Shown one piece after another: positions 1-64,000 of a DNA stretch of 64,000 nucleotides. The stretch spans positions 62,241-126,240 of the forward strand of contig JBCCQA010000003.1 of the NCBI GenBank assembly GCA_039024635.1. Direction: 5' to 3'. Each line of letters starts with the position of its first letter. Positions within the stretch are counted from its first letter, which is position 1. Made by a program: the position numbers and the translations under genes. The notes beneath the pieces are model-generated. The model did no database searches and was not told the DNA's origin. It worked only from the letters and a program-made list of their open reading frames with translations. The stretch is from Myxococcota bacterium. GTDB lineage: Bacteria > Myxococcota > Kuafuiibacteriia > Kuafuiibacteriales > Kuafuiibacteriaceae.

Positions 1-131
1 TCATGAAGCGCTACCACCCCGACCTCTTCCCAGAGCCCGAAGACAAGGCCGCCGCCACCCGGCTGGCCCAAGGCCTCCGTGCGGCCTACGAACGAATCCA
101 GGCTCACGAAAGAACCCGCAAGGCGCGCTGA
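1..131 (+). CDS. C-terminal fragment of a J-domain (DnaJ-like) protein, truncated by the window edge
   Basis: Frame from nt 3 reads MKRYHPDLFPEPEDKAAATRLAQGLRAAYERI...KAR*, with the HPD motif followed by a J-domain helix III pattern. Confidence 0.75.
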   Translation, partial: MKRYHPDLFPEPEDKAAATRLAQGLRAAYERIQAHERTRKAR

Positions 132-183
132 ATTCTCAGCACCTATCCTTGCCGCCGTCGACATCGTCGGGTGACAAGGAGGC

Positions 184-2055
184 ATGACGACGTCGGACTC
201 CCTCGTCCAGATGCCCGGGGACCGCTCACAGCGGACGACGCTCCACGATGCGGTCATCCGTTTCTCCGGCGACTCGGGAGACGGGATGCAGCTCACCGGA
301 ACCCAGTTCACCCAGACTGCGGCTCGCCTCGGGAACGACACCTCGACGTTCCCCGATTTCCCGGCCGAGATTCGGGCCCCGGCCGGGACCACCTTCGGCG
401 TGTCGGGCTTCCAAATCCACTTCTCTGACCACCGAATCTACACGCCCGGCGACCACCCCGACGTGCTGGTGGCGATGAATCCGGCCGCGCTCAAGGTCAA
501 TCTGCCCGACCTCAAGCCGAGCGGCATCCTCATCCTGAACGAGGACGCCTTCACGGCCAACAACCTGGAGAAGGCGGGCTACACCTCCAATCCTCTGGAG
601 GACGGAAGCCTGACCGCCTATCGGAGCTTCTCCATCCACATCACGACACAGGTGGAGAAGATCCAAAGCGAAGGCAGCAAGCTGAGTTTCAAAGAAATTG
701 GGCGAACCAAGAACTTCTGGACCCTCGGCCTGATCTACTACCTGTACTCCCGGCCTCTCGAGCCCACGCTAGAGTTCATCGACGCCAAGTTCAGGCAGGG
801 TGAGCTGGCCGACGCCAATCGGCGGGCGCTCAAAGCCGGCTACCTTTACGGCGAAGTCGCCGAGCTCTTTCAGGAGACCTACGAGGTCCGTTCAGCCCAG
901 CTCCAACCGGGCACCTATCGCAACGTGACCGGCAACCAGGCCACGGCCTGGGGAGCCATCGCCGCGGCCGAGCAAGCCGGCGTTCCGCTCTTCTACGGCT
1001 CCTACCCCATCACGCCCGCCTCCGACGTTCTCCACGAACTGTCCCGCCACAAGAGCCTGGGCGTGCGCACCATGCAGGCAGAGGACGAGATCGCGGCCGT
1101 GACGGCCAGCATCGGCGCTAGCTTCGGCGGTATGTTGGCGCTGACCGGATCGTCGGGCCCGGGCATCGCTCTGAAGACCGAGGGACTGGGTTTGGCGGTG
1201 AGCGCCGAGCTCCCTCTGGTCGTCCTGAACGTCCAGCGGGGTGGGCCGTCGACCGGACTCCCGACCAAGACCGAGCAGGCCGACCTGCTTCAGGCCATCT
1301 ACGGCCGCAACGGCGAGTGCCCCATCCCGGTCCTGGCGGCGGCTACGCCGTCGGACTGTTTTCGGATGATGGTGGAGAGCTTCCGCATCGCGCTCAAGTA
1401 CATGACGCCCGTCATCCTGCTCACCGACGGCTACCTCGCCAACGGCTCCGAGCCCTGGCGACTGCCGGAAGAGAACGACCTTCCCAAGATCGAGGCTCGC
1501 TTCGCCGAGCCCAGCCCGGACTTTCATCCCTTCCTACGTGACCCGGACACCTTGGCTCGAGTCTGGCCTTTGCCGGGTCGGGCTGGTCTCGAGCACCGCA
1601 TCGGAGGGCTGGAGAAGAACCACGACTCGGGCCACATTAGCTACGACCCCGACAACCACGAGCGGATGATCCAGGTTCGCCAAACCAAGGTGGATCGGGT
1701 CGCCCACGATGGAGCACGGACCGAGATCTTCGGCCCTCGGAACGGCAAAGTGCTTCTCCTGGGCTGGGGCTCGACCTACGGCGCTATTCGGCAGGCCGTC
1801 CACGTTCTCCGCGAACAAGGGCGGGAGGTCAGCCACGCCCACGTCCGTCACCTCAATCCTCTCCCGGCCGATCTGGGCGACGTGTTGGCCGGCTTCGAGC
1901 AGGTGCTGGTCCCCGAGATGAACCTGGGTCAGCTCAGGATGCTGGTCCGGGCCAACTACCTGGTACCGGCCCAGGGTTTGAGCAAGGTGAAGGGCAAGCC
2001 CTTCGCTGTCGAAGAGATCGTCCAGCACGTGCAGAAAATGGAGAACGACGCATGA
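184..2055 (+). CDS. korA: 2-oxoacid:ferredoxin oxidoreductase alpha subunit (fused gamma-alpha)
   Basis: GDSGDGMQLTG, YPITPAS, QAEDEIAA, SSGPGIALKTE and QRGGPSTGLPTK motifs; SD AGGAGG upstream. Confidence 0.95.
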   Translation: MTTSDSLVQMPGDRSQRTTLHDAVIRFSGDSGDGMQLTGTQFTQTAARLGNDTSTFPDFPAEIRAPAGTTFGVSGFQIHFSDHRIYTPGDHPDVLVAMNPAALKVNLPDLKPSGILILNEDAFTANNLEKAGYTSNPLEDGSLTAYRSFSIHITTQVEKIQSEGSKLSFKEIGRTKNFWTLGLIYYLYSRPLEPTLEFIDAKFRQGELADANRRALKAGYLYGEVAELFQETYEVRSAQLQPGTYRNVTGNQATAWGAIAAAEQAGVPLFYGSYPITPASDVLHELSRHKSLGVRTMQAEDEIAAVTASIGASFGGMLALTGSSGPGIALKTEGLGLAVSAELPLVVLNVQRGGPSTGLPTKTEQADLLQAIYGRNGECPIPVLAAATPSDCFRMMVESFRIALKYMTPVILLTDGYLANGSEPWRLPEENDLPKIEARFAEPSPDFHPFLRDPDTLARVWPLPGRAGLEHRIGGLEKNHDSGHISYDPDNHERMIQVRQTKVDRVAHDGARTEIFGPRNGKVLLLGWGSTYGAIRQAVHVLREQGREVSHAHVRHLNPLPADLGDVLAGFEQVLVPEMNLGQLRMLVRANYLVPAQGLSKVKGKPFAVEEIVQHVQKMENDA

Positions 2056-3068
2056 GCGCCACCACGCTGACCAAGAAAGACTTCGCCACAAACCAGGAAG
2101 TTCGCTGGTGCCCCGGCTGTGGCGACTACGCGATCCTGGCCGCCGTCCAGCGCGTGATGCCAAAGCTCGGAGCGCGGAGAGAGAACACCGTCTTCGTGTC
2201 GGGGATCGGCTGCTCTAGCCGCTTCCCCTACTACATGAACACCTTCGGCTTCCACACCATCCACGGCCGCGCACCAGCCGTTGCGACGGGGCTCAAGATC
2301 GCGAACCCAGAGCTGGACGTGTGGGTGGTGACGGGAGACGGCGACGGGCTCTCGATCGGCGGCAACCATCTCCTCCACGCGCTTCGAAGAAACGTCGGCC
2401 TCAAGATCTTGCTGTTCAACAACCGGATCTACGGCCTGACGAAGGGCCAGTATTCACCGACCTCGGAAGCGGGCAAGAAGACAAAGTCCACGCCCTTCGG
2501 CTCCATCGACGCGCCCTTCAATCCGGTGACGTTGGCCCTAGGGGCGAACGCGAGCTTCGTTGCCCGTGCCTTCGACCGCGACCCCAAGAACCTGGAGCGG
2601 GTCTTGGAAAGAGCGGCCCGCCACAAAGGCTCCGCCTTCGTGGAGATCTTCCAGAACTGCAACGTCTTCAACGATGGCGCCTTCGACGGATTCACCGACA
2701 AGAAGGTCCGAAGCGAGCAGCAGGTGTGGGTCGAGCACGGCAAGCCCCTCCGCTTCGGCAAGGACGGCGAGAAAGGCATCGTCCTCGGCGAAGCGCCCGG
2801 CTTCGAGCCTCGGGTGGTCACGGCCGGCGTGGACGCCCCGGATGAAGACCTCCTGGTTCACGACGAGCGGCAACCCAATGGGATCCTGGCCAGCATCTTG
2901 GGCAGCATGACGCCACCCCTGGCCCCCATGGCGATGGGGGTGCTCCGGGATTTCGAGCGGACCACCTTCGAGGATGGGGTCCTGGACCAAGTCGACCACG
3001 CCCCGAATGGAGCCGGGCGTTCGATCCATGAGCTGATTCGCGCCGGCGACACCTGGACGGTGGAGTGA
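2052..3068 (+). CDS. korB: 2-oxoacid:ferredoxin oxidoreductase beta subunit (TPP-binding)
   Basis: WCPGCGD, SGIGCSSR, HGRA, GDGDGLSIGGNH and NNRIYGLTKGQYSPT motifs; ATGA overlap with korA. Confidence 0.95.
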   Translation: MSATTLTKKDFATNQEVRWCPGCGDYAILAAVQRVMPKLGARRENTVFVSGIGCSSRFPYYMNTFGFHTIHGRAPAVATGLKIANPELDVWVVTGDGDGLSIGGNHLLHALRRNVGLKILLFNNRIYGLTKGQYSPTSEAGKKTKSTPFGSIDAPFNPVTLALGANASFVARAFDRDPKNLERVLERAARHKGSAFVEIFQNCNVFNDGAFDGFTDKKVRSEQQVWVEHGKPLRFGKDGEKGIVLGEAPGFEPRVVTAGVDAPDEDLLVHDERQPNGILASILGSMTPPLAPMAMGVLRDFERTTFEDGVLDQVDHAPNGAGRSIHELIRAGDTWTVE

Positions 3069-3132
3069 TCCCGGCGCCCCGGCAAAGATTTCCTTTGATG
3101 CCCGGGTTCGGTTCGGTCAGTGGAGGGTCCCC

Positions 3133-4656
3133 ATGGTTCTCAGCCGTCAAAGCCCGGTCGACCTGAGCCCCCTTCCTGCCCTTCCCACGACCGAGGCCAA
3201 TCGCCTGCCCGAGATGGTCGAATCCGCTCGGACGGCCCACCACGTCTGGAGCCGCCAGCGCTTCGAGGCCCGGGTCGGGGCTCTGCGGCGAGCCTGCCGC
3301 GCGATGCTGGCAGACCGGGCGCGGATCATCGCGCTCGTCCGACGGGAGGTCGGGAAGGTCGAAGCCGACGCCCTGTTCAGCGAGGCGCTAGGTCCGCTCG
3401 AGACCCTGAACCACTGGGTACCCATGGTGCAAAAGGCCCTGATCCCGGCTCAGGTCCGCCTCAACCCCATCAGCTTTCCCAAGAAAAGCGGCTGGTCGCA
3501 GCTGGTGCCGCGAGGCGTGGTCGGCATCATCGCGCCTTGGAACTTCCCCGTCTCCGGCCTCTATCGCAGCTGCTTCCCGGCCCTCCTGATGGGCAACGCC
3601 ATCCTGGTCAAGCCGAGCGAGTACGCGTCCGAAAGCAGTCGCTGGTTCGTCGACCACCTGGCGGCCGAGCTCCCCCCCGACCTGGCCCGCCCGGTCATCG
3701 GCGGGCCCGAAATAGGTCAGGCCTTGGTTCGAACCAACATCGACGCCTGCGCTTTCACCGGTTCGGTCCCGACGGGACGTCGAGTCCAAGTCGAATGCGC
3801 GCAGCGTGGCGTCCCTTGCAGCGTCGAGCTGGGAGGCAAGGACTTCGCCGTCGTCCTCGGAGACTGCGCGCTCGACCGCACCATTGCGGGGCTCACCCAG
3901 TGGTCGCTGCAAAACGCGGGGCAGGCCTGCGGCGCCATCGAAGTGGCCGCGGTGGACCAGGCGATCGCGGAACCCCTGGTGTCCGGTTTGGCGATCGCCT
4001 TTCGTGGTCTTCGACTGGGAGAGGACCTCGCGCCCTTGGCCAACGAGCGGCAGCTCGAGGTCGTCGAAGCCCAGGTGAAGGATGCCTTGCAGAAGGGCGC
4101 TCAGCTCGTATGCGGGGGGGAGCGAAGCGGACCGGGTCTGGGTTTTCTACCCACCATCCTCGACCACTGCACCGAGGACATGGCGGTAGTGCGTCAGGAG
4201 ACCTTCGGCCCCGTCCTTCCCATCTTGCGGGTTCCCAACGCCTACGAAGCCACCAAACTGGTGAATCGGTCGAGTTTCGGACTTACGGCATCGGTTTGGT
4301 CCGAGGACGTGGAGCGAGCGAAGAAGCTCGCCGACCGACTCGAGGTCGGCGTGGTCACCATCAACAACCACGCGCTGACCGGCGCCATCCCCGAATTGCC
4401 CTGGGCTGGCACCAAGGACTCAGGCCCCGGGATCGCCAACAGCGTTCACGCCCTGAACACCTTCGGTCGACCCAAAGCCATCCTTGTCGACGAGAGTAAG
4501 GGTCCCGAGCCCTTCTGGCTCCCCTACGATCAGGACTTGGTCGAGCTCGGCCACCGTCTCGCCGACGCCCAGCTGGGCCGCATCTTGAAGGCTTACCGGA
4601 TCCCCATCCTGCTTCGACGCCGAGCCGAGGCCATCAAGCGCCACTTCGGCTGGTAG
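3133..4656 (+). CDS. Aldehyde dehydrogenase family protein
   Basis: PWNFP, KPSE, FTGS, ELGGKD, NAGQAC (catalytic Cys) and ETFGP motifs. Confidence 0.93.
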   Translation: MVLSRQSPVDLSPLPALPTTEANRLPEMVESARTAHHVWSRQRFEARVGALRRACRAMLADRARIIALVRREVGKVEADALFSEALGPLETLNHWVPMVQKALIPAQVRLNPISFPKKSGWSQLVPRGVVGIIAPWNFPVSGLYRSCFPALLMGNAILVKPSEYASESSRWFVDHLAAELPPDLARPVIGGPEIGQALVRTNIDACAFTGSVPTGRRVQVECAQRGVPCSVELGGKDFAVVLGDCALDRTIAGLTQWSLQNAGQACGAIEVAAVDQAIAEPLVSGLAIAFRGLRLGEDLAPLANERQLEVVEAQVKDALQKGAQLVCGGERSGPGLGFLPTILDHCTEDMAVVRQETFGPVLPILRVPNAYEATKLVNRSSFGLTASVWSEDVERAKKLADRLEVGVVTINNHALTGAIPELPWAGTKDSGPGIANSVHALNTFGRPKAILVDESKGPEPFWLPYDQDLVELGHRLADAQLGRILKAYRIPILLRRRAEAIKRHFGW

Positions 4657-4689
4657 CCTCCAAGACTCCCCAGCCATAGACTGCCGAGG

Positions 4690-5259
4690 GTGAGATGGCC
4701 GGTCTTCATCCTCTTCGGGGCTTGCGCGCTTGGCGCCTGGAGCACCGAAGCGGAGGCCAGCCGGCTTAGGCCCAGGCCCTTGCACCAGTCTTTGGCCCAG
4801 GCCGACTTCGTCGGTCGGATTCGAATACTCGAACCCAGCGCTGAGAGCCCTTCGGGAAGAGACCGTTCCTCCTATGCGGCCCACTTCTCGGTGAAGATCG
4901 AGGTCGTCGACGTCCTGCAGAACTCGGGGATGCCGCATCCAAAGCTCGTCCACTGCAACATGATCCGTGCCCAGCTCGAGGCCCGTGGCCCCGTACTCGA
5001 GGGTTGCTTCGGGGAGAACCTCCCTGGGTCTTGCTCGGCCGAATACAAGGAGATCGCCCATGAGCGCCTGAACCTCCCGGGCGAGCTTCGCTTCGAAGAC
5101 GACTGTAGTGCTTGGAGCGGTCGGTCCCGGGCCTGTCTGGCTCGCGTATTGTGCGAGCGTCCGGTCGCCGTCACGAAGTGGGGAGAAGACGGTCCTCTGA
5201 CCTTCGGCTTCACGGTCGGGCGACAAGAGGGCGCCGTCGTCTTCACGGACGTACACTGA
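4690..5259 (+). CDS. Hypothetical secreted protein with several Cys residues
   Basis: Signal-peptide-like N-terminus (MRWPVFILFGACALGAWSTEAEA); TAGACT 7 nt before GTG; fills the gap between neighbouring genes. Confidence 0.6.
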   Translation: MRWPVFILFGACALGAWSTEAEASRLRPRPLHQSLAQADFVGRIRILEPSAESPSGRDRSSYAAHFSVKIEVVDVLQNSGMPHPKLVHCNMIRAQLEARGPVLEGCFGENLPGSCSAEYKEIAHERLNLPGELRFEDDCSAWSGRSRACLARVLCERPVAVTKWGEDGPLTFGFTVGRQEGAVVFTDVH

Positions 5260-5303
5260 GCCCTCGCCTTGCTGCCCACTGGGGAGGCTGGTAGCCGAAG
5301 AGT

Positions 5304-7442
5304 ATGCACGGGCACGGTCCTGGATTTGTCGCCGACTTGGCGCTGGTCCTGGCCGTGGCCGGCGTGGTGGGGATCGTCGCCCGTCGGCTGAATCAGCCCA
5401 CCATTCTTGCCTACCTTTTGGCCGGCTTCGTGGTCGGTCCCTATCTGCCCGTGCCCCTCTTCGCCGACGCGGAGCGGGTCGAGACCTTGGCCGAGTTCGG
5501 CGTGGTCCTGGTCATGTTCGCGATCGGGGTCGAGTTCAGCATCGGCAAGCTCATCCGCGTGATGCCCACCAGCGGCGTGACCGGCCTCATCCAGGTGGGC
5601 TTCCTCGCGTGGTGCGGCTTCGCTGTCGCCCTGGCCATGGGAGCGTCCAACGTGGAGGCGATCTTCATCGCCGGTGCCCTATCGATTTCGAGCACGATGG
5701 TGGTCACGGGGATTTTCGCCGAGGGTTCGGTCAGCGAAGACGTCCGGACCAGCGTCCTCGGGGTCCTGGTGATTCAGGACGTACTGGCCATCGTTCTCAT
5801 CGCCGCCCTCACCGGTGTGGCCAGCGGCGGGGGCCTGGAGATGGGCGCCCTCCTCATCGTCCTCAGCAAGCTGGGCGCGGTGCTCTTGGGTCTACTGGGA
5901 GTCGGTCTGATGGTGGTGCCGCGGCTGGTACGTCGCGTCTATCGGATGGGGAGCCGAGAGCTCTTGGTCGTCTTCGTGGTCGGGCTCTGCTTCGGCATCG
6001 GACACCTGGCCGAGCTGCTGGGCTACTCGGTGGCTTTGGGTGCCTTCGTCGCCGGCGTGCTAGTGGCCGAGTCCGGAAAGGGCGAGAGGATCGAGCATCT
6101 GATCGTCCCCCTTCGTGACGTGTTTGCCGCCGTCTTCTTCGTATCCATCGGGATGAGCTTCAATCCGAGCGTCGTCGTCTCCGAGCTCCCGACCGCCTTG
6201 GCCCTGACCGCAGTCGTGATCTTCGGACACCTGCTATCCGTCACCACGGCCGGTATTCTGTCGGGAAGCGGGCTGCGTCGGTCATTGGCATCCGCTCTCG
6301 CCCTGGGGCAGATCGGTGAGTTTGCCTTCATCATCGCCGGGCTGGGCATCAGCGCGGGCGTGGTCCGACGAGAGGTGCAGCCCATCCTGCTGACGGTGGC
6401 CGTCTTGACGGCTTTCACGACGCCCCTCGCCGTGCGCTACACCGAGCCCATCCTTCGTTTCGTCGATCACAAGATGCCCTCTGGTTTCCACCGCGTGGTC
6501 GGACTCTATGAGCAATGGTTCGCGCGGCTCCGAAGCCGAAGCGCGGCGGGAACGAGAAGCCGGGCCGCCGGCGCCATCCGTTTGGCACTGATCGACGCAG
6601 CGGTGGCCGTTCTGCTCCTGGCTTTCGGCTTGACTTGGTTCGAAGAGCTGAGGGACGCCCTGGCCGGCCTACTGACCTGGTCGACGGGCTCGGCCGGGGC
6701 GCTCATCGGCGTGGCCCTCGTCCTTCTTATCCTGCCCCTCCTCTACGGTTTGGCCAAGAACGTCCTCGTCTTGTCTTCGGTCCTCGCCGACGCCGTCATC
6801 GCGACCGGAGCCTCCAGCTCCGAACGTCGAGTCGTGCGGCGAATCGTCCGAGACACCGTCCACATCACTGCAACCCTGGCCATGGGCGTGCCGGCCGCGG
6901 CGATCCTTCGGCCCGAGCTGCCAGCCCCGATCGGCCTTCCGATCGTCCTCGCCCTCGCCGGGGCCTTTCTCTACGCCCTGCTTCGCGACGCGGGCGGCCT
7001 GGAGTCCGAGCTTCGTTCCGGGGCCGAGCGCATGGCCCGGGAGCTGGCCCGGCGGAGCCGCCATGATTCCTCGACCGATCTCGTCTCAGTCGAGGTTCCG
7101 GTACCGAGTTCCGTCCCGGCCGAAGTCCGGGATGGTCTTCCCTTTCCCGGCTTCGAAGCGGTGCAGTTATGGACCGTCCCCGAGGGTTCGTGGGCTGCGT
7201 CCTCCACCCTGGCAAACCTCGACCTACGGGCAGCGACCGGCGTGGTCATCCTGACCATCCAACGGCCCGACGGGCTGGTCACGCTGCCCACCGGAACCGA
7301 AACCATCCGCAGCGGCGATGTCCTCGGCCTTTGGGGCGCACCCGCCGCCATGGAGCACGCACTTCGCCTTTTGGAGGGCGGCGCTACCGAAGCTGAGAAA
7401 GAGCCAGACGCCTTGCGAAGTGGGCCGTTGGCCGCGAATTGA
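5304..7442 (+). CDS. Cation:proton antiporter (CPA2/Kef family) with C-terminal TrkA-C (RCK_C) domain
   Basis: Many TM helices; SISSTMVV, IQDVLAI, LGAFVAG, PLRDVFAAVFFVSIGM and QIGEFAFII motifs; C-terminal LRAATGVVILTIQR...GDVL. Confidence 0.9.
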   Translation: MHGHGPGFVADLALVLAVAGVVGIVARRLNQPTILAYLLAGFVVGPYLPVPLFADAERVETLAEFGVVLVMFAIGVEFSIGKLIRVMPTSGVTGLIQVGFLAWCGFAVALAMGASNVEAIFIAGALSISSTMVVTGIFAEGSVSEDVRTSVLGVLVIQDVLAIVLIAALTGVASGGGLEMGALLIVLSKLGAVLLGLLGVGLMVVPRLVRRVYRMGSRELLVVFVVGLCFGIGHLAELLGYSVALGAFVAGVLVAESGKGERIEHLIVPLRDVFAAVFFVSIGMSFNPSVVVSELPTALALTAVVIFGHLLSVTTAGILSGSGLRRSLASALALGQIGEFAFIIAGLGISAGVVRREVQPILLTVAVLTAFTTPLAVRYTEPILRFVDHKMPSGFHRVVGLYEQWFARLRSRSAAGTRSRAAGAIRLALIDAAVAVLLLAFGLTWFEELRDALAGLLTWSTGSAGALIGVALVLLILPLLYGLAKNVLVLSSVLADAVIATGASSSERRVVRRIVRDTVHITATLAMGVPAAAILRPELPAPIGLPIVLALAGAFLYALLRDAGGLESELRSGAERMARELARRSRHDSSTDLVSVEVPVPSSVPAEVRDGLPFPGFEAVQLWTVPEGSWAASSTLANLDLRAATGVVILTIQRPDGLVTLPTGTETIRSGDVLGLWGAPAAMEHALRLLEGGATEAEKEPDALRSGPLAAN

Positions 7443-7715
7443 CGGGCGCTCGCGCCCGTTCGAGCAACGAGGCCACGGGTCGGAGACATCATCTCGATGA
7501 GCTTTTGGGGCGATCCCATCTTGGAAGAGCAGATAATCATCCTCGACTACGATGCTGGCAGCGAGACGCTGCGGCTTCTCGAAGCGAACGGTCTCAGTCC
7601 GCCCGAACGAGTCGACATCAATCGCCTGCCTTCGGCCCCTATCCCAGCTACAAGAGAGGCGCACAGAGTCCTCGCTCTCCACCGGACGCGACTCGAAAGG
7701 TGCTACGTTCGGTGC

Positions 7716-8144
7716 ATGCGTCCACTCTCCGTCGTGCCCCTCGTCTTCTGCGTTTTCGTTCTGGGTCTTGGTCTGGGGAAGGCCTCTCAGGAGTCGGCCG
7801 CCACCGTCCTGCACCTGGACGAGCTCCCGGTGAAGCACGCTGCGAGCGGCAAGGCGAGGGTTCAGATCATGGGTCGAGGTCGGAATGCCTTCGTCGGTCG
7901 TCTGGAGCTCGACGCAGGGGCCAAGGTGCCTCTGCACCGGGACGCCACCGAGGAGTACATCCACGTCATCGAGGGTTCCGGGACGATGACGATCGAAGGG
8001 AAGACCTATGAAGTTCGAAAAGGCACGACCATCTACATGCCCGCCAACGCCGAGGTCAGCTTCGAGAACGGGCCTCAGACCATGGTCGGGCTCCAGGTCT
8101 TTGCCGGCCCCGGGCCCGCCGCCAAGTACGACGCCTGGAAGTAG
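7716..8144 (+). CDS. Secreted cupin-domain protein
   Basis: Signal peptide from ATG 7716; cupin motifs VPLHRDATEEYIHVIEGSG and GTTIYMPANAEVSF; TACGTT 6 nt before the ATG. Confidence 0.85.
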   Translation: MRPLSVVPLVFCVFVLGLGLGKASQESAATVLHLDELPVKHAASGKARVQIMGRGRNAFVGRLELDAGAKVPLHRDATEEYIHVIEGSGTMTIEGKTYEVRKGTTIYMPANAEVSFENGPQTMVGLQVFAGPGPAAKYDAWK

Positions 8145-8176
8145 ACGCGGCCCGTGAATCAAGAGGCCTTCGTAGG

Positions 8177-8197
8177 CTCGAGCCGTCCCGGCTCGAG
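8177..8197. terminator. GC-rich hairpin between convergent genes, possible bidirectional terminator
   Basis: CTCGAGCCG-TCC-CGGCTCGAG perfect 9-bp stem between the cupin and SDR stop codons; no strong U-tract. Confidence 0.4.
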
Positions 8198-8216
8198 GAG
8201 AAATCTCATCATTTTC

Positions 8217-8999
8217 TCAGGGCATGGTGAGGCCGCCGTCGACGGCGATCATCTGGCCGGTGACAAATCGGTTGAGATCGCTGGCAAAGCCCACGACGAC
8301 GTCGGCGATGTCGTCGGGGGCGCCGAGTCTTCGCAGGGGGGTGATGGATCGAACCAGATTCTGCACGTCTTCGGTGGTCGGGGCGCTGGCTCGGGTCGTC
8401 ATGATGAGGCCACCCGCAATCATGTTGACGCGGATGCCGTCCGGGCCGAGCTCGGCGGCCAGATTCCGTGAGAAGCCCAGCATCGCCGACTTGGCCGTGG
8501 TGTAGGCGTGGTACTGGACCACGGGATTGGAGATGAGGTTGGTCAGGATGTTGACCACGCTTCCACCCCCTCGACTCCGCATGGAGGGCAGTGCGGCCTG
8601 GATGACGTGGGTGGCTCCGGCTACGGTGCCGTCGATCTGCGCCTGGAACTGAGACCAGTCCATGTCTTCGAAGCGAGGATTACTGGTCGGATCGAAGCGA
8701 TAGTCGTGGAGCGCATTGTTCACCACGACATCGACCCCACCGAACTTCTCCTCGAGAGCGCCAACCATGCTGTGCACCTGATCGCGATCGCGAACGTCGG
8801 CACCGAGGGCTTCGGCGGATCCGCCTAGCTCACGAAGAGAGGCGGCCAGGGCCTCGGCCTCCCGCTTGGACTGAAAGTAGTTCACCCCCACCGTGGCCCC
8901 ATGGGCGGACAGGCGCTGGGCAATGGCCGCTCCGATACCCTGGCTGGCCCCCGTCACCAGGGCGACCTTGCCCTCCAGCAGTCGTGTCGTGTCGTTCAT
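8217..8999 (-). CDS. SDR family oxidoreductase, FabG-like, downstream of a TPP riboswitch (OarX-like)
   Basis: TGASQGIG, VVNNA and YTTAK motifs; GQMIAVDGG C-terminus; start at MNDTTRLLEGK preceded by GAGG. Confidence 0.9.
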   Translation of the reverse strand: MNDTTRLLEGKVALVTGASQGIGAAIAQRLSAHGATVGVNYFQSKREAEALAASLRELGGSAEALGADVRDRDQVHSMVGALEEKFGGVDVVVNNALHDYRFDPTSNPRFEDMDWSQFQAQIDGTVAGATHVIQAALPSMRSRGGGSVVNILTNLISNPVVQYHAYTTAKSAMLGFSRNLAAELGPDGIRVNMIAGGLIMTTRASAPTTEDVQNLVRSITPLRRLGAPDDIADVVVGFASDLNRFVTGQMIAVDGGLTMP

Positions 9000-9053
9000 G
9001 TAAACCTCGGCGCCGAGACAAGCTCGGCGCTCCCCGGAGCGGCGCTCCGGTCC

Positions 9054-9148
9054 TGGTGCACTTCCTACGCCCGTCCGAACGGGTTCAGGTTCCAAGGGAC
9101 TCTCTCAGCCGACGCGCCCCCATGCGCTCTCGGCACCCCCGTGCCCGG
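9054..9148 (-). promoter_or_regulatory. TPP (thiamine pyrophosphate) riboswitch aptamer
   Basis: Minus strand reads GCAC-GGGGGTGCCGA...TCGG-CTGAGA-GAGTCCCTT-GGAACCTGAA-CCCGTTCGGACGGG-CGTAGGAA-GTGC, containing the hallmark CUGAGA, CCCUU, GAACCUGA and GCGNAGG elements with P1 (GCAC/GTGC), P3 and P5 stems. Confidence 0.93.
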
Positions 9149-9151
9149 CCA

Positions 9152-9180
9152 GGGCTAGCGCAGCCGAGCTCGGCCATCAA
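9152..9180 (-). promoter_or_regulatory. Putative sigma70-type promoter driving the riboswitch-SDR transcript
   Basis: Minus strand TTGATG-N17-TAGCCC ends about 6 nt before the 5' arm of riboswitch P1. Confidence 0.5.
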
Positions 9181-9226
9181 GCGTTCACCTAGACCCCAAA
9201 CGCCACGGCTCGCTATCGTGGGACCC

Positions 9227-9730
9227 ATGAGCATGCTGGGCAGCTTTCGCCTGGGTCCTCTCCAAGGCGCCCTCAAGGCGGCAACTTACGTGCTCTTCTC
9301 ATTGCCGATTCTCATCCTCAGCCTTGGCTTCATCATGGGGGGATGGGCCCGAAGCCTTTGGGTGCCCGTCTTCCTCTTGGTTCTCTATCTCGTCGTGTGG
9401 CTCGTCTTCCGCCCGCGGGAGCTTCTTTGGGAGCAGGACGACCTTGTGATTCGCTTCCCGCTCCGAACTCGCCGCATCCCGAAGGCCGACATCGAAAGGG
9501 TGGAAGTCTTGAGCAAGCCCGATACCCAGGCGCGACTGGGAAGCGCCGTCCGCTTCGGCGTCGGCGGCCTGTTCGGCGTCTTCGGTCGGCTGTGGACGAG
9601 CCGAGAAGGCTTCGTGGACGTGTACCTGACCCGCTCCGAAGACATCGTGTGGATCCATCGCCGAGGCGGTCGACCCATTCTCGTGACCCCGGAGACGCCA
9701 CATGCCTTCGCCGAGGCCTTCTCGAGCTGA
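9227..9730 (+). CDS. Membrane protein with bacterial PH domain
   Basis: Two N-terminal TM helices, then LVIRFPLRTRRIPKADI, RFGVGGLFGVFG and ILVTPETP motifs typical of bPH proteins. Confidence 0.8.
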   Translation: MSMLGSFRLGPLQGALKAATYVLFSLPILILSLGFIMGGWARSLWVPVFLLVLYLVVWLVFRPRELLWEQDDLVIRFPLRTRRIPKADIERVEVLSKPDTQARLGSAVRFGVGGLFGVFGRLWTSREGFVDVYLTRSEDIVWIHRRGGRPILVTPETPHAFAEAFSS

Positions 9731-9868
9731 TCAAGTGTGACCCGAGGCCTCCACGAGAGGATGGACACTCGACGAGGTATCGAGTGCTTGCGCGACGAGT
9801 ACCGCTCGACTTCTGTATGAGAGTGCTTCCCGCCCCGCGCCAAGCAAGCCGCCGTCATTCATGAGTTG

Positions 9869-9894
9869 AAAACAGACCGGGCACGACGTGCCCG
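9869..9894 (-). terminator. Possible intrinsic terminator downstream of amtB-acuI
   Basis: CGGGCAC-GTC-GTGCCCG stem followed by GTCTGTTTT on the minus strand. Confidence 0.35.
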
Positions 9895-10195
9895 AGGGGC
9901 TCTGCACGAATCCGTGGAGCCGCCCGACTACTCCGAGGAACTCTTGGAGGCCATGGAAGCGGTCTGGAGGCCTATCAGGTGACCGACCGTGTGGCCTTCG
10001 CCGAGCGGGCGAACGCGATCATCGCCGCGGCCCAGCGCATCTTGCTCGAGGAGTGTGGAGGTCGACGCAGCGGACTTGCTGGATCAACTGGCCTGACTCG
10101 TGGGCAGCATCGCTGCCAGACCTCACCGAGGTCGTTCGGCATAGCCAGAAACACATGGACCTCCCTCCTCACGCCACTGGCTCTCTGCGCGCGCT

Positions 10196-11167
10196 TCAAG
10201 GGATTGGGACGACGATACGGCCTCGCACCTGCCCGGCTAGGAGATACTGACAAGCCTGGGGAATTTGGTCGAACGCGACTTCGGTCTCCAGGGCCTCCAG
10301 CGTCGCGACGTCGAGGTGCTCGGCGAGCTGGGCCCAGGCTCGCTCGCGGCGCTCGGCCGGACACATGACGGAGTCGACGCCCAGCAGTCGCACGCCCCGA
10401 AGGATGAAGGGCGCGACCGAAGCGGGAAGGTCCATGCCTCCGGCCAGGCCGGTGGCGGCGATGACCCCGCCGTACTTGGTCATCGAGATCAGGTTGGCGA
10501 GGACGGTCGAACCCACGACATCGACGCCGCCGATCCAGCGCTCCTTGCCCAAGGGCCGCACCTTGCCTTCGAGCTCGCTCCTGTCCAGGAGCTCCGCCGC
10601 ACCCAGGGACTCGAGCCACTCTCGGTGAGCCTTGCGACCCGTGACGGCCAAGACCCGATAGCCCTGCTTGGAGAGAAGATGGATCGCGACCGAGCCGACG
10701 CCGCCGGTCGCGCCCGTGACGACCACGTCCCCGTCCGAGGGTCGGATCCCGGCCTCCTTCAGGGCGAGGACACAGAGGCTGGCCGTATAGCCGGCCGTGC
10801 CGATCACCATCGCTTGGCGGGGCGTGAAGGCCGAAGGGATCGGCGTCAACCAATCCACCGGGACCTTGGTACGCTCACTCCATCCGCCCCAGTGGGTCTC
10901 GCTCATGCCCCAGCCGTTCCCGACCACCGGGGTCCCGGCCTTCAGTGGGCCGGCGTCGGCGCGCAAGGTGCCGCTGAAGTCCAAACCCAACACCATGGGA
11001 TGACGCCGCACGATGGGCGCCTTGCCGGTCACAGCCAGGGCGTCCTTGTAGTTGACGGTGGAGAAGGCCACGTCGACCCAGGCGTCACCCTCGACCGCCT
11101 CCCAGTCTTGTTCGCTGAGGCTCTTCAGCTCGGGGGGCGCACTTTCGGTCTTGATCCAAGCTCGCAC
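10196..11167 (-). CDS. acuI: MDR-family oxidoreductase, YhdH/AcuI type (putative acryloyl-CoA reductase)
   Basis: [30 protein letters not shown] and [17 protein letters not shown] motifs; probable GTG start at 11167. Confidence 0.88.
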
Positions 11168-11177
11168 CCGAGTGGAC

Positions 11178-12539
11178 CTACTGGTCGGTGGCGGTCTCCG
11201 CCAAGGGGGCGCTGGGCTGAGGCTGCGTCGCCGGTGCCTCGGCGGCCGGCATGTCCCGACGCCCTGCGTCAGAAGCATAGGCCCGCATGCGCATCTCGGA
11301 CATGTCGAGACCCTCCCACTCATGGTCCGGATCGACCCGCAGGCCCACGGTCGCCTTCAGAAGGAACCAGGTCCCGCTCGCGGCGGCGGCTACGAAAGCG
11401 CCCACGACCAAAACCCCGACCAGCTGCGCACCCAGAAGACCCGCGCCCCCTCCGTACAGGAGCCCATCTCCGACGTCGGCCACGAAGCGGGCTTCGGCGA
11501 AGAGTCCGACGGCGAGGGTCCCCCAGATCCCGTTCAGTAGGTGAACCGGGATGGCGCCCACGGGATCGTCGATGCGGAGCCGATCCAGGCCGTAGATCCC
11601 CGCGACCACCAGGCCTCCGGCCACGAGACCGATGAAGACCGAGGACACCGCCGATACGAAAGCGCATCCGGCAGTGATGCCGACCAAGCCCGCCAGACAG
11701 CCATTGACCATCATCGTCAGGTCGAAGGTCTTGCTCACGCTGTAGCCGGCGATGGTGGCGCCCGCGACGCCAGCCATGGAGGCGAGAAGCGTTGTGGTGG
11801 CGATGTGGGCAATGGCCACCGGATCCGCGGCCATGGTCGAGCCGGCGTTGAAGCCGAACCATCCCAGCCACAGGATGAAGCCCCCGGCGGTTGCGAGGGC
11901 CAGGTTGTGGCCCGGAAGCGCGGTGATCCGGCCATCCTTCCCGAAGCGTCCCATGCGAGGCCCGACGAGAAGCGCGCCGGTCAGCGCTCCCCAGCCGCCG
12001 ACGGCATGGACCTGGGTGCTTCCGGCAAAGTCCCAAAAGCCAAAGCTGGCCAGCCATCCACCGCCCCAGATCCAGTGGCCGGTGATGGGATAGACCACGG
12101 CCACCAAGACGGCCGAGAAGGCCAAATAGGCCTCAAAGCGAATGCGCTCCGCTACCGCCCCCGAGACGATGGAGGCCGCGGCCATGGCAAAGCAGGCCTG
12201 AAAGAAGAACTTGGCCTCCAGTGGGATCCCCGCCCAGCTCAAAGAACCGAAGATCCCGGCGTAAGCCTCGTTCACGGCCGGACTGTTGTCGGTGCCCGCC
12301 AAGAAGAAGCCTCCCATGCCCACTACCGAGCTCCCGTCGGCAAACATCAAACCGAAGCCCAAAGCGAAGAAGGCGAGTCCGGCGATGGAGGCGACGGCGA
12401 AGTTCTTGGTTAGGACGCTGACGGCGTTCTTGGCGCGACAAAACCCGGTCTCCAGCAGGCCGAAGCCCGCGTTCATGAAGAAGACCAGTACGCCCGCCAG
12501 GACGACCCAGACAGTGTCGAGCGCGACCTGCGTGTCCAC
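11178..12539 (-). CDS. amtB: Ammonium transporter (Amt family)
   Basis: [41 protein letters not shown] and [10 protein letters not shown] (twin His) motifs; start GTG 12539, alternative TTG 12557. Confidence 0.96.
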
Positions 12540-12561
12540 GAGGCGCAGGTTGGCCAATGCC

Positions 12562-12577
12562 GCACCGCATCGGCCAA
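12562..12577 (-). promoter_or_regulatory. Putative sigma54 (-24/-12) promoter of amtB
   Basis: Minus strand TTGGCCGATGCGGTGC gives GG-N10-GC, 22 nt upstream of the GTG start; amt genes are commonly sigma54-controlled. Confidence 0.45.
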
Positions 12578-12610
12578 CTAAAATTGCGGCGTCTGGTCTA
12601 AATTCCCGCC

Positions 12611-14005
12611 GTGGCCCTCAGAACTCAGCTCTTGATGGCCGTGGTCGGTCCCGCCCTCTTGGTCCTAGTCGGCGTCCTGTGGATGGTGGACGTTTCCAGC
12701 CAGGCCGCCCTAGAGGCCTCTCTGGGGCGTCGTTTGGTCTCGGTTGCCCAGGGCGCCGCCGCCCTGATCCCGGGACGAGTGGTGCTTCTGGGTGAAGGTG
12801 ACGACGAGCGACGTACGGCACGCAGCGCCCGTAAGAAACTGGCCGACCTCGCGGCGGCGGCCGGCGTGCCCCGGCTCGTCGTGGCCACCGAACGGGGGGT
12901 CGTCGTCGACTCCTCGCAAGCCCGGCGGATCGGCGAACCCTATCTGCGGGCAGCAGTCGACGCCTTCGAACTGAGCCAAGTCGAAGGGGGCGAAGGGGTG
13001 GCCTCTCTCCTCTTCGAAGGAGCCGACGGTCGTCCCCACAAGACGGGGTACGCGCCCTTTCTCCACGAAGGCGAGATCGCCGGCTACGTAGCGGCCATGG
13101 CGCCCGCGGACTACACCCAGGCCTTGGGCCGACTACGAACTAGGCTCCTTGGGGGGGCTGGCTTGGGCTTGGCCGTATTGGTCGTCCTGGCTCTCACCGT
13201 CGCCCGCTGGATGTCGGTCCCGCTCTCCCGACTGGCCCGGGCCGCCCGCCGGATCGGCGAGGGTGAGCTCGAGACAAGGGTCGCGGTCGAGGGTCCCCGG
13301 GAGGCCCAGGTCTTGGCAACGACCATGAACCGCATGAGCGAGGCTTTGCGGGCCCGCGATCTCCGGCTTCAGATGATGCTCTCCGGCATCGCGCACGAGG
13401 TTCGAAATCCGTTAGGAGGGATCGAGCTCTTCGGGGGCCTTCTGCACGAGGACCTGGAGATAGGCGATCCTCGCAGAGGTCACGTCGAGCGGATCTTGTC
13501 CGAACTTCGGACCCTCTCGAAGGTGGTGAACGACTTCCTGGAGTACGCGAGGGAGCGACCGCCCGAGCTCGAGACCCACTCGGCGGTCGCGCTTCTGCGA
13601 GATGCTTGGGAGATGACCGCCTCCGAGGCTCCGTTCCAGCTCGAAGATCACAGCGAAGTAGGCATGGTCGTGGTGGACGGCGACCGGATGCGGCGGGCGC
13701 TCATGAACCTCCTGCAGAACGGCGCCCAGGCCGCGGCGGGGGGCCAGGTCCGAGCGACGGTCGAAGACCGAGACCAGGAACTCCTGCTGACCATCGAAGA
13801 TGCCGGACCCGGCATCCCGGCCGACATCAGGTCTCAGATTTTCGAGCCCTTCTTCACCACGCGTCAAAAAGGGACGGGTCTCGGTTTGGCCCTGGTGAAC
13901 AAGACGGTGAACGAGGTCGGGGGCCAGGTCGAGCTGGGCGAGTCTTCTCGTCTCGGCGGCGCACGCTTCGAAATTCGGCTCCCGAAGTCCGCAGGCTCTC
14001 GGTAG
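12611..14005 (+). CDS. HAMP-domain sensor histidine kinase
   Basis: Two TMs, HAMP, H-box IAHEVRNPLGGI, N-box NLLQNGAQA, DAGPGI and FFTTRQKGTGLGL. Confidence 0.95.
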   Translation: MALRTQLLMAVVGPALLVLVGVLWMVDVSSQAALEASLGRRLVSVAQGAAALIPGRVVLLGEGDDERRTARSARKKLADLAAAAGVPRLVVATERGVVVDSSQARRIGEPYLRAAVDAFELSQVEGGEGVASLLFEGADGRPHKTGYAPFLHEGEIAGYVAAMAPADYTQALGRLRTRLLGGAGLGLAVLVVLALTVARWMSVPLSRLARAARRIGEGELETRVAVEGPREAQVLATTMNRMSEALRARDLRLQMMLSGIAHEVRNPLGGIELFGGLLHEDLEIGDPRRGHVERILSELRTLSKVVNDFLEYARERPPELETHSAVALLRDAWEMTASEAPFQLEDHSEVGMVVVDGDRMRRALMNLLQNGAQAAAGGQVRATVEDRDQELLLTIEDAGPGIPADIRSQIFEPFFTTRQKGTGLGLALVNKTVNEVGGQVELGESSRLGGARFEIRLPKSAGSR

Positions 14006-14014
14006 TCTCTGTGC

Positions 14015-15445
<1,431 letters not shown>

Positions 15446-15581
15446 GAGGTTCGAATTTCCGCCGGCGCCCGAGGTGGGATACGGACCGCCGAAAAGGCCT
15501 TGGAAGGACCCATGCGTGGGGCTGGACCCTCTCCGGAGGGATCTTGGCCGGGTTCGAAGCGCAACGAGTCCTTTGCGCCGT

Positions 15582-15597
15582 CGGTATGGGCGTTGCA
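15582..15597 (+). promoter_or_regulatory. Putative sigma54 (-24/-12) promoter
   Basis: CGGTATGGGCGTTGCA gives GG-N10-GC with canonical TTGCA, 16 nt before GTG 15614 and directly downstream of the EBP gene. Confidence 0.6.
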
Positions 15598-15613
15598 TTC
15601 TAGATGGCCTCTG

Positions 15614-16786
15614 GTGTTTCGACGCGTCGCCATAGCCGGCCTGGTCTTGATGACTGGGGCCGCCAGCGCCAGCGAGGGCGTGGAGAATTGGCTGCGGCGC
15701 TGTGAAGCTCGGGTCGAGTCGGTCCGCAAGCTCGAGGCTCGATTGGCCCAGCTGTTCGACGCTCAACGGAGCCTTCAAGACGACATCACTGCTCGCAAGG
15801 CGGCCCGGGACGGCGGCGGGCCCGAGCTCCGCGCCCTGCTGGAGAGCTCCCTTCGCTTGGAGGCCGAGCTGGAAGCGGGCCTCGACCAGCGGGACACGCT
15901 CCGCAAGCTCGCAGCGCAAGACTGCGACCGGGGTATCGAGCGGGCGCGGAACGAGCTCCGTCGCCTCCAGCCTCTCCTCCGGACCGGACCCTTGAAGGAA
16001 CGACGGGCGGCAGCTCGAAGCATTCAGGGGCTTCGGTCCCAGCTGTCTTCCCTCGACGAATTCCGGCGGGTCTTGTCCCCGCCCGAAGATCAGGTGGGCC
16101 TCGCTTGGAGTGACCTTCCCCTGGAGGTCGACCCCCTGGATGGTCCCGAAGACCTAGAGGGCAAGGCCGACTTCGTGGAGGACGCCCGGGATCGGCTCCG
16201 AGAAAAGCGGGCTCTTCTCGCAGAGCTCTACGTCCAGTCTCGTCAGGCCAAGGCCCTCCGCCGAGCAGCTCGGGACTTCGTGACCGACATTCAGATCTTC
16301 GACGAATCGGCGCGAAGCCCCCAGAGTGCCCAGGCCACGACCAACACCCGAAACGAGCAGACCGGCGGCGGCGGTGGAGACGCGTCCGCCGACGACAACT
16401 TCACCGATGGCCCCGGCGCCCCGAGCCCAGTGGGGGGCAGCGAAGACGGGATCCCCAGTACGCCTACGAATGGGCGAGAGGCGGTCGGAGGCCTGGATGG
16501 CTTCGAGGGCGAGGGCGGCGTAATCCCGCCCTCTTTCATTCTCGAACCGGGGGCGACACCTCCACCCAGCGAGACGCCCTCGGATGGCGGCAGCAACCTC
16601 AGCTCTGGCGTGTCTCCGAGCTTCCTTCTCAACCTCCGCGTCGACCAGCTCGAGGACCGTAAGCTCGACTTGCGCACCCTCGAGAAGCTGCTCGAAGACA
16701 TGGCCCGCCTCGACGAGGTCCTGGCGGCCAAGGCGGTCGAGATGCGCATGAAGGCCAAGGAGCTCGGCCGCATCGACCGGCCGTGA
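15614..16786 (+). CDS. Secreted coiled-coil protein with a Gly/Pro/acidic linker, function unknown
   Basis: Signal peptide VFRRVAIAGLVLMTGAASA; long heptad-rich helices; low-complexity middle segment; helical C-terminus. Confidence 0.8.
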   Translation: MFRRVAIAGLVLMTGAASASEGVENWLRRCEARVESVRKLEARLAQLFDAQRSLQDDITARKAARDGGGPELRALLESSLRLEAELEAGLDQRDTLRKLAAQDCDRGIERARNELRRLQPLLRTGPLKERRAAARSIQGLRSQLSSLDEFRRVLSPPEDQVGLAWSDLPLEVDPLDGPEDLEGKADFVEDARDRLREKRALLAELYVQSRQAKALRRAARDFVTDIQIFDESARSPQSAQATTNTRNEQTGGGGGDASADDNFTDGPGAPSPVGGSEDGIPSTPTNGREAVGGLDGFEGEGGVIPPSFILEPGATPPPSETPSDGGSNLSSGVSPSFLLNLRVDQLEDRKLDLRTLEKLLEDMARLDEVLAAKAVEMRMKAKELGRIDRP

Positions 16787-17961
16787 GGCGACTCCTCCTC
16801 GTCCTTCTCTTTTCTTGCGTCGCCGAACAGGCCGGGGCCGAGGCCGATGGTTCGGTCCGAGCCAGCTTCGGAGGGGAGTACGACAGCAATGCCCGGCGAG
16901 AACCTCGCCTGGCCGACGAGGGCCCTTACGTCGACGACGGCCTCCTCCGCTTCACCGGGGAGGCCCGGGGGCGAGTTCGACAAGGGCCTTGGTCGGGCCG
17001 AGGAAGCCTCCTCCTCGGCGCCAAGCGATTCGTCGGTGAAACCTCCGAAGACCTCTTGGCCTATCGACTGTCCCTGGGCGGCCGCCGTCAGTTCGGACCT
17101 TGGTACGTCGACTTGGAAGGCGGCCACCGGCTGAGCCGGGTCCGCCGCGGCGTGCGGGACTACGCCTGGAGCACGACCGACCTCAGCTTCGGGCGCCGTT
17201 TCGGGGACCGACTGCAACTCGGACTGCGGGGCTCGCTGTGGCGCTACGCTTTCGACGCGGTCCCTAGCCTGAGCTACGTGAGCCCCCGCGTGGAACTGGA
17301 GGCGCTCGTTCGGCTAGGAAAGGGCTACACCCTCTCCAATACTCTGGGCGCCAACCTGGAGAGCTTCGACGACTTCGGTCGGGAGCACACCGAGTGGCAG
17401 GTTCAAACCCAGGTCCAATACGGCGGTCCGTGGCTTTGGGGACTGACCTACTTCGGCCGCTTCCAGGACTCGAACGTGCGACTTCGGCTCGAAGATGACG
17501 TCCTTCGCGTCGGACCCGGCAGCGAAATCGGAGAAGCGTCGGGCGACGTGAAACCGGAAGACGTCGCCCGGCACAAGGTCACGGCCTTCGTTTCATTTGG
17601 CCTTCCTTGGCGACTGTTCGTGACCGCCTCCGCCTCCCTGCTCTTCAACAGGAACGACTCCATCGACCAGATCAATGCCCTCATCGACGAGCTGGAGAAC
17701 ACGCCTGGAGATGAAGACGTGCAGGACCGGCTGAGGGCATCGATTGACGGCCTGGCCAGCTTTGCCGACCCCGCCAACTTCGACGAGAACCAGAACCAGC
17801 TCCAGGTGCAGATCCGGAGAGCCTTCAGCGACAGTCTGTCGGTGGAGGTGCGATATGCAATTTTTTCTGATCTTTTTGGTTCGGCCGAAGACATCGAATT
17901 CCTGCGTCAAACCGTCTTCATTGGAGTCACCGGCTACCTGGAGGGGGGCTCGGGCGATTGA
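16783..17961 (+). CDS. Putative outer-membrane beta-barrel protein
   Basis: Signal peptide; GGEYDSNARR first strand; alternating hydrophobic strands; C-terminal VFIGVTGY; GTGA overlap with the upstream gene. Confidence 0.75.
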   Translation: MRRLLLVLLFSCVAEQAGAEADGSVRASFGGEYDSNARREPRLADEGPYVDDGLLRFTGEARGRVRQGPWSGRGSLLLGAKRFVGETSEDLLAYRLSLGGRRQFGPWYVDLEGGHRLSRVRRGVRDYAWSTTDLSFGRRFGDRLQLGLRGSLWRYAFDAVPSLSYVSPRVELEALVRLGKGYTLSNTLGANLESFDDFGREHTEWQVQTQVQYGGPWLWGLTYFGRFQDSNVRLRLEDDVLRVGPGSEIGEASGDVKPEDVARHKVTAFVSFGLPWRLFVTASASLLFNRNDSIDQINALIDELENTPGDEDVQDRLRASIDGLASFADPANFDENQNQLQVQIRRAFSDSLSVEVRYAIFSDLFGSAEDIEFLRQTVFIGVTGYLEGGSGD

Positions 17962-17992
17962 ACCCCCCCGACCGCTGAGCAAGACTGAGGAC

Positions 17993-18400
17993 GTGAGCAA
18001 CGACCTGCGCGCCGAGCGACACCACGTGGAGCTGAAGCTCGTCTACGACGACGGCAGCAGCTTCTCGACGGGGCGGGTTCGGGACGTCTCTGACACTGGC
18101 TTGTTCTTGGAGACGGCGGAGCCCCTACCCAAAGGCACCATCATCAAGCTCTTCCCCCTCAACCCCGAGGCGGGAGAGATCTTCGAGATCGAAGCCGAGG
18201 TCATGCGGATAGAGGCCGACGATGAAGACGCTTCCACCCTGGGCGGAATGGGTCTTCATTTCATGCACAAAGAAGACGAGGCCCCAGTGCATCTTCTGAT
18301 CGAGGCCTTGGAGAAGCAGAAAGACCAGACCGTCAAAGACCCGTTTCTCGGGATTCGGGTGCCCTTGACACAAGACCAGGCCCAGGGCGGCGACGCCTGA
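17993..18400 (+). CDS. PilZ-domain protein
   Basis: RAERH (RxxxR-like), RDVSDTGLF (DxSxxG), EAEVMR and GMGLHF motifs. Confidence 0.85.
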   Translation: MSNDLRAERHHVELKLVYDDGSSFSTGRVRDVSDTGLFLETAEPLPKGTIIKLFPLNPEAGEIFEIEAEVMRIEADDEDASTLGGMGLHFMHKEDEAPVHLLIEALEKQKDQTVKDPFLGIRVPLTQDQAQGGDA

Positions 18401-18412
18401 GGGCGACCTCGC

Positions 18413-18781
18413 TCAGGTGCTGAAGCTCGAGCCGCAGCCGCAGGTGGTGCTGGCGCCCGGGTTGTTGAACTTGAAGCCCGACCCCTGGATGCCCATGACG
18501 TAGTCGATGGAGGTCCCCTCCAAGTGCATGGCGGAGATCGGGTCGACGAACACCCGAAGCTCGTCGAAGACCATCTCGAAGTCCCCGAACTTGGGCTCGT
18601 TGTCGAAGTCCAAGCCGTACTGGAAGCCTGAGCAGCCTCCGCCCTGTACGAAGATCCGCAGACCGTACGTGTCATCGAACTTCTCGGCCACGATGGCCTC
18701 CTTCACCATTTCGATGGCTTTGGGGGTCAGCTCGACGGGCGGCTCCTCGTTCGGACCGAGCAGGACGTGTGCGGTGCTCAT
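18413..18781 (-). CDS. erpA: A-type Fe-S cluster carrier (IscA/ErpA/HesB family)
   Basis: GGGCSGFQY, GFKFNNP and TCGCGSSF motifs. Confidence 0.93.
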   Translation of the reverse strand: MSTAHVLLGPNEEPPVELTPKAIEMVKEAIVAEKFDDTYGLRIFVQGGGCSGFQYGLDFDNEPKFGDFEMVFDELRVFVDPISAMHLEGTSIDYVMGIQGSGFKFNNPGASTTCGCGSSFST

Positions 18782-18856
18782 CGGCAAAATCCTAGCATCG
18801 CCGGTCCTGGGGTAAAGACGATTCGCTTTCCGGGCCCGCCTAGGAGATGGGAGGCC

Positions 18857-19333
18857 GTGGCTCGGTTCCACCAGTCCTTCCGTGTGGGTGCCCCGATCGA
18901 GGCCGTACGGGCATTTCACGCCAGCCCAGCAGCCCTGAAAGCCCTGACGCCCCCACCCGTCATCGTCCAGCTCCATCGCTTCGGCGAAATGAGGGAGGGC
19001 ATGGAGGCCGAATTCACCCTGTGGTTGGGGCCCCTTCCCATCCGCTGGACCGCCAGGCACGAAAACGTGGGGCCCGAGGGTTTCGACGACGTCTTGGTGG
19101 AGGGCCCCATGGCGGCCTGGCGGCACCAGCACCGCTTCTGGGAAGAGCCCGATGGTGCTTCTCGGGTGGAGGACACCATCGACTACGCCCACCCTCCCGG
19201 ATGGGCAGGCCTTTGGACCCGACTGATGTTCGGCGCCCTCGCTCTTCGCGGAACCTTCTTCTACCGACAGCTCGCCACCCGCAGGGGCGTTCGGCGACTG
19301 CAAGAAGACTTACAGAACCGTCAAGTTCGATAG
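18857..19333 (+). CDS. SRPBCC family protein
   Basis: APIEAVRAFH...ALKALTPP, FDDVLVEGPMAAWRHQHRF and VEDTIDY motifs. Confidence 0.87.
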   Translation: MARFHQSFRVGAPIEAVRAFHASPAALKALTPPPVIVQLHRFGEMREGMEAEFTLWLGPLPIRWTARHENVGPEGFDDVLVEGPMAAWRHQHRFWEEPDGASRVEDTIDYAHPPGWAGLWTRLMFGALALRGTFFYRQLATRRGVRRLQEDLQNRQVR

Positions 19334-19372
19334 CAGGGGTCGACTTCGGGCACCCGATGCTAGCGTCCCTTC

Positions 19373-20341
19373 ATGGAGACTCGACGTCTGGGTCGGACTG
19401 GACTGTCCGTGAGCCGCATCGGTTTGGGGACGGCCGCTCTCGGCCGGCCCGCCTACATGACCCTCGGCCGAGAGCGAGACTTTCCGGAGGGTCGCTCGCC
19501 CCAAGAAATGGCGAGCCGCACCTTCTCTCTTCTCGACGTAGCCAGGGCACGCGGCGTGGCCTACATCGACACCGCCCGATCCTACGGCCAAGGGGAGGGC
19601 TTCGTCGCCGACTGGCTGTCCGATCGGGACATCGAGCCCGGCTCCATCTGCGTGGGGTCCAAGTGGGGCTATCGCTATGTGGGAGCCTGGCGGATGGACG
19701 CCGAGATCCACGAGACGAAGCAACTGGACCTGCCCACCTTGGAACGGCAGTGGGACGCGAGTCGCAAAGTGCTGTGGACTCATCTCGACCTCTATCAGGT
19801 CCACTCCATCACACCCAATCACCCGGTCCTCGAGGACGAAGCGGTCTGGGCTCGTCTCGCTCTGCTTCGAGCGGAGTTCGGGGTCCGAATCGGGGCCACC
19901 GTGAGCGGGCCCCGACAATCCGAGACCATTCGCGCCCTCCTCGACCTCCGGGTCGACGGAGAGCCGATCGTTGAGTCCATTCAAGCGACCTGGAACCTTC
20001 TGGAGCCGAACGCCGGTCCAGCCCTGGCCGCGGCCCACGATGTGGGCGTCGGCGTGATCATCAAGGAAGTCCACGCCAACGGCCGGCTAGCCGATCCGGA
20101 GGAGCTACCCCCTGGCCTGATCCAGGAAGCACGTCAGGCCGGCCTCCCCATCGACGCGTGGGCCCTGTCGGCTGCGCTGGCTCAGCCCTGGGCAGACGTC
20201 GTCCTCTCGGGCGCGGTGACCCGAGCGCAGCTGATGAGCCATCTGCGCGCCGACGGTCGAAGATTCGATGCCGACATCGAGGCCTTCCGAGAAACTCCAG
20301 AGTCCTACTGGGCACGCCGGGCCCAGCTTCCTTGGGGCTGA
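19373..20341 (+). CDS. Aldo/keto reductase
   Basis: LGRTGLSVSRIGLG, IDTARSYG, VGSKWG and LDLYQVHS motifs. Confidence 0.92.
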   Translation: METRRLGRTGLSVSRIGLGTAALGRPAYMTLGRERDFPEGRSPQEMASRTFSLLDVARARGVAYIDTARSYGQGEGFVADWLSDRDIEPGSICVGSKWGYRYVGAWRMDAEIHETKQLDLPTLERQWDASRKVLWTHLDLYQVHSITPNHPVLEDEAVWARLALLRAEFGVRIGATVSGPRQSETIRALLDLRVDGEPIVESIQATWNLLEPNAGPALAAAHDVGVGVIIKEVHANGRLADPEELPPGLIQEARQAGLPIDAWALSAALAQPWADVVLSGAVTRAQLMSHLRADGRRFDADIEAFRETPESYWARRAQLPWG

Positions 20342-20350
20342 AGCCTTCGC

Positions 20351-22069
20351 TCAGCTGAGCTGGTGGGCCACCAGGCGTCGATAGAGCCCATCCGCACTCA
20401 TCAGCTCTTGATGGGCGCCCTGCTCCACCACTTGCCCCTGCTCGAGAACGACCACCTCGTCCGCGTCCCGCACCGTACTGAGACGGTGGGCGATGACGAT
20501 CAGCGTTCGGCCCTGCTGAAGCCGGTCCAAGGCCTGCTTCACCTCGGCTTCGGCCTCAGCGTCCAGCGCCGAAGTGGCTTCGTCCAGGACCAGGATCGGG
20601 GGATCGGCCAGGAGAGCCCGGGCGATGGCGAGTCGTTGGCGCTGGCCGCCGCTGAGCTGCACGCCGCGCTCTCCGACCTCGGTGTGATAGCCATCGGGAA
20701 GCCCGAGCACGAAGTCGTGGGCGTAGGCATCTCGGGCCGCTCGCTCGATGTCGGCTTGGGTAGCTCCCGGTCGACCGAAGCGGATGTTCTCCGCGATGGT
20801 GGTCGAGAACAGGACGGGCTCCTGGGCTACCAGTCCCATCTGATCTCGAAGCCAGCGAATGTCGTAGTCCCGCAGATCCTGTCCATCGAGGCGAATCTGG
20901 CCCTCGACGGGATCGTAGAATCGAAACAGCAGGCTGACGATGGTCGACTTGCCCGCCCCCGAGGGACCCACGAGGGCGACGGTCTTGGTGGGGGCGACCT
21001 CGAGTTCGATGCCACGCAGGACGTGGCCTTTCCGAGAAGGATAGCCAAAGTCTACGCCGTCGAAGACGATGTGGCCCTCGGAGCGACGCTCTGGAACCCA
21101 ACCCAAGCCCGTGGGGGGGGCTGGAGCATCAAGATAGGCGAAGACTCGCAAAGTGGCGCCGGTGGCCCGCATGAAGTCGCTCCAAAGTTCGGCCAAGCTT
21201 CCAAGCGAGACCGACAGCATCAGGGTGTACAGCACGAAGGCGGTGAGCTCACCTCCACTGAGGGCGCCCTGGACGTTCATTTGGGCGCCGAGGAGAAGGA
21301 CACCAATCATCGCGGTGAACCCCACCATGGTCGCGCTGACGAAGAAGATCGAAGAGGCGCGTATCCTATGGCGGGCCGCATCGAAGGCGCCGTCGACCCG
21401 ACGCTTGTAGTGGGCGCTGGCTCGCTCTTCGGCACTGAAAGCCCGGATGGTTCGAATGGCACCTAGCGTCTCTTCCGCAACCTCACCTGCACGAGCCAAG
21501 GCGTCCTGAGCCTGGGCCGAACGACGACGCACGAGACGGCCGAAAGCGACCGCACCTATGGCGATGGGCGGGACCACCGCCAACATGACCAGGGTCAACT
21601 TGACCGAGATGGTGAACAGCAGGGCCACCGCCCCCACGGCGGAAGCCACGCTCCGCAGCACCATGGAGACGTTGACGCTCACCGCGTTCTGAATGAGCTG
21701 GGCGTCCGAGCTCAGCCGACTGAGGAGCTCGCCCGTGCGGTGGCGATCGAAGAAGGCGATGGGCTCCTGCGAGAAACGATCGAAGAGCTGCGTACGGAGA
21801 TCGGCGACGATTCGCTCGCCGGCCAGGGTGAAGAGATAGAAGCGGGCCCCTCCAGCAAGGGACTGCACCGTCAGCAAGCCGAAGACCCAGGCCGCGGTCC
21901 GATAGACCGTCCCCATGCTCTCCTGACCGAGACCTTCATCCAGGAGCCCCTGCACGACCTTGGGCAGAGCCAAGGTCGCGGCGCTGGAGAGGATGAGGAA
22001 CACGAGCCCGGCCCCCAGGCGTCGAGTTTCCGGGCGAGCCAGCCGGAGGAGTCGGATAAGAGCGCCCAT
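20351..22069 (-). CDS. ABC exporter, fused TMD + ATPase (MsbA/ABCB-like)
   Basis: Six TMs; GPSGAGKS, LSGGQRQR, ILVLDEATSALD and IAHRLST motifs; probable ATG start at 22069. Confidence 0.95.
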   Translation of the reverse strand: MGALIRLLRLARPETRRLGAGLVFLILSSAATLALPKVVQGLLDEGLGQESMGTVYRTAAWVFGLLTVQSLAGGARFYLFTLAGERIVADLRTQLFDRFSQEPIAFFDRHRTGELLSRLSSDAQLIQNAVSVNVSMVLRSVASAVGAVALLFTISVKLTLVMLAVVPPIAIGAVAFGRLVRRRSAQAQDALARAGEVAEETLGAIRTIRAFSAEERASAHYKRRVDGAFDAARHRIRASSIFFVSATMVGFTAMIGVLLLGAQMNVQGALSGGELTAFVLYTLMLSVSLGSLAELWSDFMRATGATLRVFAYLDAPAPPTGLGWVPERRSEGHIVFDGVDFGYPSRKGHVLRGIELEVAPTKTVALVGPSGAGKSTIVSLLFRFYDPVEGQIRLDGQDLRDYDIRWLRDQMGLVAQEPVLFSTTIAENIRFGRPGATQADIERAARDAYAHDFVLGLPDGYHTEVGERGVQLSGGQRQRLAIARALLADPPILVLDEATSALDAEAEAEVKQALDRLQQGRTLIVIAHRLSTVRDADEVVVLEQGQVVEQGAHQELMSADGLYRRLVAHQLS

Positions 22070-22079
22070 GGCAAAATGG

Positions 22080-22520
22080 TCAAGGAAGGCCTTCGGTGGG
22101 ACCGTCTCGGACCCGGATGCCGTACCGGGTCCGTATGGGCTGGTCATGCGGAGAGACCACTTCCGTCTCCAGCCGCAGCCGCGCCGGGCCCCGGGCGTCG
22201 AGATCCAGGAGCCAGTCGAGGTAGTGGGCCGCGCCCTCGACCCGGCGCTCGTGGACCAACCTCGGAGGGCCTTGGTCGGGGATGAGCCGAACACGCAGGA
22301 TCCGGGGGCCCAGCCCAGCCGGCACCCATCGGAAGGCCAGTTTCTGGGGGCGGACCAGCTGGTGGAGCTCCCGTGGACGGAGCTGGAAAGGACCATCCGG
22401 CCCCTGGGCATAGACTTCTATGCTGCCGGGCAAACCCGAGGCCGGCGGTCGCTCTGCGCAGCCGGCGAGCATCGACAAAGCTGCGATCTGGGCGCCGACC
22501 CTCAGCCAGACTTCGAACAT
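22080..22520 (-). CDS. Hypothetical lipoprotein
   Basis: Lipobox-like MLAGC; occupies the gap directly upstream of the ABC exporter. Confidence 0.6.
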   Translation of the reverse strand: MFEVWLRVGAQIAALSMLAGCAERPPASGLPGSIEVYAQGPDGPFQLRPRELHQLVRPQKLAFRWVPAGLGPRILRVRLIPDQGPPRLVHERRVEGAAHYLDWLLDLDARGPARLRLETEVVSPHDQPIRTRYGIRVRDGPTEGLP

Positions 22521-22655
22521 CTATGAGCGCCTCTGAGCTTGTCCGCTCCGGGGTCGGGACTCGCGCCCATCCCCCATTCGACGTCGCCGATTCACGACGT
22601 CATACTCGCCCCATGTTCGCACGGGACCCGTCTTTGGTGTCCTGGGGTTTGCACC

Positions 22656-24671
22656 ATGTCCCTCGATGTCCAGAGCGCCCTTCTCGGAACGATGGTGACC
22701 ATCGCGGTCATGGCCGGCGTGCTCTTGCGCCGGCGAGGTCGTCGAACCGATCGGCTCTTCGCATACCTGTGCGTCAACCTCATCGCGTGGCTGGTCCCCG
22801 AAGCGCTTCGTAGGCTGACGGGAGCCGGTGCCGCCGAACGCCTGGCTCTGGCCGCCGGCCTCCTGCTCCCGCTCGCCCTCGTCCGGCTCTTTGTCGAACT
22901 CATTCCGGGGACGGCGCTCCGGGGACGAAGGCTTCGAGCCGCGCTGTATCCCACGAGCCTCGTGCTCGTGCTCGTCGCCCTCAGCCCGCTGGGGGAGGTT
23001 CCCGGAGTTCGTATAGCTGCGGGCGCCTTCGCGGCGCTGAGCGTGCTCTGGGCAACCTGGGTCCTGATGCAGGGCTCGAACAGTGACGCCAAAGTCGACA
23101 TGACCCGCCGGCGCTACGTCGCTTTCGGCGCTGCCGGTGTCGCGGTCTTGATCGGCCTCACCGAGCTCGCAGGTGCAGCGGCGGTCGGACATCTAGCTGT
23201 GATGGTCTACGTCTTCTTCCTTTCGCAAGTCATCCTGCGAGAGCGGCTGCTCGACCTCAACGAGTTGCTGGGCCGAATGGCCGTCCTGGGGATTCTCGTT
23301 GTTCTCTTCGCATCGGTGAGCGCCTTGCTGGTCAGCATTGGTAGTGGTCCGGCCAGCCGACTCTTCAACGCCACGGTTGCCATCGTCGTTCTTCTCACGG
23401 TCTACGAGCCACTCAAGGACCGACTGGAGCGGAAGATGGCCGAGCTCTTCTTCCGCGAGCGAGACCGCTTCGCCCACTCCATCGACGGTCTTCGTCAGCG
23501 CCTGCAGCAGCTTCCGCTCGAGCCTCGGACCATGAGCCGAACCATGGTGGACGCCCTCTACGCGAGCCGACGAGCCACCCATGTCGCCGTCTACTTGGTC
23601 GACGGGGGCGGACAGAGTTTCAGTCTCGCCGCCTACCAAGGGCCAGAGCCCGCGCCTCGGGTCAGCGCCGGTGCACTCGGCGACCTGTTCCAAGCGATCC
23701 ACGAGACCTTCAACCCTTTACTGACGGACCGCCTCCCAGGAGAGGCGGACGAGGACCAGCTCCTGGAGTCCATGCAGTCGGTGAGCGCGGACGCGCTTTT
23801 TCCTTTCTGGTCTCAGGACGAGGTCCTGGGTTTCATGACCCTCCGGGACGACCGTTCACCCGAACCCTTCTCGACCGCGGAGATCGAGCGCCTTCAGCGA
23901 CTCGCCGAGACTGCGGCCACGCTAGTCTGGAACTCTCAGCTATCGGCCCGGGTCCGAGAGCGGGAACGCCTGGCCGCCATCGGCGCCATGGCAGCCGGCT
24001 TGGCCCACGAGATCAGGAATCCCCTTGGCGCCATCAAGGGCGCGGCAGAATACCTGGACCCGGCGCGCTTCCCCGACCCCCATGAGGCCGAGTTCCTTCA
24101 GGTCATCATCGAAGAGACGGACCGACTGAACGGGGTCGTGAGCCAGTTCCTCGACTACGCGCGACCGTTCCAGCCGGTCCTCCAGGACACTGAGCTCAAC
24201 GAGATAGTGCGTCGAACCCTTCGGCTAGTCGAGGTGGAGACCCGAGGTCGAACACCCATCCAAGCCGAGCTGGAGGACGCACTCCCGGTCATTCGGGCAG
24301 ACCCGGCCCAACTCAAGCAAGTCCTCCTCAACCTGGTCCTCAATGCGGTCGATGCCACCAGAGAAGGCCAGCCCATTCACGTGCGAACCTCGAGGATGGG
24401 GGACCGAGTGCGACTTCAGGTCCGAGACGAAGGTCGAGGGATTCCGCCAGCCGAGTTGTCCCAGATCTTCATCCCCTTCTTCACGACCAAGCAAAGCGGC
24501 ACCGGCCTCGGACTCGCCGTCTGCCAGCGCATAGTATCGGCCCACGGGGGCGAGATCCAAGCCGCCTCCAACCCGGGCGAAGGCGCGAGCTTCACCATCA
24601 CGCTCCCGGTGGCGGGGCCGGAATCGACCCCTCGAGAGCGAGAGCCTGACATGCGAGTAGCGAGTAGCTGA
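22656..24671 (+). CDS. Multi-TM sensor histidine kinase with GAF-like domain (no adjacent response regulator)
   Basis: About 9 N-terminal TMs; GAF-like region; LAHEIRNPLGAIKG, NLVLNAVDA, DEGRGI and FFTTKQSGTGLGL motifs. Confidence 0.93.
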   Translation: MSLDVQSALLGTMVTIAVMAGVLLRRRGRRTDRLFAYLCVNLIAWLVPEALRRLTGAGAAERLALAAGLLLPLALVRLFVELIPGTALRGRRLRAALYPTSLVLVLVALSPLGEVPGVRIAAGAFAALSVLWATWVLMQGSNSDAKVDMTRRRYVAFGAAGVAVLIGLTELAGAAAVGHLAVMVYVFFLSQVILRERLLDLNELLGRMAVLGILVVLFASVSALLVSIGSGPASRLFNATVAIVVLLTVYEPLKDRLERKMAELFFRERDRFAHSIDGLRQRLQQLPLEPRTMSRTMVDALYASRRATHVAVYLVDGGGQSFSLAAYQGPEPAPRVSAGALGDLFQAIHETFNPLLTDRLPGEADEDQLLESMQSVSADALFPFWSQDEVLGFMTLRDDRSPEPFSTAEIERLQRLAETAATLVWNSQLSARVRERERLAAIGAMAAGLAHEIRNPLGAIKGAAEYLDPARFPDPHEAEFLQVIIEETDRLNGVVSQFLDYARPFQPVLQDTELNEIVRRTLRLVEVETRGRTPIQAELEDALPVIRADPAQLKQVLLNLVLNAVDATREGQPIHVRTSRMGDRVRLQVRDEGRGIPPAELSQIFIPFFTTKQSGTGLGLAVCQRIVSAHGGEIQAASNPGEGASFTITLPVAGPESTPREREPDMRVASS

Positions 24672-24700
24672 AGTCCGGTCAGACAGTTTCGCCTGCAGAT

Positions 24701-27700
24701 CTAGACGACAGGGATGCAGCGACAGGCGACGGCGTCGCAGGTCTCGTTGGCGCCGCAGCCCCCACAATCATCGGGGCAGACACAACCGCAGCCAGCGGCC
24801 GGATCACACACTTCGTTGTTCTGACACCCTGCATCACAGTTGGCGGGGCATTCGCAAGCGCAATTGTCTTCGTTGCAGGTGGCTCCGTCCACACAGCCTC
24901 CACAGTCGTCGGGGCACACGCAAGCGCAGTCAGCGCTGGGGTCACACACCGCGTTCCCCGAGCAGGCGTCGTTGCAGTCCTGGTCGCAGACGCACTCGCA
25001 CAAAGAGCTGTTGCAGCTCGTATTGCCGCTACACGCACCACCGCAGTCGGCCGGGCACTCGCAGGCACAGCTGGCGTCGTTACAGACAGTCAAAGAGCCC
25101 GCGCAAGCGCCGCCGCAGTCGTCGCACAAGCAGGAGCAGCTGTCGGCGTCGCAGCTCGTCCCGGTTCCGCATGCGCCGCCGCAGCTAGCGTCGCACTCGC
25201 AAGCACAGGCCGTAGGGTTGCAAGTCTCGCCCGGACCGCAATTCCCATTGCAGTCAGTCGTGCAGGCGCAATTGCAATCGGCATCGCAAACCTGATTCGG
25301 CCCGCAGAGACCGCAGACGGCGGCATCGCAGACGCACACGCCCAAGTCTTCGTCGCAAGTCTGGTTGAGGGCGCAGTCCTGACCGCAGGCCGAGACGGCA
25401 GGGGCCCAGTTTCGATAGCTGATGACGACGATGTCGTCGGGGTTGGGACGGAAAGAAAAGCCTCGGAAGAAGATCGAGTTGCTCGCCGCATCGTAGTCGA
25501 AGCCGTCATCCCGGTCGCGCGGGATGATGTCGACCATCCCCGTGCCGCCCTGTCCAAGTCGAATCACGCCCACGCGAATCGTGCTCGAGATCGGGTCGCC
25601 CGTGAGCTGGTACTGAGAGGCTGCGCCGGCCACGGCGTCCACGATGGACTGCAAAGCCGGGCCAGGATTGGAGCTGCAAGGGGTGTAGAAGGCACCACCG
25701 GTTGCATTGACCACCTCGGTGTACCCAAGCCCGGGTTCGTTCCGTCCGCCGCTGCAGGCATAGCCGTTACACGACGTGGCCATGGCCTGGGGCAAGATAA
25801 CCTGGGCGAAAGCGGTCCCGTTGTTGGCGTCCAACTGGTCGATGTAGGGCTGGACGATCGAATCGATGCAGGCCTGCTGATTGGAGTCCGGAACGACCTC
25901 GCACACCGAGTTGTCGTTGGTCGTGTAGACGTCCTCGATACCGGTGTCGCAAACCGGGTCGTAGCCAAAGCAGCGCGAGCCGTCGTCGGTGATTTCCTCC
26001 GCGTACTCGTCGGTGATGTAAACGACAGCCAAAGCCGACCCATCTCTGAGCTTCAGCGGGTCGACGACACCGGGCGCGCTGCGAGGCAGCGCGCCGTCGA
26101 TGGCGTTCGATGCCGCCTCCAGTCCGAATTCGCAACCGTCAGCCCCCGAAGTGTCTTGGAGGTACTGGGCGAAGAGCGTGGGATTGGTCGTGAAGCCCAC
26201 GCCCCGGAAGTCACCCCCGTTGTTGGGGAACTTGAAGTCGTTCTCGGTGTGGGGAACGACGGCGAGCCGGAAGTCGACGTTGTTCGTCGTGAGCTCGTTC
26301 ACGATGAGGTTGGCGGCATTCACGATTCGACCTCGGTCGTCGTTGGTGGAGCCCGAGATGTCCGCCATCCAGATGAAGTCCGCCACCGAAGCATCCTCGG
26401 CAAGGAAGGGGTCACAGTCTTTCCCACGGGGGGCGCCCCGCTCGGCCAGCGCCGTCCCGTTCACGAGATCGTTGATGGCGATGGCCCGATTGTCGCTCCG
26501 ATCGTCGAAGACATCGAGATCCAGGAAGGCGCCGAGAACGATGACCTCATCGCTTCGAACCAGGAGCTGCTGAGCGTAGACGAAGTCGTCGGCCACCGCA
26601 GCGGCAAAACTGGGCAAGGTTCCGAAGTCGGCGGCTTCAAGCCCGCTCACGAGTCGAATCAAGCGGTTGCGGACCTCGGCCGGCGTCTCGGTCCCCCCAT
26701 CGACCTCGACCTCGTACAAGGCCGACACCACGGTGGAGAATCCGTCGTGGGACACGATGTTTCGCCCACTGACTCGAGCGCTGCGAATGAGGCCTTCGGC
26801 GGAAATGCCGGTGCTGACCCGGGCGTCCAGGGCGGCCGATTGTCCCGAGCCGGTCGCCGGCGCGCCGGCCAAAAGAGGCATCCGCAAGACGAAGCCCGCC
26901 ACTTCGTCGGTGGAGTCATCGAGGGCCGATACAGCCACGCTGCTGTTGGTGGCGAGGACAGTCACAGGGCTGACGGTCACTCGGGTTTCGGTGCTCAAGG
27001 TCCAGGTCTGGTCCTCGTCGAAGGCCACCACCTTCAGGTTGGCGTCGGCGCAGATCTGCAGGATGCCCGGGATTCGGTCGGCCTCGGGGCTCGCAGCATC
27101 GGTGGGGTCGAAGCCAGCCAAGACCTCGTCGCCGTCGTCGAGCCCATCGCCGTCCGAGTCTTCGTTGTTGGGGTCGCTCTCACCATCGTCGACTCGGCCG
27201 TTGGCGTTGACGTCCTCTTCGCCGTCCGTGAGTCCGTCCCCATCACTGTCCGCCACCGTGGGATCGGTCGTGGTCGTGGGATCGAGGTCGACGGGAATAC
27301 CGGTCGGACAGTTGCTCCCTGGGAGCACCATGGTCAGGCCGAGTTCCAGACCATCGGACAGGCCGTCACCGTCGCTGTCGGCCCTGAGCGGACTGGTCCC
27401 ACTCATGAGCTCATCTCCATCGGAGATCCCGTCGCAGTCGGTATCGGTGCTGGTGGGGTCAGTTTCGAAGGGTTCTCGGAGTCCGTTCAGGTTGCCGTCT
27501 TCTTCGCCGTCGAGCAGCCCATCGCCATCTGTATCTGCTCGGCGAGGATCGGTCTCGCCCGCGTCGAAGACGCCGTCACGGTTTCGATCTTCGACACCGT
27601 CGGCCAGGCCATCGCCGTCGCTGTCTCGGTTGGTGCCGTCGAGTTCACCCGGATCCAGGAGCCCATTTCGATTGGCATCCTCGATGCCATCTTCCAGACC

Positions 27701-28291
27701 GTCGCCGTCGGAGTCTATCAGCCGAGGATCCAGCTCGTCGTCTTCTCGCGCGCCGTTGGCATTGCGGTCCTCGGCCCCATCTGAGATCCCGTCACCATCA
27801 CTGTCGACCTCGACCGGACTGGTGGTGGTCGTTGGATCGACGTCGCCCTGGAAGGGCGGGCAGCCCGAGCCTGGGATGCCCATGGTGCGGCCGAGCTCCA
27901 CCCCGTCGGGGATGCCGTCACCGTCGCTGTCGGGGTTCTCTGGATCGGTCCGCTGACCGTTGGGGAAGATGCGGCCGAACTCTTCCGCGTCGCTCAGACC
28001 GTCGCAGTCCTGATCCCTTAGGTCGTTGTCTTCTGCGAAGGGGTCCGCGCCCATGTCGACGCCCATGTCTCCGATGTCCGCGCCGAGATCGCTTCCTCCA
28101 TCGCTCCCTCCGCCGTCAGGCCCCCCCGGGCCACCGTCGCGCTCAGGGTCGGCTTGACCGAGGTCGCGCTCGATGCGGCCTCCGTCCGAGCTACCGAAGG
28201 GCTGTCCGCCTCCGACTGGGTCGGCGTCGTCGCAGGCGACGGCTGCCGCAAAGAGCGACGCGAGCAAGATTGATTGACGGTGCATGCCCAT
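24701..28291 (-). CDS. cglD: CglD-like gliding-motility lipoprotein: TSP3-like Ca-binding repeats + vWA + Cys-rich tail
   Basis: Lipobox AVAC; many D-S/T-DGDG-x-x-DG-x-E repeats; vWA MIDAS DISGS; C-terminal Cys repeats; architecture matches myxobacterial CglD. Confidence 0.8.
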   Translation of the reverse strand: MGMHRQSILLASLFAAAVACDDADPVGGGQPFGSSDGGRIERDLGQADPERDGGPGGPDGGGSDGGSDLGADIGDMGVDMGADPFAEDNDLRDQDCDGLSDAEEFGRIFPNGQRTDPENPDSDGDGIPDGVELGRTMGIPGSGCPPFQGDVDPTTTTSPVEVDSDGDGISDGAEDRNANGAREDDELDPRLIDSDGDGLEDGIEDANRNGLLDPGELDGTNRDSDGDGLADGVEDRNRDGVFDAGETDPRRADTDGDGLLDGEEDGNLNGLREPFETDPTSTDTDCDGISDGDELMSGTSPLRADSDGDGLSDGLELGLTMVLPGSNCPTGIPVDLDPTTTTDPTVADSDGDGLTDGEEDVNANGRVDDGESDPNNEDSDGDGLDDGDEVLAGFDPTDAASPEADRIPGILQICADANLKVVAFDEDQTWTLSTETRVTVSPVTVLATNSSVAVSALDDSTDEVAGFVLRMPLLAGAPATGSGQSAALDARVSTGISAEGLIRSARVSGRNIVSHDGFSTVVSALYEVEVDGGTETPAEVRNRLIRLVSGLEAADFGTLPSFAAAVADDFVYAQQLLVRSDEVIVLGAFLDLDVFDDRSDNRAIAINDLVNGTALAERGAPRGKDCDPFLAEDASVADFIWMADISGSTNDDRGRIVNAANLIVNELTTNNVDFRLAVVPHTENDFKFPNNGGDFRGVGFTTNPTLFAQYLQDTSGADGCEFGLEAASNAIDGALPRSAPGVVDPLKLRDGSALAVVYITDEYAEEITDDGSRCFGYDPVCDTGIEDVYTTNDNSVCEVVPDSNQQACIDSIVQPYIDQLDANNGTAFAQVILPQAMATSCNGYACSGGRNEPGLGYTEVVNATGGAFYTPCSSNPGPALQSIVDAVAGAASQYQLTGDPISSTIRVGVIRLGQGGTGMVDIIPRDRDDGFDYDAASNSIFFRGFSFRPNPDDIVVISYRNWAPAVSACGQDCALNQTCDEDLGVCVCDAAVCGLCGPNQVCDADCNCACTTDCNGNCGPGETCNPTACACECDASCGGACGTGTSCDADSCSCLCDDCGGACAGSLTVCNDASCACECPADCGGACSGNTSCNSSLCECVCDQDCNDACSGNAVCDPSADCACVCPDDCGGCVDGATCNEDNCACECPANCDAGCQNNEVCDPAAGCGCVCPDDCGGCGANETCDAVACRCIPVV
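24713..25388 (-). repeat. About 10 tandem 22-24 aa Cys-rich repeats (C-x2/3-C-x5-C-x4-CxCxC)
   Basis: Examples: TTDCNGNCGPGETCNPTACACEC, PADCGGACSGNTSCNSSLCECVC, PDDCGGCVDGATCNEDNCACEC. Confidence 0.9.
27125..28015 (-). repeat. Thrombospondin type 3-like calcium-binding repeats
   Basis: Recurrent DSDGDGLxDGxEDxNxNGxxDxGExDP units in the translated protein. Confidence 0.88.
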
Positions 28292-28372
28292 GTTCGGTGT
28301 ACCACTGAGGATCCCTCCGATCCAAATCGGCACAGGCCTCCACCCTCTCCATCGGTCGGGACGGACCAACCA

Positions 28373-29338
28373 TCAGTCCGAAAGCGCACGTCGCGCACGC
28401 GCCCGCTGGGCCGGTGTCCCGAGCTCGACCAGCTGCCGCAGCCGACGCTCGGCCAATGCGGACTGACCTTCGGCCTGGAGCAAGCCTACCTCCGCCCACA
28501 TCCACTCAGCCCGATCGACCTCGCTCCTCACAAGACCTCGGGCGTCCACGAGCAGTGAGCGACGCTCGGCGGGAGGCTGGGATGCAAGCCGGAGCAACGC
28601 CGCACGAAGCCGAGCGTTGGGTGTGAGGGACGGGTCCGGCGGACGCGGTGCCGCCGCACCACCGCTCGAAGGCGCGGCTTCGAGCGCTGCCCCCGAGCCC
28701 AAGCCGCCGACCTCTAGATCAGCCTTCGTCTCCCCATCTTCCTCCGCCCGGCCTTCGAACCGATCCGTCCGCCGAACTTCGCGCCCCAGGACCGACCTCT
28801 TGGCCGCCTGTTTGGCCGCCTGGCGCCCACCGGACTCGAGGCGCTCCGGGGACGGTCGACGCGAAGCGGGACCCGACTGGGCCTCCCTCTTGGGCGAAGG
28901 GGCCGCCGGGGGCGCGACCTTCGGCGCCTGGTCCTTGGCCAAAGCCCGGGCCGCCTTCTTCGCGGCTCGGGTTCGGTCTTCGTCCGCCCTGGCCGGAGCG
29001 TCGCGCACCTCTTCGGCCGGCGGGGCGGACAGGACTTCGACCGCCGGGGGCGGTTCGGGCTCGGCCATGACCGGCGCCTCCGCAGGGGCTCGAGGAGTCG
29101 GGGGGCCCTCGGAAAGGGCGCCTGGGTCGCTCCCGCCCGCGACGTAGAGCGCAAGACCAGCCACCGCAAAGCCCGCCGTCGACCAGCCCAACCAGCCGAG
29201 GCGTCGGGTCCGCCCCATGCTTCGAGCTCGGGCCGCCAGGCGGGTCTCTAGGCCCGGAGGCGGCGCCTCCTCGTCGGCCATCTCGGACCACAGGGCCCGA
29301 ACGAGCCGATCGCCTTCGTCTTCGCTCACGGGGTCCAC
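28373..29338 (-). CDS. Putative anti-sigma factor (single TM, low-complexity extracytoplasmic part, TPR-like end)
   Basis: Overlaps the stop of the ECF sigma gene; N-terminal PPPGLETRLAARAR, then a TM and a Pro/Ala-rich region. Confidence 0.7.
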   Translation of the reverse strand: MDPVSEDEGDRLVRALWSEMADEEAPPPGLETRLAARARSMGRTRRLGWLGWSTAGFAVAGLALYVAGGSDPGALSEGPPTPRAPAEAPVMAEPEPPPAVEVLSAPPAEEVRDAPARADEDRTRAAKKAARALAKDQAPKVAPPAAPSPKREAQSGPASRRPSPERLESGGRQAAKQAAKRSVLGREVRRTDRFEGRAEEDGETKADLEVGGLGSGAALEAAPSSGGAAAPRPPDPSLTPNARLRAALLRLASQPPAERRSLLVDARGLVRSEVDRAEWMWAEVGLLQAEGQSALAERRLRQLVELGTPAQRARARRALSD

Positions 29339-29895
29339 CCCGCATCGATGAGGGCGCTCTTCAAGGCCTGGAGCGCGTAGCGCATTCGACTCTTCACCGT
29401 GTTCTCCGAGGCCCCCGTGACCTCGGCGATCTCTTTGAACGACAGACCCGCTTCCTCACGCAACAAGAAGACCTCCCGCTGGGCTTCGGGGAGCTGATCC
29501 ACCGCCGCGCTGAGGGCAATCCGGAGACGCTTCCGGTCCAGGCTGCGCTCGGCGCCCGCTTCCCCAGGATCGACGGACCACTTCTCGTTCGACGTTTGAT
29601 CAAGGCTTTCGGTCTGTCGGTGCTTTCGCTTGCGCGCGTCGTCGATGCATACGTTTCGCGCGATGGTGAAGAGCCAGGTGCGAAATCGGGCCCGCCCGTC
29701 GAACCCTCGGATCCCCCGCATCATGCGCAGCATGGCGTCCTGGGCCAAGTCGGCCGCGCGGACGGGGCCCGCGGTGCGTGCGCAGTACCGATGGACCGCA
29801 GCCAAGTGACGGCGGGTCAGGCCTTCGAGGGCATCCCCATCTCCGGCCTGGGCCCGGCGAACGAGGGCCCGCTCGTCCTCGAGATCATCGCTCAC
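29326..29895 (-). CDS. ECF (sigma-70 family, group 4) RNA polymerase sigma factor
   Basis: DLAQDAMLR, FRTWLFTIARN, LPEAQREVFLLR and SFKEIAEVTGASENTVKSRMRYA motifs; GTGA overlap with the upstream gene. Confidence 0.95.
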   Translation of the reverse strand: MSDDLEDERALVRRAQAGDGDALEGLTRRHLAAVHRYCARTAGPVRAADLAQDAMLRMMRGIRGFDGRARFRTWLFTIARNVCIDDARKRKHRQTESLDQTSNEKWSVDPGEAGAERSLDRKRLRIALSAAVDQLPEAQREVFLLREEAGLSFKEIAEVTGASENTVKSRMRYALQALKSALIDAGWTP

Positions 29896-30605
29896 ACCCG
29901 TCTCCAGGCCCGGGCGGCCCGGAGCCAGGCAGCTCCAACCGGATGCCGAGGGTTGTCCAAATCCATGCTCTCGACCCGCCGCCCCCGCCACATGAGCTCG
30001 GCCCGACGGGTGAGGCGACGCAGGGGCCCGAGCTCGTGAGCAATGAGAAGGACGGCGAGGCCCTGGGCGAGTTCCCGACGGAGCGCCTCTTCCAAGACGG
30101 CCGAGGTGGACGCATCGACGGCCGAAAAAGGCTCGTCCAGCACGATCAAACGAGGATGGATGGCGAGGATTCGGGCAAGCGCAAGGCGCTGGCGCTGGCC
30201 GCCCGAAAGCCGCTCCACGCCGGCTTGGGCAAGCTCAGCCCCCAGATCGAGCTCGCGGAGTCGCCGCTCCATCTCCAAGGGGGCCGTTCGGGCGCCAAGC
30301 GACCAGGCTTCCTCCAGGAGGCCCCCCGCCGTCATGGCCGGGTCCAAGGCATCGGCCGCCGACTGGTGGACGTAGGCGCAGAGGTGACGTGGCCGAATGG
30401 GCCACTCCACCGGCTGCCCATCCCAAATGATCCGACCCGAGCTGGGTTGCTGAAGCCCACCCAAGACCCGGCCCAAAGTCGTCTTGCCTGCACCGCTGGG
30501 CCCGATGAGCCCGCGCACCTCCCCCGCCGCCAGCTCCAGGTCTACGCCGTCGAGGATCTTCATTTTCCCCACGCGGACACCAATTTCTCGAAGGGCGAGC
30601 AGCAT
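29892..30605 (-). CDS. ABC transporter ATP-binding protein (no cognate permease nearby)
   Basis: GPSGAGKT, LSGGQRQR, IVLDEPFSAVD and IAHE motifs. Confidence 0.88.
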   Translation of the reverse strand: MLLALREIGVRVGKMKILDGVDLELAAGEVRGLIGPSGAGKTTLGRVLGGLQQPSSGRIIWDGQPVEWPIRPRHLCAYVHQSAADALDPAMTAGGLLEEAWSLGARTAPLEMERRLRELDLGAELAQAGVERLSGGQRQRLALARILAIHPRLIVLDEPFSAVDASTSAVLEEALRRELAQGLAVLLIAHELGPLRRLTRRAELMWRGRRVESMDLDNPRHPVGAAWLRAARAWRRV

Positions 30606-31267
30606 TAGTCGCGCTTGAGCAACTCCAGATACTCTTCGCGCGAGAAGGCGCCCCGCTCGATGAGGACGTCGACCAAGACTCGAAGAGCGCGAGCCTGCTG
30701 GTGCTGGGTTCGCAATACATGTTGCAAACGCTCCCTCGGATTCACGAGGTCGACCGAAGGATCAATTTGGGGCCCGCCCAGTTCGCTCTCCAGATCCAGC
30801 TCTCGAGCACCGGACTCGGGGACGACGTCGCTGGACGCGAACTCGAGTCGATCGATCGCCTCCTGAATGGCGTTCTCGCCACCGACCGAAGGAAGGACGT
30901 CGCAGCCGGTCTGAGTTCGAACGAGATCGAGAACCTCACTCTGGGTGGGGTCCACCATGGCCAAGCGAAGCAAGCGCGACTGCTCGTCGTAGGACTCGGG
31001 AATCACGCCGTGGCTGCGCATGAGAGGCAGACCGATCTGGTGCACGACGTCAGCCGGCGCAAAGGCCTGTTCGAGAAGGGCCGGTCGCACGCCCATCGTT
31101 TGAGCGATGGACTGGACCAACAGCTCTTCTGGGATTTGAAGACGCTCGACCAGTACATGGGTCATGCGCCCACCGGATCGCTGCTGCTCCTCGACCGCCC
31201 GCTCCAGCTGGGAGGCGGAGATGGCACCCGAGCGCACCAGCAGATCACCCAATCGCGAGGCCTGCAT
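30605..31267 (-). CDS. Stand-alone MshEN/GspE N-terminal domain protein (putative c-di-GMP receptor)
   Basis: RLGDLLVRSGAISASQLERAVEEQ first MshEN motif, degenerate second motif, LAMVDP and C-terminal LIERGAFSREEY; no ATPase domain; alternative GTG start at 31276. Confidence 0.85.
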   Translation of the reverse strand: MQASRLGDLLVRSGAISASQLERAVEEQQRSGGRMTHVLVERLQIPEELLVQSIAQTMGVRPALLEQAFAPADVVHQIGLPLMRSHGVIPESYDEQSRLLRLAMVDPTQSEVLDLVRTQTGCDVLPSVGGENAIQEAIDRLEFASSDVVPESGARELDLESELGGPQIDPSVDLVNPRERLQHVLRTQHQQARALRVLVDVLIERGAFSREEYLELLKRD

Positions 31268-31278
31268 ACCCACCACAG

Positions 31279-31992
31279 TTAGCCGTCCAAGGACTCAGGG
31301 ACCACCCCTGGCGGCGGGGAGAGCCGGAACAGCTCGGGCGTCGGCGCGCCTCCGAAGCTCGGGTCGCGCAGACGAATTCGGAGCCTTCCGCGCTCGCTTC
31401 GCACCTTCATGCCACGGGGATGGGCCGCTTCGAAGTCACTGAAGCGTGCGTCCACGTCGGCATCCAAGAAGCGAATGCGGAGAATGCGCCGTCCATCCTC
31501 AGCGACCCACACGTCGACGATATGGGGACCATTGCGCATACGCGCGCGCCATGCCCGGGGATCGCGGCTGGGCTCGACCGCTTCGATCCGCCACCCTTCG
31601 CCTGGCGCCCCACCGAGGATCAGCGCCACCAAGTCCTCAGGCGACAGGGGCACGGGCAGGACTTCCGCCACCCGTTCGGGAGTAGCGGGCCCGGTGCGGA
31701 AACGGTCGGGGGTGAGTCGCCAGAGGGTCTGGCCATCGCTCACGACGACCTCCAACGGTTCCTCGAAGGGCGACAGCACTTCGATTCGAAAGCGATTCGG
31801 CCGTTCCACCACGAGGATTCCTCGAAATCGGGCGCGGTCCTCACCAAACCACTCGATATCCGCTTCGGTCGCCAGTCTATCGGCGGCCTGGAGCTCACGG
31901 AACAGCGCCTCCGGGGTGGGGGGAGGCCCCGGAGGCGGCCGCTGCCCGGCGCAAGCGACCCCCACGAATAGGAGGGAGAGCAGCTTCTTCAT
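31279..31992 (-). CDS. Lipoprotein with LolA/LolB-like fold (DUF4292-like)
   Basis: MKKLLSLLFVGVAC lipobox; VERPNRFRIEVLSPF, VVSDG and LFRLSPPPG motifs. Confidence 0.75.
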   Translation of the reverse strand: MKKLLSLLFVGVACAGQRPPPGPPPTPEALFRELQAADRLATEADIEWFGEDRARFRGILVVERPNRFRIEVLSPFEEPLEVVVSDGQTLWRLTPDRFRTGPATPERVAEVLPVPLSPEDLVALILGGAPGEGWRIEAVEPSRDPRAWRARMRNGPHIVDVWVAEDGRRILRIRFLDADVDARFSDFEAAHPRGMKVRSERGRLRIRLRDPSFGGAPTPELFRLSPPPGVVPESLDG

Positions 31993-33395
31993 GGCTTGGG
32001 TGCCTCGGCTCGCGGCCCCAAATGGGCGCGAGCGGCTGCTACGAGCTCGGGATCCAGCGGATGACGTCGGATGGCCCAGTCCAACCAGCGGGCTGGTTTC
32101 TGGGTCCATCGAAGTTCGGCCCGGAGCACCCTCGGATGGCTGGGATCGATCCGTCGCGCGCGAGACAGCCACGGACCGCCCCGTCGGAGTGCTGCCCAGG
32201 CGAGCGCTTCCAGGTTTCCAGGTTCGAGTCCGAGGATGTCCTCGACCAGCTGGGGCGCCGGGGGCCCGCTCCCCCTGGCCGACCAAGCGGCCCGGGTCCG
32301 TTCGGCCGGCGTCCAGTCCGAGGGCATCTCGGCCCCCTCCAGCAAAGCCCAAGCTCCCCATCGCTCCGGTCGAAGCTCGGCCGACGCCAGAAGCCGTCGA
32401 CGCGTCTCAGGATTCGACAGTCGGGCCCGAAGGACGAAGGCTTCGTCCGTCTGAATCCCGACCAGGACCCGTCGAGCGGCCGCAGCCCGGCCTGCCTCCT
32501 CCAACGCACGCGCCAGCTCCAGACCGAGCTCGAGGGGCAGGGAAGTTCGCCACTGGGACGCGGCCCGGGCCCATCGGCCAGCTGCCAAGTCTACCCGGAG
32601 CTGCACGGCCGGGCTCTCGGCATGGGCCGAGGCCAAGTCGGTCCAGCCCCCTGCCAAGAGGGCCTCGGCTCGGGCATCGCCGGTCTCGGGAGCCAGCCAG
32701 CGCCACCGCTCGGCCAGGCGCTCGGCCAAGCCTCGATCGAAGGCCCCCGCCCAGCGGAGAGCGGCTTCGATCCGGATCAAGTCGCCGGGATGGACCCGGA
32801 GTCGGTCGAGCACGGCGGACTCGACCCGGGCCCAAGCGCCTGAGCGCCAGGCGGCCCGGAGGGCGCCCGCCTCGACTTCAGGTCGGGGGTCGACGGCGGC
32901 CCAAGCCGCCCATCCGGCCGAGTCGAGGATCGACGGCCAACCCTGGGGAAGCCGACGTCCTGGAGCCACCCATCGGGCGGAGAGGGCGGCCGCGTCATCC
33001 CGGTACCCGACCTCGGCAAGGGCCAGCACCAGCGCAACGTCATCGGCCCTGGGCGCCCCTTCGTCGAGCCGGCGACTGAGGCCGCGTCGCACTCGTTCCC
33101 AGTCACCGGCCGCAGCAGCACGCCAAAGCGCCAGCTCAGGGGAGGCCGAAGGCAGTGGTTCGCTGGGCGCTCCACCAACCAAATAGGCGAGACGGGCATC
33201 GGCTTTCGCCAGCCCCTCGGAGCCCTCGTCGTAGAGTCTGGCCAGGGCCACGCCTCTTCGAGCTTCGACCACATCCCCTTCGATCTCGGCCCATGCGGCC
33301 TGTAGATGATGGGCGTAGGCCTGGGCCGAAATGAGGGGTGCGCTCTCTGGGGAAGAAGAAGCGGCCAGAAATATCCACCCAAGAGCAGAGAACAT
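31989..33395 (-). CDS. Secreted TPR-like helical repeat protein
   Basis: Signal peptide; AYAHHLQA start; Ala/Leu/Arg/Trp-rich helical repeats; overlaps the next gene. Confidence 0.7.
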   Translation of the reverse strand: MFSALGWIFLAASSSPESAPLISAQAYAHHLQAAWAEIEGDVVEARRGVALARLYDEGSEGLAKADARLAYLVGGAPSEPLPSASPELALWRAAAAGDWERVRRGLSRRLDEGAPRADDVALVLALAEVGYRDDAAALSARWVAPGRRLPQGWPSILDSAGWAAWAAVDPRPEVEAGALRAAWRSGAWARVESAVLDRLRVHPGDLIRIEAALRWAGAFDRGLAERLAERWRWLAPETGDARAEALLAGGWTDLASAHAESPAVQLRVDLAAGRWARAASQWRTSLPLELGLELARALEEAGRAAAARRVLVGIQTDEAFVLRARLSNPETRRRLLASAELRPERWGAWALLEGAEMPSDWTPAERTRAAWSARGSGPPAPQLVEDILGLEPGNLEALAWAALRRGGPWLSRARRIDPSHPRVLRAELRWTQKPARWLDWAIRRHPLDPELVAAARAHLGPRAEAPKP

Positions 33396-33431
33396 CGCTA
33401 GGCAGGTACATGGTGCCCCAACGCATGCCCT

Positions 33432-33460
33432 TTGACACCTTGATGGGCCTCACCTAAGCG
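33432..33460 (+). promoter_or_regulatory. Putative sigma70 promoter of the OmpA-family gene (leaderless geometry)
   Basis: TTGACA-N17-TAAGCG, then 6 nt to GTG 33467. Confidence 0.55.
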
Positions 33461-33466
33461 CGAACC

Positions 33467-35599
33467 GTGAAGTCCTCGCTCGGGCCCCTCGGGCTGATGT
33501 CTTGCGCCCTCCTCTTGGTGGGCCCTGCCTTCGGACAAACCCCTCCCGCTCCGCCTGCCGACCCGGCCGAGGCCCCCGTGCCTCCGCCGCCTGCGCCCGA
33601 TCCGGCATCGGCGCCCGCCACGCCTTCGGTGGCGGAGGCCGGGCCTGCTGCACCTTCGGTGCAAAGTGTGGCCCCCAAGGCACCTCGGCGACGGGCCCGA
33701 GATGACAAGCCCGACCGTTGGGCCGTCTCTCCGAGCGGCAGCACGGGCCTGATTCGGAGCTCGGCCGCCGACTCGGTCATGCCGGGCCTGCTCCGCCTGT
33801 CCCTGGGCCTCGACTTCTTCAGCGCCAGCGGCGTCATTCGGAATGAGGACGACGCCAGCCGGATCGCAGGCGTCCTCGCCGTCTCAGGGGCGCCCATCGA
33901 CTACTTGGAGCTCTGGCTGAACGTGCGCGTGTCTTCGGCAGAAAGTTCTCTGAACCAGCCCGAGCTGCTGCAGACCGTTGGCGACTTGGGCTTCGGGGTG
34001 AAGGGCTTCTATCCAGTCGCCGACATCTTCTCGCTGGGAGCGGAGATCCAGCTCGACGTCCTGACCGACGTCGGCGGCTCAGGCTACGGTGGTGTCCGCG
34101 TCCAGCCTCGCTTCTTGAGCACCCTCGATCTTCAGAAACTCCCCCAGCCGCTTCCCCTCCGAGCTCACTTGAACGCGGGCTATCTGTACGACGGCTCGGA
34201 AGACCTCTCCGACGTCCCGCTCACCTTGGCCGAGCAGTTCGCCCTTGGCGTGTCCACCTTCGACCGCGTGGTCGCCGCTCTCGCTATCGAGGCCCCCCTT
34301 CGCTACGTCTCCCCTTATCTGGAGTACTCGATCGAAGTCCCGCTGGCCTACCGGGCCACACCGGGCGTGATCCTCGAACCCTCCGGTCTTCAGCCCAAGC
34401 AGGCGGTCACGCCTGATCCCGCTCGACCCGCCACCGTGCGGGTCATGCCGCAACGGTTGACGCCGGGCATCCGGGTCACGGCGCTGAGGGACTTCACCTT
34501 CGACGTGGCGGTCGAGATTGGACTCACGCCCGACGAGACCCTGGGCGTCCCGGTGGTCGCGCCCTACAACGTCATCCTCCTGGCCTCCTACGCCCTGGAT
34601 GCCTTTGGCATCCGGAAGAACGAAGGAGCCTCAGGACCGCCCGTTTCCGTCCCCGTACTCCTTCCCGCCGGACCCGGTGAGGGCGGCGCCAATTTGAGCG
34701 GCACCGTCACCGATCAGGCTTCGGGGGCCCCCTTGGCCGACGCCATCGTACGCTTCGACCGCGGCACCCCTGTCGCAACCGACGCCGAGGGCCGCTTCCG
34801 CTCGCCCGGGCTGGAGCCGGGTTCGCTCGCCGTCACCGTCAGCCGCTCGGGCTACGAGGATGGTTCGGCCGAGCTCGAACTCCCGGCCGAGGGCCTAGAC
34901 GTCAATGTCCAGCTCTCGCCCGCCGCCTTCGCAGGCACGGTGAGCGGCGAAGTGCGCGGACCGGATGGGCCGGTGGCCGAAGTCGAAGTGCTCTTGGAAG
35001 GGGACGAGCGCGTTCAGGTTCAGACCGACGCCGAGGGCCGCTTCGAAGCGCCCCTACCCGAAGGCCGCTATCGCGTTCTCGTCCGGGCGCCCGGCCGCCT
35101 GGCCGCAGGCGCGACGATCCAGCTGGAGCGGGGACAAGACCCCTTCGTGGCTCTTCGCCTGCGTGAAGGCACACCCGCCCAGATCGTCGAGGACCGTCTG
35201 ATCACCGACGGACCCCTGCTTTTCACCGAAGGCAGCGCCGAAGTGGACGAGGCGACGGCCAAGCGCTTGGCCGGCGCGATCGACTTCTTGCTGAGGAACC
35301 CTGGCCGACGGGTGCGAATCGAGGGACACGCCGATGGCGGTGGCGATGACGCCCAGCTTCAAAGCCTGTCGCGTGAGCGGTCCGAGGCGGTGGCCGCCTT
35401 CCTGCAGCGAAACGGCGTTTCGCCTGAACAGCTCGACTCGGCTGCCTTTGGAGACCAACGACCGGTGGCGCCGAGCGAGACCACCCGAGGACGTGCCCAG
35501 AACAACCGAGTCGAGCTTGTGCTCATCGGAGACGGGGCGGCCGAGCCCGAACCGGAAACGGAGCCGGACGAAGAGCTCGAGGCTTCGGCCCAATACTGA
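33467..35599 (+). CDS. OmpA-family outer-membrane protein: Pro-rich N-terminus, beta-barrel, two carboxypeptidase-regulatory-like domains, OmpA C-terminal domain
   Basis: Signal peptide; GTVTDQASGAPL...TDAEGRF pattern twice; VRIEGHAD, LSRERSEAV and GRAQNNRVE peptidoglycan-binding motifs. Confidence 0.88.
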   Translation: MKSSLGPLGLMSCALLLVGPAFGQTPPAPPADPAEAPVPPPPAPDPASAPATPSVAEAGPAAPSVQSVAPKAPRRRARDDKPDRWAVSPSGSTGLIRSSAADSVMPGLLRLSLGLDFFSASGVIRNEDDASRIAGVLAVSGAPIDYLELWLNVRVSSAESSLNQPELLQTVGDLGFGVKGFYPVADIFSLGAEIQLDVLTDVGGSGYGGVRVQPRFLSTLDLQKLPQPLPLRAHLNAGYLYDGSEDLSDVPLTLAEQFALGVSTFDRVVAALAIEAPLRYVSPYLEYSIEVPLAYRATPGVILEPSGLQPKQAVTPDPARPATVRVMPQRLTPGIRVTALRDFTFDVAVEIGLTPDETLGVPVVAPYNVILLASYALDAFGIRKNEGASGPPVSVPVLLPAGPGEGGANLSGTVTDQASGAPLADAIVRFDRGTPVATDAEGRFRSPGLEPGSLAVTVSRSGYEDGSAELELPAEGLDVNVQLSPAAFAGTVSGEVRGPDGPVAEVEVLLEGDERVQVQTDAEGRFEAPLPEGRYRVLVRAPGRLAAGATIQLERGQDPFVALRLREGTPAQIVEDRLITDGPLLFTEGSAEVDEATAKRLAGAIDFLLRNPGRRVRIEGHADGGGDDAQLQSLSRERSEAVAAFLQRNGVSPEQLDSAAFGDQRPVAPSETTRGRAQNNRVELVLIGDGAAEPEPETEPDEELEASAQY

Positions 35600-35601
35600 C
35601 T

Positions 35602-36585
35602 CTACTCGAGCTGGAGACTGATACGGCGCCCAACCAGGTCGACTTCCAGAACGGAGGCCTCCAGTTCGTCTCCAACGTCGGCCTTGCGCAGACGAGCTTT
35701 GGTCTCGTCGTCGGCCAAGGGACCGGACGAGAATATCAGCCCTTCCAAACCCGGTTCGAACTCGATGAAGCAACCGACGTCGGTCTTGCTGATGACCATG
35801 CCTCTCACCTTGGTCCCGGGCGGGTAGCGCCGGTCGGCGTCGGTCCAGGGGTCGTCCTGGGTCTGGCGCAAGCCCAGTTTGAGCCGTGCCCGCTTTCGAT
35901 CGACGTCCAAGACCTTGAGGCGGAAGCGCTCGCCGAGCTTGGCCAGCTTACGCGGATCCCGTTCCTTCCCCCAGGTTGCGTCGGCGGTGTGGAGAAAGCC
36001 GTCGCTTCCGTCCACATCGATTAGGATGCCGTTGTCGGCGAAGCCGCGGACGACCCCTTCGACCGTGGCGCCCGTCCGTATCTGGCCCATGAGCTCCCTT
36101 CGCTGGGCCTCCAAGATCGGTCGGCGACTGAGAACGATGTTGACCCGGCTCCGGTTGAAGCGCTGCACCACGAACTCGAGGTGCTGGCCGATCAAGGCGT
36201 CGGCGTTGCTCACTGGGCGCAGTGCGACCTGAGAGCTGGGGAGAAAAGCTCGAATGCCCTCTACGTCCACGGCGAAGCCGCCCTGGACCGCGGAGACGAT
36301 CTCTCCTCTCACCCGCGCCTTGTTCCGATGAGCCTCCTGCATGCGCTCGAGCAGGCGCAGACGTTCGGCCATCTTGAGGGAGCCCAAATAGCGTCCTCTC
36401 GCCTCGCTGAAAGCGTCGACGAAAACCCAAGCAGGGACGTCCAGCTCGACCTCGGTCTTCTCGCCTTTCGGAACGTGGACTTCGGTCCCGTCGGCGAGCT
36501 TCACCAAGACGGCCTCGTCATCCAGGACGCCCGCGACGTGGCCGAGCTGGAGCTCGCCCTCGGGTCGACGATCCGATTCGGTCAT
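35602..36585 (-). CDS. Truncated, divergent ribosomal protein S1 paralog (four S1 domains)
   Basis: GGFAVDVEGIRAFLPSSQV...NIVLSRR (D2), DGFLHTADATWG...LKLGLRQTQDDPW (D3) and FIEFEPGLEGLI...RRISLQLE (D4); about 327 aa. Confidence 0.85.
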   Translation of the reverse strand: MTESDRRPEGELQLGHVAGVLDDEAVLVKLADGTEVHVPKGEKTEVELDVPAWVFVDAFSEARGRYLGSLKMAERLRLLERMQEAHRNKARVRGEIVSAVQGGFAVDVEGIRAFLPSSQVALRPVSNADALIGQHLEFVVQRFNRSRVNIVLSRRPILEAQRRELMGQIRTGATVEGVVRGFADNGILIDVDGSDGFLHTADATWGKERDPRKLAKLGERFRLKVLDVDRKRARLKLGLRQTQDDPWTDADRRYPPGTKVRGMVISKTDVGCFIEFEPGLEGLIFSSGPLADDETKARLRKADVGDELEASVLEVDLVGRRISLQLE

Positions 36586-36596
36586 GAAGGCGGGTG

Positions 36597-37328
36597 CTAG
36601 CACCCAGGGTGGCTTCGAGCCAGGCCGGACAGCAGACGGGGGCGAAGACCATTAGGCAGCCAGCTGAGCGCGTCCGGGGACCAGCTTCGAAGGCTCCGGT
36701 GCAAGTCCAGGGGAAGAGGGGCTCGGAGGACGAGGTCCCGGCCCGTCCGGGGATGTTGCAGTCGAAGTTCATAGGCATGAAGGGCGAGGCGATGGAGGCC
36801 GTGCCGACTTCGAAATCGTCGGTTGTGCCTTCCGTCGCCGTAGTTCACGTCACCGATGATCGGGCAGGACATGTGCTTGAAATGGAGCCGGAGCTGGTGG
36901 CGACGCCCCGTGCGCGGAGCAGCCTCGACCAGGGCGTAGCGACCATCGTGAAAGCAGCGGCAAAAAGACGTCTTGGCTGAACGGGGAGGCCCGTACTTCG
37001 CCTCGCGGACGGGATGATCCAGGAGGCCGAACTCGGGAGGGATGCCCCGAAGCAAGGCGACATAGCGTTTCTCGACCTGCCCCGCGCGGAACTGCTCGAC
37101 CAAGGCCCGGGTGGAACGTGGGTTCAGGCCGAACACCAGAACGCCGCTGGTGGCCCTATCGAGGCGATGGGCTGGGTCCACCCGACGCCCCAGGGCGTCC
37201 CGTACCCTTTGGAGCATGGGCCGGACCGTATCGCCGAAGCCCTGGTGGGTGAGGATCCCCGAGGGCTTAGAGACGGCCACGAAGTCCGAGTCCAAAGCCA
37301 GGAGCTGAACGGCGCTGTCCTCGGTCAG
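36597..37328 (-). CDS. truC: RluA/TruC-family pseudouridine synthase
   Basis: VSKPSGILTH, HRLDRATSG, TGRRHQLRLH, CPIIGDVNYGDG and LALHA motifs; start uncertain (CTG 37328 or TTG 37295). Confidence 0.85.
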   Translation of the reverse strand: MTEDSAVQLLALDSDFVAVSKPSGILTHQGFGDTVRPMLQRVRDALGRRVDPAHRLDRATSGVLVFGLNPRSTRALVEQFRAGQVEKRYVALLRGIPPEFGLLDHPVREAKYGPPRSAKTSFCRCFHDGRYALVEAAPRTGRRHQLRLHFKHMSCPIIGDVNYGDGRHNRRFRSRHGLHRLALHAYELRLQHPRTGRDLVLRAPLPLDLHRSLRSWSPDALSWLPNGLRPRLLSGLARSHPGC

Positions 37329-37350
37329 GCACCGATGCTAGGCCGCTGAG
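37329..37350. promoter_or_regulatory. Symmetric bidirectional promoter between divergent genes
   Basis: TAGCAT (minus, 37340-37335) and TAGGCC (plus, 37339-37344) share the central TA; each lies 6 nt from an in-frame candidate start. Confidence 0.6.
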
Positions 37351-38172
37351 ATGGCGAGTTTGAAGGACAAAGTCATCTTCATCTCCGGCGCGAGCCGGGG
37401 CATCGGGCTGGAGCTTGCCAAGCGAGCGGCCCGAGACGGCGCGAAGCTCGCCATCGCGGCCAAGACGGCCGAGCCTCATCCCAAGCTTCCCGGCACGATT
37501 CACACGGCGGCCCAAGAGATCGAAGAGGCGGGGGGAAGCGCCCTTCCTTTGGTCTGCGACATACGCTTCGAAGAGCAGGTCCAGGCTGCGGTCGAGAAGA
37601 CCGTCGACACCTTCGGCGGCATCGACATCCTCATCAACAACGCAAGCGCGATTCAGCTGACGGGTACGCTTCAGACGCCCATGAAGCGATTCGACCTCAT
37701 GCACGGCGTCAACGCCCGAGGCACCTTCCTCTGCAGTCAGGCCTGCCTCCCCCACCTGCTGAAGGCCGACAACCCTCACATCTTGATGAACAGTCCGCCC
37801 TTGTCGATGGAACCTCGCTGGTTCGGGACCCACGTAGCCTACACCATGGCCAAGTACGGCATGAGCATGTGCGTCCTAGGCATGGCAGAAGAGTTCAAGG
37901 AAGAGGGGATAGCGGTAAATGCACTCTGGCCCCGCACCTCGATCGCGACGGCCGCGGTCCAGAATCTGCTGGGAGGGGACGAGATGATGCGGCACTCGCG
38001 AAAGCCCGAGATCTATGCCGACGCGGCCCACGTCATTCTCAGCCGGGACGCCAAGACTTGTACGGGTAACTTCTTCGTCGACGAGGACCTCCTTCGAGAA
38101 GAAGGCGTCACCGACTTCAGTCGCTATGCGGTCGACCCCTCGGTGGAGCCCATGCAAGACTTCTTCCTGTGA
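37351..38172 (+). CDS. SDR oxidoreductase, HSDL2/AtuG-like
   Basis: SGASRGIG, AKTAEPHPKLPGTIHTAA, NNASAI, YTMAKYGMS and NALWPRT motifs. Confidence 0.93.
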   Translation: MASLKDKVIFISGASRGIGLELAKRAARDGAKLAIAAKTAEPHPKLPGTIHTAAQEIEEAGGSALPLVCDIRFEEQVQAAVEKTVDTFGGIDILINNASAIQLTGTLQTPMKRFDLMHGVNARGTFLCSQACLPHLLKADNPHILMNSPPLSMEPRWFGTHVAYTMAKYGMSMCVLGMAEEFKEEGIAVNALWPRTSIATAAVQNLLGGDEMMRHSRKPEIYADAAHVILSRDAKTCTGNFFVDEDLLREEGVTDFSRYAVDPSVEPMQDFFL

Positions 38173-39524
38173 GTGCGCGCTTGGCTTGGGGCCTGGTGAC
38201 CCTCGCCGCCCTCGCCTGCGCCGACTCGGGCTTGGAGGTCGGGGGCGGTCCCCCTCCTGTGGCCCGGGATCCATCCTGTCGCAGTCTGGATTTTCCGAGC
38301 GGCTTCGGACAAACGAGCTCGAGTCTCGTCAACGCTAGCGCCGGCCCGGTGTTGTCGATGACTGGACCTCAAGAGGAGGCCTTCGTCGCGGTGTGGTCGG
38401 TGGTCTTCGACCAACTCCTCTGCAGCGGAACCGTCATCGGGCCTCGCCTTGTACTCACAGCCGAGCACTGCGTGAGCAGCGGGGACATGGAAGTGCGCTT
38501 CGGCGCTTCCGCCCGGTCTCCGACGGACGCGGTAGAGGTCGTTAATCTGCGAACCCACCCTTCCCTGGATCTCGCGCTCCTCGAGCTGGCGCGCTCCCCC
38601 GAGCTCGACTTGACCCCCATCCCCCTGGCGACCGTGGACCCCGAAGCCGAGCTGGTCGGAGTTTGGCTGGAGACGGTTGGCTTCGGTCAAAGCCTCCGGG
38701 ACTTCAATCAGCGGGGATTTCTTCCTGTTCGCGTTCAGTCGGTAGTCACGGACTTTCTCGACGTCCAAGGCGGGGGACGACAGGGCCTCTGCTTTGGGGA
38801 TTCCGGCGCCCCCCTGCTTACGCTCGATCCCGAGCAGCGAGACGTCCGAGTGTGGGGCGTGCTCAGCGCGGGTGATCCGGACTGCCTGGGCCGAGACCGC
38901 TTTGCCCTCATCCGACGGGCGGGCGCTTTCTTCGCCCAGACACAGACAGCGCCGCCTGGCTCGCCGACCTGCGGCACGCTGTCCGTGGAAGGGGCCTGCA
39001 CACCCGACGGCCGGCGCTTGGGCTGCACTCTGGAAGGAGCCTCGAGTGAGACTTGCGCCGGCGGCTGCGGTTGGGACGGCGTTGCAAACGTCTGTACGGA
39101 TGGACCCGTCGGCGACTGCCAGGGCCCCGACCGCTGCACGAGCGACGGCACGCTGATTTGGTGTGAGCAAGGCCGCCAGAGGAGCCGAGAGTGTGGCGCC
39201 TGCGGCGAAGTATGCATGGCTTCCGACCAGGGCGCCTCCTGCGCCCATCCGCTTTGTGACGAGCTCGGCCAGAACGGCCGTTGTGCCCAGGACGTCGTCG
39301 AATGGTGTGACGAGCTTGGCCGCTTTCGCCAATTCGACTGCCGAAGCGTGGGTCAACGCTGTTTGTCGGAGCCCGCTCGATGCGAATCGGTGCCCGAAGA
39401 CTGCGAGGTCATTCGAGGCGGACTGTGCATCGACGATGTCCGCATCTACTGCGAAGGCTCGATCGTACTCTGGGACAGCTGCGCCGCATTGGGACGAGTC
39501 TGCGACGAGGGACGCTGCATCTGA
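38169..39524 (+). CDS. Trypsin-like (S1) serine protease lipoprotein with Cys-rich C-terminus
   Basis: Lipobox LALAC-like (ALAC); CSGTVIG, LTAEHC, DLALL and CFGDSGAP catalytic motifs; many C-terminal Cys. Confidence 0.9.
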   Translation: MSARLAWGLVTLAALACADSGLEVGGGPPPVARDPSCRSLDFPSGFGQTSSSLVNASAGPVLSMTGPQEEAFVAVWSVVFDQLLCSGTVIGPRLVLTAEHCVSSGDMEVRFGASARSPTDAVEVVNLRTHPSLDLALLELARSPELDLTPIPLATVDPEAELVGVWLETVGFGQSLRDFNQRGFLPVRVQSVVTDFLDVQGGGRQGLCFGDSGAPLLTLDPEQRDVRVWGVLSAGDPDCLGRDRFALIRRAGAFFAQTQTAPPGSPTCGTLSVEGACTPDGRRLGCTLEGASSETCAGGCGWDGVANVCTDGPVGDCQGPDRCTSDGTLIWCEQGRQRSRECGACGEVCMASDQGASCAHPLCDELGQNGRCAQDVVEWCDELGRFRQFDCRSVGQRCLSEPARCESVPEDCEVIRGGLCIDDVRIYCEGSIVLWDSCAALGRVCDEGRCI

Positions 39525-42500
39525 TCAGACGGCCGGGCTTCGGCCAGCCATCGCAAAAGAGAGCTCCGGGTGGCGAAGGTGGCCAGGGAGCGACGAGCCT
39601 CGCAGCCAGGCGTTCGACCCGACCATCGTCTGAATCCCTCCAGAGCCTCGTGCCACGAGCCGGTGACGACGAGCGCCGCGTGCAGGCCCCGAAAACGATA
39701 GCCGTCCCGGAGAGCTCCGATGCTGATGCCGCCGAGATCGCGAAGCTGGTCCAGGCGTTCTCGCTCGCCATCGTCGAGGCCCCGCTCGAGGGCCTTTCTT
39801 CGCCGGGGTTGATCGATGTAGCCCAAGGCTTCGGCGACGGCCCGAGCATCGAGCAACTCCAGCGCCGCAGAGCCCGGCTCCACCTGGGTCGCGGCCAAGG
39901 CTGCTCCCACCAGGAGATCTTCGTCTTGGACGGCTCCCAGGGCCTCCGGATCGACGCCGAGTCCGATGGTGCCCTCGACGTAGACCGGCTCCATCGGCCG
40001 GCCTCCGCTTTCGAGGAGGTACATCTCAGGCACATTTCGACCTAGACGAGAGAAGGCGCGCTGGAGCATTCGCAGGGAGGCGATGGGCACCGACGCATCC
40101 CCTATCCGATCCCTGCGCTTCGGCATTTCCTGCCGAAGCGCATCCCGCTGACTGGAAAGAAGAGCCCGGCCCAAACCGTCGAGCCACTCCGCCGGTCCAG
40201 ACGGGAGAGGGGGAAGAGGATGAGGCCCGGGCGCATCGAAGTCCGGACGAGGCTCGATCTGCTCGGGGTGAAGGAGGCTGCCAAGGAGCCGAGCCGGTAG
40301 CTCAGCCCCTGCCCGCTCGAAGAGGGCCTGAAGGCGCTCGACCGCTCGACGGTGTCCGGGCACGCGCTCGGTGACCCCAAGCCAGGCAGTGATGGCGTGC
40401 TCCAGCTCGGCCGGATCGTCCTCCGCCAACACGTCGGCCCAGTGAGCTCTCAAGACCCACCATCGGGGATGAGGGTCCATCAGCTCCAGGCCTGCGAAAG
40501 CGCGGGCGAAGGTGTCGTGGTCATTGCTTCGGAAGGCTGCGAGTTCGGCCGCCTTTCCAAAGGCCTGGCGAGCCATCCCCAAGTGCCCGCGAGCCCGACA
40601 AGCTTCAGCCAGGTTCAGCCAAGGACGGGCGACTTCGTCGATGTCGCCGTCGTACTCGAGGAGGGTGCCCAGGTCGCGACTCACGTCGGGCGTCGGAACC
40701 GTCGCCGCGGCCCGCTCGAGAAGCCGCCGCGCCTGGCCCCGGTTGTGTTCCCAAAGCCATCCTGCAGCCAGCCGAAGGGCGCCCGCACGCGCAGCTCCGG
40801 TCGAATGTTCGGCCAGGAGCTCATAAGCCCGAGCTGCGGCCCACACTTCGTGGGTCTGGTGGCGGTACACGGCGACTCGGTAGGCGAGATCGCCGCGCTC
40901 GGGCGCAAGGCGCTGGGCCTCCTCCAAGACCACGGCCGCCCTTTGAGGATCCCCCGCCCTCTCACCGAAGAGGAGGCCCGCTTTGGACAGCAGCTCCACC
41001 GCTTCGACGCCCGTCCGACGACTGCTCGAGCGTCGACAGAGCTGGGCTGCTTCCGACGGCTCGCCGCTGTGGATACAGGCGACGGTGAGCCGCTCCAAAG
41101 CGTCGTCGCTGGCCTCGATTTCAATCTCGCGCCGTCCAAAGCGAGCGGCACCGACCCAGTCGCCGGTCGCCGCCTTGGCCCGGGCCATTCGTCGAAACGT
41201 GGCGGCCAACTCGGCTCGGGTGGCGTGGGCCTCATGGTGAAGGAGGAAGGTCGCCCCCAGCTCGTAGACCTCGTCCCAGTCTTGAAGGGTCTCGAGCATA
41301 CGAGCCGCTTCGAGCAGAGCGTCCTTCCGGGTAACGTCGCGGCCGAGAGCCTGGCGAAAGGCTTGGAGCGCACTCGAAGGGTCGCCGCTCGCGACGAGAA
41401 TCATGCCGGCGTCTTCAAACCAACGAGCGGCCTGTTCGGGTTCAGGAGACTTTTGGGCTGCAGTTTCGAAGCAATGCGCCGCGTGAACCGGATCTTGGTC
41501 ACGAACGAGGACGCCACAGCGAGCCCAGACGTCAGGTCGCTCCGAATCGGCCTCCAGGAGGGCCCGCATGAGCTCCAGGGCCTTGGGGCGATCGCCGAGC
41601 TCGAGGTCGGCGATGCGGGCCGCCTCGGCCAGGACCTCGACGCCCTCTGGGTGGAGGAGCTCGGACGTTCGAACGGCCCAGGGTAGAGCGGCACTCCAGT
41701 CTCGGCGAGCCCCCGCGAGCTCGAACAGCGCACGGCAGGCGGCGGCAGCGTTGGGGTGGGCGAGGAGAGCGTCCTCGAAGAGGGTCTCGGCTCTCTGAGG
41801 ATCACCTAGGAGGTCGACAACCCATCGACCGGCCTGCACGAAGACCTCGGCCGCAGCCGGGCCTTCCAGCTGCCTTCCCAAACGCTCCAGGACGTCGACG
41901 GCCTCTGCAGTCTTGCCGAGTCTGCGAGCAGCGTCAGCCGCCAGGGCGAGCGCATCGACCTCGTCGGGCGCTTCGACGAGTGCGTTCTCGAGGAGGACCC
42001 AGGCCTTCGCCGGATCGAACCGGCGCTCGAGCTCGATGCGAGCGAGGGCGACCCGTCCTCCAGCTCGCTGCCTCGGATCCGCGGCCGCCTCCAGCCTGAG
42101 GTTCAAGACGCGCTCGAGCTCGGACCATCGCATGCGGGCAGACAGGAGCCGCTCTTGGGCGAGCGACACGTCGATGTCGAATGGGCCCTCTCGCTCTGCC
42201 TGGCGCAGGACATCCAGGGCGAGCTCTTCGGCTCCCAGCTGGCGCTCCAGGAGTTCGGCTTGGGCCTTGTGAATCGCCAGTCGAGCCTCGGCGCCTTCAG
42301 CCGCGTCCAAACGACGACGAAGGACGGCAGCGACCGAGTCCCACTGTCGACGACGACGGAAGCTCTCTTCGAGCAAGCGAAGCAAGACTTCGTCCCCGTC
42401 GAAGAGCTGCAGCCCTCGCTCGGCCACGGCCTCCGCTCGGCCGAGCTTGCCCTCTTGGTCGATGAGCGCCTGGACCAGGGCGCGATGGGCGCGAAGTCTG

Positions 42501-43867
42501 ACCGTCGGATCCGGGTCCTCCAGTTGGGCTTCGAAGGCGGGGATGCTCTCACCGTCGAGCAGCTCGGGCGGTGGGGGGGGCTGAGCCCCCTGCCGTACAC
42601 GGCGGGCGTCTTTCTCCCGGCCCAACTCCAGATACAAACCGCTTAGACGCTCTCGGGCCGCGGGATCGTCGAGTTGAAGCTCCAAGAGCTTCACTTGACC
42701 CTCACGATCCTCGAGCCGCTCCAACAGCGGTTCGAGTCGGCGTCTGGCCTCCACGTGGGTGGGCTCGTCCTCGAGGATGTCTTCATAGACTCTGACCGCG
42801 TCATTCGGCCTTCCCAAAGACTGCCCGTAGATCTGACCCAGACGCAGCCGGAGGAAGGTGCGGAGCAGTCGATGTTGGGTTTGGTCCGCCACCCGTTCAA
42901 AGACCTCCGCCACTCGACCGAGATCCTGAGCGACCAAGCCCACTCGAAGCACTTCGTTCTGGAGCTCCCGGTCTTCGGGCGCCAGCTCCAGGGCCCGAGT
43001 CAGCGCCCGAAGGCCCCTCTCCTGTTCACCTCGATCGAAGTACAAAGCCCCAAGCTCCCTCTCGAGTCGAATCCTATGGGGTCCACTGCGACGGTCCCGG
43101 CACAGCTGGGCCAGTTCGTCCTCCAGGGCCTGAAAGCGTGACCGGTGGATCGCAGTGTCCTCGATGCTCCGGATCCCCTCGGTGGGCTCGCCGAGCTCGT
43201 AGAGCGCGGACTGAAGGTGGGCCATCGCTCGCTCTCGATCGTCGAGAGGCCCGAGATGGAGTTGAGCCAGTCGATGGCTGAGGGCAGCCCGCACTTCGGG
43301 GTCGTCTTGCCAAACCAGGAGCTCTGCCATGACGAGCTCCAGGTCGCGAAGTCGACCGGCAGCCGTCGCCCAGTGCTCCAGGCGAGGCAGGATACGCAAG
43401 CCAGGCTGCAATCGGGATGCCTTGACCAGAGCATCCACGGCCGCGCTGGGGTCGTCGGCGCCATCCCCTTCGACCTCGGCCAGGTAGGCCCAAAGGGTAG
43501 CCTGCTCGCCGCGCTCAGAACTGCGCTTCAGCTGCGTTTGGTACAGACGCCGAAGTCCGTTCAGGTCGTGGAGCTCGTGCAGGACGTTGGCCAGGCCCAA
43601 GAAAGCCTCCCGGACATCAGGCCCGCGCTCGTGGGCGAAGCGATAGGCTTCGGCCGCCCCCTCGAGATCTCGGGCATCTTCTCGGAGTACCGCCGCCGCA
43701 TCGAGAGCTGCTCTCAGAGCTTCGTCGCCGCTCAGGGCCTGGGCTCGAGCAAAGCCGAGCTCGCCCAAGAGCTGATGGGCTGAGGCCTCCAGCGCCGCAG
43801 ACCGGAAGCGTGCGAAGGTCTCCTCCGATTCGGGGTGAGCCTCGACTTCGCGGATGAGCTCGTCCAG
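39446..43867 (-). CDS. Giant TPR-repeat protein (myxobacterial, AgmK-like architecture)
   Basis: More than 1440 aa of TPR-type helical repeats; start uncertain (CTG 43867 or TTG 43768). Confidence 0.85.
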   Translation of the reverse strand: MDELIREVEAHPESEETFARFRSAALEASAHQLLGELGFARAQALSGDEALRAALDAAAVLREDARDLEGAAEAYRFAHERGPDVREAFLGLANVLHELHDLNGLRRLYQTQLKRSSERGEQATLWAYLAEVEGDGADDPSAAVDALVKASRLQPGLRILPRLEHWATAAGRLRDLELVMAELLVWQDDPEVRAALSHRLAQLHLGPLDDRERAMAHLQSALYELGEPTEGIRSIEDTAIHRSRFQALEDELAQLCRDRRSGPHRIRLERELGALYFDRGEQERGLRALTRALELAPEDRELQNEVLRVGLVAQDLGRVAEVFERVADQTQHRLLRTFLRLRLGQIYGQSLGRPNDAVRVYEDILEDEPTHVEARRRLEPLLERLEDREGQVKLLELQLDDPAARERLSGLYLELGREKDARRVRQGAQPPPPPELLDGESIPAFEAQLEDPDPTVRLRAHRALVQALIDQEGKLGRAEAVAERGLQLFDGDEVLLRLLEESFRRRRQWDSVAAVLRRRLDAAEGAEARLAIHKAQAELLERQLGAEELALDVLRQAEREGPFDIDVSLAQERLLSARMRWSELERVLNLRLEAAADPRQRAGGRVALARIELERRFDPAKAWVLLENALVEAPDEVDALALAADAARRLGKTAEAVDVLERLGRQLEGPAAAEVFVQAGRWVVDLLGDPQRAETLFEDALLAHPNAAAACRALFELAGARRDWSAALPWAVRTSELLHPEGVEVLAEAARIADLELGDRPKALELMRALLEADSERPDVWARCGVLVRDQDPVHAAHCFETAAQKSPEPEQAARWFEDAGMILVASGDPSSALQAFRQALGRDVTRKDALLEAARMLETLQDWDEVYELGATFLLHHEAHATRAELAATFRRMARAKAATGDWVGAARFGRREIEIEASDDALERLTVACIHSGEPSEAAQLCRRSSSRRTGVEAVELLSKAGLLFGERAGDPQRAAVVLEEAQRLAPERGDLAYRVAVYRHQTHEVWAAARAYELLAEHSTGAARAGALRLAAGWLWEHNRGQARRLLERAAATVPTPDVSRDLGTLLEYDGDIDEVARPWLNLAEACRARGHLGMARQAFGKAAELAAFRSNDHDTFARAFAGLELMDPHPRWWVLRAHWADVLAEDDPAELEHAITAWLGVTERVPGHRRAVERLQALFERAGAELPARLLGSLLHPEQIEPRPDFDAPGPHPLPPLPSGPAEWLDGLGRALLSSQRDALRQEMPKRRDRIGDASVPIASLRMLQRAFSRLGRNVPEMYLLESGGRPMEPVYVEGTIGLGVDPEALGAVQDEDLLVGAALAATQVEPGSAALELLDARAVAEALGYIDQPRRRKALERGLDDGERERLDQLRDLGGISIGALRDGYRFRGLHAALVVTGSWHEALEGFRRWSGRTPGCEARRSLATFATRSSLLRWLAEARPSDQMQRPSSQTRPNAAQLSQSTIEPSQ

Positions 43868-43907
43868 GCCTGCAAGCTAACTCAGCCCAGACTTAGAGAC
43901 GACCCGC

Positions 43908-46109
43908 TCAACGTTTCGAGAGCGTGACGTCCCACGTGCTCGGTAGCTCGGCCGCCGAACCAAACCGGCGCTGGTAGGGAAGGAACCCAGGGGCCTCGAC
44001 CCGAACCTCGACTTCACCCTCGGGCAAGGCTTCGAGGGCGATCCGGGTCCCCGTGCCAACGACCTTGCCTCCTATCGAGACGGTGGCTTCGGGCTGAACG
44101 TGGAGGACGGGAACCGGTCGGAGATCGACCGACATCCGGTACACCCGACCGCGGCGAACAGTCCCTACCAAGGCTCGGGCTTCGGGGCGGTGGTCTCGCA
44201 AACGAAACTCGACCCTTGGCCCCTGGCCGGGACGTACTCGGACCGTAGTGGGCGTCCGACCCCGATTCTGCCCGTCGACCGAAACGACGGCACCCGGCGG
44301 TCGGCTGACCAGTTCCACCCTGGGCCAGAGCAACGGGCTGGTCAGACCAAAGACCACACCGAGCCCTACGAGAAGGCTGATGGCACCGACCAAGAGCCAG
44401 GCTCGGCGTCCGAGAAGCGGCCGTCTCGCCAGGACCGAAGCCGGCGGCTCAGGCACCGAAGGAAGGGGGGGCGGTGCGGGCACAGGCGCCGGCTCGGAGC
44501 CGGGGCGAGGCGCCCGGCCTCGGCTCTTCTCTCGAATGGGCCGGCTGGGCAGTCTCTGGAAGGGCCCAGGTCTGGACGAGCCTCTGGGTTCAGGCGCCGG
44601 CGGATGCTCCTCTTCGAAGTAGGGTGCGGGAGCTCTAGGCGTAACGAGGACTGGGCCGACAGGACCCGAGGGCTCCAGAGTCGGCGCCGAGCGCGCAGGC
44701 TCGACCTCGGACTGGGTGGGCGCAGGTATGTGGATGGAGGCATCGGAGGGCTGAGTGTCTCTGTCCTCCGGCATTCGAAGCCCGGCAAAGGTTCGATCGT
44801 CTAGACCCTCGTTGGATTCCTCTTCGGGAGCAAGACTTCCCAGCCAGGTTTGGTCGTCCTCGAGAAACGGCCCGTCGGCCAAGGTCCGGTCGTCGAGCTC
44901 GGCCTCCGCCCTTCCCGAATCGTCCGGAAGCATCGGCTCGTGGTCGAGGGAGGTCTGCGCCGGTCGCTGCCTCGGCCCAGCATCTGTCGGTCGGTCCATG
45001 ACCGCAGGCGGGAAGTCCTCGGGCTCGAGCACCAGATCATCCGAGCCCGCGAGGGGGTCGACCCTACGGGGCGCTTCCGTGGGCTGGGTCCCACTTCCGT
45101 AGGACGGATCGAGCTGGGAGCTAGCCCTCGACCAAGCCGCTTCCATCCGCGCTTTGGAGACCGGTGCCTCGAAGGTAGCCGGCAGTAAGGTGCGCAGCGC
45201 CCCCTCCAGGTCCGAAGCTCGGCCCAGACGCAGCGACTTCGGCGCCATTTCCACTGCGTTTCGGAGCGCAGACTCCCAAGCGCTGGCGTCGGGCCATCGC
45301 TTGCCCGGGTCAGGCTCGAGAGCTCGCATGATGACGGAGTCGAGGACGGCCGGAAGCTCGGGCGCGAGCACACTCGGGGCTTCGACCTCTCGCCGCTCGT
45401 ACATCTCCATCGCCTCGAAAGCCGTCTTGCCCGCCGCCGGGTGTCGACTGGTCAGAAGAAGGTAAAGGCTGACGCCCGCACAGAAGACATCGGCTCGGCG
45501 GTCCATGTGCTGAGTGCGAACGGCTTCGGGCGGCAAATAGCCGAACTTGCCCTTCACCACCCCCGCCTGGGTTTGGTGGATTCGGTTTCGAGCCCGAGCG
45601 ATGCCGAAGTCGGTGAGCTTCACCTCCCCACCCGCAGAAAGCAGCATGTTGGCGGGGGTCACGTCCCGGTGAACGATGTTTAGCGGACGGCCTTCATGGT
45701 CCTTTCGGTCGTGGGCGTAGCGAAGGGCACGGGCGACCTCCAGAGTGACGAAGATGGCGACCGAGGGGTCAGGCCTGGTCCCTCGATCATGGGCCGCGTC
45801 GACCAGGGCCTGGGCGGTGCTGCTCTGCACGAACTCCATGACGAGGTAGTGAGCCCCGCGATCCTCGTCGAAATCCAAGACCGAGACGATGTTCTGGTGG
45901 TCGAGGTACATCGAGATCTTGGCCTCGTCGGCCAGCATCTCGATGAACTTGGGGTCAGCCTGGAATTCGTCCCTGAGGAGCTTGAGCGCCACCAGCGGCC
46001 CCAGACCCAAGGGCCCAGCCTTACTGGCCAGATAGACGTCACCCATGCCGCCCGAGGCGAGGCGATTCAGGAGCACGTAGCGGCCGAGCACGTCACCAGG
46101 CTGGCGCAC
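43908..46109 (-). CDS. Hanks-type Ser/Thr protein kinase with TM and PEGA domains
   Basis: LASGGMGDVY, VALK, HRDVTPAN, DFGIA and GKFGYLPPE motifs; acidic/Pro linker; TM; SRPPGAVVSVDG...TP (PEGA). Confidence 0.94.
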   Translation of the reverse strand: MRQPGDVLGRYVLLNRLASGGMGDVYLASKAGPLGLGPLVALKLLRDEFQADPKFIEMLADEAKISMYLDHQNIVSVLDFDEDRGAHYLVMEFVQSSTAQALVDAAHDRGTRPDPSVAIFVTLEVARALRYAHDRKDHEGRPLNIVHRDVTPANMLLSAGGEVKLTDFGIARARNRIHQTQAGVVKGKFGYLPPEAVRTQHMDRRADVFCAGVSLYLLLTSRHPAAGKTAFEAMEMYERREVEAPSVLAPELPAVLDSVIMRALEPDPGKRWPDASAWESALRNAVEMAPKSLRLGRASDLEGALRTLLPATFEAPVSKARMEAAWSRASSQLDPSYGSGTQPTEAPRRVDPLAGSDDLVLEPEDFPPAVMDRPTDAGPRQRPAQTSLDHEPMLPDDSGRAEAELDDRTLADGPFLEDDQTWLGSLAPEEESNEGLDDRTFAGLRMPEDRDTQPSDASIHIPAPTQSEVEPARSAPTLEPSGPVGPVLVTPRAPAPYFEEEHPPAPEPRGSSRPGPFQRLPSRPIREKSRGRAPRPGSEPAPVPAPPPLPSVPEPPASVLARRPLLGRRAWLLVGAISLLVGLGVVFGLTSPLLWPRVELVSRPPGAVVSVDGQNRGRTPTTVRVRPGQGPRVEFRLRDHRPEARALVGTVRRGRVYRMSVDLRPVPVLHVQPEATVSIGGKVVGTGTRIALEALPEGEVEVRVEAPGFLPYQRRFGSAAELPSTWDVTLSKR

Positions 46110-46195
46110 CCGGGGAGTATGGCATCCTTGCCGGCCTGGAAGCGAAATCTCGTCCTCGGTCCCGTCTGGGCCAGCGCCGATGCTAGGATGGAAGG

Positions 46196-48052
46196 GTGCT
46201 GGCCCTTTGGCTCGCCCTGCTGGCCGGCGCCGAGCCGAGCCTGGTTTCGGTGCGCACCACTCGAGGCGCCATCGACGGCCCTCACTTGGGGGCCTTGGCC
46301 GAGCCACGGTGGGACCGCCTCCAGCTTCGGGTCGAAATAGAAAACCGACTCCCCGTGGCCGTGACCGACCTGGAGCTTGGGATCGAGCTTCTTCGCGACG
46401 AGACGCCCATCCCCGGTTGGGCCTTTTCCATCGAGCTCGCCGAGCCCTTCTTGCCCGACAGCCTTCGGGAGGTCGAGATCGACGAGTCCTTGCTCGACCG
46501 TCGCGGCGCCGTGAGAGCAGACGAGCTCCGGTACCGGGTCGAGCTTCGGCGCTACCGCATGACCCCTCCCCGACTGGACGTTGCCCTGGAGGCGCTGGGG
46601 TCCTCTTTCGACGCCGACCAGCGAGCGGCGTTGGTCAGCTTCGATGCTGGACTCCTCGGCGCGCGAGAGCGACTAACGGCGATCGAGGACGTAGAGCGGG
46701 TCCTGGTCTCTCCGCCCGCCTCGCCCAGTGCCAAGGATGCACTGGCGCTCCTGACCGCCCTTCGGGCGCTGGGCCGCCTGCAGGCCGCCGGACACGTCGA
46801 TGGGCTGCTCACCCTAGAGGACCAGCTCGATCCCGATGCCTGGGGTCGAGCGGTGATGCGCCTGGCAGAGCGCATGCTCGACGTGTCCCCCCGAGACGGG
46901 GCTCGACTCGAAGTCCTTCCTCGTTGGGCGCGAGAGCGATCCGGCCTCCTCCGAGTCCGAGCCAGCGACGCAGTGAGAGAGGCGATTCGAGACGCGGTCT
47001 TGACCATGGGCGATGCCGCCATCCCGCCTCTGGTGCGGGCCCTCCATGGGCCTGGTCGTTCGGCCTCGGTCCGAGAGCGAGCTTGGCAGCTCCTGGTGAG
47101 CCTGGGTCGTCCGACCGTCAGCTCCCAACTTCGGGTCTCTCGCCTCCAAACGAGACTGGAGGTCATAGAGGCCTTCGGCGAGCTCGGCCTGGCCGACGCA
47201 GCCCCGAGGCTGGTCGAGCTCGTCAGAGTCTCCGGCGGTCGGGTGGGACGGGCGGCCCGGCGGGCCCTGGGTGCCCTGGGCCCCGCTGGTCTATCCGCCC
47301 TCGAAGACGGTCTGGGCCTGGACGACGACCGCATCCGAGACGCCTTGCGGGAGCTGGGTCCGGCCGGGCGCGAAGCAGAGATCCGCCGTCGAAGCGAGGC
47401 GGCCCGCGAAGAGCAGCGTCGCGCCATCGAAGCGCGGATCGAAAGGGCCCTTGGAGATCCGGACCGGGACCGCGCCCTTCGGGAGCTGCAGTCTCTGGTC
47501 GACGCCGACCAGCTCTTGGGACACCGCCGCCCCGTCGCCGAACGCTACCGGGATGAAGTCTCGGCCCAGCTGCAAGCGGGAAACTTCGACGAAGCTCTGC
47601 GACTAAGCCGGGTCGGGCGCGACGTCGAGGCGCTGCCCGCCTTCGAGCTTCTGGGCGCCGAGGCGAGGCTGGCCCTCGCCGACGGCTTGGGCGACCTCGG
47701 TCAGTGGGAGCGCGTTCAGGACTTCTTGCAATCCGACTTTCCCCAAGCCCTCGAAGCTCGGGTGCGTCGGCTCCGGGAGCGCCGCTGGGAGGCCCTTGCG
47801 ACCGAGGCGGCTAGCCTGGGCAACCGAGCCCGAGCCCGACTCTTAGTGGAGGAGGCGAAGTCGGCAGGGGTCACGAGTCCCGTCCTGGACCGACTGGATC
47901 GAAGACTCTTGCTCAACGAGAACCTCCCTTTTCTCGTAGGGGGCGTCCTGTCGGGCTTCGCCATACTCCTGGCCTTGAGCCTCTGGGTTCTCCGCCGGAT
48001 GGAGAGTGTCCGGATGGAGCGACTCCAGGCCGCCCTCGACCAGCCTGACTAG
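46196..48052 (+). CDS. HEAT-repeat membrane-anchored protein
   Basis: Signal peptide; HEAT-like repeats (VREAIRDAVLTMGDAAIPPLVRAL); C-terminal TM. Confidence 0.75.
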   Translation: MLALWLALLAGAEPSLVSVRTTRGAIDGPHLGALAEPRWDRLQLRVEIENRLPVAVTDLELGIELLRDETPIPGWAFSIELAEPFLPDSLREVEIDESLLDRRGAVRADELRYRVELRRYRMTPPRLDVALEALGSSFDADQRAALVSFDAGLLGARERLTAIEDVERVLVSPPASPSAKDALALLTALRALGRLQAAGHVDGLLTLEDQLDPDAWGRAVMRLAERMLDVSPRDGARLEVLPRWARERSGLLRVRASDAVREAIRDAVLTMGDAAIPPLVRALHGPGRSASVRERAWQLLVSLGRPTVSSQLRVSRLQTRLEVIEAFGELGLADAAPRLVELVRVSGGRVGRAARRALGALGPAGLSALEDGLGLDDDRIRDALRELGPAGREAEIRRRSEAAREEQRRAIEARIERALGDPDRDRALRELQSLVDADQLLGHRRPVAERYRDEVSAQLQAGNFDEALRLSRVGRDVEALPAFELLGAEARLALADGLGDLGQWERVQDFLQSDFPQALEARVRRLRERRWEALATEAASLGNRARARLLVEEAKSAGVTSPVLDRLDRRLLLNENLPFLVGGVLSGFAILLALSLWVLRRMESVRMERLQAALDQPD

Positions 48053-48522
48053 TCCGGTCGCTGGTAGGTGCCGGAGCGGCCTCCCGACTTGTGGACCAGC
48101 ACCACCTCTCGGAGAGAGATGTCGCGCCGTACGCCCTTGCACATGTCGTACACGGTCAGCGCAGCCACCGAGGCCCCTGTCATCGCCTCCATCTCGACCC
48201 CGGTGGGCCCGACCGTCTCGACCCGACAGCGGATCTTGAGCGAATCGTCCCCCGATGTATCGAGCTCGATGCGTGCGTGGGTCAGGGGCAGGGGATGGGC
48301 CAAGGGAATCAGCTCGGCGCAGCGCTTGGTGGCCGCGATGCCCGCGATGCGGGCCAGAGCCAGTGCGTCGCCCTTGGCGAGGGCGCCTCCCCGCAGCGCC
48401 TCCATCAGCCTTGATCCGACCCATAGGACGGCTTCTGCTTCGGCGGTCCGCTTGGTAGAGGGCTTGTCCGAGACGTCGACCATGCGGACCGCCCCATTTT
48501 CGTCCAGGTGGTTGAATCCCAT
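48049..48522 (-). CDS. moaC: Cyclic pyranopterin monophosphate synthase
   Basis: HLDENGAVRMVDVSDK, KGDALALARIAGI, LIPLAHP, TGVEMEAMT, YDMCK and KSGGRSG motifs. Confidence 0.96.
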   Translation of the reverse strand: MGFNHLDENGAVRMVDVSDKPSTKRTAEAEAVLWVGSRLMEALRGGALAKGDALALARIAGIAATKRCAELIPLAHPLPLTHARIELDTSGDDSLKIRCRVETVGPTGVEMEAMTGASVAALTVYDMCKGVRRDISLREVVLVHKSGGRSGTYQRPD

Positions 48523-48657
48523 GTCTGCAGTCTGGTCCGGGTCCCACCGGCTGTCAGCCTTCCTAGTGTGCGAGCACAAAGTTCTGATCACTTGTCGTCG
48601 GACCTGAAACGGATCGAACTCCATGACCGGCCCACTAGCCAGTGCTACGATGCCGGG

Positions 48658-49512
48658 GTGAAGCAGTGGCTTCCGTGGGTCCTCTGCCTATGGCCGAGCC
48701 TCGCCCAAGGCCAAAACTTCGAATGCTCCCCGGCCACGGGCTCGTCCTTCACCCAAGTCTGGACCGACAGCAATCGCTGCATCCCCGTGGCCGTCGGGCG
48801 CCAGGGGGCCTTGGTTCGAGAGCGAGCGTCGATCGTGGAGTCCGCCTTTCGCCGGTGGTCTCGCTCGCCATGCTCGGACGTGGAGTTCGAGTTTCGGGGC
48901 GAGACCAGCGCACCCATCGGCTTCGACCCCCGTCTTCGCGATAACGAGAACGTCGTCCTCTCCACCAACGACGCCGATATGTTGGCGATGTTCGGGGACC
49001 GACGTCTCCTGGCCGTGACCCTCACATCCTTCTCCACCGCCACGGGAGAGATCTTCGACGCAGACATCATCGTCAACGATGCGCTGTTCGACTTCGAACA
49101 GGTCGGCGACCCCAACAGCTGCGCCGCCAGCGGAGAGGAGGTCTTCGACCTCGAGAACACGCTGGCCCACGAGGTCGGCCACCTCCTTGGCTTCGCCCAC
49201 AACGAGGACGAGAGTTCGACCTTGTTCGGAAGCTCTCCCGCCTGCGAAGTCCAGAAGCGCAGCTTAGCGCCCATCGACGTCGACGGTCTGTGCGCGGTCT
49301 ATCCAGCCGAGGGAAGCAGCCAAGCTTGCCGAGCTCCTGATAGCTACGAGGTCGGTGATACCGGACCCTTTCGGAATCAGTGTCGAGGGGGCTGCCAGTG
49401 CCGAGATTCCGGACGGCGCGAGGAGAACAGCCTGTGGCTCTTGTTGGGTCTGGCTCTCTTGATGGCGGCCCGGCACACACCATGGTGCAGAGCAGGCCTC
49501 AGCGGAAGATGA
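48658..49512 (+). CDS. Matrixin-like zinc metalloprotease with MYXO-CTERM-like C-terminal sorting signal
   Basis: DADIIVN and HEVGHLLGFAH (HExxHxxGxxH) motifs; C-terminal GGCQC...LWLLLGLALLMAARH. Confidence 0.87.
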   Translation: MKQWLPWVLCLWPSLAQGQNFECSPATGSSFTQVWTDSNRCIPVAVGRQGALVRERASIVESAFRRWSRSPCSDVEFEFRGETSAPIGFDPRLRDNENVVLSTNDADMLAMFGDRRLLAVTLTSFSTATGEIFDADIIVNDALFDFEQVGDPNSCAASGEEVFDLENTLAHEVGHLLGFAHNEDESSTLFGSSPACEVQKRSLAPIDVDGLCAVYPAEGSSQACRAPDSYEVGDTGPFRNQCRGGCQCRDSGRREENSLWLLLGLALLMAARHTPWCRAGLSGR

Positions 49513-50065
49513 ACTTCAGGACCTCTTCCGAGATCATGTACTCGTCGCCGTCGGTGATCCGCTCCTTCTGGATGCGGATGCCGTCTTTCCACACGCCATT
49601 CGCCGAGCCGAGATCCTCGATGTAGTACTCACCGTTCTCCCGAGACACGCCGCCGTGCTGTCGGGACACCTTCGAGCTCGGGATGACGAGATCGCAGGTG
49701 CGACTCCGGCCGATGATGAAGGTGTCCTTGTCGACCTTCTGCATGTCGCCCCCGGAGTTGACGATGAACAGGGACTTGGGTTTGGGCTCAGGCCTTGGTG
49801 CGGGTCGCGGCGCAGGGGAGGCCCGACGGTCGATGGGACCAGTCGCCCCCCGGTCGGGCGCCGTACTGCCGTTGGCTCGGGGACGCGCCTCAGGGGGATC
49901 GGCCCGAGTGGTGGTCGGAGCCAGGAAATTCAGCCGCCGAGCGTACTCGTAGATTGCCTGGTTGACGATCGCATCCCGGTCCAGGCCAGAGTCTTCGGCG
50001 ATCCGGGACATGCAGTCCCAGAGATGGTCCGCAACTTCGAGTTCACGGAGCGTACGGCGAACCAT
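49499..50065 (-). CDS. FHA-domain protein with N-terminal ribbon-helix-helix-like segment
   Basis: IIGRSRTCD, VSRQH and IEDLGSANG FHA motifs; N-terminal LEVADHLWDCMSRIAEDSGLDRDAIVNQAI. Confidence 0.88.
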   Translation of the reverse strand: MVRRTLRELEVADHLWDCMSRIAEDSGLDRDAIVNQAIYEYARRLNFLAPTTTRADPPEARPRANGSTAPDRGATGPIDRRASPAPRPAPRPEPKPKSLFIVNSGGDMQKVDKDTFIIGRSRTCDLVIPSSKVSRQHGGVSRENGEYYIEDLGSANGVWKDGIRIQKERITDGDEYMISEEVLKFIFR

Positions 50066-50086
50066 AGCGCTTCGAAGATTGGTCCA

Positions 50087-50554
50087 ATGCGATCTGCTGT
50101 CAACGCGAGCATCCTGCTGCTGACCGCCTGTGTCCCAGCTGACCTCCGAGATCAGCACGCCTCCCGGGTAGAGAGCTACATCCCGAGCGCCTTCAGCCCC
50201 GCCGACGCCCAGTACACAGACCCCAACCGGGGGCTGGGGCCCCCGGACGGCCGAACGGTGGCACTGGACCGGAGCGCGCTGCTGGTTCTCCGCTTCTTTC
50301 GGCCCATTCCGAATGGCCCCGGCCCGGACCTCCGCGTCCATGAGCTGGGTGAGGACGGGGCTCAGGCAAAGATTGGGGTCAGCGAGGAGGGGACCGTATT
50401 CATGGAGTTCGAGGGCTTTGCGGAAGGTCTGACCAGCGACTTCGACCTGGAGGCGCTCGGGCTGTCCCAGGCCGCTTTCGTGCGGGTGCGCGGACTGGAC
50501 CAAGCCGGGGTGGAGCCGGGCTTCGACCTGGATGCGCTGGAGGCCTTGCATTGA
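50087..50554 (+). CDS. Small cell-surface lipoprotein
   Basis: Lipobox LTAC; LGPPDG, NGPGPDLRVHE and GFDLDALEALH motifs. Confidence 0.75.
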   Translation: MRSAVNASILLLTACVPADLRDQHASRVESYIPSAFSPADAQYTDPNRGLGPPDGRTVALDRSALLVLRFFRPIPNGPGPDLRVHELGEDGAQAKIGVSEEGTVFMEFEGFAEGLTSDFDLEALGLSQAAFVRVRGLDQAGVEPGFDLDALEALH

Positions 50555-51717
50555 GGGTACCGGCTAGCCCCGAGGACTTCGGGGTCTACGTCCATTTTCC
50601 GTTTTGTGCGTCGAAGTGCCCGTACTGCGACTTCAATAGCCACGTCGCCGACCACGACGACGAGGCCTACGCCGACGTCATCCTCCAGGAGCTGGAGCGT
50701 CGGCGGGCGGACTGCCCCGATCGACCGGCACGCACCGTGTTCTTCGGGGGGGGGACGCCGAGCCGTTGGGCGCCGAGGTCGGTGGGGCGGGTTTTGGCCG
50801 GGATCGAGGCGTGCTTCGGCCTCGACCCCGAAGTCGAGATAACGCTGGAAGCCAACCCAGGCTCGGTGGAGCAAGCTCGACTGGCGGACTTTGCTGCCTC
50901 CGGCATCAACAGGTTCTCCATTGGCTGCCAAAGCTTCGACGATCACGAGCTCGCATGGCTGGGCCGTCAGCATTCGGGCGACGCCGCCCACCGGGCGGTC
51001 GAAAGCGCGCTGGCGACGGGTGCGCGCGTGAGCCTCGACATCATGTACGGGCTGCCCGGCCAGTCCGAGGCGGCGGCTCTGCGAACGGCAGAGCTCGGCG
51101 CGGGTTTGGGGGTCGAACACGTGGCGGCCTACGCCCTGGTCGTGGAGCCCCAGACCGTGCTCGCTCACAGGGTGGCCCTGAAGGTCGTCCAGCCGATGGC
51201 CGACGACGATCAAGCCGAGCTCTACCAGCTAGTGACGGCACGCCTAGAGGCCAGGGGCCTGGCCCGATACGAAGTGTCCAACTACGCCCAGCCCGGAAAG
51301 GAATCCCTTCACAACGCCCTGTATTGGTTGGGTGCGCGCTACTTGGGACTGGGCGCCGGCGCCCATGGGTACCTGAATGGCTACCGCTACGAAAACCTAA
51401 GGAGTCCCACTGGCTATGGTCGTGCCGTCCTACAGGGCGATTCCATGGAGCGAGACCGACGACCCCTCGACGCATTGGAGGCCCTGAGAGACCGATGCAC
51501 GGTCGCCCTTCGTAGCCGCTGGGGCATCGAGAAGGAGGCCTTTCGCAACCCCTGTCTTCCACATGGGGCGGAGGGTCGGGTGCGCGAGGCGCTCTCGCCC
51601 ATCAAAGCCGCAGGCTGGATTGCGGAGTCGAAGCACCGTTGGTATCCAACGGAACAAGGCTATGCTTTCAGTGATGCCTGTGCCGTTGCGCTGTTGGGGG
51701 CCTTGGACAGAGGCTGA
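50551..51717 (+). CDS. hemW: Radical SAM family heme chaperone (HemN-like)
   Basis: YVHFPFCASKCPYCDFNS, FFGGGTPS, TLEANP, YEVSNYA and HNALYW motifs. Confidence 0.93.
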   Translation: MRVPASPEDFGVYVHFPFCASKCPYCDFNSHVADHDDEAYADVILQELERRRADCPDRPARTVFFGGGTPSRWAPRSVGRVLAGIEACFGLDPEVEITLEANPGSVEQARLADFAASGINRFSIGCQSFDDHELAWLGRQHSGDAAHRAVESALATGARVSLDIMYGLPGQSEAAALRTAELGAGLGVEHVAAYALVVEPQTVLAHRVALKVVQPMADDDQAELYQLVTARLEARGLARYEVSNYAQPGKESLHNALYWLGARYLGLGAGAHGYLNGYRYENLRSPTGYGRAVLQGDSMERDRRPLDALEALRDRCTVALRSRWGIEKEAFRNPCLPHGAEGRVREALSPIKAAGWIAESKHRWYPTEQGYAFSDACAVALLGALDRG

Positions 51718-51722
51718 GCGAC

Positions 51723-53066
51723 TCAGAGAGGGAAAGCACGATTCCAACGAAGCCCGAGCTGGACCAACACCTGCGGGAAGGCCAAATCGAAGCCCAAGTC
51801 CGCGTTTTCTGGGGTGTTCTCTTGGTTTCGGATGGGGAAGAACTGTCGAGTCAAGGCTCGCCCCGACACCCCAAGCGTCGCCGACCACTCCTCACTGAGC
51901 CGTCGGACGATCGAGAGGCTCACCTGAAACCCGCCTTGGAGGATCGGACGAGAGCCAGGGGCCGCTTGGGCCCTGAAAGCAGGCGCATCCACCAAGCTGA
52001 AGACCGACGCAGCAGCAGAGAGCGACCAGTCCTGGTCGAAGCGGGCGAAGAAGAAGAGCGTCAGCCGCAGATTGGGAACGGCCCGACCCAGCAGCACGTT
52101 CAACTGCGGCGCCAAAGAGACTTCACTGGCCAAGCGATAGCTTAGTCTTTCTCGAGGCGGCTCGAAGTAGGTCAGGCGAAGGTTCGCGGCGGGAAAGCCG
52201 GAGACGCGGTCACTGGCGGGTTGGCCGGTCAACTCTTCCGTGGGGACATTGAAGAAAGCACCGGCGCGCATGATGACTTCCCATTTGCGACTCAAGATCC
52301 GGCGAAAACGTCCTTCTCCCGTCAGAATCAGGGAACTCTGGCCAAGCACATCCGTTCCGTCCGGGTTGGACAGGCTGAATCCAGCGTACTGGGAGCTGAG
52401 GCCAGCCCCCAAGAAGGTGCGGCGAGAGGCGGCCCAATCCGAGAAGGCGCTTCCGAGGACGGAAAGCACGCGCGGCAGACCCACGACTTCGTTCCCATTG
52501 ACGTCGAAGGCTTCGTTGGAGGTGAAGCCCGATCTTGCTTCAGCCCCCCAGCTGAATCTCCGTCCGGCGAGGCCCGAAAGACCGAACCCTCCATTGACGC
52601 TCGTCGACTGAAAGAAGGCGGTCCCCTCAGGAATCGCCTGGCTCTGCTCTTCGAGGCTGTCGACGTCTTGAGCGAAACCAATGTTGTCCCGCCGGGAAAA
52701 AACCCCACGTGCGTCCAAGCTGAGCTCGAGGGTCGGCAGCAGATCGAAGCTTCCCCGGGCATCACCCCCGAAGCCTCCGAAGAATAGGACCGACCGCTGC
52801 CCATCTACCGATTGAATTCCGTCACCGAATTGGGTCGAAGCATTGCCATCGATGCCCAAACCCCAGCTCGACCGGCGTTGAATCCCAACGAGGGCGCTTC
52901 TCACGCGCCCCCGGACTTGTCCGCCTGCCCGGTCCGTCTGGGCGTCCGCTCCAGCGCCCGGCGTACCCAGCAGCCCACCTCCGGTCGTCGTCTCGGCCGA
53001 AAGTTTGAGCGAGGTGTCTGACTGGGCAGTGAGCATCAACGCCAGGAGGGTGGCGCCCGTCATCAC
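51723..53066 (-). CDS. Outer-membrane beta-barrel protein, likely polysaccharide-export partner (EpsX-like)
   Basis: Signal peptide; amphipathic beta-strands; C-terminal QVLVQLGLRW; ATGA-coupled to the OPX gene. Confidence 0.7.
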   Translation of the reverse strand: MMTGATLLALMLTAQSDTSLKLSAETTTGGGLLGTPGAGADAQTDRAGGQVRGRVRSALVGIQRRSSWGLGIDGNASTQFGDGIQSVDGQRSVLFFGGFGGDARGSFDLLPTLELSLDARGVFSRRDNIGFAQDVDSLEEQSQAIPEGTAFFQSTSVNGGFGLSGLAGRRFSWGAEARSGFTSNEAFDVNGNEVVGLPRVLSVLGSAFSDWAASRRTFLGAGLSSQYAGFSLSNPDGTDVLGQSSLILTGEGRFRRILSRKWEVIMRAGAFFNVPTEELTGQPASDRVSGFPAANLRLTYFEPPRERLSYRLASEVSLAPQLNVLLGRAVPNLRLTLFFFARFDQDWSLSAAASVFSLVDAPAFRAQAAPGSRPILQGGFQVSLSIVRRLSEEWSATLGVSGRALTRQFFPIRNQENTPENADLGFDLAFPQVLVQLGLRWNRAFPL

Positions 53067-53638
53067 TCGACTACCAAGGTGTCGCCGTCACGTAGCTCGA
53101 AGTCGAGGCTCTTGACTTCGCCGCCTGTGAGGTCCTCGTAGCGAAAACGAACCCGCTTGCCGGCGCCGGAACGGACGACGTAGATGCCGGAGCGGTCGGC
53201 GAATTCAGTCAAGCCCCCAGCTTGGGCGAGGACGGCCAGGATGTTGTCGACACCGCTGATTTCGTAGGTTCCTGGGCTTCGCACCTCGCCGATGATGCCC
53301 ACTTTGAGCAGCCTGGTTTGACTCATCGAGACGGTGACCCGAGGCTCGATGACGATTCCGTCGAGCTTCTTGATCAGGAGTTTCTGAACCTGAATGGAAG
53401 TCTTGCCTTCGACCTGAACGGGTCCGACGACGGGCATCAGGATGGTGCCGTCCCGGCGGACTTTGAGGTCCCCCGACAAGCTCTCCTGTCCAGTAACCTG
53501 CACCGTCACCGCGTCCGAGGGTCTGAGCCGGCCATCCGTCTCGGCAGGCGGGAGGTCGGTGGCCCAGACGTACGGGTAGCCGGACGCGCAGCCTGCGACC
53601 AGGAACGGAATGACAAAGGCTCCTCTGGAAGCTCTCAT
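53063..53638 (-). CDS. Short polysaccharide export (OPX/Wza-like, EpsY-type) lipoprotein
   Basis: Lipobox VAGC; LRPSDAVTVQV, VRRDGTILMPVVG, GEVRSPG, AGGLTEFA and LRDGDTLVVE motifs (Poly_export + SLBB); no OM-spanning C-terminal helix. Confidence 0.9.
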   Translation of the reverse strand: MRASRGAFVIPFLVAGCASGYPYVWATDLPPAETDGRLRPSDAVTVQVTGQESLSGDLKVRRDGTILMPVVGPVQVEGKTSIQVQKLLIKKLDGIVIEPRVTVSMSQTRLLKVGIIGEVRSPGTYEISGVDNILAVLAQAGGLTEFADRSGIYVVRSGAGKRVRFRYEDLTGGEVKSLDFELRDGDTLVVE

Positions 53639-53729
53639 GTCCCTTCGACTTTGCATGCCCTGGTCCCCAATCCAAGTCGCGTCCCTGACTTGACGACAGG
53701 CCCCTATTGACCTGCAGAATGAAGTGTAG

Positions 53730-54821
53730 GTGATGCGGGACGAGCTCGTACTCAGCGAACGGCAGCGAGACATCCTCACCGCGGTGGTCGAGGATTTCAT
53801 CGCCACCGCCGAACCCGTGGGGAGCCGGACACTGACCCGCCGTCGGAGCCTCGGCCTGTCCCCCGCCACCGTCCGAAACACCATGGCGGACCTGGAGGAC
53901 TTGGGGCTCCTGTCGGCGCCCCACGCCTCGGCCGGCCGCATCCCGACCCTGGCCGGCTTCCGTATCTACGTAGAGAGGCTCGCCTTGCGGGGTCGAATCT
54001 CCAGCCGAGACCGGGAGCTGGTCCACACCCTCACGGGAGCCGTGGGTACGGGTGACACGAGCCAAGTGCTGAGGGAGGCCGGCCGGGTCTTGAGCACGGT
54101 CTCTCGCCACGCCTCCTTGGTGCTGATGCCCAGCTTGGAGGAGGTGGTCTTCGAATCCATCCAGTTCATGCCCCTTCGGGATTCCATGATTTTGGCCGTC
54201 TTCGTGGCCAAGAGCGGCTTCATCCAGCACCGGGTCATCGACGCCGGCGTCGGCACGGATCGAGACGAACTCACCCGCATGTCGAACTATCTGGGTTCAC
54301 TGCTCGGCGGAAAGCGGCTGGTCGAGGTGAGAGTCGAGATCCTGCGCTCGATGAACGACGAGCGAGCAAGAGCCGACGTGATGATGAGGAGTGCTCTTCT
54401 CCTGGGTCAAAAGGCCCTGGGCGACGAAGCGGAGGTCACGGTCCTCTTGGAGGGTGAGCGGACCTTCCTCGACCAGCCCGAGTTCGCGGACATCCAGCGC
54501 ATGCGGAAGCTGCTCCGCGCCTTCGAGGAGAAGACGCTGCTACTCAAGCTCCTGGATGCAGCCACGTCCTCGCCGATCGGAGCCCAAGCCGCCTCTTCGG
54601 CCGAGACCGCGGTTGTGCTGGGCAGCGAGAGCAACGAGCGAGATCTGGCTGACTTGGCCGCCGTCACGGCGACCTATGCCACCGGGGATGGGGCCGCAGG
54701 TCGGGTGGGGATCGTCGGACCCACCCGAATGAACTACGGCCGGGTGATTCCTCTCGTCGAGCTGACGGCCCAGGCCGTTTCCCAGACGCTGAGCCCCGAC
54801 GTAGACGATGATGAGGACTGA
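53730..54821 (+). CDS. hrcA: Heat-inducible transcription repressor
   Basis: EPVGSRTL, SPATVRNTMADLE, PHASAGRIPT and GIVGPTRMNY motifs. Confidence 0.97.
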   Translation: MMRDELVLSERQRDILTAVVEDFIATAEPVGSRTLTRRRSLGLSPATVRNTMADLEDLGLLSAPHASAGRIPTLAGFRIYVERLALRGRISSRDRELVHTLTGAVGTGDTSQVLREAGRVLSTVSRHASLVLMPSLEEVVFESIQFMPLRDSMILAVFVAKSGFIQHRVIDAGVGTDRDELTRMSNYLGSLLGGKRLVEVRVEILRSMNDERARADVMMRSALLLGQKALGDEAEVTVLLEGERTFLDQPEFADIQRMRKLLRAFEEKTLLLKLLDAATSSPIGAQAASSAETAVVLGSESNERDLADLAAVTATYATGDGAAGRVGIVGPTRMNYGRVIPLVELTAQAVSQTLSPDVDDDED

Positions 54822-54840
54822 TCCGAGGCGGATCCTCGGC

Positions 54841-54869
54841 TTGCCTGCAATCCAGGCCCATGACAGCTT
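54841..54869 (+). promoter_or_regulatory. Putative internal promoter for grpE-dnaK (leaderless geometry)
   Basis: TTGCCT-N17-CAGCTT with extended TG, 6 nt before GTG 54876. Confidence 0.45.
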
Positions 54870-54875
54870 CGGCGG

Positions 54876-55487
54876 GTGAACGACCGTGCTCCGGAGAATT
54901 CTTCCGAGTCCGAGGAGCGGCCCGACGAGGCCGCTGAGAGCCATGGCACAGACCCTGAGGCCGAGCTCGTAGAAACCCGTCAGGCTCTGGAGGAAGAGCT
55001 CGCAAAGGTTCGCGCCGAAGGCGAGGACATCAAGAACAAGTGGCTGCGATCGGCAGCCGACTTGGAGAACTACAAGAAGCGTTCGGTCAAAGAGCGGGAA
55101 GAGGCAGTGCGGTTTGGGAACGAACGGCTGTTGAAAGACTTTTTGCCGGTCTTCGACGATCTCGACCGAGCGCTGGAGATGTTGGGCCAGGCCCAAGACG
55201 AAGCGTCGCAGAAACTAGTTGAAGGCATGGAGCTCGTTCGTAAGAAGTTCCTGTCTCAGCTGGAGAAGCACGGCGTAGTCAGCTTCGAGAGCAAAGGCGA
55301 AACCTTCGACCCAGCGCTCCACGACGCCATTCAGCAGTCCCACGACCCTGAACTGGAATCAGGCCGTGTAATGGCCGAGGTCCAACGAGGCTTCAAGCTT
55401 AACGACCGACTCTTGCGACCGGCCATGGTCGTCGTCTCTCTCGGACCGGCGCCAGGCACAGAGGGCGAGGAGGCCGCTGACGCATGA
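54876..55487 (+). CDS. grpE: Nucleotide exchange factor GrpE
   Basis: [28 protein letters not shown] and [16 protein letters not shown] motifs. Confidence 0.97.
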
Positions 55488-57352
55488 GCAAGATCATCGG
55501 CATCGACCTTGGCACGACAAACTCGTGCGTGGCCGTGATGGACGGCGGCGATGCCGTAGTGATCCCCAACTCCGAGGGCAGCCGAACGACTCCGTCGATG
55601 GTGGCCTTCACCGAAGGGGGCGAGCGACTGGTCGGCCAGATTGCCAAGCGGCAGGCGGTAACGAATTCCGAGAACACAGTGTTCTCGGTGAAGCGATTCA
55701 TCGGTCGACGCTTCGATTCGGACGAGGTGGAGCAAGACATCGAGAAGGCGCCCTACGCCGTCATCGAGGCCGAGAATCAAGAAGCCTGGATCAAGGTGAG
55801 GGACAAGAGTCACTCCCCTCAGGAGATCTCGGCCATGATCCTCATGAAGATGAAGGAGACGGCCGAGGACTACCTGGGCGAAGATGTCAGTGATGCCGTC
55901 ATCACGGTCCCCGCCTACTTCAACGATGCGCAACGGCAGGCGACCAAGGACGCAGGCAAGATTGCCGGTCTGAACGTTCAGCGAATCATCAACGAACCAA
56001 CGGCGGCTGCCCTGGCCTACGGTCTAGACAAACAGGAGAACGTTAAGATTGCGGTCTACGACCTCGGCGGCGGAACCTTCGACATCTCGATCCTCGAGCT
56101 GGGTGATGGTGTGTTCGAGGTGAAGTCGACCAACGGTGACACCCACCTCGGGGGCGACGACTTCGACCTCGAAATCATCAACTTCCTTTCCGACAAGTTC
56201 GCCGAAGAGAACTCGGGCGCCGACCTGAGGAAGGACAAGATGGCGCTCCAGCGGCTGAAGGAGGCGGCCGAGAAGGCCAAGCACGAATTGAGCTCCAGCA
56301 CCGAGACCGACATCAACCTCCCCTTCATCATGGCCGACTCCACCGGGCCCAAGCACTTGAACGTCACTTTGATGCGCCAAGACTTGGAGCGGCTGGTCGA
56401 GCCCCTGATTCAGCGCTCACTAGAACCTTGCAAAAAGGCCCTCGAGGACGCGGGCCTAACCAAGAAAGACATCGACGAGGTCCTGCTCGTGGGTGGTCAG
56501 ACTCGAATGCCGAGGATCCAGAGCGTGGTTGGAGACTTCTTCGAGAAGGGACCCAACAAGAAGATCAATCCCGACGAGGTGGTAGCGAAGGGGGCGGCCA
56601 TCCAAGGTGGCGTGCTGAAGGGCGACGTGAAGAACGTGCTCCTCCTGGACGTGAATCCGCTCTCTCTCGGCGTCGAGACTTCGGGCGGCGTCTTCACGCC
56701 CATCATCACCCGCAACACGACCATCCCAGCCAAGCGCTCCATGGTGTTCTCTACAGCCCAGGACAACCAGCCGATCGTCGACGTTCACGCCCTGCAGGGA
56801 GAGCGTCCCATGGCGGAGGACAACAAGACTCTGGGACGCTTTCAGCTAGTAGGCATCCCCCCTGCACCTCGCGGCGTACCCCAGATCGAGGTCACTTTCG
56901 ACATCGACGCGAACGGAATCGTTCACGCCTCGGCACGGGATCTCGCGACGGGGAAGCAGCAACAGATCAAGATCACGGCCTCGTCCGGCCTGACCGAGGA
57001 CGAGATCGACAGGATGGTTCAAGAAGCCGAGTCCTCGAAGGGAGACGACGAGCTTCGAAAGCAGTTCGCTGACCTGAAGAACATGGCCGACGGTCTGGTC
57101 TACACCTCCGAGAAGTCTCTGGAAGAGTACTCTTCGATGCTGGAGGAAGACGACATCCAGGACATCAAGGAGGACATCGAAACCGTCAAGGAGGCCATGA
57201 CCCTTGAGCCCAAGGACGTCGGGGAGCTCAAGGACACCATCGACCGACTCCGGGCCGCCATCCAGCGTCTCGAAGGCTCGTCTCATCGCATCGCGGAAGC
57301 GATGTACAAAGACCTCGAAGACGACGGCGACGAAGAAGAGGAACAGAGCTGA
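55484..57352 (+). CDS. dnaK: Molecular chaperone DnaK (Hsp70)
   Basis: [38 protein letters not shown] and [16 protein letters not shown] motifs. Confidence 0.99.
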
Positions 57353-58413
57353 TGCGCTGCGCCCTCGTCGGGGCGACGGGAATCGCCGGGCAGCAGTTCT
57401 TGTCGGCCCTCCGTGCCCACCCCTTCATCACCGTCAGTCGCCTCGCCGCATCCGAGCGCTCCGCCGGAAAACGTCTCGCAAGAGCGGTGACTCTACCCGA
57501 CGATCGCCTGGCCTGGTACGCCGACGACGAGACCCTTCAAGTCTATGGAGACATGGAGGTCGTGGATGGCCGGTCCCTCGACCTGTCGGGCATCGACGTC
57601 GTCTTCAGCGCCATCGAGTCCGACGCGGCTCGGACCTTAGAGGCTCAGTACGCAGCCACGACGCCGGTGATATCGACCGCTAGCGCTTTTCGCTATGAAG
57701 ACGACGTTCCGCTCATCATACCTGCCATAAACGGCGAGCACGCCGGTCTGATCGAAACCCAACGAAGCAGTCGAGGATGGAGCGGGTTCGTCGTTCCCAT
57801 TCCCAACTGCACGACGACAGGTCTCGCGATCGCCATCGCTCCGCTTCATCGAGCCTTCGGCGCAGAGAAGGTCGTGGTGACCTCGATGCAGGCCGTGAGC
57901 GGCGCGGGAAGGACGCCGGGGGTCTTGGCCCTGGACGTGGTGGACAACGTGGTTCCCTACATCAAGGGAGAAGAAGCCAAGGTCGAACGAGAGACCCGCA
58001 AGCTCCTGGGAAGCCCAGGCACTCCGGCTGAGGTGGCGGTCAGCGCCACCTGCACGCGGGTACCGGTTCTGGAGGGCCACACCGAGAGCGTGGTGGCCTC
58101 CTTCGCCCGGCCCTGCCCCCCGGAAGAAGCCCGCAAGGCCTTGGAGGCCTTCGGTCGCGAGGTGAACCCTGGGACCCATCCCAGCGCACCGGAACGATGG
58201 GTGACCGTCCTCGACCAGGCGGATCGACCACAAGTTCGACTGGACCGGGAGCGGGATGGGGGCATGACGACGACCCTCGGTCGTCTGCGAGAGGACGAGG
58301 TCTTGGGCGCCCATGGCCTTCGTTTCGTCCTGGTTTCGCACAACACGAAGATGGGCGCTGCGAAGGGCGCGGTGCTCGTGGCCGAAGACCTCGCCGCCCG
58401 CGGCCTCCTCTGA
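57352..58413 (+). CDS. asd: Aspartate-semialdehyde dehydrogenase (archaeal/eukaryotic-like subtype)
   Basis: GATGIAGQ, SAFRYEDDVPLIIP, PNCTT, QAVSGAG, TCTRVPVLEGH and SHNTKMGAA motifs; TGATG coupling to dnaK. Confidence 0.93.
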   Translation: MRCALVGATGIAGQQFLSALRAHPFITVSRLAASERSAGKRLARAVTLPDDRLAWYADDETLQVYGDMEVVDGRSLDLSGIDVVFSAIESDAARTLEAQYAATTPVISTASAFRYEDDVPLIIPAINGEHAGLIETQRSSRGWSGFVVPIPNCTTTGLAIAIAPLHRAFGAEKVVVTSMQAVSGAGRTPGVLALDVVDNVVPYIKGEEAKVERETRKLLGSPGTPAEVAVSATCTRVPVLEGHTESVVASFARPCPPEEARKALEAFGREVNPGTHPSAPERWVTVLDQADRPQVRLDRERDGGMTTTLGRLREDEVLGAHGLRFVLVSHNTKMGAAKGAVLVAEDLAARGLL

Positions 58414-58465
58414 GGCTTCCTTCATTCCTCTCTGGGCCTGGGGAGTTGAGCCAGGTAGCCTGGCG

Positions 58466-59314
58466 ATGGTGTCGGGCTTGGTGCAGCTGGGGCCGGGAAG
58501 CGAAGCCGACGCGCTGGAGTTTTGCGCCCGTCAGCCTGAGCACACGCTCGTCATCGCGGGATGGCTCGGAGAGGGAGGCCTTCGCCGCTCGGACAAGACG
58601 CAGAAGGCATGGCTGTTCGCCGAACAGGACGAGCAGCGACGGGTGCAGGGCCTGGTCTACGTATCGGACAACGGCATCGTCCTGCCCGTCCTCCGCTCTC
58701 GCTCGGCCCTCGACGCGCTGGTAGAACTCGGGGCCCGAAATCCACAGGTGATTCGGGTGGTGGTTGGTGAACGCTCCACCGTCGATCACCTGCTGCGGGC
58801 CTGGGTGCCCCGAGGCTTTCGACCCAGACTTCACCGTGATCAGCTAGCCTACGTCGTGGGCGAGGACGGCTTCTCTCCCCATGGTAACGTCGAGCTCCGA
58901 CCGGCCGAACCCGAAGACCTGGATGCCCTCGTCGAAGCCTCGGCTGAGATGGCCCGTGAGGAAGCGGGCGACGACCCCCAGGCCCGAAATCCGGGACTGT
59001 TCCGAAGCCGCATCAAGAAGCGCATCGAGCGAGGACGAGACTTCGTCTTGATGACTTCCCAGGGGCTGTCCTTCAAGAGCAACGTGGCTGCCCTCTCTTC
59101 TTTTGGCGGCCAAGTCGAGGGCATCTTCGTTCCACCTGCTCACCGTCAGCAGGGCCTCGGCCTGAAAGGAACGAGCTGGGTGACTCGGTGGATCCTAGAC
59201 CGGGCGCCTCGGGCCTGCTTGCTCGTGAACGAAGACAACCAGGGAGCCAAGCGCCTTTACCTTCGCTTGGGCTACGTCCTCAGTCACTCTAGTCGGACGT
59301 CATTTTTCGCTTGA
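58466..59314 (+). CDS. GNAT-family acetyltransferase (DUF4081-like N-terminus)
   Basis: QVEGIFVPPAHRQQGLG (motif A) and LLVNEDNQGAKRLYLRLGY motifs. Confidence 0.88.
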   Translation: MVSGLVQLGPGSEADALEFCARQPEHTLVIAGWLGEGGLRRSDKTQKAWLFAEQDEQRRVQGLVYVSDNGIVLPVLRSRSALDALVELGARNPQVIRVVVGERSTVDHLLRAWVPRGFRPRLHRDQLAYVVGEDGFSPHGNVELRPAEPEDLDALVEASAEMAREEAGDDPQARNPGLFRSRIKKRIERGRDFVLMTSQGLSFKSNVAALSSFGGQVEGIFVPPAHRQQGLGLKGTSWVTRWILDRAPRACLLVNEDNQGAKRLYLRLGYVLSHSSRTSFFA

Positions 59315-61596
59315 AGCGAGTCCGCCTCTGCTTCGAGGCGGTCGGCGTCGAACAAGCCGTTTTCCGACAGCATCTTCAAGGCGGCGGCGAAGCGGGTTCT
59401 CAGGTGGGTGCCCTCGGTCTCCCGAAGCCAGTGAGCCCACTCAGGCTCGGGCGTTTCGAAGCGCGTGTCTTCGTCGAAGACGTTCGGGTCCTGCACGTCC
59501 TCGGTCGTCTGGGAGGAGGCGTCCAATGCCGGGATCTCGTCGGTTTGCGGAACCAAGGCATCGACTGACTCGGCGTCCCGAAGGTCCCCGGTTTCTGCCT
59601 CGTCCGAAGCAACGACCTCGGGCGGCGGCGGCTTCGGCCGCTCTTCGACGTCCTGGGTTGGAGCTGCCGAGTCGGACTCGACGGCGGAGGATGCGCCTCG
59701 GTCTCTCACCGCTTCCGAGGCCGCATCGGCCCCGAGTCCATCCAATAGGTCCCCCCACTTCAGGCTGGGATCCGGCGTGCTGCGCTCCCTCGGAGCCGGC
59801 GTTCGGGACGCGGCCGGGCTGGAGACGACGGAGGCGGGGGAGGGGGCGCGGGTTGCCACCACCGCGGGTGGCTCCGGGACCCGCTCGGAGAAGTCACTGA
59901 GGGCCTCTGGGGAGAATTCGGGCAGGTCCTGAGAGACATGGACTTCGGGTTTGTGGAATGAGGGCTCGTTTTCGGACTCGGAAGCAAACTCCAGCTGACC
60001 CTCTTCTTCAGAAGCCGAGCCCTGTACTTCTTCCGAGAGACGATCCAGGACTTCGTGCTGAACGGCTTCCGGCCCCGTCGCGAAAGCCACGGCCTCGACT
60101 CGCTCAGCCTCGGGCGGCGGGCTGGCGTCGGCGTCCTCGATGGGCGCATCCAGGGCTTCCGCGTCCACCTCCGCGTCATCTTCCCTGGGTGCCGCCAACG
60201 CTTCGGCATCGTCCTCGGAGGGTGCAGCCAGGACTTCGGCATCCACCCCGACGTCGTCCTCGAAGGGCGCCGCTAGGGCTTCGGCGTCGACCTCCGCGTC
60301 GTCTTCGAGGGGTGCATCCAGGGCTTCGGCATCGACCTCCGCGTCATCCTCAAGGGGCACAGCCAGGGCATCCACGTCGACCTCGGCGTCGCCCTCGAGG
60401 GGCGCAGCCAGAGCCTCCGCGTCGATCTCGGCGTCGCCCTCGAGGGGCGCAGCCAGGGCCTCCGCTTCGACCCCAGCGTCAACCTCGAAGGGCGCAGCCA
60501 GGGCTCCGGCGTCGACCTCCGCTTCGTCCTCAATGGGGGCAGCCAGAGCCTCGGCGTCGATACCCTCTTCGGTCGGCGCCGCCTGGGCATCTGCATCCAC
60601 GCCATCATCTGCGTCGACAGGCTCAGACAAGGACTCGGCGTCCGTCTCCCCATCTTCGATGGGCTCCAGCTCCTCGAGCACCTCTTCCTCGTCCAGAGGT
60701 TGAATGTCTCGAGACTCGGCAAGCTCGATGGCTTCGACGTCTTCCCTCTTCGGGGCGAGGTCCAAGGAGACGGAGTTGCCGTCCGCCGGCCCCTCGTCCA
60801 CATCGACGCTATCGATGCCCTCAAACTCGTCTTCGACCGGCTGCATGTCGGCGCTCTGCAGCGTAGCAAAGGCGTCGTAGCTCAGCCCGTCAGCGGGGGC
60901 TTCCTCTTCGGACCACTGCCCTTGGTCAAACTGCGGACCCTCGAAGTCGGTCTGGAGGTCGAAGGCGCCGGGTTTTCCAAACAGCGCAGACGGACTTCGG
61001 GAGGGCGGTCTGCTCGGTTGGGAAGACGGCGCCGAAGTCGCTGGCCGCTGGGGAAGATCCTTCTTGAACGGAAGGCCCTGCACGACGGGCACGCCTTGGT
61101 AGTAGCTAGGGCCTTGGGGAGCCTGGGACGCTCGCTGGGGAGCTGACCGTCCGTACTTCTTCTCGAGGGCGAGCTCCATCTCGGTCTCACCCGCCAACAT
61201 CCAGTGCACCCGTGCCCCCGAGCCCAGGGCCTGTCGAACCGCCTCCATGGCCCGCTGATCTAGAGGGTCGGCCAGGGCGACGTACACGACGTCCATGTCG
61301 CCTTCCCGCTTCCGTGCGACGGGCATGACCCGGAGCTCGAGCGCGGTCTCGACCGGGATCAGCGCCAGCACTTTGGGATGAACGGGTGCTTCGACCGGGT
61401 CGCAACTATCAATTCCGAGCTGCCGAGAGAGCGCGTGGGTCAGTCGTTCTTCGGTGATGACGGAGTTATCGACGAGGATCTTGCCCAAGCGGCCGCCCTT
61501 CTCCCGCTGCTGCCGGAGGGCCGCGTCCAACTGGACTTCATCGATGAAGCCAAGGTCGACCAGAAGCTGGCCGAGCCTCGGGGGCGAGGGCGACAT
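59284..61596 (-). CDS. Large MshEN/GspE-N domain protein with long acidic, repeat-containing disordered region
   Basis: RLGQLLVDLGFIDEVQLDAALRQQ and RLGKILVDNSVITEERLTHALSRQ tandem MshEN motifs; VALADP; no ATPase domain. Confidence 0.88.
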   Translation of the reverse strand: MSPSPPRLGQLLVDLGFIDEVQLDAALRQQREKGGRLGKILVDNSVITEERLTHALSRQLGIDSCDPVEAPVHPKVLALIPVETALELRVMPVARKREGDMDVVYVALADPLDQRAMEAVRQALGSGARVHWMLAGETEMELALEKKYGRSAPQRASQAPQGPSYYQGVPVVQGLPFKKDLPQRPATSAPSSQPSRPPSRSPSALFGKPGAFDLQTDFEGPQFDQGQWSEEEAPADGLSYDAFATLQSADMQPVEDEFEGIDSVDVDEGPADGNSVSLDLAPKREDVEAIELAESRDIQPLDEEEVLEELEPIEDGETDAESLSEPVDADDGVDADAQAAPTEEGIDAEALAAPIEDEAEVDAGALAAPFEVDAGVEAEALAAPLEGDAEIDAEALAAPLEGDAEVDVDALAVPLEDDAEVDAEALDAPLEDDAEVDAEALAAPFEDDVGVDAEVLAAPSEDDAEALAAPREDDAEVDAEALDAPIEDADASPPPEAERVEAVAFATGPEAVQHEVLDRLSEEVQGSASEEEGQLEFASESENEPSFHKPEVHVSQDLPEFSPEALSDFSERVPEPPAVVATRAPSPASVVSSPAASRTPAPRERSTPDPSLKWGDLLDGLGADAASEAVRDRGASSAVESDSAAPTQDVEERPKPPPPEVVASDEAETGDLRDAESVDALVPQTDEIPALDASSQTTEDVQDPNVFDEDTRFETPEPEWAHWLRETEGTHLRTRFAAALKMLSENGLFDADRLEAEADSLQAKNDVRLE
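60139..60615 (-). repeat. About 11 imperfect tandem 45-bp (15-aa) coding repeats, consensus EDDAEVDAEALAAPL
   Basis: Units such as EGDAEIDAEALAAPL, EDDAEVDAEALDAPL and EDDAEVDAEALAAPF, visible in both DNA and protein. Confidence 0.92.
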
Positions 61597-61714
61597 CGCA
61601 CGAACGGTAATCGCCTTCGGAAACTCTCGCAAATCCGGGACTTTGGCCAACGCCTCGTCCCGAGTCGTGACGACAAATTGGCGGTCTTGTCCTCACTGTC
61701 GCATGATCGGCCCC

Positions 61715-62074
61715 ATGTTCCGCTTCTTGTACCGGGTCCTCCTATTTGGGGTGCTGGTGTGGGGTTCCTTCGTGCTCGAGTACCAGGGAAAGCCGGTTCG
61801 CTGGTACGTCCAAGACTGGGCGGCTGGAGCCTTGGAGCGGGCCTGGCCCATCGGTCGCGAGCTGGCTCGAGACGTGTGGATGAAGCAGGTCCCGTCGCCC
61901 GAAGAGGCGGCACGCCCGTCCCGAGAGAGAGCCTCGTCACGAGTAAAGGCTTTGGCCGAAGCGCGGGAACGGATCGCCCCAGCCAAAGCGCGGGAAAACC
62001 TCGACTACGATCGACCTCAAAGCGCCAAGGAGCGGCGCGAACTCGACGAACGCCTGCAGCGCGGGCTCCGATGA
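61715..62074 (+). CDS. Small membrane-anchored hypothetical protein
   Basis: N-terminal TM (MFRFLYRVLLFGVLVWGSFVL); basic helical C-terminus; ends 4 nt before the rhomboid gene. Confidence 0.65.
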   Translation: MFRFLYRVLLFGVLVWGSFVLEYQGKPVRWYVQDWAAGALERAWPIGRELARDVWMKQVPSPEEAARPSRERASSRVKALAEARERIAPAKARENLDYDRPQSAKERRELDERLQRGLR

Positions 62075-62078
62075 GCTC

Positions 62079-63182
62079 ATGGACGATCGCTCCGTCCGCA
62101 CCTGCCCGAAGTGCGGAGCGCTCATCACGCCCCAACTGGACCGCTGCCGGGTGTGTGGGACCTATCTCCACGGAACAGCCTTTGAAGGCTTCCTGGTCGA
62201 GCATCTGCTCCCCCCTCAGCTCCGCGCATCTCCAGGCACCGGGCTGATCGCGCTTCTCATCGGCCTGTTCTTCGTTTTCCAGTCCTTGGTCGCCGGTCCG
62301 ATCCAGGTCTTTTCTTTTAGCCCCTACAGCCTGAGAGCGCTGGGCGGCCTCTTCGGCCCCGACATCGTGATGGGCGAGTGGTGGCGCTTCGTCACTTCGA
62401 TGTTCGCTCACGGTGGGCTTCTTCACCTCGGCTTCAACCTCTACGCCCTCACCATCATCGGCCCCGTGGTCGAGCAGCTCTTTGATCGCAAGAAGATGTG
62501 GACCCTCTACGTCGCGAGCGGGGTCCTCTCGATGGTAGCGAGCTACACGTGGAACGTGGAGGTGAACGGTCAGCTCTTCTCCGCCTCGGTCGGCGCTTCC
62601 GGCGCGATCTCCGGCCTCATCGGCGCCACCATCGCCGGGGGTCGTCGGGAAGGTCCTCGCGGGGCCATCCTGGTCAGGATCTGCGCCCGGTGGGCGCTGT
62701 ACATGGTGATCTTCGGACTTCTGGTCCCGGGCATCGACAACGCGGCCCACGCAGGAGGCTTCCTCGCCGGCTTGGGCCTGGGCCAGATCGTACCCCTCGG
62801 CCTCACGAAGTCCGTGGCCGCGAATCGAGCTCTGTCGGTGCTGATGCTAGGCGTATTCGCAGGCATCGTCTTCTGTTTCGCCGCGATGTTCGACGGCCTT
62901 CGTCGAGGACCTGGCTCCTTGGCCGACGACGCCTATCCGAGCTCATTCCTCTTTCTCACCCTCAGAAAGGGGACGGATTGGGATCAATCCACTCAGTATC
63001 TTGCAATCCAAGACTGTGAATCAGCGCTGAGGGGTGAAGCCGACGCGGTCGAAGCCTGCCGATTCGCGGTCCGCGCTCACCCCCATCCGGTCACCTACCA
63101 GATGCTCGCTCGGGCCTACCGTGAGGCCGGCAACGAGAAGGCAGTCGATCGCCTCCGACCCGTCCTCCGACGCCTGCGTTGA
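62079..63182 (+). CDS. Rhomboid-family intramembrane serine protease with N-terminal zinc ribbon
   Basis: CPKC...CRVC; WRFVTSMFAHGGLLHLGFN, GASGAISG (catalytic Ser) and AHAGGFLAG (catalytic His) motifs. Confidence 0.93.
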   Translation: MDDRSVRTCPKCGALITPQLDRCRVCGTYLHGTAFEGFLVEHLLPPQLRASPGTGLIALLIGLFFVFQSLVAGPIQVFSFSPYSLRALGGLFGPDIVMGEWWRFVTSMFAHGGLLHLGFNLYALTIIGPVVEQLFDRKKMWTLYVASGVLSMVASYTWNVEVNGQLFSASVGASGAISGLIGATIAGGRREGPRGAILVRICARWALYMVIFGLLVPGIDNAAHAGGFLAGLGLGQIVPLGLTKSVAANRALSVLMLGVFAGIVFCFAAMFDGLRRGPGSLADDAYPSSFLFLTLRKGTDWDQSTQYLAIQDCESALRGEADAVEACRFAVRAHPHPVTYQMLARAYREAGNEKAVDRLRPVLRRLR

Positions 63183-63298
63183 GCGGGGTCCGGTCAGCCG
63201 CCAGCGCGGCCCGCCTGAACTCCGCCAAATCCTCCTACCTCGTCCGTGCGGACGGCTAATGTGTAGGCCAGAGCTAGCGCGCCCCCTAGTCTCGGCCC

Positions 63299-63985
63299 AT
63301 GACCCAAGGGAAAGTGATGCTGGTGACCGGCGGCTCAACGGGCATCGGCGCGGCCACTGCAAAACGAGCCCAGGAAGCCGGCTGGCGCCTCGTGCTCGGG
63401 GCACGCTCGATCGACAAGCTCGAAGGCCTGGCCAAAGAGCTCGGAGATGGGGTGGCCTACGCTGCCTGTGACGTCACCAAGTTCGAAGAACTGCAGGCCC
63501 TCACGGAACTGGCCGTGTCTCGCTTTGGAGGCATCGACGCGGTCTTCGCCAACGCAGGCATCGGCGGCAGCCCGGGGGGCTTCTCCGGAGCCAATCGTGC
63601 GCACTGGAAGACCATGATCATGACCAACGTCTTCGGCCTAGGCCTCACCTTGCAGGCCACCCTTCCCGCTTTGAAGAAGAGTCGAGGTCACGTCCTCATC
63701 ACCGGCTCGGTGGCCGGTCGGCGCACCCTCGGTGGCTCGATGTACTCGGCGACCAAGTGGGCGGCCAACGCCATAGGCTACAACTTGAGGGAGGAACTTC
63801 GAGGCACCGGCGTCCGAGTGACGGTGGTCGAGCCCGGCGTGGTCGACACCCCCTTCTTCGACGACCCCAAACCTGACGGCCTGCGCCCAGACGACGTGGC
63901 GAGAAGCGTGATGTACGCGATCGAGCAGCCTCCTAGCGTCGACGTCCACGAACTGCTGGTGCTGCCGACACCCCCCGCGAAGTAG
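63299..63985 (+). CDS. SDR family oxidoreductase (YdfG-like)
   Basis: TGGSTGIG, FANAG, YSATK and VEPGVVDTPFF motifs. Confidence 0.93.
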   Translation: MTQGKVMLVTGGSTGIGAATAKRAQEAGWRLVLGARSIDKLEGLAKELGDGVAYAACDVTKFEELQALTELAVSRFGGIDAVFANAGIGGSPGGFSGANRAHWKTMIMTNVFGLGLTLQATLPALKKSRGHVLITGSVAGRRTLGGSMYSATKWAANAIGYNLREELRGTGVRVTVVEPGVVDTPFFDDPKPDGLRPDDVARSVMYAIEQPPSVDVHELLVLPTPPAK

Positions 63986-64000
63986 AGCACTGCCCAGTGG

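Follow-up and report, generated by a model that had tools for sequence, protein, structure and literature searches.

The window, a stretch of 64,000 nt, belongs to an uncultured marine Myxococcota MAG of 5.26 Mb, and twelve of its genes carry an exact TANNNT hexamer 12 or 13 nt before an ATG or GTG. These twelve sites had been listed in an earlier note that also proposed a myxobacterium-like host; every site was confirmed, and the host assignment was borne out. Starts are named below by position, with a minus sign for the minus strand. The hexamer lies at -12 (6-nt spacer) before 7716, 12611, 14015, 19373, 46196, 48658, and 63299, and at -13 (7-nt spacer) before 4690, 9227, 18781-, 58469, and 61596-. 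The sites, with box, spacer, start codon, and product, are:

4677..4692, plus strand: TAGACT, 7 nt, GTG; 189-aa protein, no Pfam match
7704..7718, plus strand: TGcTACGTT, 6 nt, ATG; 142-aa cupin protein
9214..9229, plus strand: TATCGT, 7 nt, ATG; 167-aa bacterial PH-domain protein
12599..12613, plus strand: TAAATT, 6 nt, GTG; HAMP histidine kinase
14003..14017, plus strand: TAGTCT, 6 nt, ATG; NtrC-type sigma-54 activator
18779..18794, minus strand: TGcTAGGAT, 7 nt, ATG; 122-aa IscA/ErpA-type Fe-S protein
19361..19375, plus strand: TGcTAGCGT, 6 nt, ATG; aldo/keto reductase
46184..46198, plus strand: TGcTAGGAT, 6 nt, GTG; 618-aa protein, weak HEAT match
48646..48660, plus strand: TGcTACGAT, 6 nt, GTG; matrixin-like peptidase
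58456..58471, plus strand: TAGCCT, 7 nt, GTG; GNAT acetyltransferase
61594..61609, minus strand: TACCGT, 7 nt, ATG; 770-aa MshEN-domain protein
63287..63301, plus strand: TAGTCT, 6 nt, ATG; short-chain dehydrogenase

Start-Adjacent Boxes in the Window

An extended TGn motif precedes the box at five of the twelve sites (7716, 18781-, 19373, 46196, and 48658), in keeping with the "several" of the earlier note. Its statement that most sites lack a Shine-Dalgarno (SD) sequence also stood: no SD-like 4-mer occurs between -18 and -4 at ten sites, and the matches at the other two are the AGGA within the TAGGAT hexamer itself. Of the two genes that it had named as properly SD-led contrasts, ALDH has GGAGG at 6-nt spacing, whereas korA has just 1 nt between GGAGG and its ATG at 184, which is not proper spacing.

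The start at 4690 is the first in its ORF and lies 12 nt from the onset of coding potential; no orthologue was found among the loci fetched from relatives. For 9227, coding onset is at 9209, the bPH_5 domain covers residues 67-165, and the longest ORF (from 8984) would run into a divergent SDR gene. The start at 12611 is likewise the first of its ORF, in a gene divergent from amt; retention of its box at one of three orthologous loci lends it weak support. The box at 46196, where the start coincides exactly with coding onset in a gene divergent from a Ser/Thr kinase, is kept at one of two distinct orthologous loci, which is again weak support. In the gene at 63299, adh_short begins at residue 5 and coding onset is at 63296. 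At 7716, support for the start is moderate: the orthologous open frames measure only 160 and 173 aa, and one orthologue carries TATCCT-N6-ATG. The apparent coding onset is 237 nt farther upstream, and the genome-wide set described below therefore missed this site.

Orthologues back the starts at 18781-, 48658, 58469, and 61596-. The orthologous open frames of the Fe-S protein at 18781- span 124-126 aa in three same-genus genomes, and TANNNT precedes the ATG at four of five orthologous loci. For 48658, TANNNT stands before the aligned start at six of seven distinct orthologous loci; for 58469, with coding onset at 58460, the box is retained at eight of twelve. Upstream of 61596-, TAGNNT or TACCGT occurs at -13 to -15 before the aligned ATG at five of eight orthologous loci, with differing spacer sequence. 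The aldo/keto reductase at 19373 has its Pfam domain from residue 15 and TANNNT at -12 in all three orthologous loci. The activator at 14015 has its receiver domain from residue 5, and TAGNNT precedes the ATG at all three orthologous loci. The TAG of this box doubles as the stop codon of the upstream kinase, so the two genes may share a transcript; alternatively, the box may serve as an internal promoter. At these six genes, spacers diverge among orthologues but the box persists ahead of the aligned start.

A long minus-strand ORF at 18413-19309 was considered as an upstream gene fused to iscA and was rejected, as the plus strand scores better there (24.5 vs. 4.2 for the minus strand) and its translation is protein-like; the longer ORF on the minus strand is an antisense shadow.

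Six further starts (5304, 33467, 37351, 46109-, 54876, and 61715) had been listed as near matches and do carry TANNNV or NANNNT at -12 or -13. Four of them are:

33432..33469, plus strand: TTGACA, 17 nt, TAAGCG, 6 nt, GTG; OmpA-family protein
37336..37353, plus strand: TGcTAGGCC, 6 nt, ATG; short-chain dehydrogenase
46107..46124, minus strand: TGcCATACT, 6 nt, GTG; Ser/Thr kinase
61702..61717, plus strand: CATGAT, 7 nt, ATG; 119-aa protein

A perfect TTGACA lies 17 nt upstream of the hexamer at 33467, and the single orthologous locus retains TTGACA-N17-TAGATT, farther from its start. One relative has TAGACC at -12 before its counterpart of 37351, and across the genome TAGNNV hexamers have their peak at -12. 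Where 61715 has CATGAT, the closest relative has CATGCT. The grpE near match at 54876 was rejected as a member of the class, with TANNNT at none of eleven distinct orthologous loci.

Counted across the window, TANNNT-N6-RTG occurs 9 times against 5.06 expected (9 or more were reached by 5 of 100 shuffles) and TANNNT-N7-RTG 11 times against 5.16 (reached by 1 of 100). Twelve of these 20 matches, with about 10 expected, are the listed sites. Box sites at 12 of about 50 genes place the window above the genome average. A two-hexamer scan with the E. coli consensus over positions 4000-20500 and 44001-64000 recovered none of the twelve sites, with counts at chance (2 vs. 1.1 and 1 vs. 1.2); such a scan is too strict for high-GC promoters. 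The window by itself is weak evidence; the whole genome is decisive.

Position of the Box Across the Genome

The genome-wide set comprised 12,818 candidate starts from 4,106 genes. Genes and starts were called with our own codon-bias caller, which miscalled at least one locus (18413-19309). The stretch at 53700-63699 was traced to four DNA runs, all from one marine-metagenome study, and to no RNA run. The earlier note had proposed a positional count across the genome as the test of its claim, and the count revealed enrichment: TANNNT occurs 181, 103, 72, and 51 times at -12, -13, -14, and -15, against a background of 36.2 per offset. At -11 (5-nt spacer) the count falls to 25, under background. 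This hard edge indicates that every box leaves enough room for the start codon to be included in the RNA. About 109 of 356 strict-motif candidates are expected by chance.

The peak is tied to gene starts. None was seen at internal in-frame (n = 55,101) or out-of-frame (n = 27,213) ATG, GTG, or TTG codons; TANNNT reaches 49.9 per 1,000 starts within 20 nt of coding-potential onset against 9.2 expected, and its rate is at background level more than 60 nt inside genes. By start codon, the 354 box-bearing candidates divide into 171 ATG, 157 GTG, and 26 TTG, so that TTG is depleted (7% vs. 25% of all candidates). Among the 74 that have either TGn or a TTG -35 box, starts are 32 ATG, 38 GTG, and 4 TTG. 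The claim that the boxes correct over-extended starts was upheld, as 140 of the 354 strict candidates differ from the start of the longest ORF and six of the twelve window sites shorten the ORF.

Enrichment at these offsets could be an artefact of the TAG and TAA stops that bound ORFs, of the stop codons of upstream genes, and of home-made start calls. Indeed, the 180 hexamers at -12 include 136 whose first three letters, TAG or TAA, form an in-frame stop at that offset, and 10 that coincide with the upstream gene's stop codon. This explanation is scarcely credible: TGA, the commonest stop (3,264 of 4,242), has no peak at -12, and the offsets -13 and -14, which are out of frame, still peak, so the signal does not arise from ORF boundaries. 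Hexamers in TAC or TAT, which are never stops, peak as well (44, 34, and 25 vs. about 19), and an artefact would leave the -35 and TGn companions described next and the conservation among orthologues unexplained.

Promoter Companions and Transcription-Unit Heads

Elements expected of promoters accompany the box. TTG at a 16-18-nt spacer is found for 59 of 354 candidates (17%), against about 3.6 per flanking spacer, and TGn precedes the box in 66 of 354 (19%), compared with 202 of 7,379 intragenic TANNNT. With its -35 and TGn elements, the start-adjacent box has the properties of a promoter abutting the start codon.

The box is concentrated at genes that head transcription units. At divergent genes (n = 1,333), TANNNT at -15 to -12 numbers 198 against 49 expected and the TA dinucleotide 561 against 249, whereas operon-internal candidates have 28 TANNNT at -12 (8.3 expected) and an SD peak of 300 against 84. 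An unbiased trimer scan places TAG at -12 on top for divergent genes (94 vs. 8.2) and GAG at -11 on top for operon-internal genes. The net excess at the 1,333 divergent genes is 149 (11%) for strict TANNNT and 312 (23%) for the TA dinucleotide; of all genes, the net share is about 6% for the strict motif and about 16% for the dinucleotide. Roughly one gene in ten is predicted to have a -10 box placed for an mRNA that starts at the start codon, as are perhaps a quarter of operon-leading genes. The earlier note had called the architecture pervasive, with a large share of genes leaderless; the class is real, and its extent was overstated, at about 6-16% of genes and 11-23% of divergent genes.

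The box shares its distance from the start with a ribosome-binding site, and first genes here make very little use of SD, as would be expected if the box were a non-SD translation signal in leadered mRNA, e.g., an element some 10 nt ahead of the start that is unstructured or binds S1. That reading is very improbable. TTG at the 16-18-nt spacer and TGn move with the box, the distribution is cut sharply at -11, and the conserved letters (T, A, and the sixth T) are those of -10 elements; moreover, operon-internal genes need a translation signal too, yet they almost lack the box.

A less remote alternative, which we nevertheless consider unlikely, accepts the boxes as real promoters but takes most of them as secondary or internal, so that leaderless transcripts would be a minor or conditional fraction beside those from leadered promoters or read-through. 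The box at 14015, overlapping the stop codon of the upstream kinase, would suit such an arrangement, as would 51 net strict candidates that lie 25-60 nt behind a same-strand gene. Of 810 TANNNT hexamers located 20-45 nt upstream of starts, 85 also have TTG at a 16-18-nt spacing, which indicates that short-leadered promoters coexist. On the other hand, divergent genes, at which same-strand read-through is impossible, give the strongest signal, and most box starts (ten of twelve in the window) have no SD-like site to serve a leadered copy.

Probable Leaderless Expression From Promoters Abutting the Start Codon

Several hundred genes are very probably expressed leaderless, from sigma-70-type promoters that abut the start codon. 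The genome-wide peak and its edge, the promoter companions, the restriction to unit heads, the depletion of TTG, and the orthologues all favor the leaderless interpretation of the earlier note; the position of the transcription start and the mode of translation we infer from promoter geometry. Housekeeping sigma-70-type promoters would drive this class, with a -10 consensus of TAGNNT, often with TGn ahead and sometimes with a TTG -35 box 16-18 nt upstream, and with a -10 element predicted to end 6 nt, less often 7-9 nt, before the start codon. RNA polymerase usually initiates about 7 nt past the -10 hexamer, so the transcript would begin with the first base of the ATG or GTG, or 1-3 nt before it. 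The resulting mRNA would be leaderless, without an SD site, and would presumably be translated through a ribosome and an initiator tRNA that bind its 5′ start codon directly. SD sites serve operon-internal genes instead.

Relation to Known Systems

Such an arrangement has precedents. In D. radiodurans, the same box-to-start geometry was validated experimentally, and the box is a classical -10 element (PMC12340547). The Deinococcus-Thermus genes described as having a "-10 region adjacent to ORF" resemble those studied here in the fixed short distance of TANNNT before ATG or GTG and in the coexistence of a second class of genes with a ribosome-binding motif, which is GGAG there (PMC12340547, PMC4007540). 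Unlike in Deinococcus-Thermus, the third base in the present genome is mostly G (TAGNNT), and here the arrangement is predicted from sequence. The reported share is also far larger in D. deserti, with 47-60% leaderless mRNAs, against a predicted 6-16% or so of genes here (PMC4007540).

Actinobacteria (M. tuberculosis, PMC3898074) and group C of GeneMarkS-2 share with this genome the use of both ATG and GTG as 5′ start codons and a poorly conserved -35 element (PMC6028130). Group C is quoted at 25-50% leaderless transcripts (PMC6028130); the 11-23% of divergent first genes given here, a motif excess, lies at the bottom of that range or under it. The group was rare in Proteobacteria as then defined, with 104 of 1,854 genomes (PMC6028130).

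Closer in size is a prediction for δ-Proteobacteria, where TA-led genes were listed for 8 of 33 genomes at a mean of 15.8% (5.7-20.6%) (Zheng et al., 2011, PMC3160421). The in silico mark of that class is the same, with a TA-like signal roughly 10 nt ahead of the start, and its size matches the one found here. The genus of the present MAG is uncultured and lies outside that set, and the main text of the study names no myxobacterium (PMC3160421). Within the phylum, pexR of Myxococcus xanthus "may be" expressed from a sigma-A promoter as a leaderless mRNA (PMC12754779), which is the same proposed arrangement for one gene rather than for a genome-wide class. The literature searched yielded no genome-wide transcription-start mapping or leaderless statistics for Myxococcus, and such a study may exist elsewhere.

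Among six sampled relatives, which are kin and not independent samples, a leaderless-type signal is present in five and absent in one. The signal is thus not special to this lineage. A broader reading can be put forward only tentatively: in this uncultured marine genus, the leaderless arrangement might be the main recognizable start signal at unit heads, about twice as common there as SD, with SD almost confined to operon-internal genes and GUG as frequent as AUG on leaderless starts; across the phylum, the trait might vary in step with SD use, the one relative that lacks it having strong SD at first genes.

Leaderless expression is known in Deinococcus and Actinobacteria and was predicted for δ-Proteobacteria in 2011, and the present class involves no new mechanism. 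As a prediction, it extends appreciable use of leaderless mRNAs among bacteria to a marine, uncultured genus of myxobacteria and to several related families. For annotation, the consequence is practical: standard callers that look for a ribosome-binding site will put starts in the wrong place in this lineage. If the broader reading is true, Myxococcota would offer a Gram-negative clade for following, gene by gene, how evolution switches between SD-led and leaderless initiation.

Box-Bearing Starts in the Window

The earlier note proposed that many genes of this stretch are leaderless, with a −10-like TANNNT hexamer (the box) 6–7 nt before the start codon and mostly no Shine-Dalgarno (SD) sequence. 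Twelve starts were listed.

Box-bearing starts in the window, with retention of the box at orthologous loci for six
4690, plus strand
7716, plus strand, cupin
9227, plus strand
12611, plus strand; box kept in 1/3 loci
14015, plus strand, NtrC-type activator after a HAMP kinase; 3/3 loci
18781, minus strand, iscA-type
19373, plus strand; 3/3 loci
46196, plus strand; 1/2 loci
48658, plus strand, matrixin-like; 6/7 loci
58469, plus strand, GNAT; 8/12 loci
61596, minus strand, MshEN
63299, plus strand

All twelve hexamers lie where described, with their first base at −12 from the start codon in seven (6-nt spacer) and at −13 in five (7-nt spacer); five have TGn, the extended −10 motif, directly 5′. 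The lack of SD sequences at most sites also held, since ten lack any SD-like 4-mer from −18 to −4, and in the other two the apparent match is the AGGA contained in TAGGAT itself. The properly spaced SD claimed for korA (173–186) was not found: its GGAGG and the ATG at 184 are a single nucleotide apart, closer than a normal SD allows, so translation may really begin at another codon. Statistics from the window alone are weak (TANNNT-N6-RTG, 9 found vs. 5.06 expected; TANNNT-N7-RTG, 11 vs. 5.16), and 12 of these 20 matches fall on plausible gene starts. With 12 boxed genes among about 50, the window is above the genome average.

Genome-Wide Position of the Box

The assembly (5.26 Mb, 69 contigs, G+C 64.4%) has a canonical 16S 3′ end, and its DNA was found in four runs labelled marine metagenome from a single study (kind “DNA?”, library type without record). 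Among named sequences, its DnaK is closest to those of uncultured MAGs labelled Myxococcota, “Myxococcales” or “Deltaproteobacteria” (77–84% identity, one at 93–95%). A purpose-written codon-bias caller gave 4,242 genes (coding coverage 89.7%), and every in-frame ATG, GTG or TTG as far as 60 nt beyond the onset of coding potential was a start candidate. TANNNT was enriched genome-wide, with 181 occurrences at −12, 103 at −13, 72 at −14 and 51 at −15, but 25 at −11, against a background of 36.2 per offset; the sharp edge at −11 fits the need for the transcript to keep the whole start codon. Profiles were flat, with no TANNNT peak, for internal in-frame (n = 55,101) and out-of-frame starts (n = 27,213). 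Boxes occurred at 49.9 per 1,000 starts within 20 nt of coding onset (9.2 expected), and beyond 60 nt into genes the rate drops to the background level.

Because TAG or TAA at −12 would be in frame, an ORF-boundary artefact was tested in three ways. TGA, which accounts for 3,264 of the 4,242 stops, has no peak at −12; TAC and TAT hexamers, incapable of being stops, peak too (44, 34 and 25 vs. ~19); and the hexamer at −12 doubles as the upstream gene’s stop codon in only 10 of 180 cases. The box is real and statistically solid. Its net excess over all genes is 247 (6.0% of 4,106) for the strict motif and ~660 (16%) for a TA dinucleotide, the latter slightly inflated by in-frame stops, so that the boxed genes form a large class without being dominant, short of “pervasive.”

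Probable Promoter Character and Gene Context

When sequences are aligned on the hexamer, G appears two positions 5′ of it, as in TGn, and T-T-G 23 nt 5′ (a 17-nt spacer), moving along when the hexamer sits at −13 or −14. Among 354 strict candidates, 59 have TTG, the −35 element, at a 16–18-nt spacer (~3.6 per flanking spacer), a peak not seen for intragenic TANNNT hexamers, and 66 have TGn (vs. 202 of 7,379 intragenic hexamers). The most frequent hexamers (TAGCCT, TAGGCT, TAGCGT, TAGTCT) are not SD-like.

TTG at this spacer also accompanies 85 of 810 TANNNT hexamers 20–45 nt 5′ of starts genome-wide, suggesting that at many other promoters here the leader would be very short, ~8–33 nt. Separately, TTGAC(A/G/C) ~35–45 nt 5′ of the hrcA start (53685–53730) is kept in most Myxococcota loci (L001–L017, L048) with no TANNNT hexamer, and may belong to a promoter whose −10 element departs from the consensus and which gives a short leader or none.

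Among 1,333 genes with divergent upstream neighbors, TANNNT at −15 to −12 numbered 198 (49 expected, net 11%) and TA 561 (249 expected, net 23%), while SD-type 4-mers were hardly elevated (111–113 vs. 78). The 1,726 operon-internal candidates (same-strand neighbor within 25 nt) have an SD peak of 300 vs. 84, and 28 TANNNT at −12 (vs. 8.3). An unbiased positional trimer scan ranked TAG at −12 first for divergent genes (94 vs. 8.2) and GAG at −11 first for internal genes.

Start Codons and Stop Overlap

GTG is about as frequent as ATG among strict candidates (157 and 171 of 354; 12611, 46196, 48658 and 58469 in the window), as in the subset with TGn or −35 TTG (38 and 32), and TTG is depleted (26/354), whereas starts with GGAGG or AGGAG comprise 191 ATG, 91 GTG and 32 TTG. 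As the earlier note held, boxes correct over-extended starts: 140 of the 354 differ from the 5′-most start, with a median shortening of 61.5 nt. Genome-wide, TAG stops are enriched exactly 9 nt 5′ of the next gene’s start (27 vs. ~5 at adjacent distances) and TGA stops are not (30 vs. ~30), so the stop codon seems to serve also as the TAG of the box. At the kinase-activator junction (14003–14005) this overlap is present in 3/3 orthologous loci.

Conservation in Orthologues

The footprint search counted distinct loci; an in-frame start could lie anywhere within 45 nt, and the box at −12 to −15 (estimated chance match ~5% per locus). The grpE near match (54876) kept its box in 0/11 loci. The genome-wide candidate set captured 9 of the 12 window sites; 7716, 18781 and 61596 lie more than 60 nt past apparent coding onset, outside that set, and were therefore checked by orthology. 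For 18781, the open frames of orthologues from three genomes of the same genus span 124–126 aa and start at the same residue, and TANNNT precedes the ATG in 4/5 loci. For 61596, TAGNNT or TACCGT lies at −13 to −15 from an aligned ATG in 5/8 loci. The long form of 7716 cannot fit the open frames of two orthologues, which are too short, and one orthologue has TATCCT-N6-ATG.

A 296-aa minus-strand ORF near iscA (18413–19333) was rejected as an antisense shadow, as the plus-strand gene opposite scores better for coding. That gene (probable start GTG 18857, stop 19333) has no Pfam match, is divergent from iscA and has SD-like AGGAGA/GGGAGG 5′ of its start.

Relatives and Known Systems

The same pipeline was applied to six other genomes, with ~400 kb sampled per genome.

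TANNNT at −14 to −12, observed vs. expected
G000 (own genome): 356 vs. 109
G003 (same genus): 25 vs. 7.2
G009 (same family): 25 vs. 6.6; further boxes at −15 and −16
G006 (same family): 24 vs. 14.7
G020 (other family): 16 vs. 6.6
G016 (other family): 22 vs. 8.7
G014 (other family): 26 vs. 24.6

In the ~400 kb of G014 the box is not enriched and SD peaks are strong at divergent genes too (28 vs. 5.5), suggesting that leaderless and SD use may trade off within the phylum. As these relatives are kin and the samples small, the counts are taken to mean no more than that the box is widespread, though not universal, among Myxococcota.

This geometry is reported to drive leaderless expression experimentally in D. 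radiodurans (PMC12340547) and to underlie the leaderless transcriptomes of D. deserti (PMC4007540) and M. tuberculosis (PMC3898074). GeneMarkS-2 models it as “group C,” described as rare in Proteobacteria (104 of 1,854 genomes; PMC6028130), and TA-led genes were predicted in 8 of 33 delta-proteobacterial genomes, at a mean of 15.8% (Zheng et al., 2011; PMC3160421). No genome-wide leaderless or transcription-start study on myxobacteria turned up in the literature searched; one M. xanthus gene, pexR, was suggested to be leaderless (PMC12754779). The reading of the box as a −10 element giving a predicted leaderless mRNA was correct, and the boxed starts add one more case to a mode of expression that was already known.
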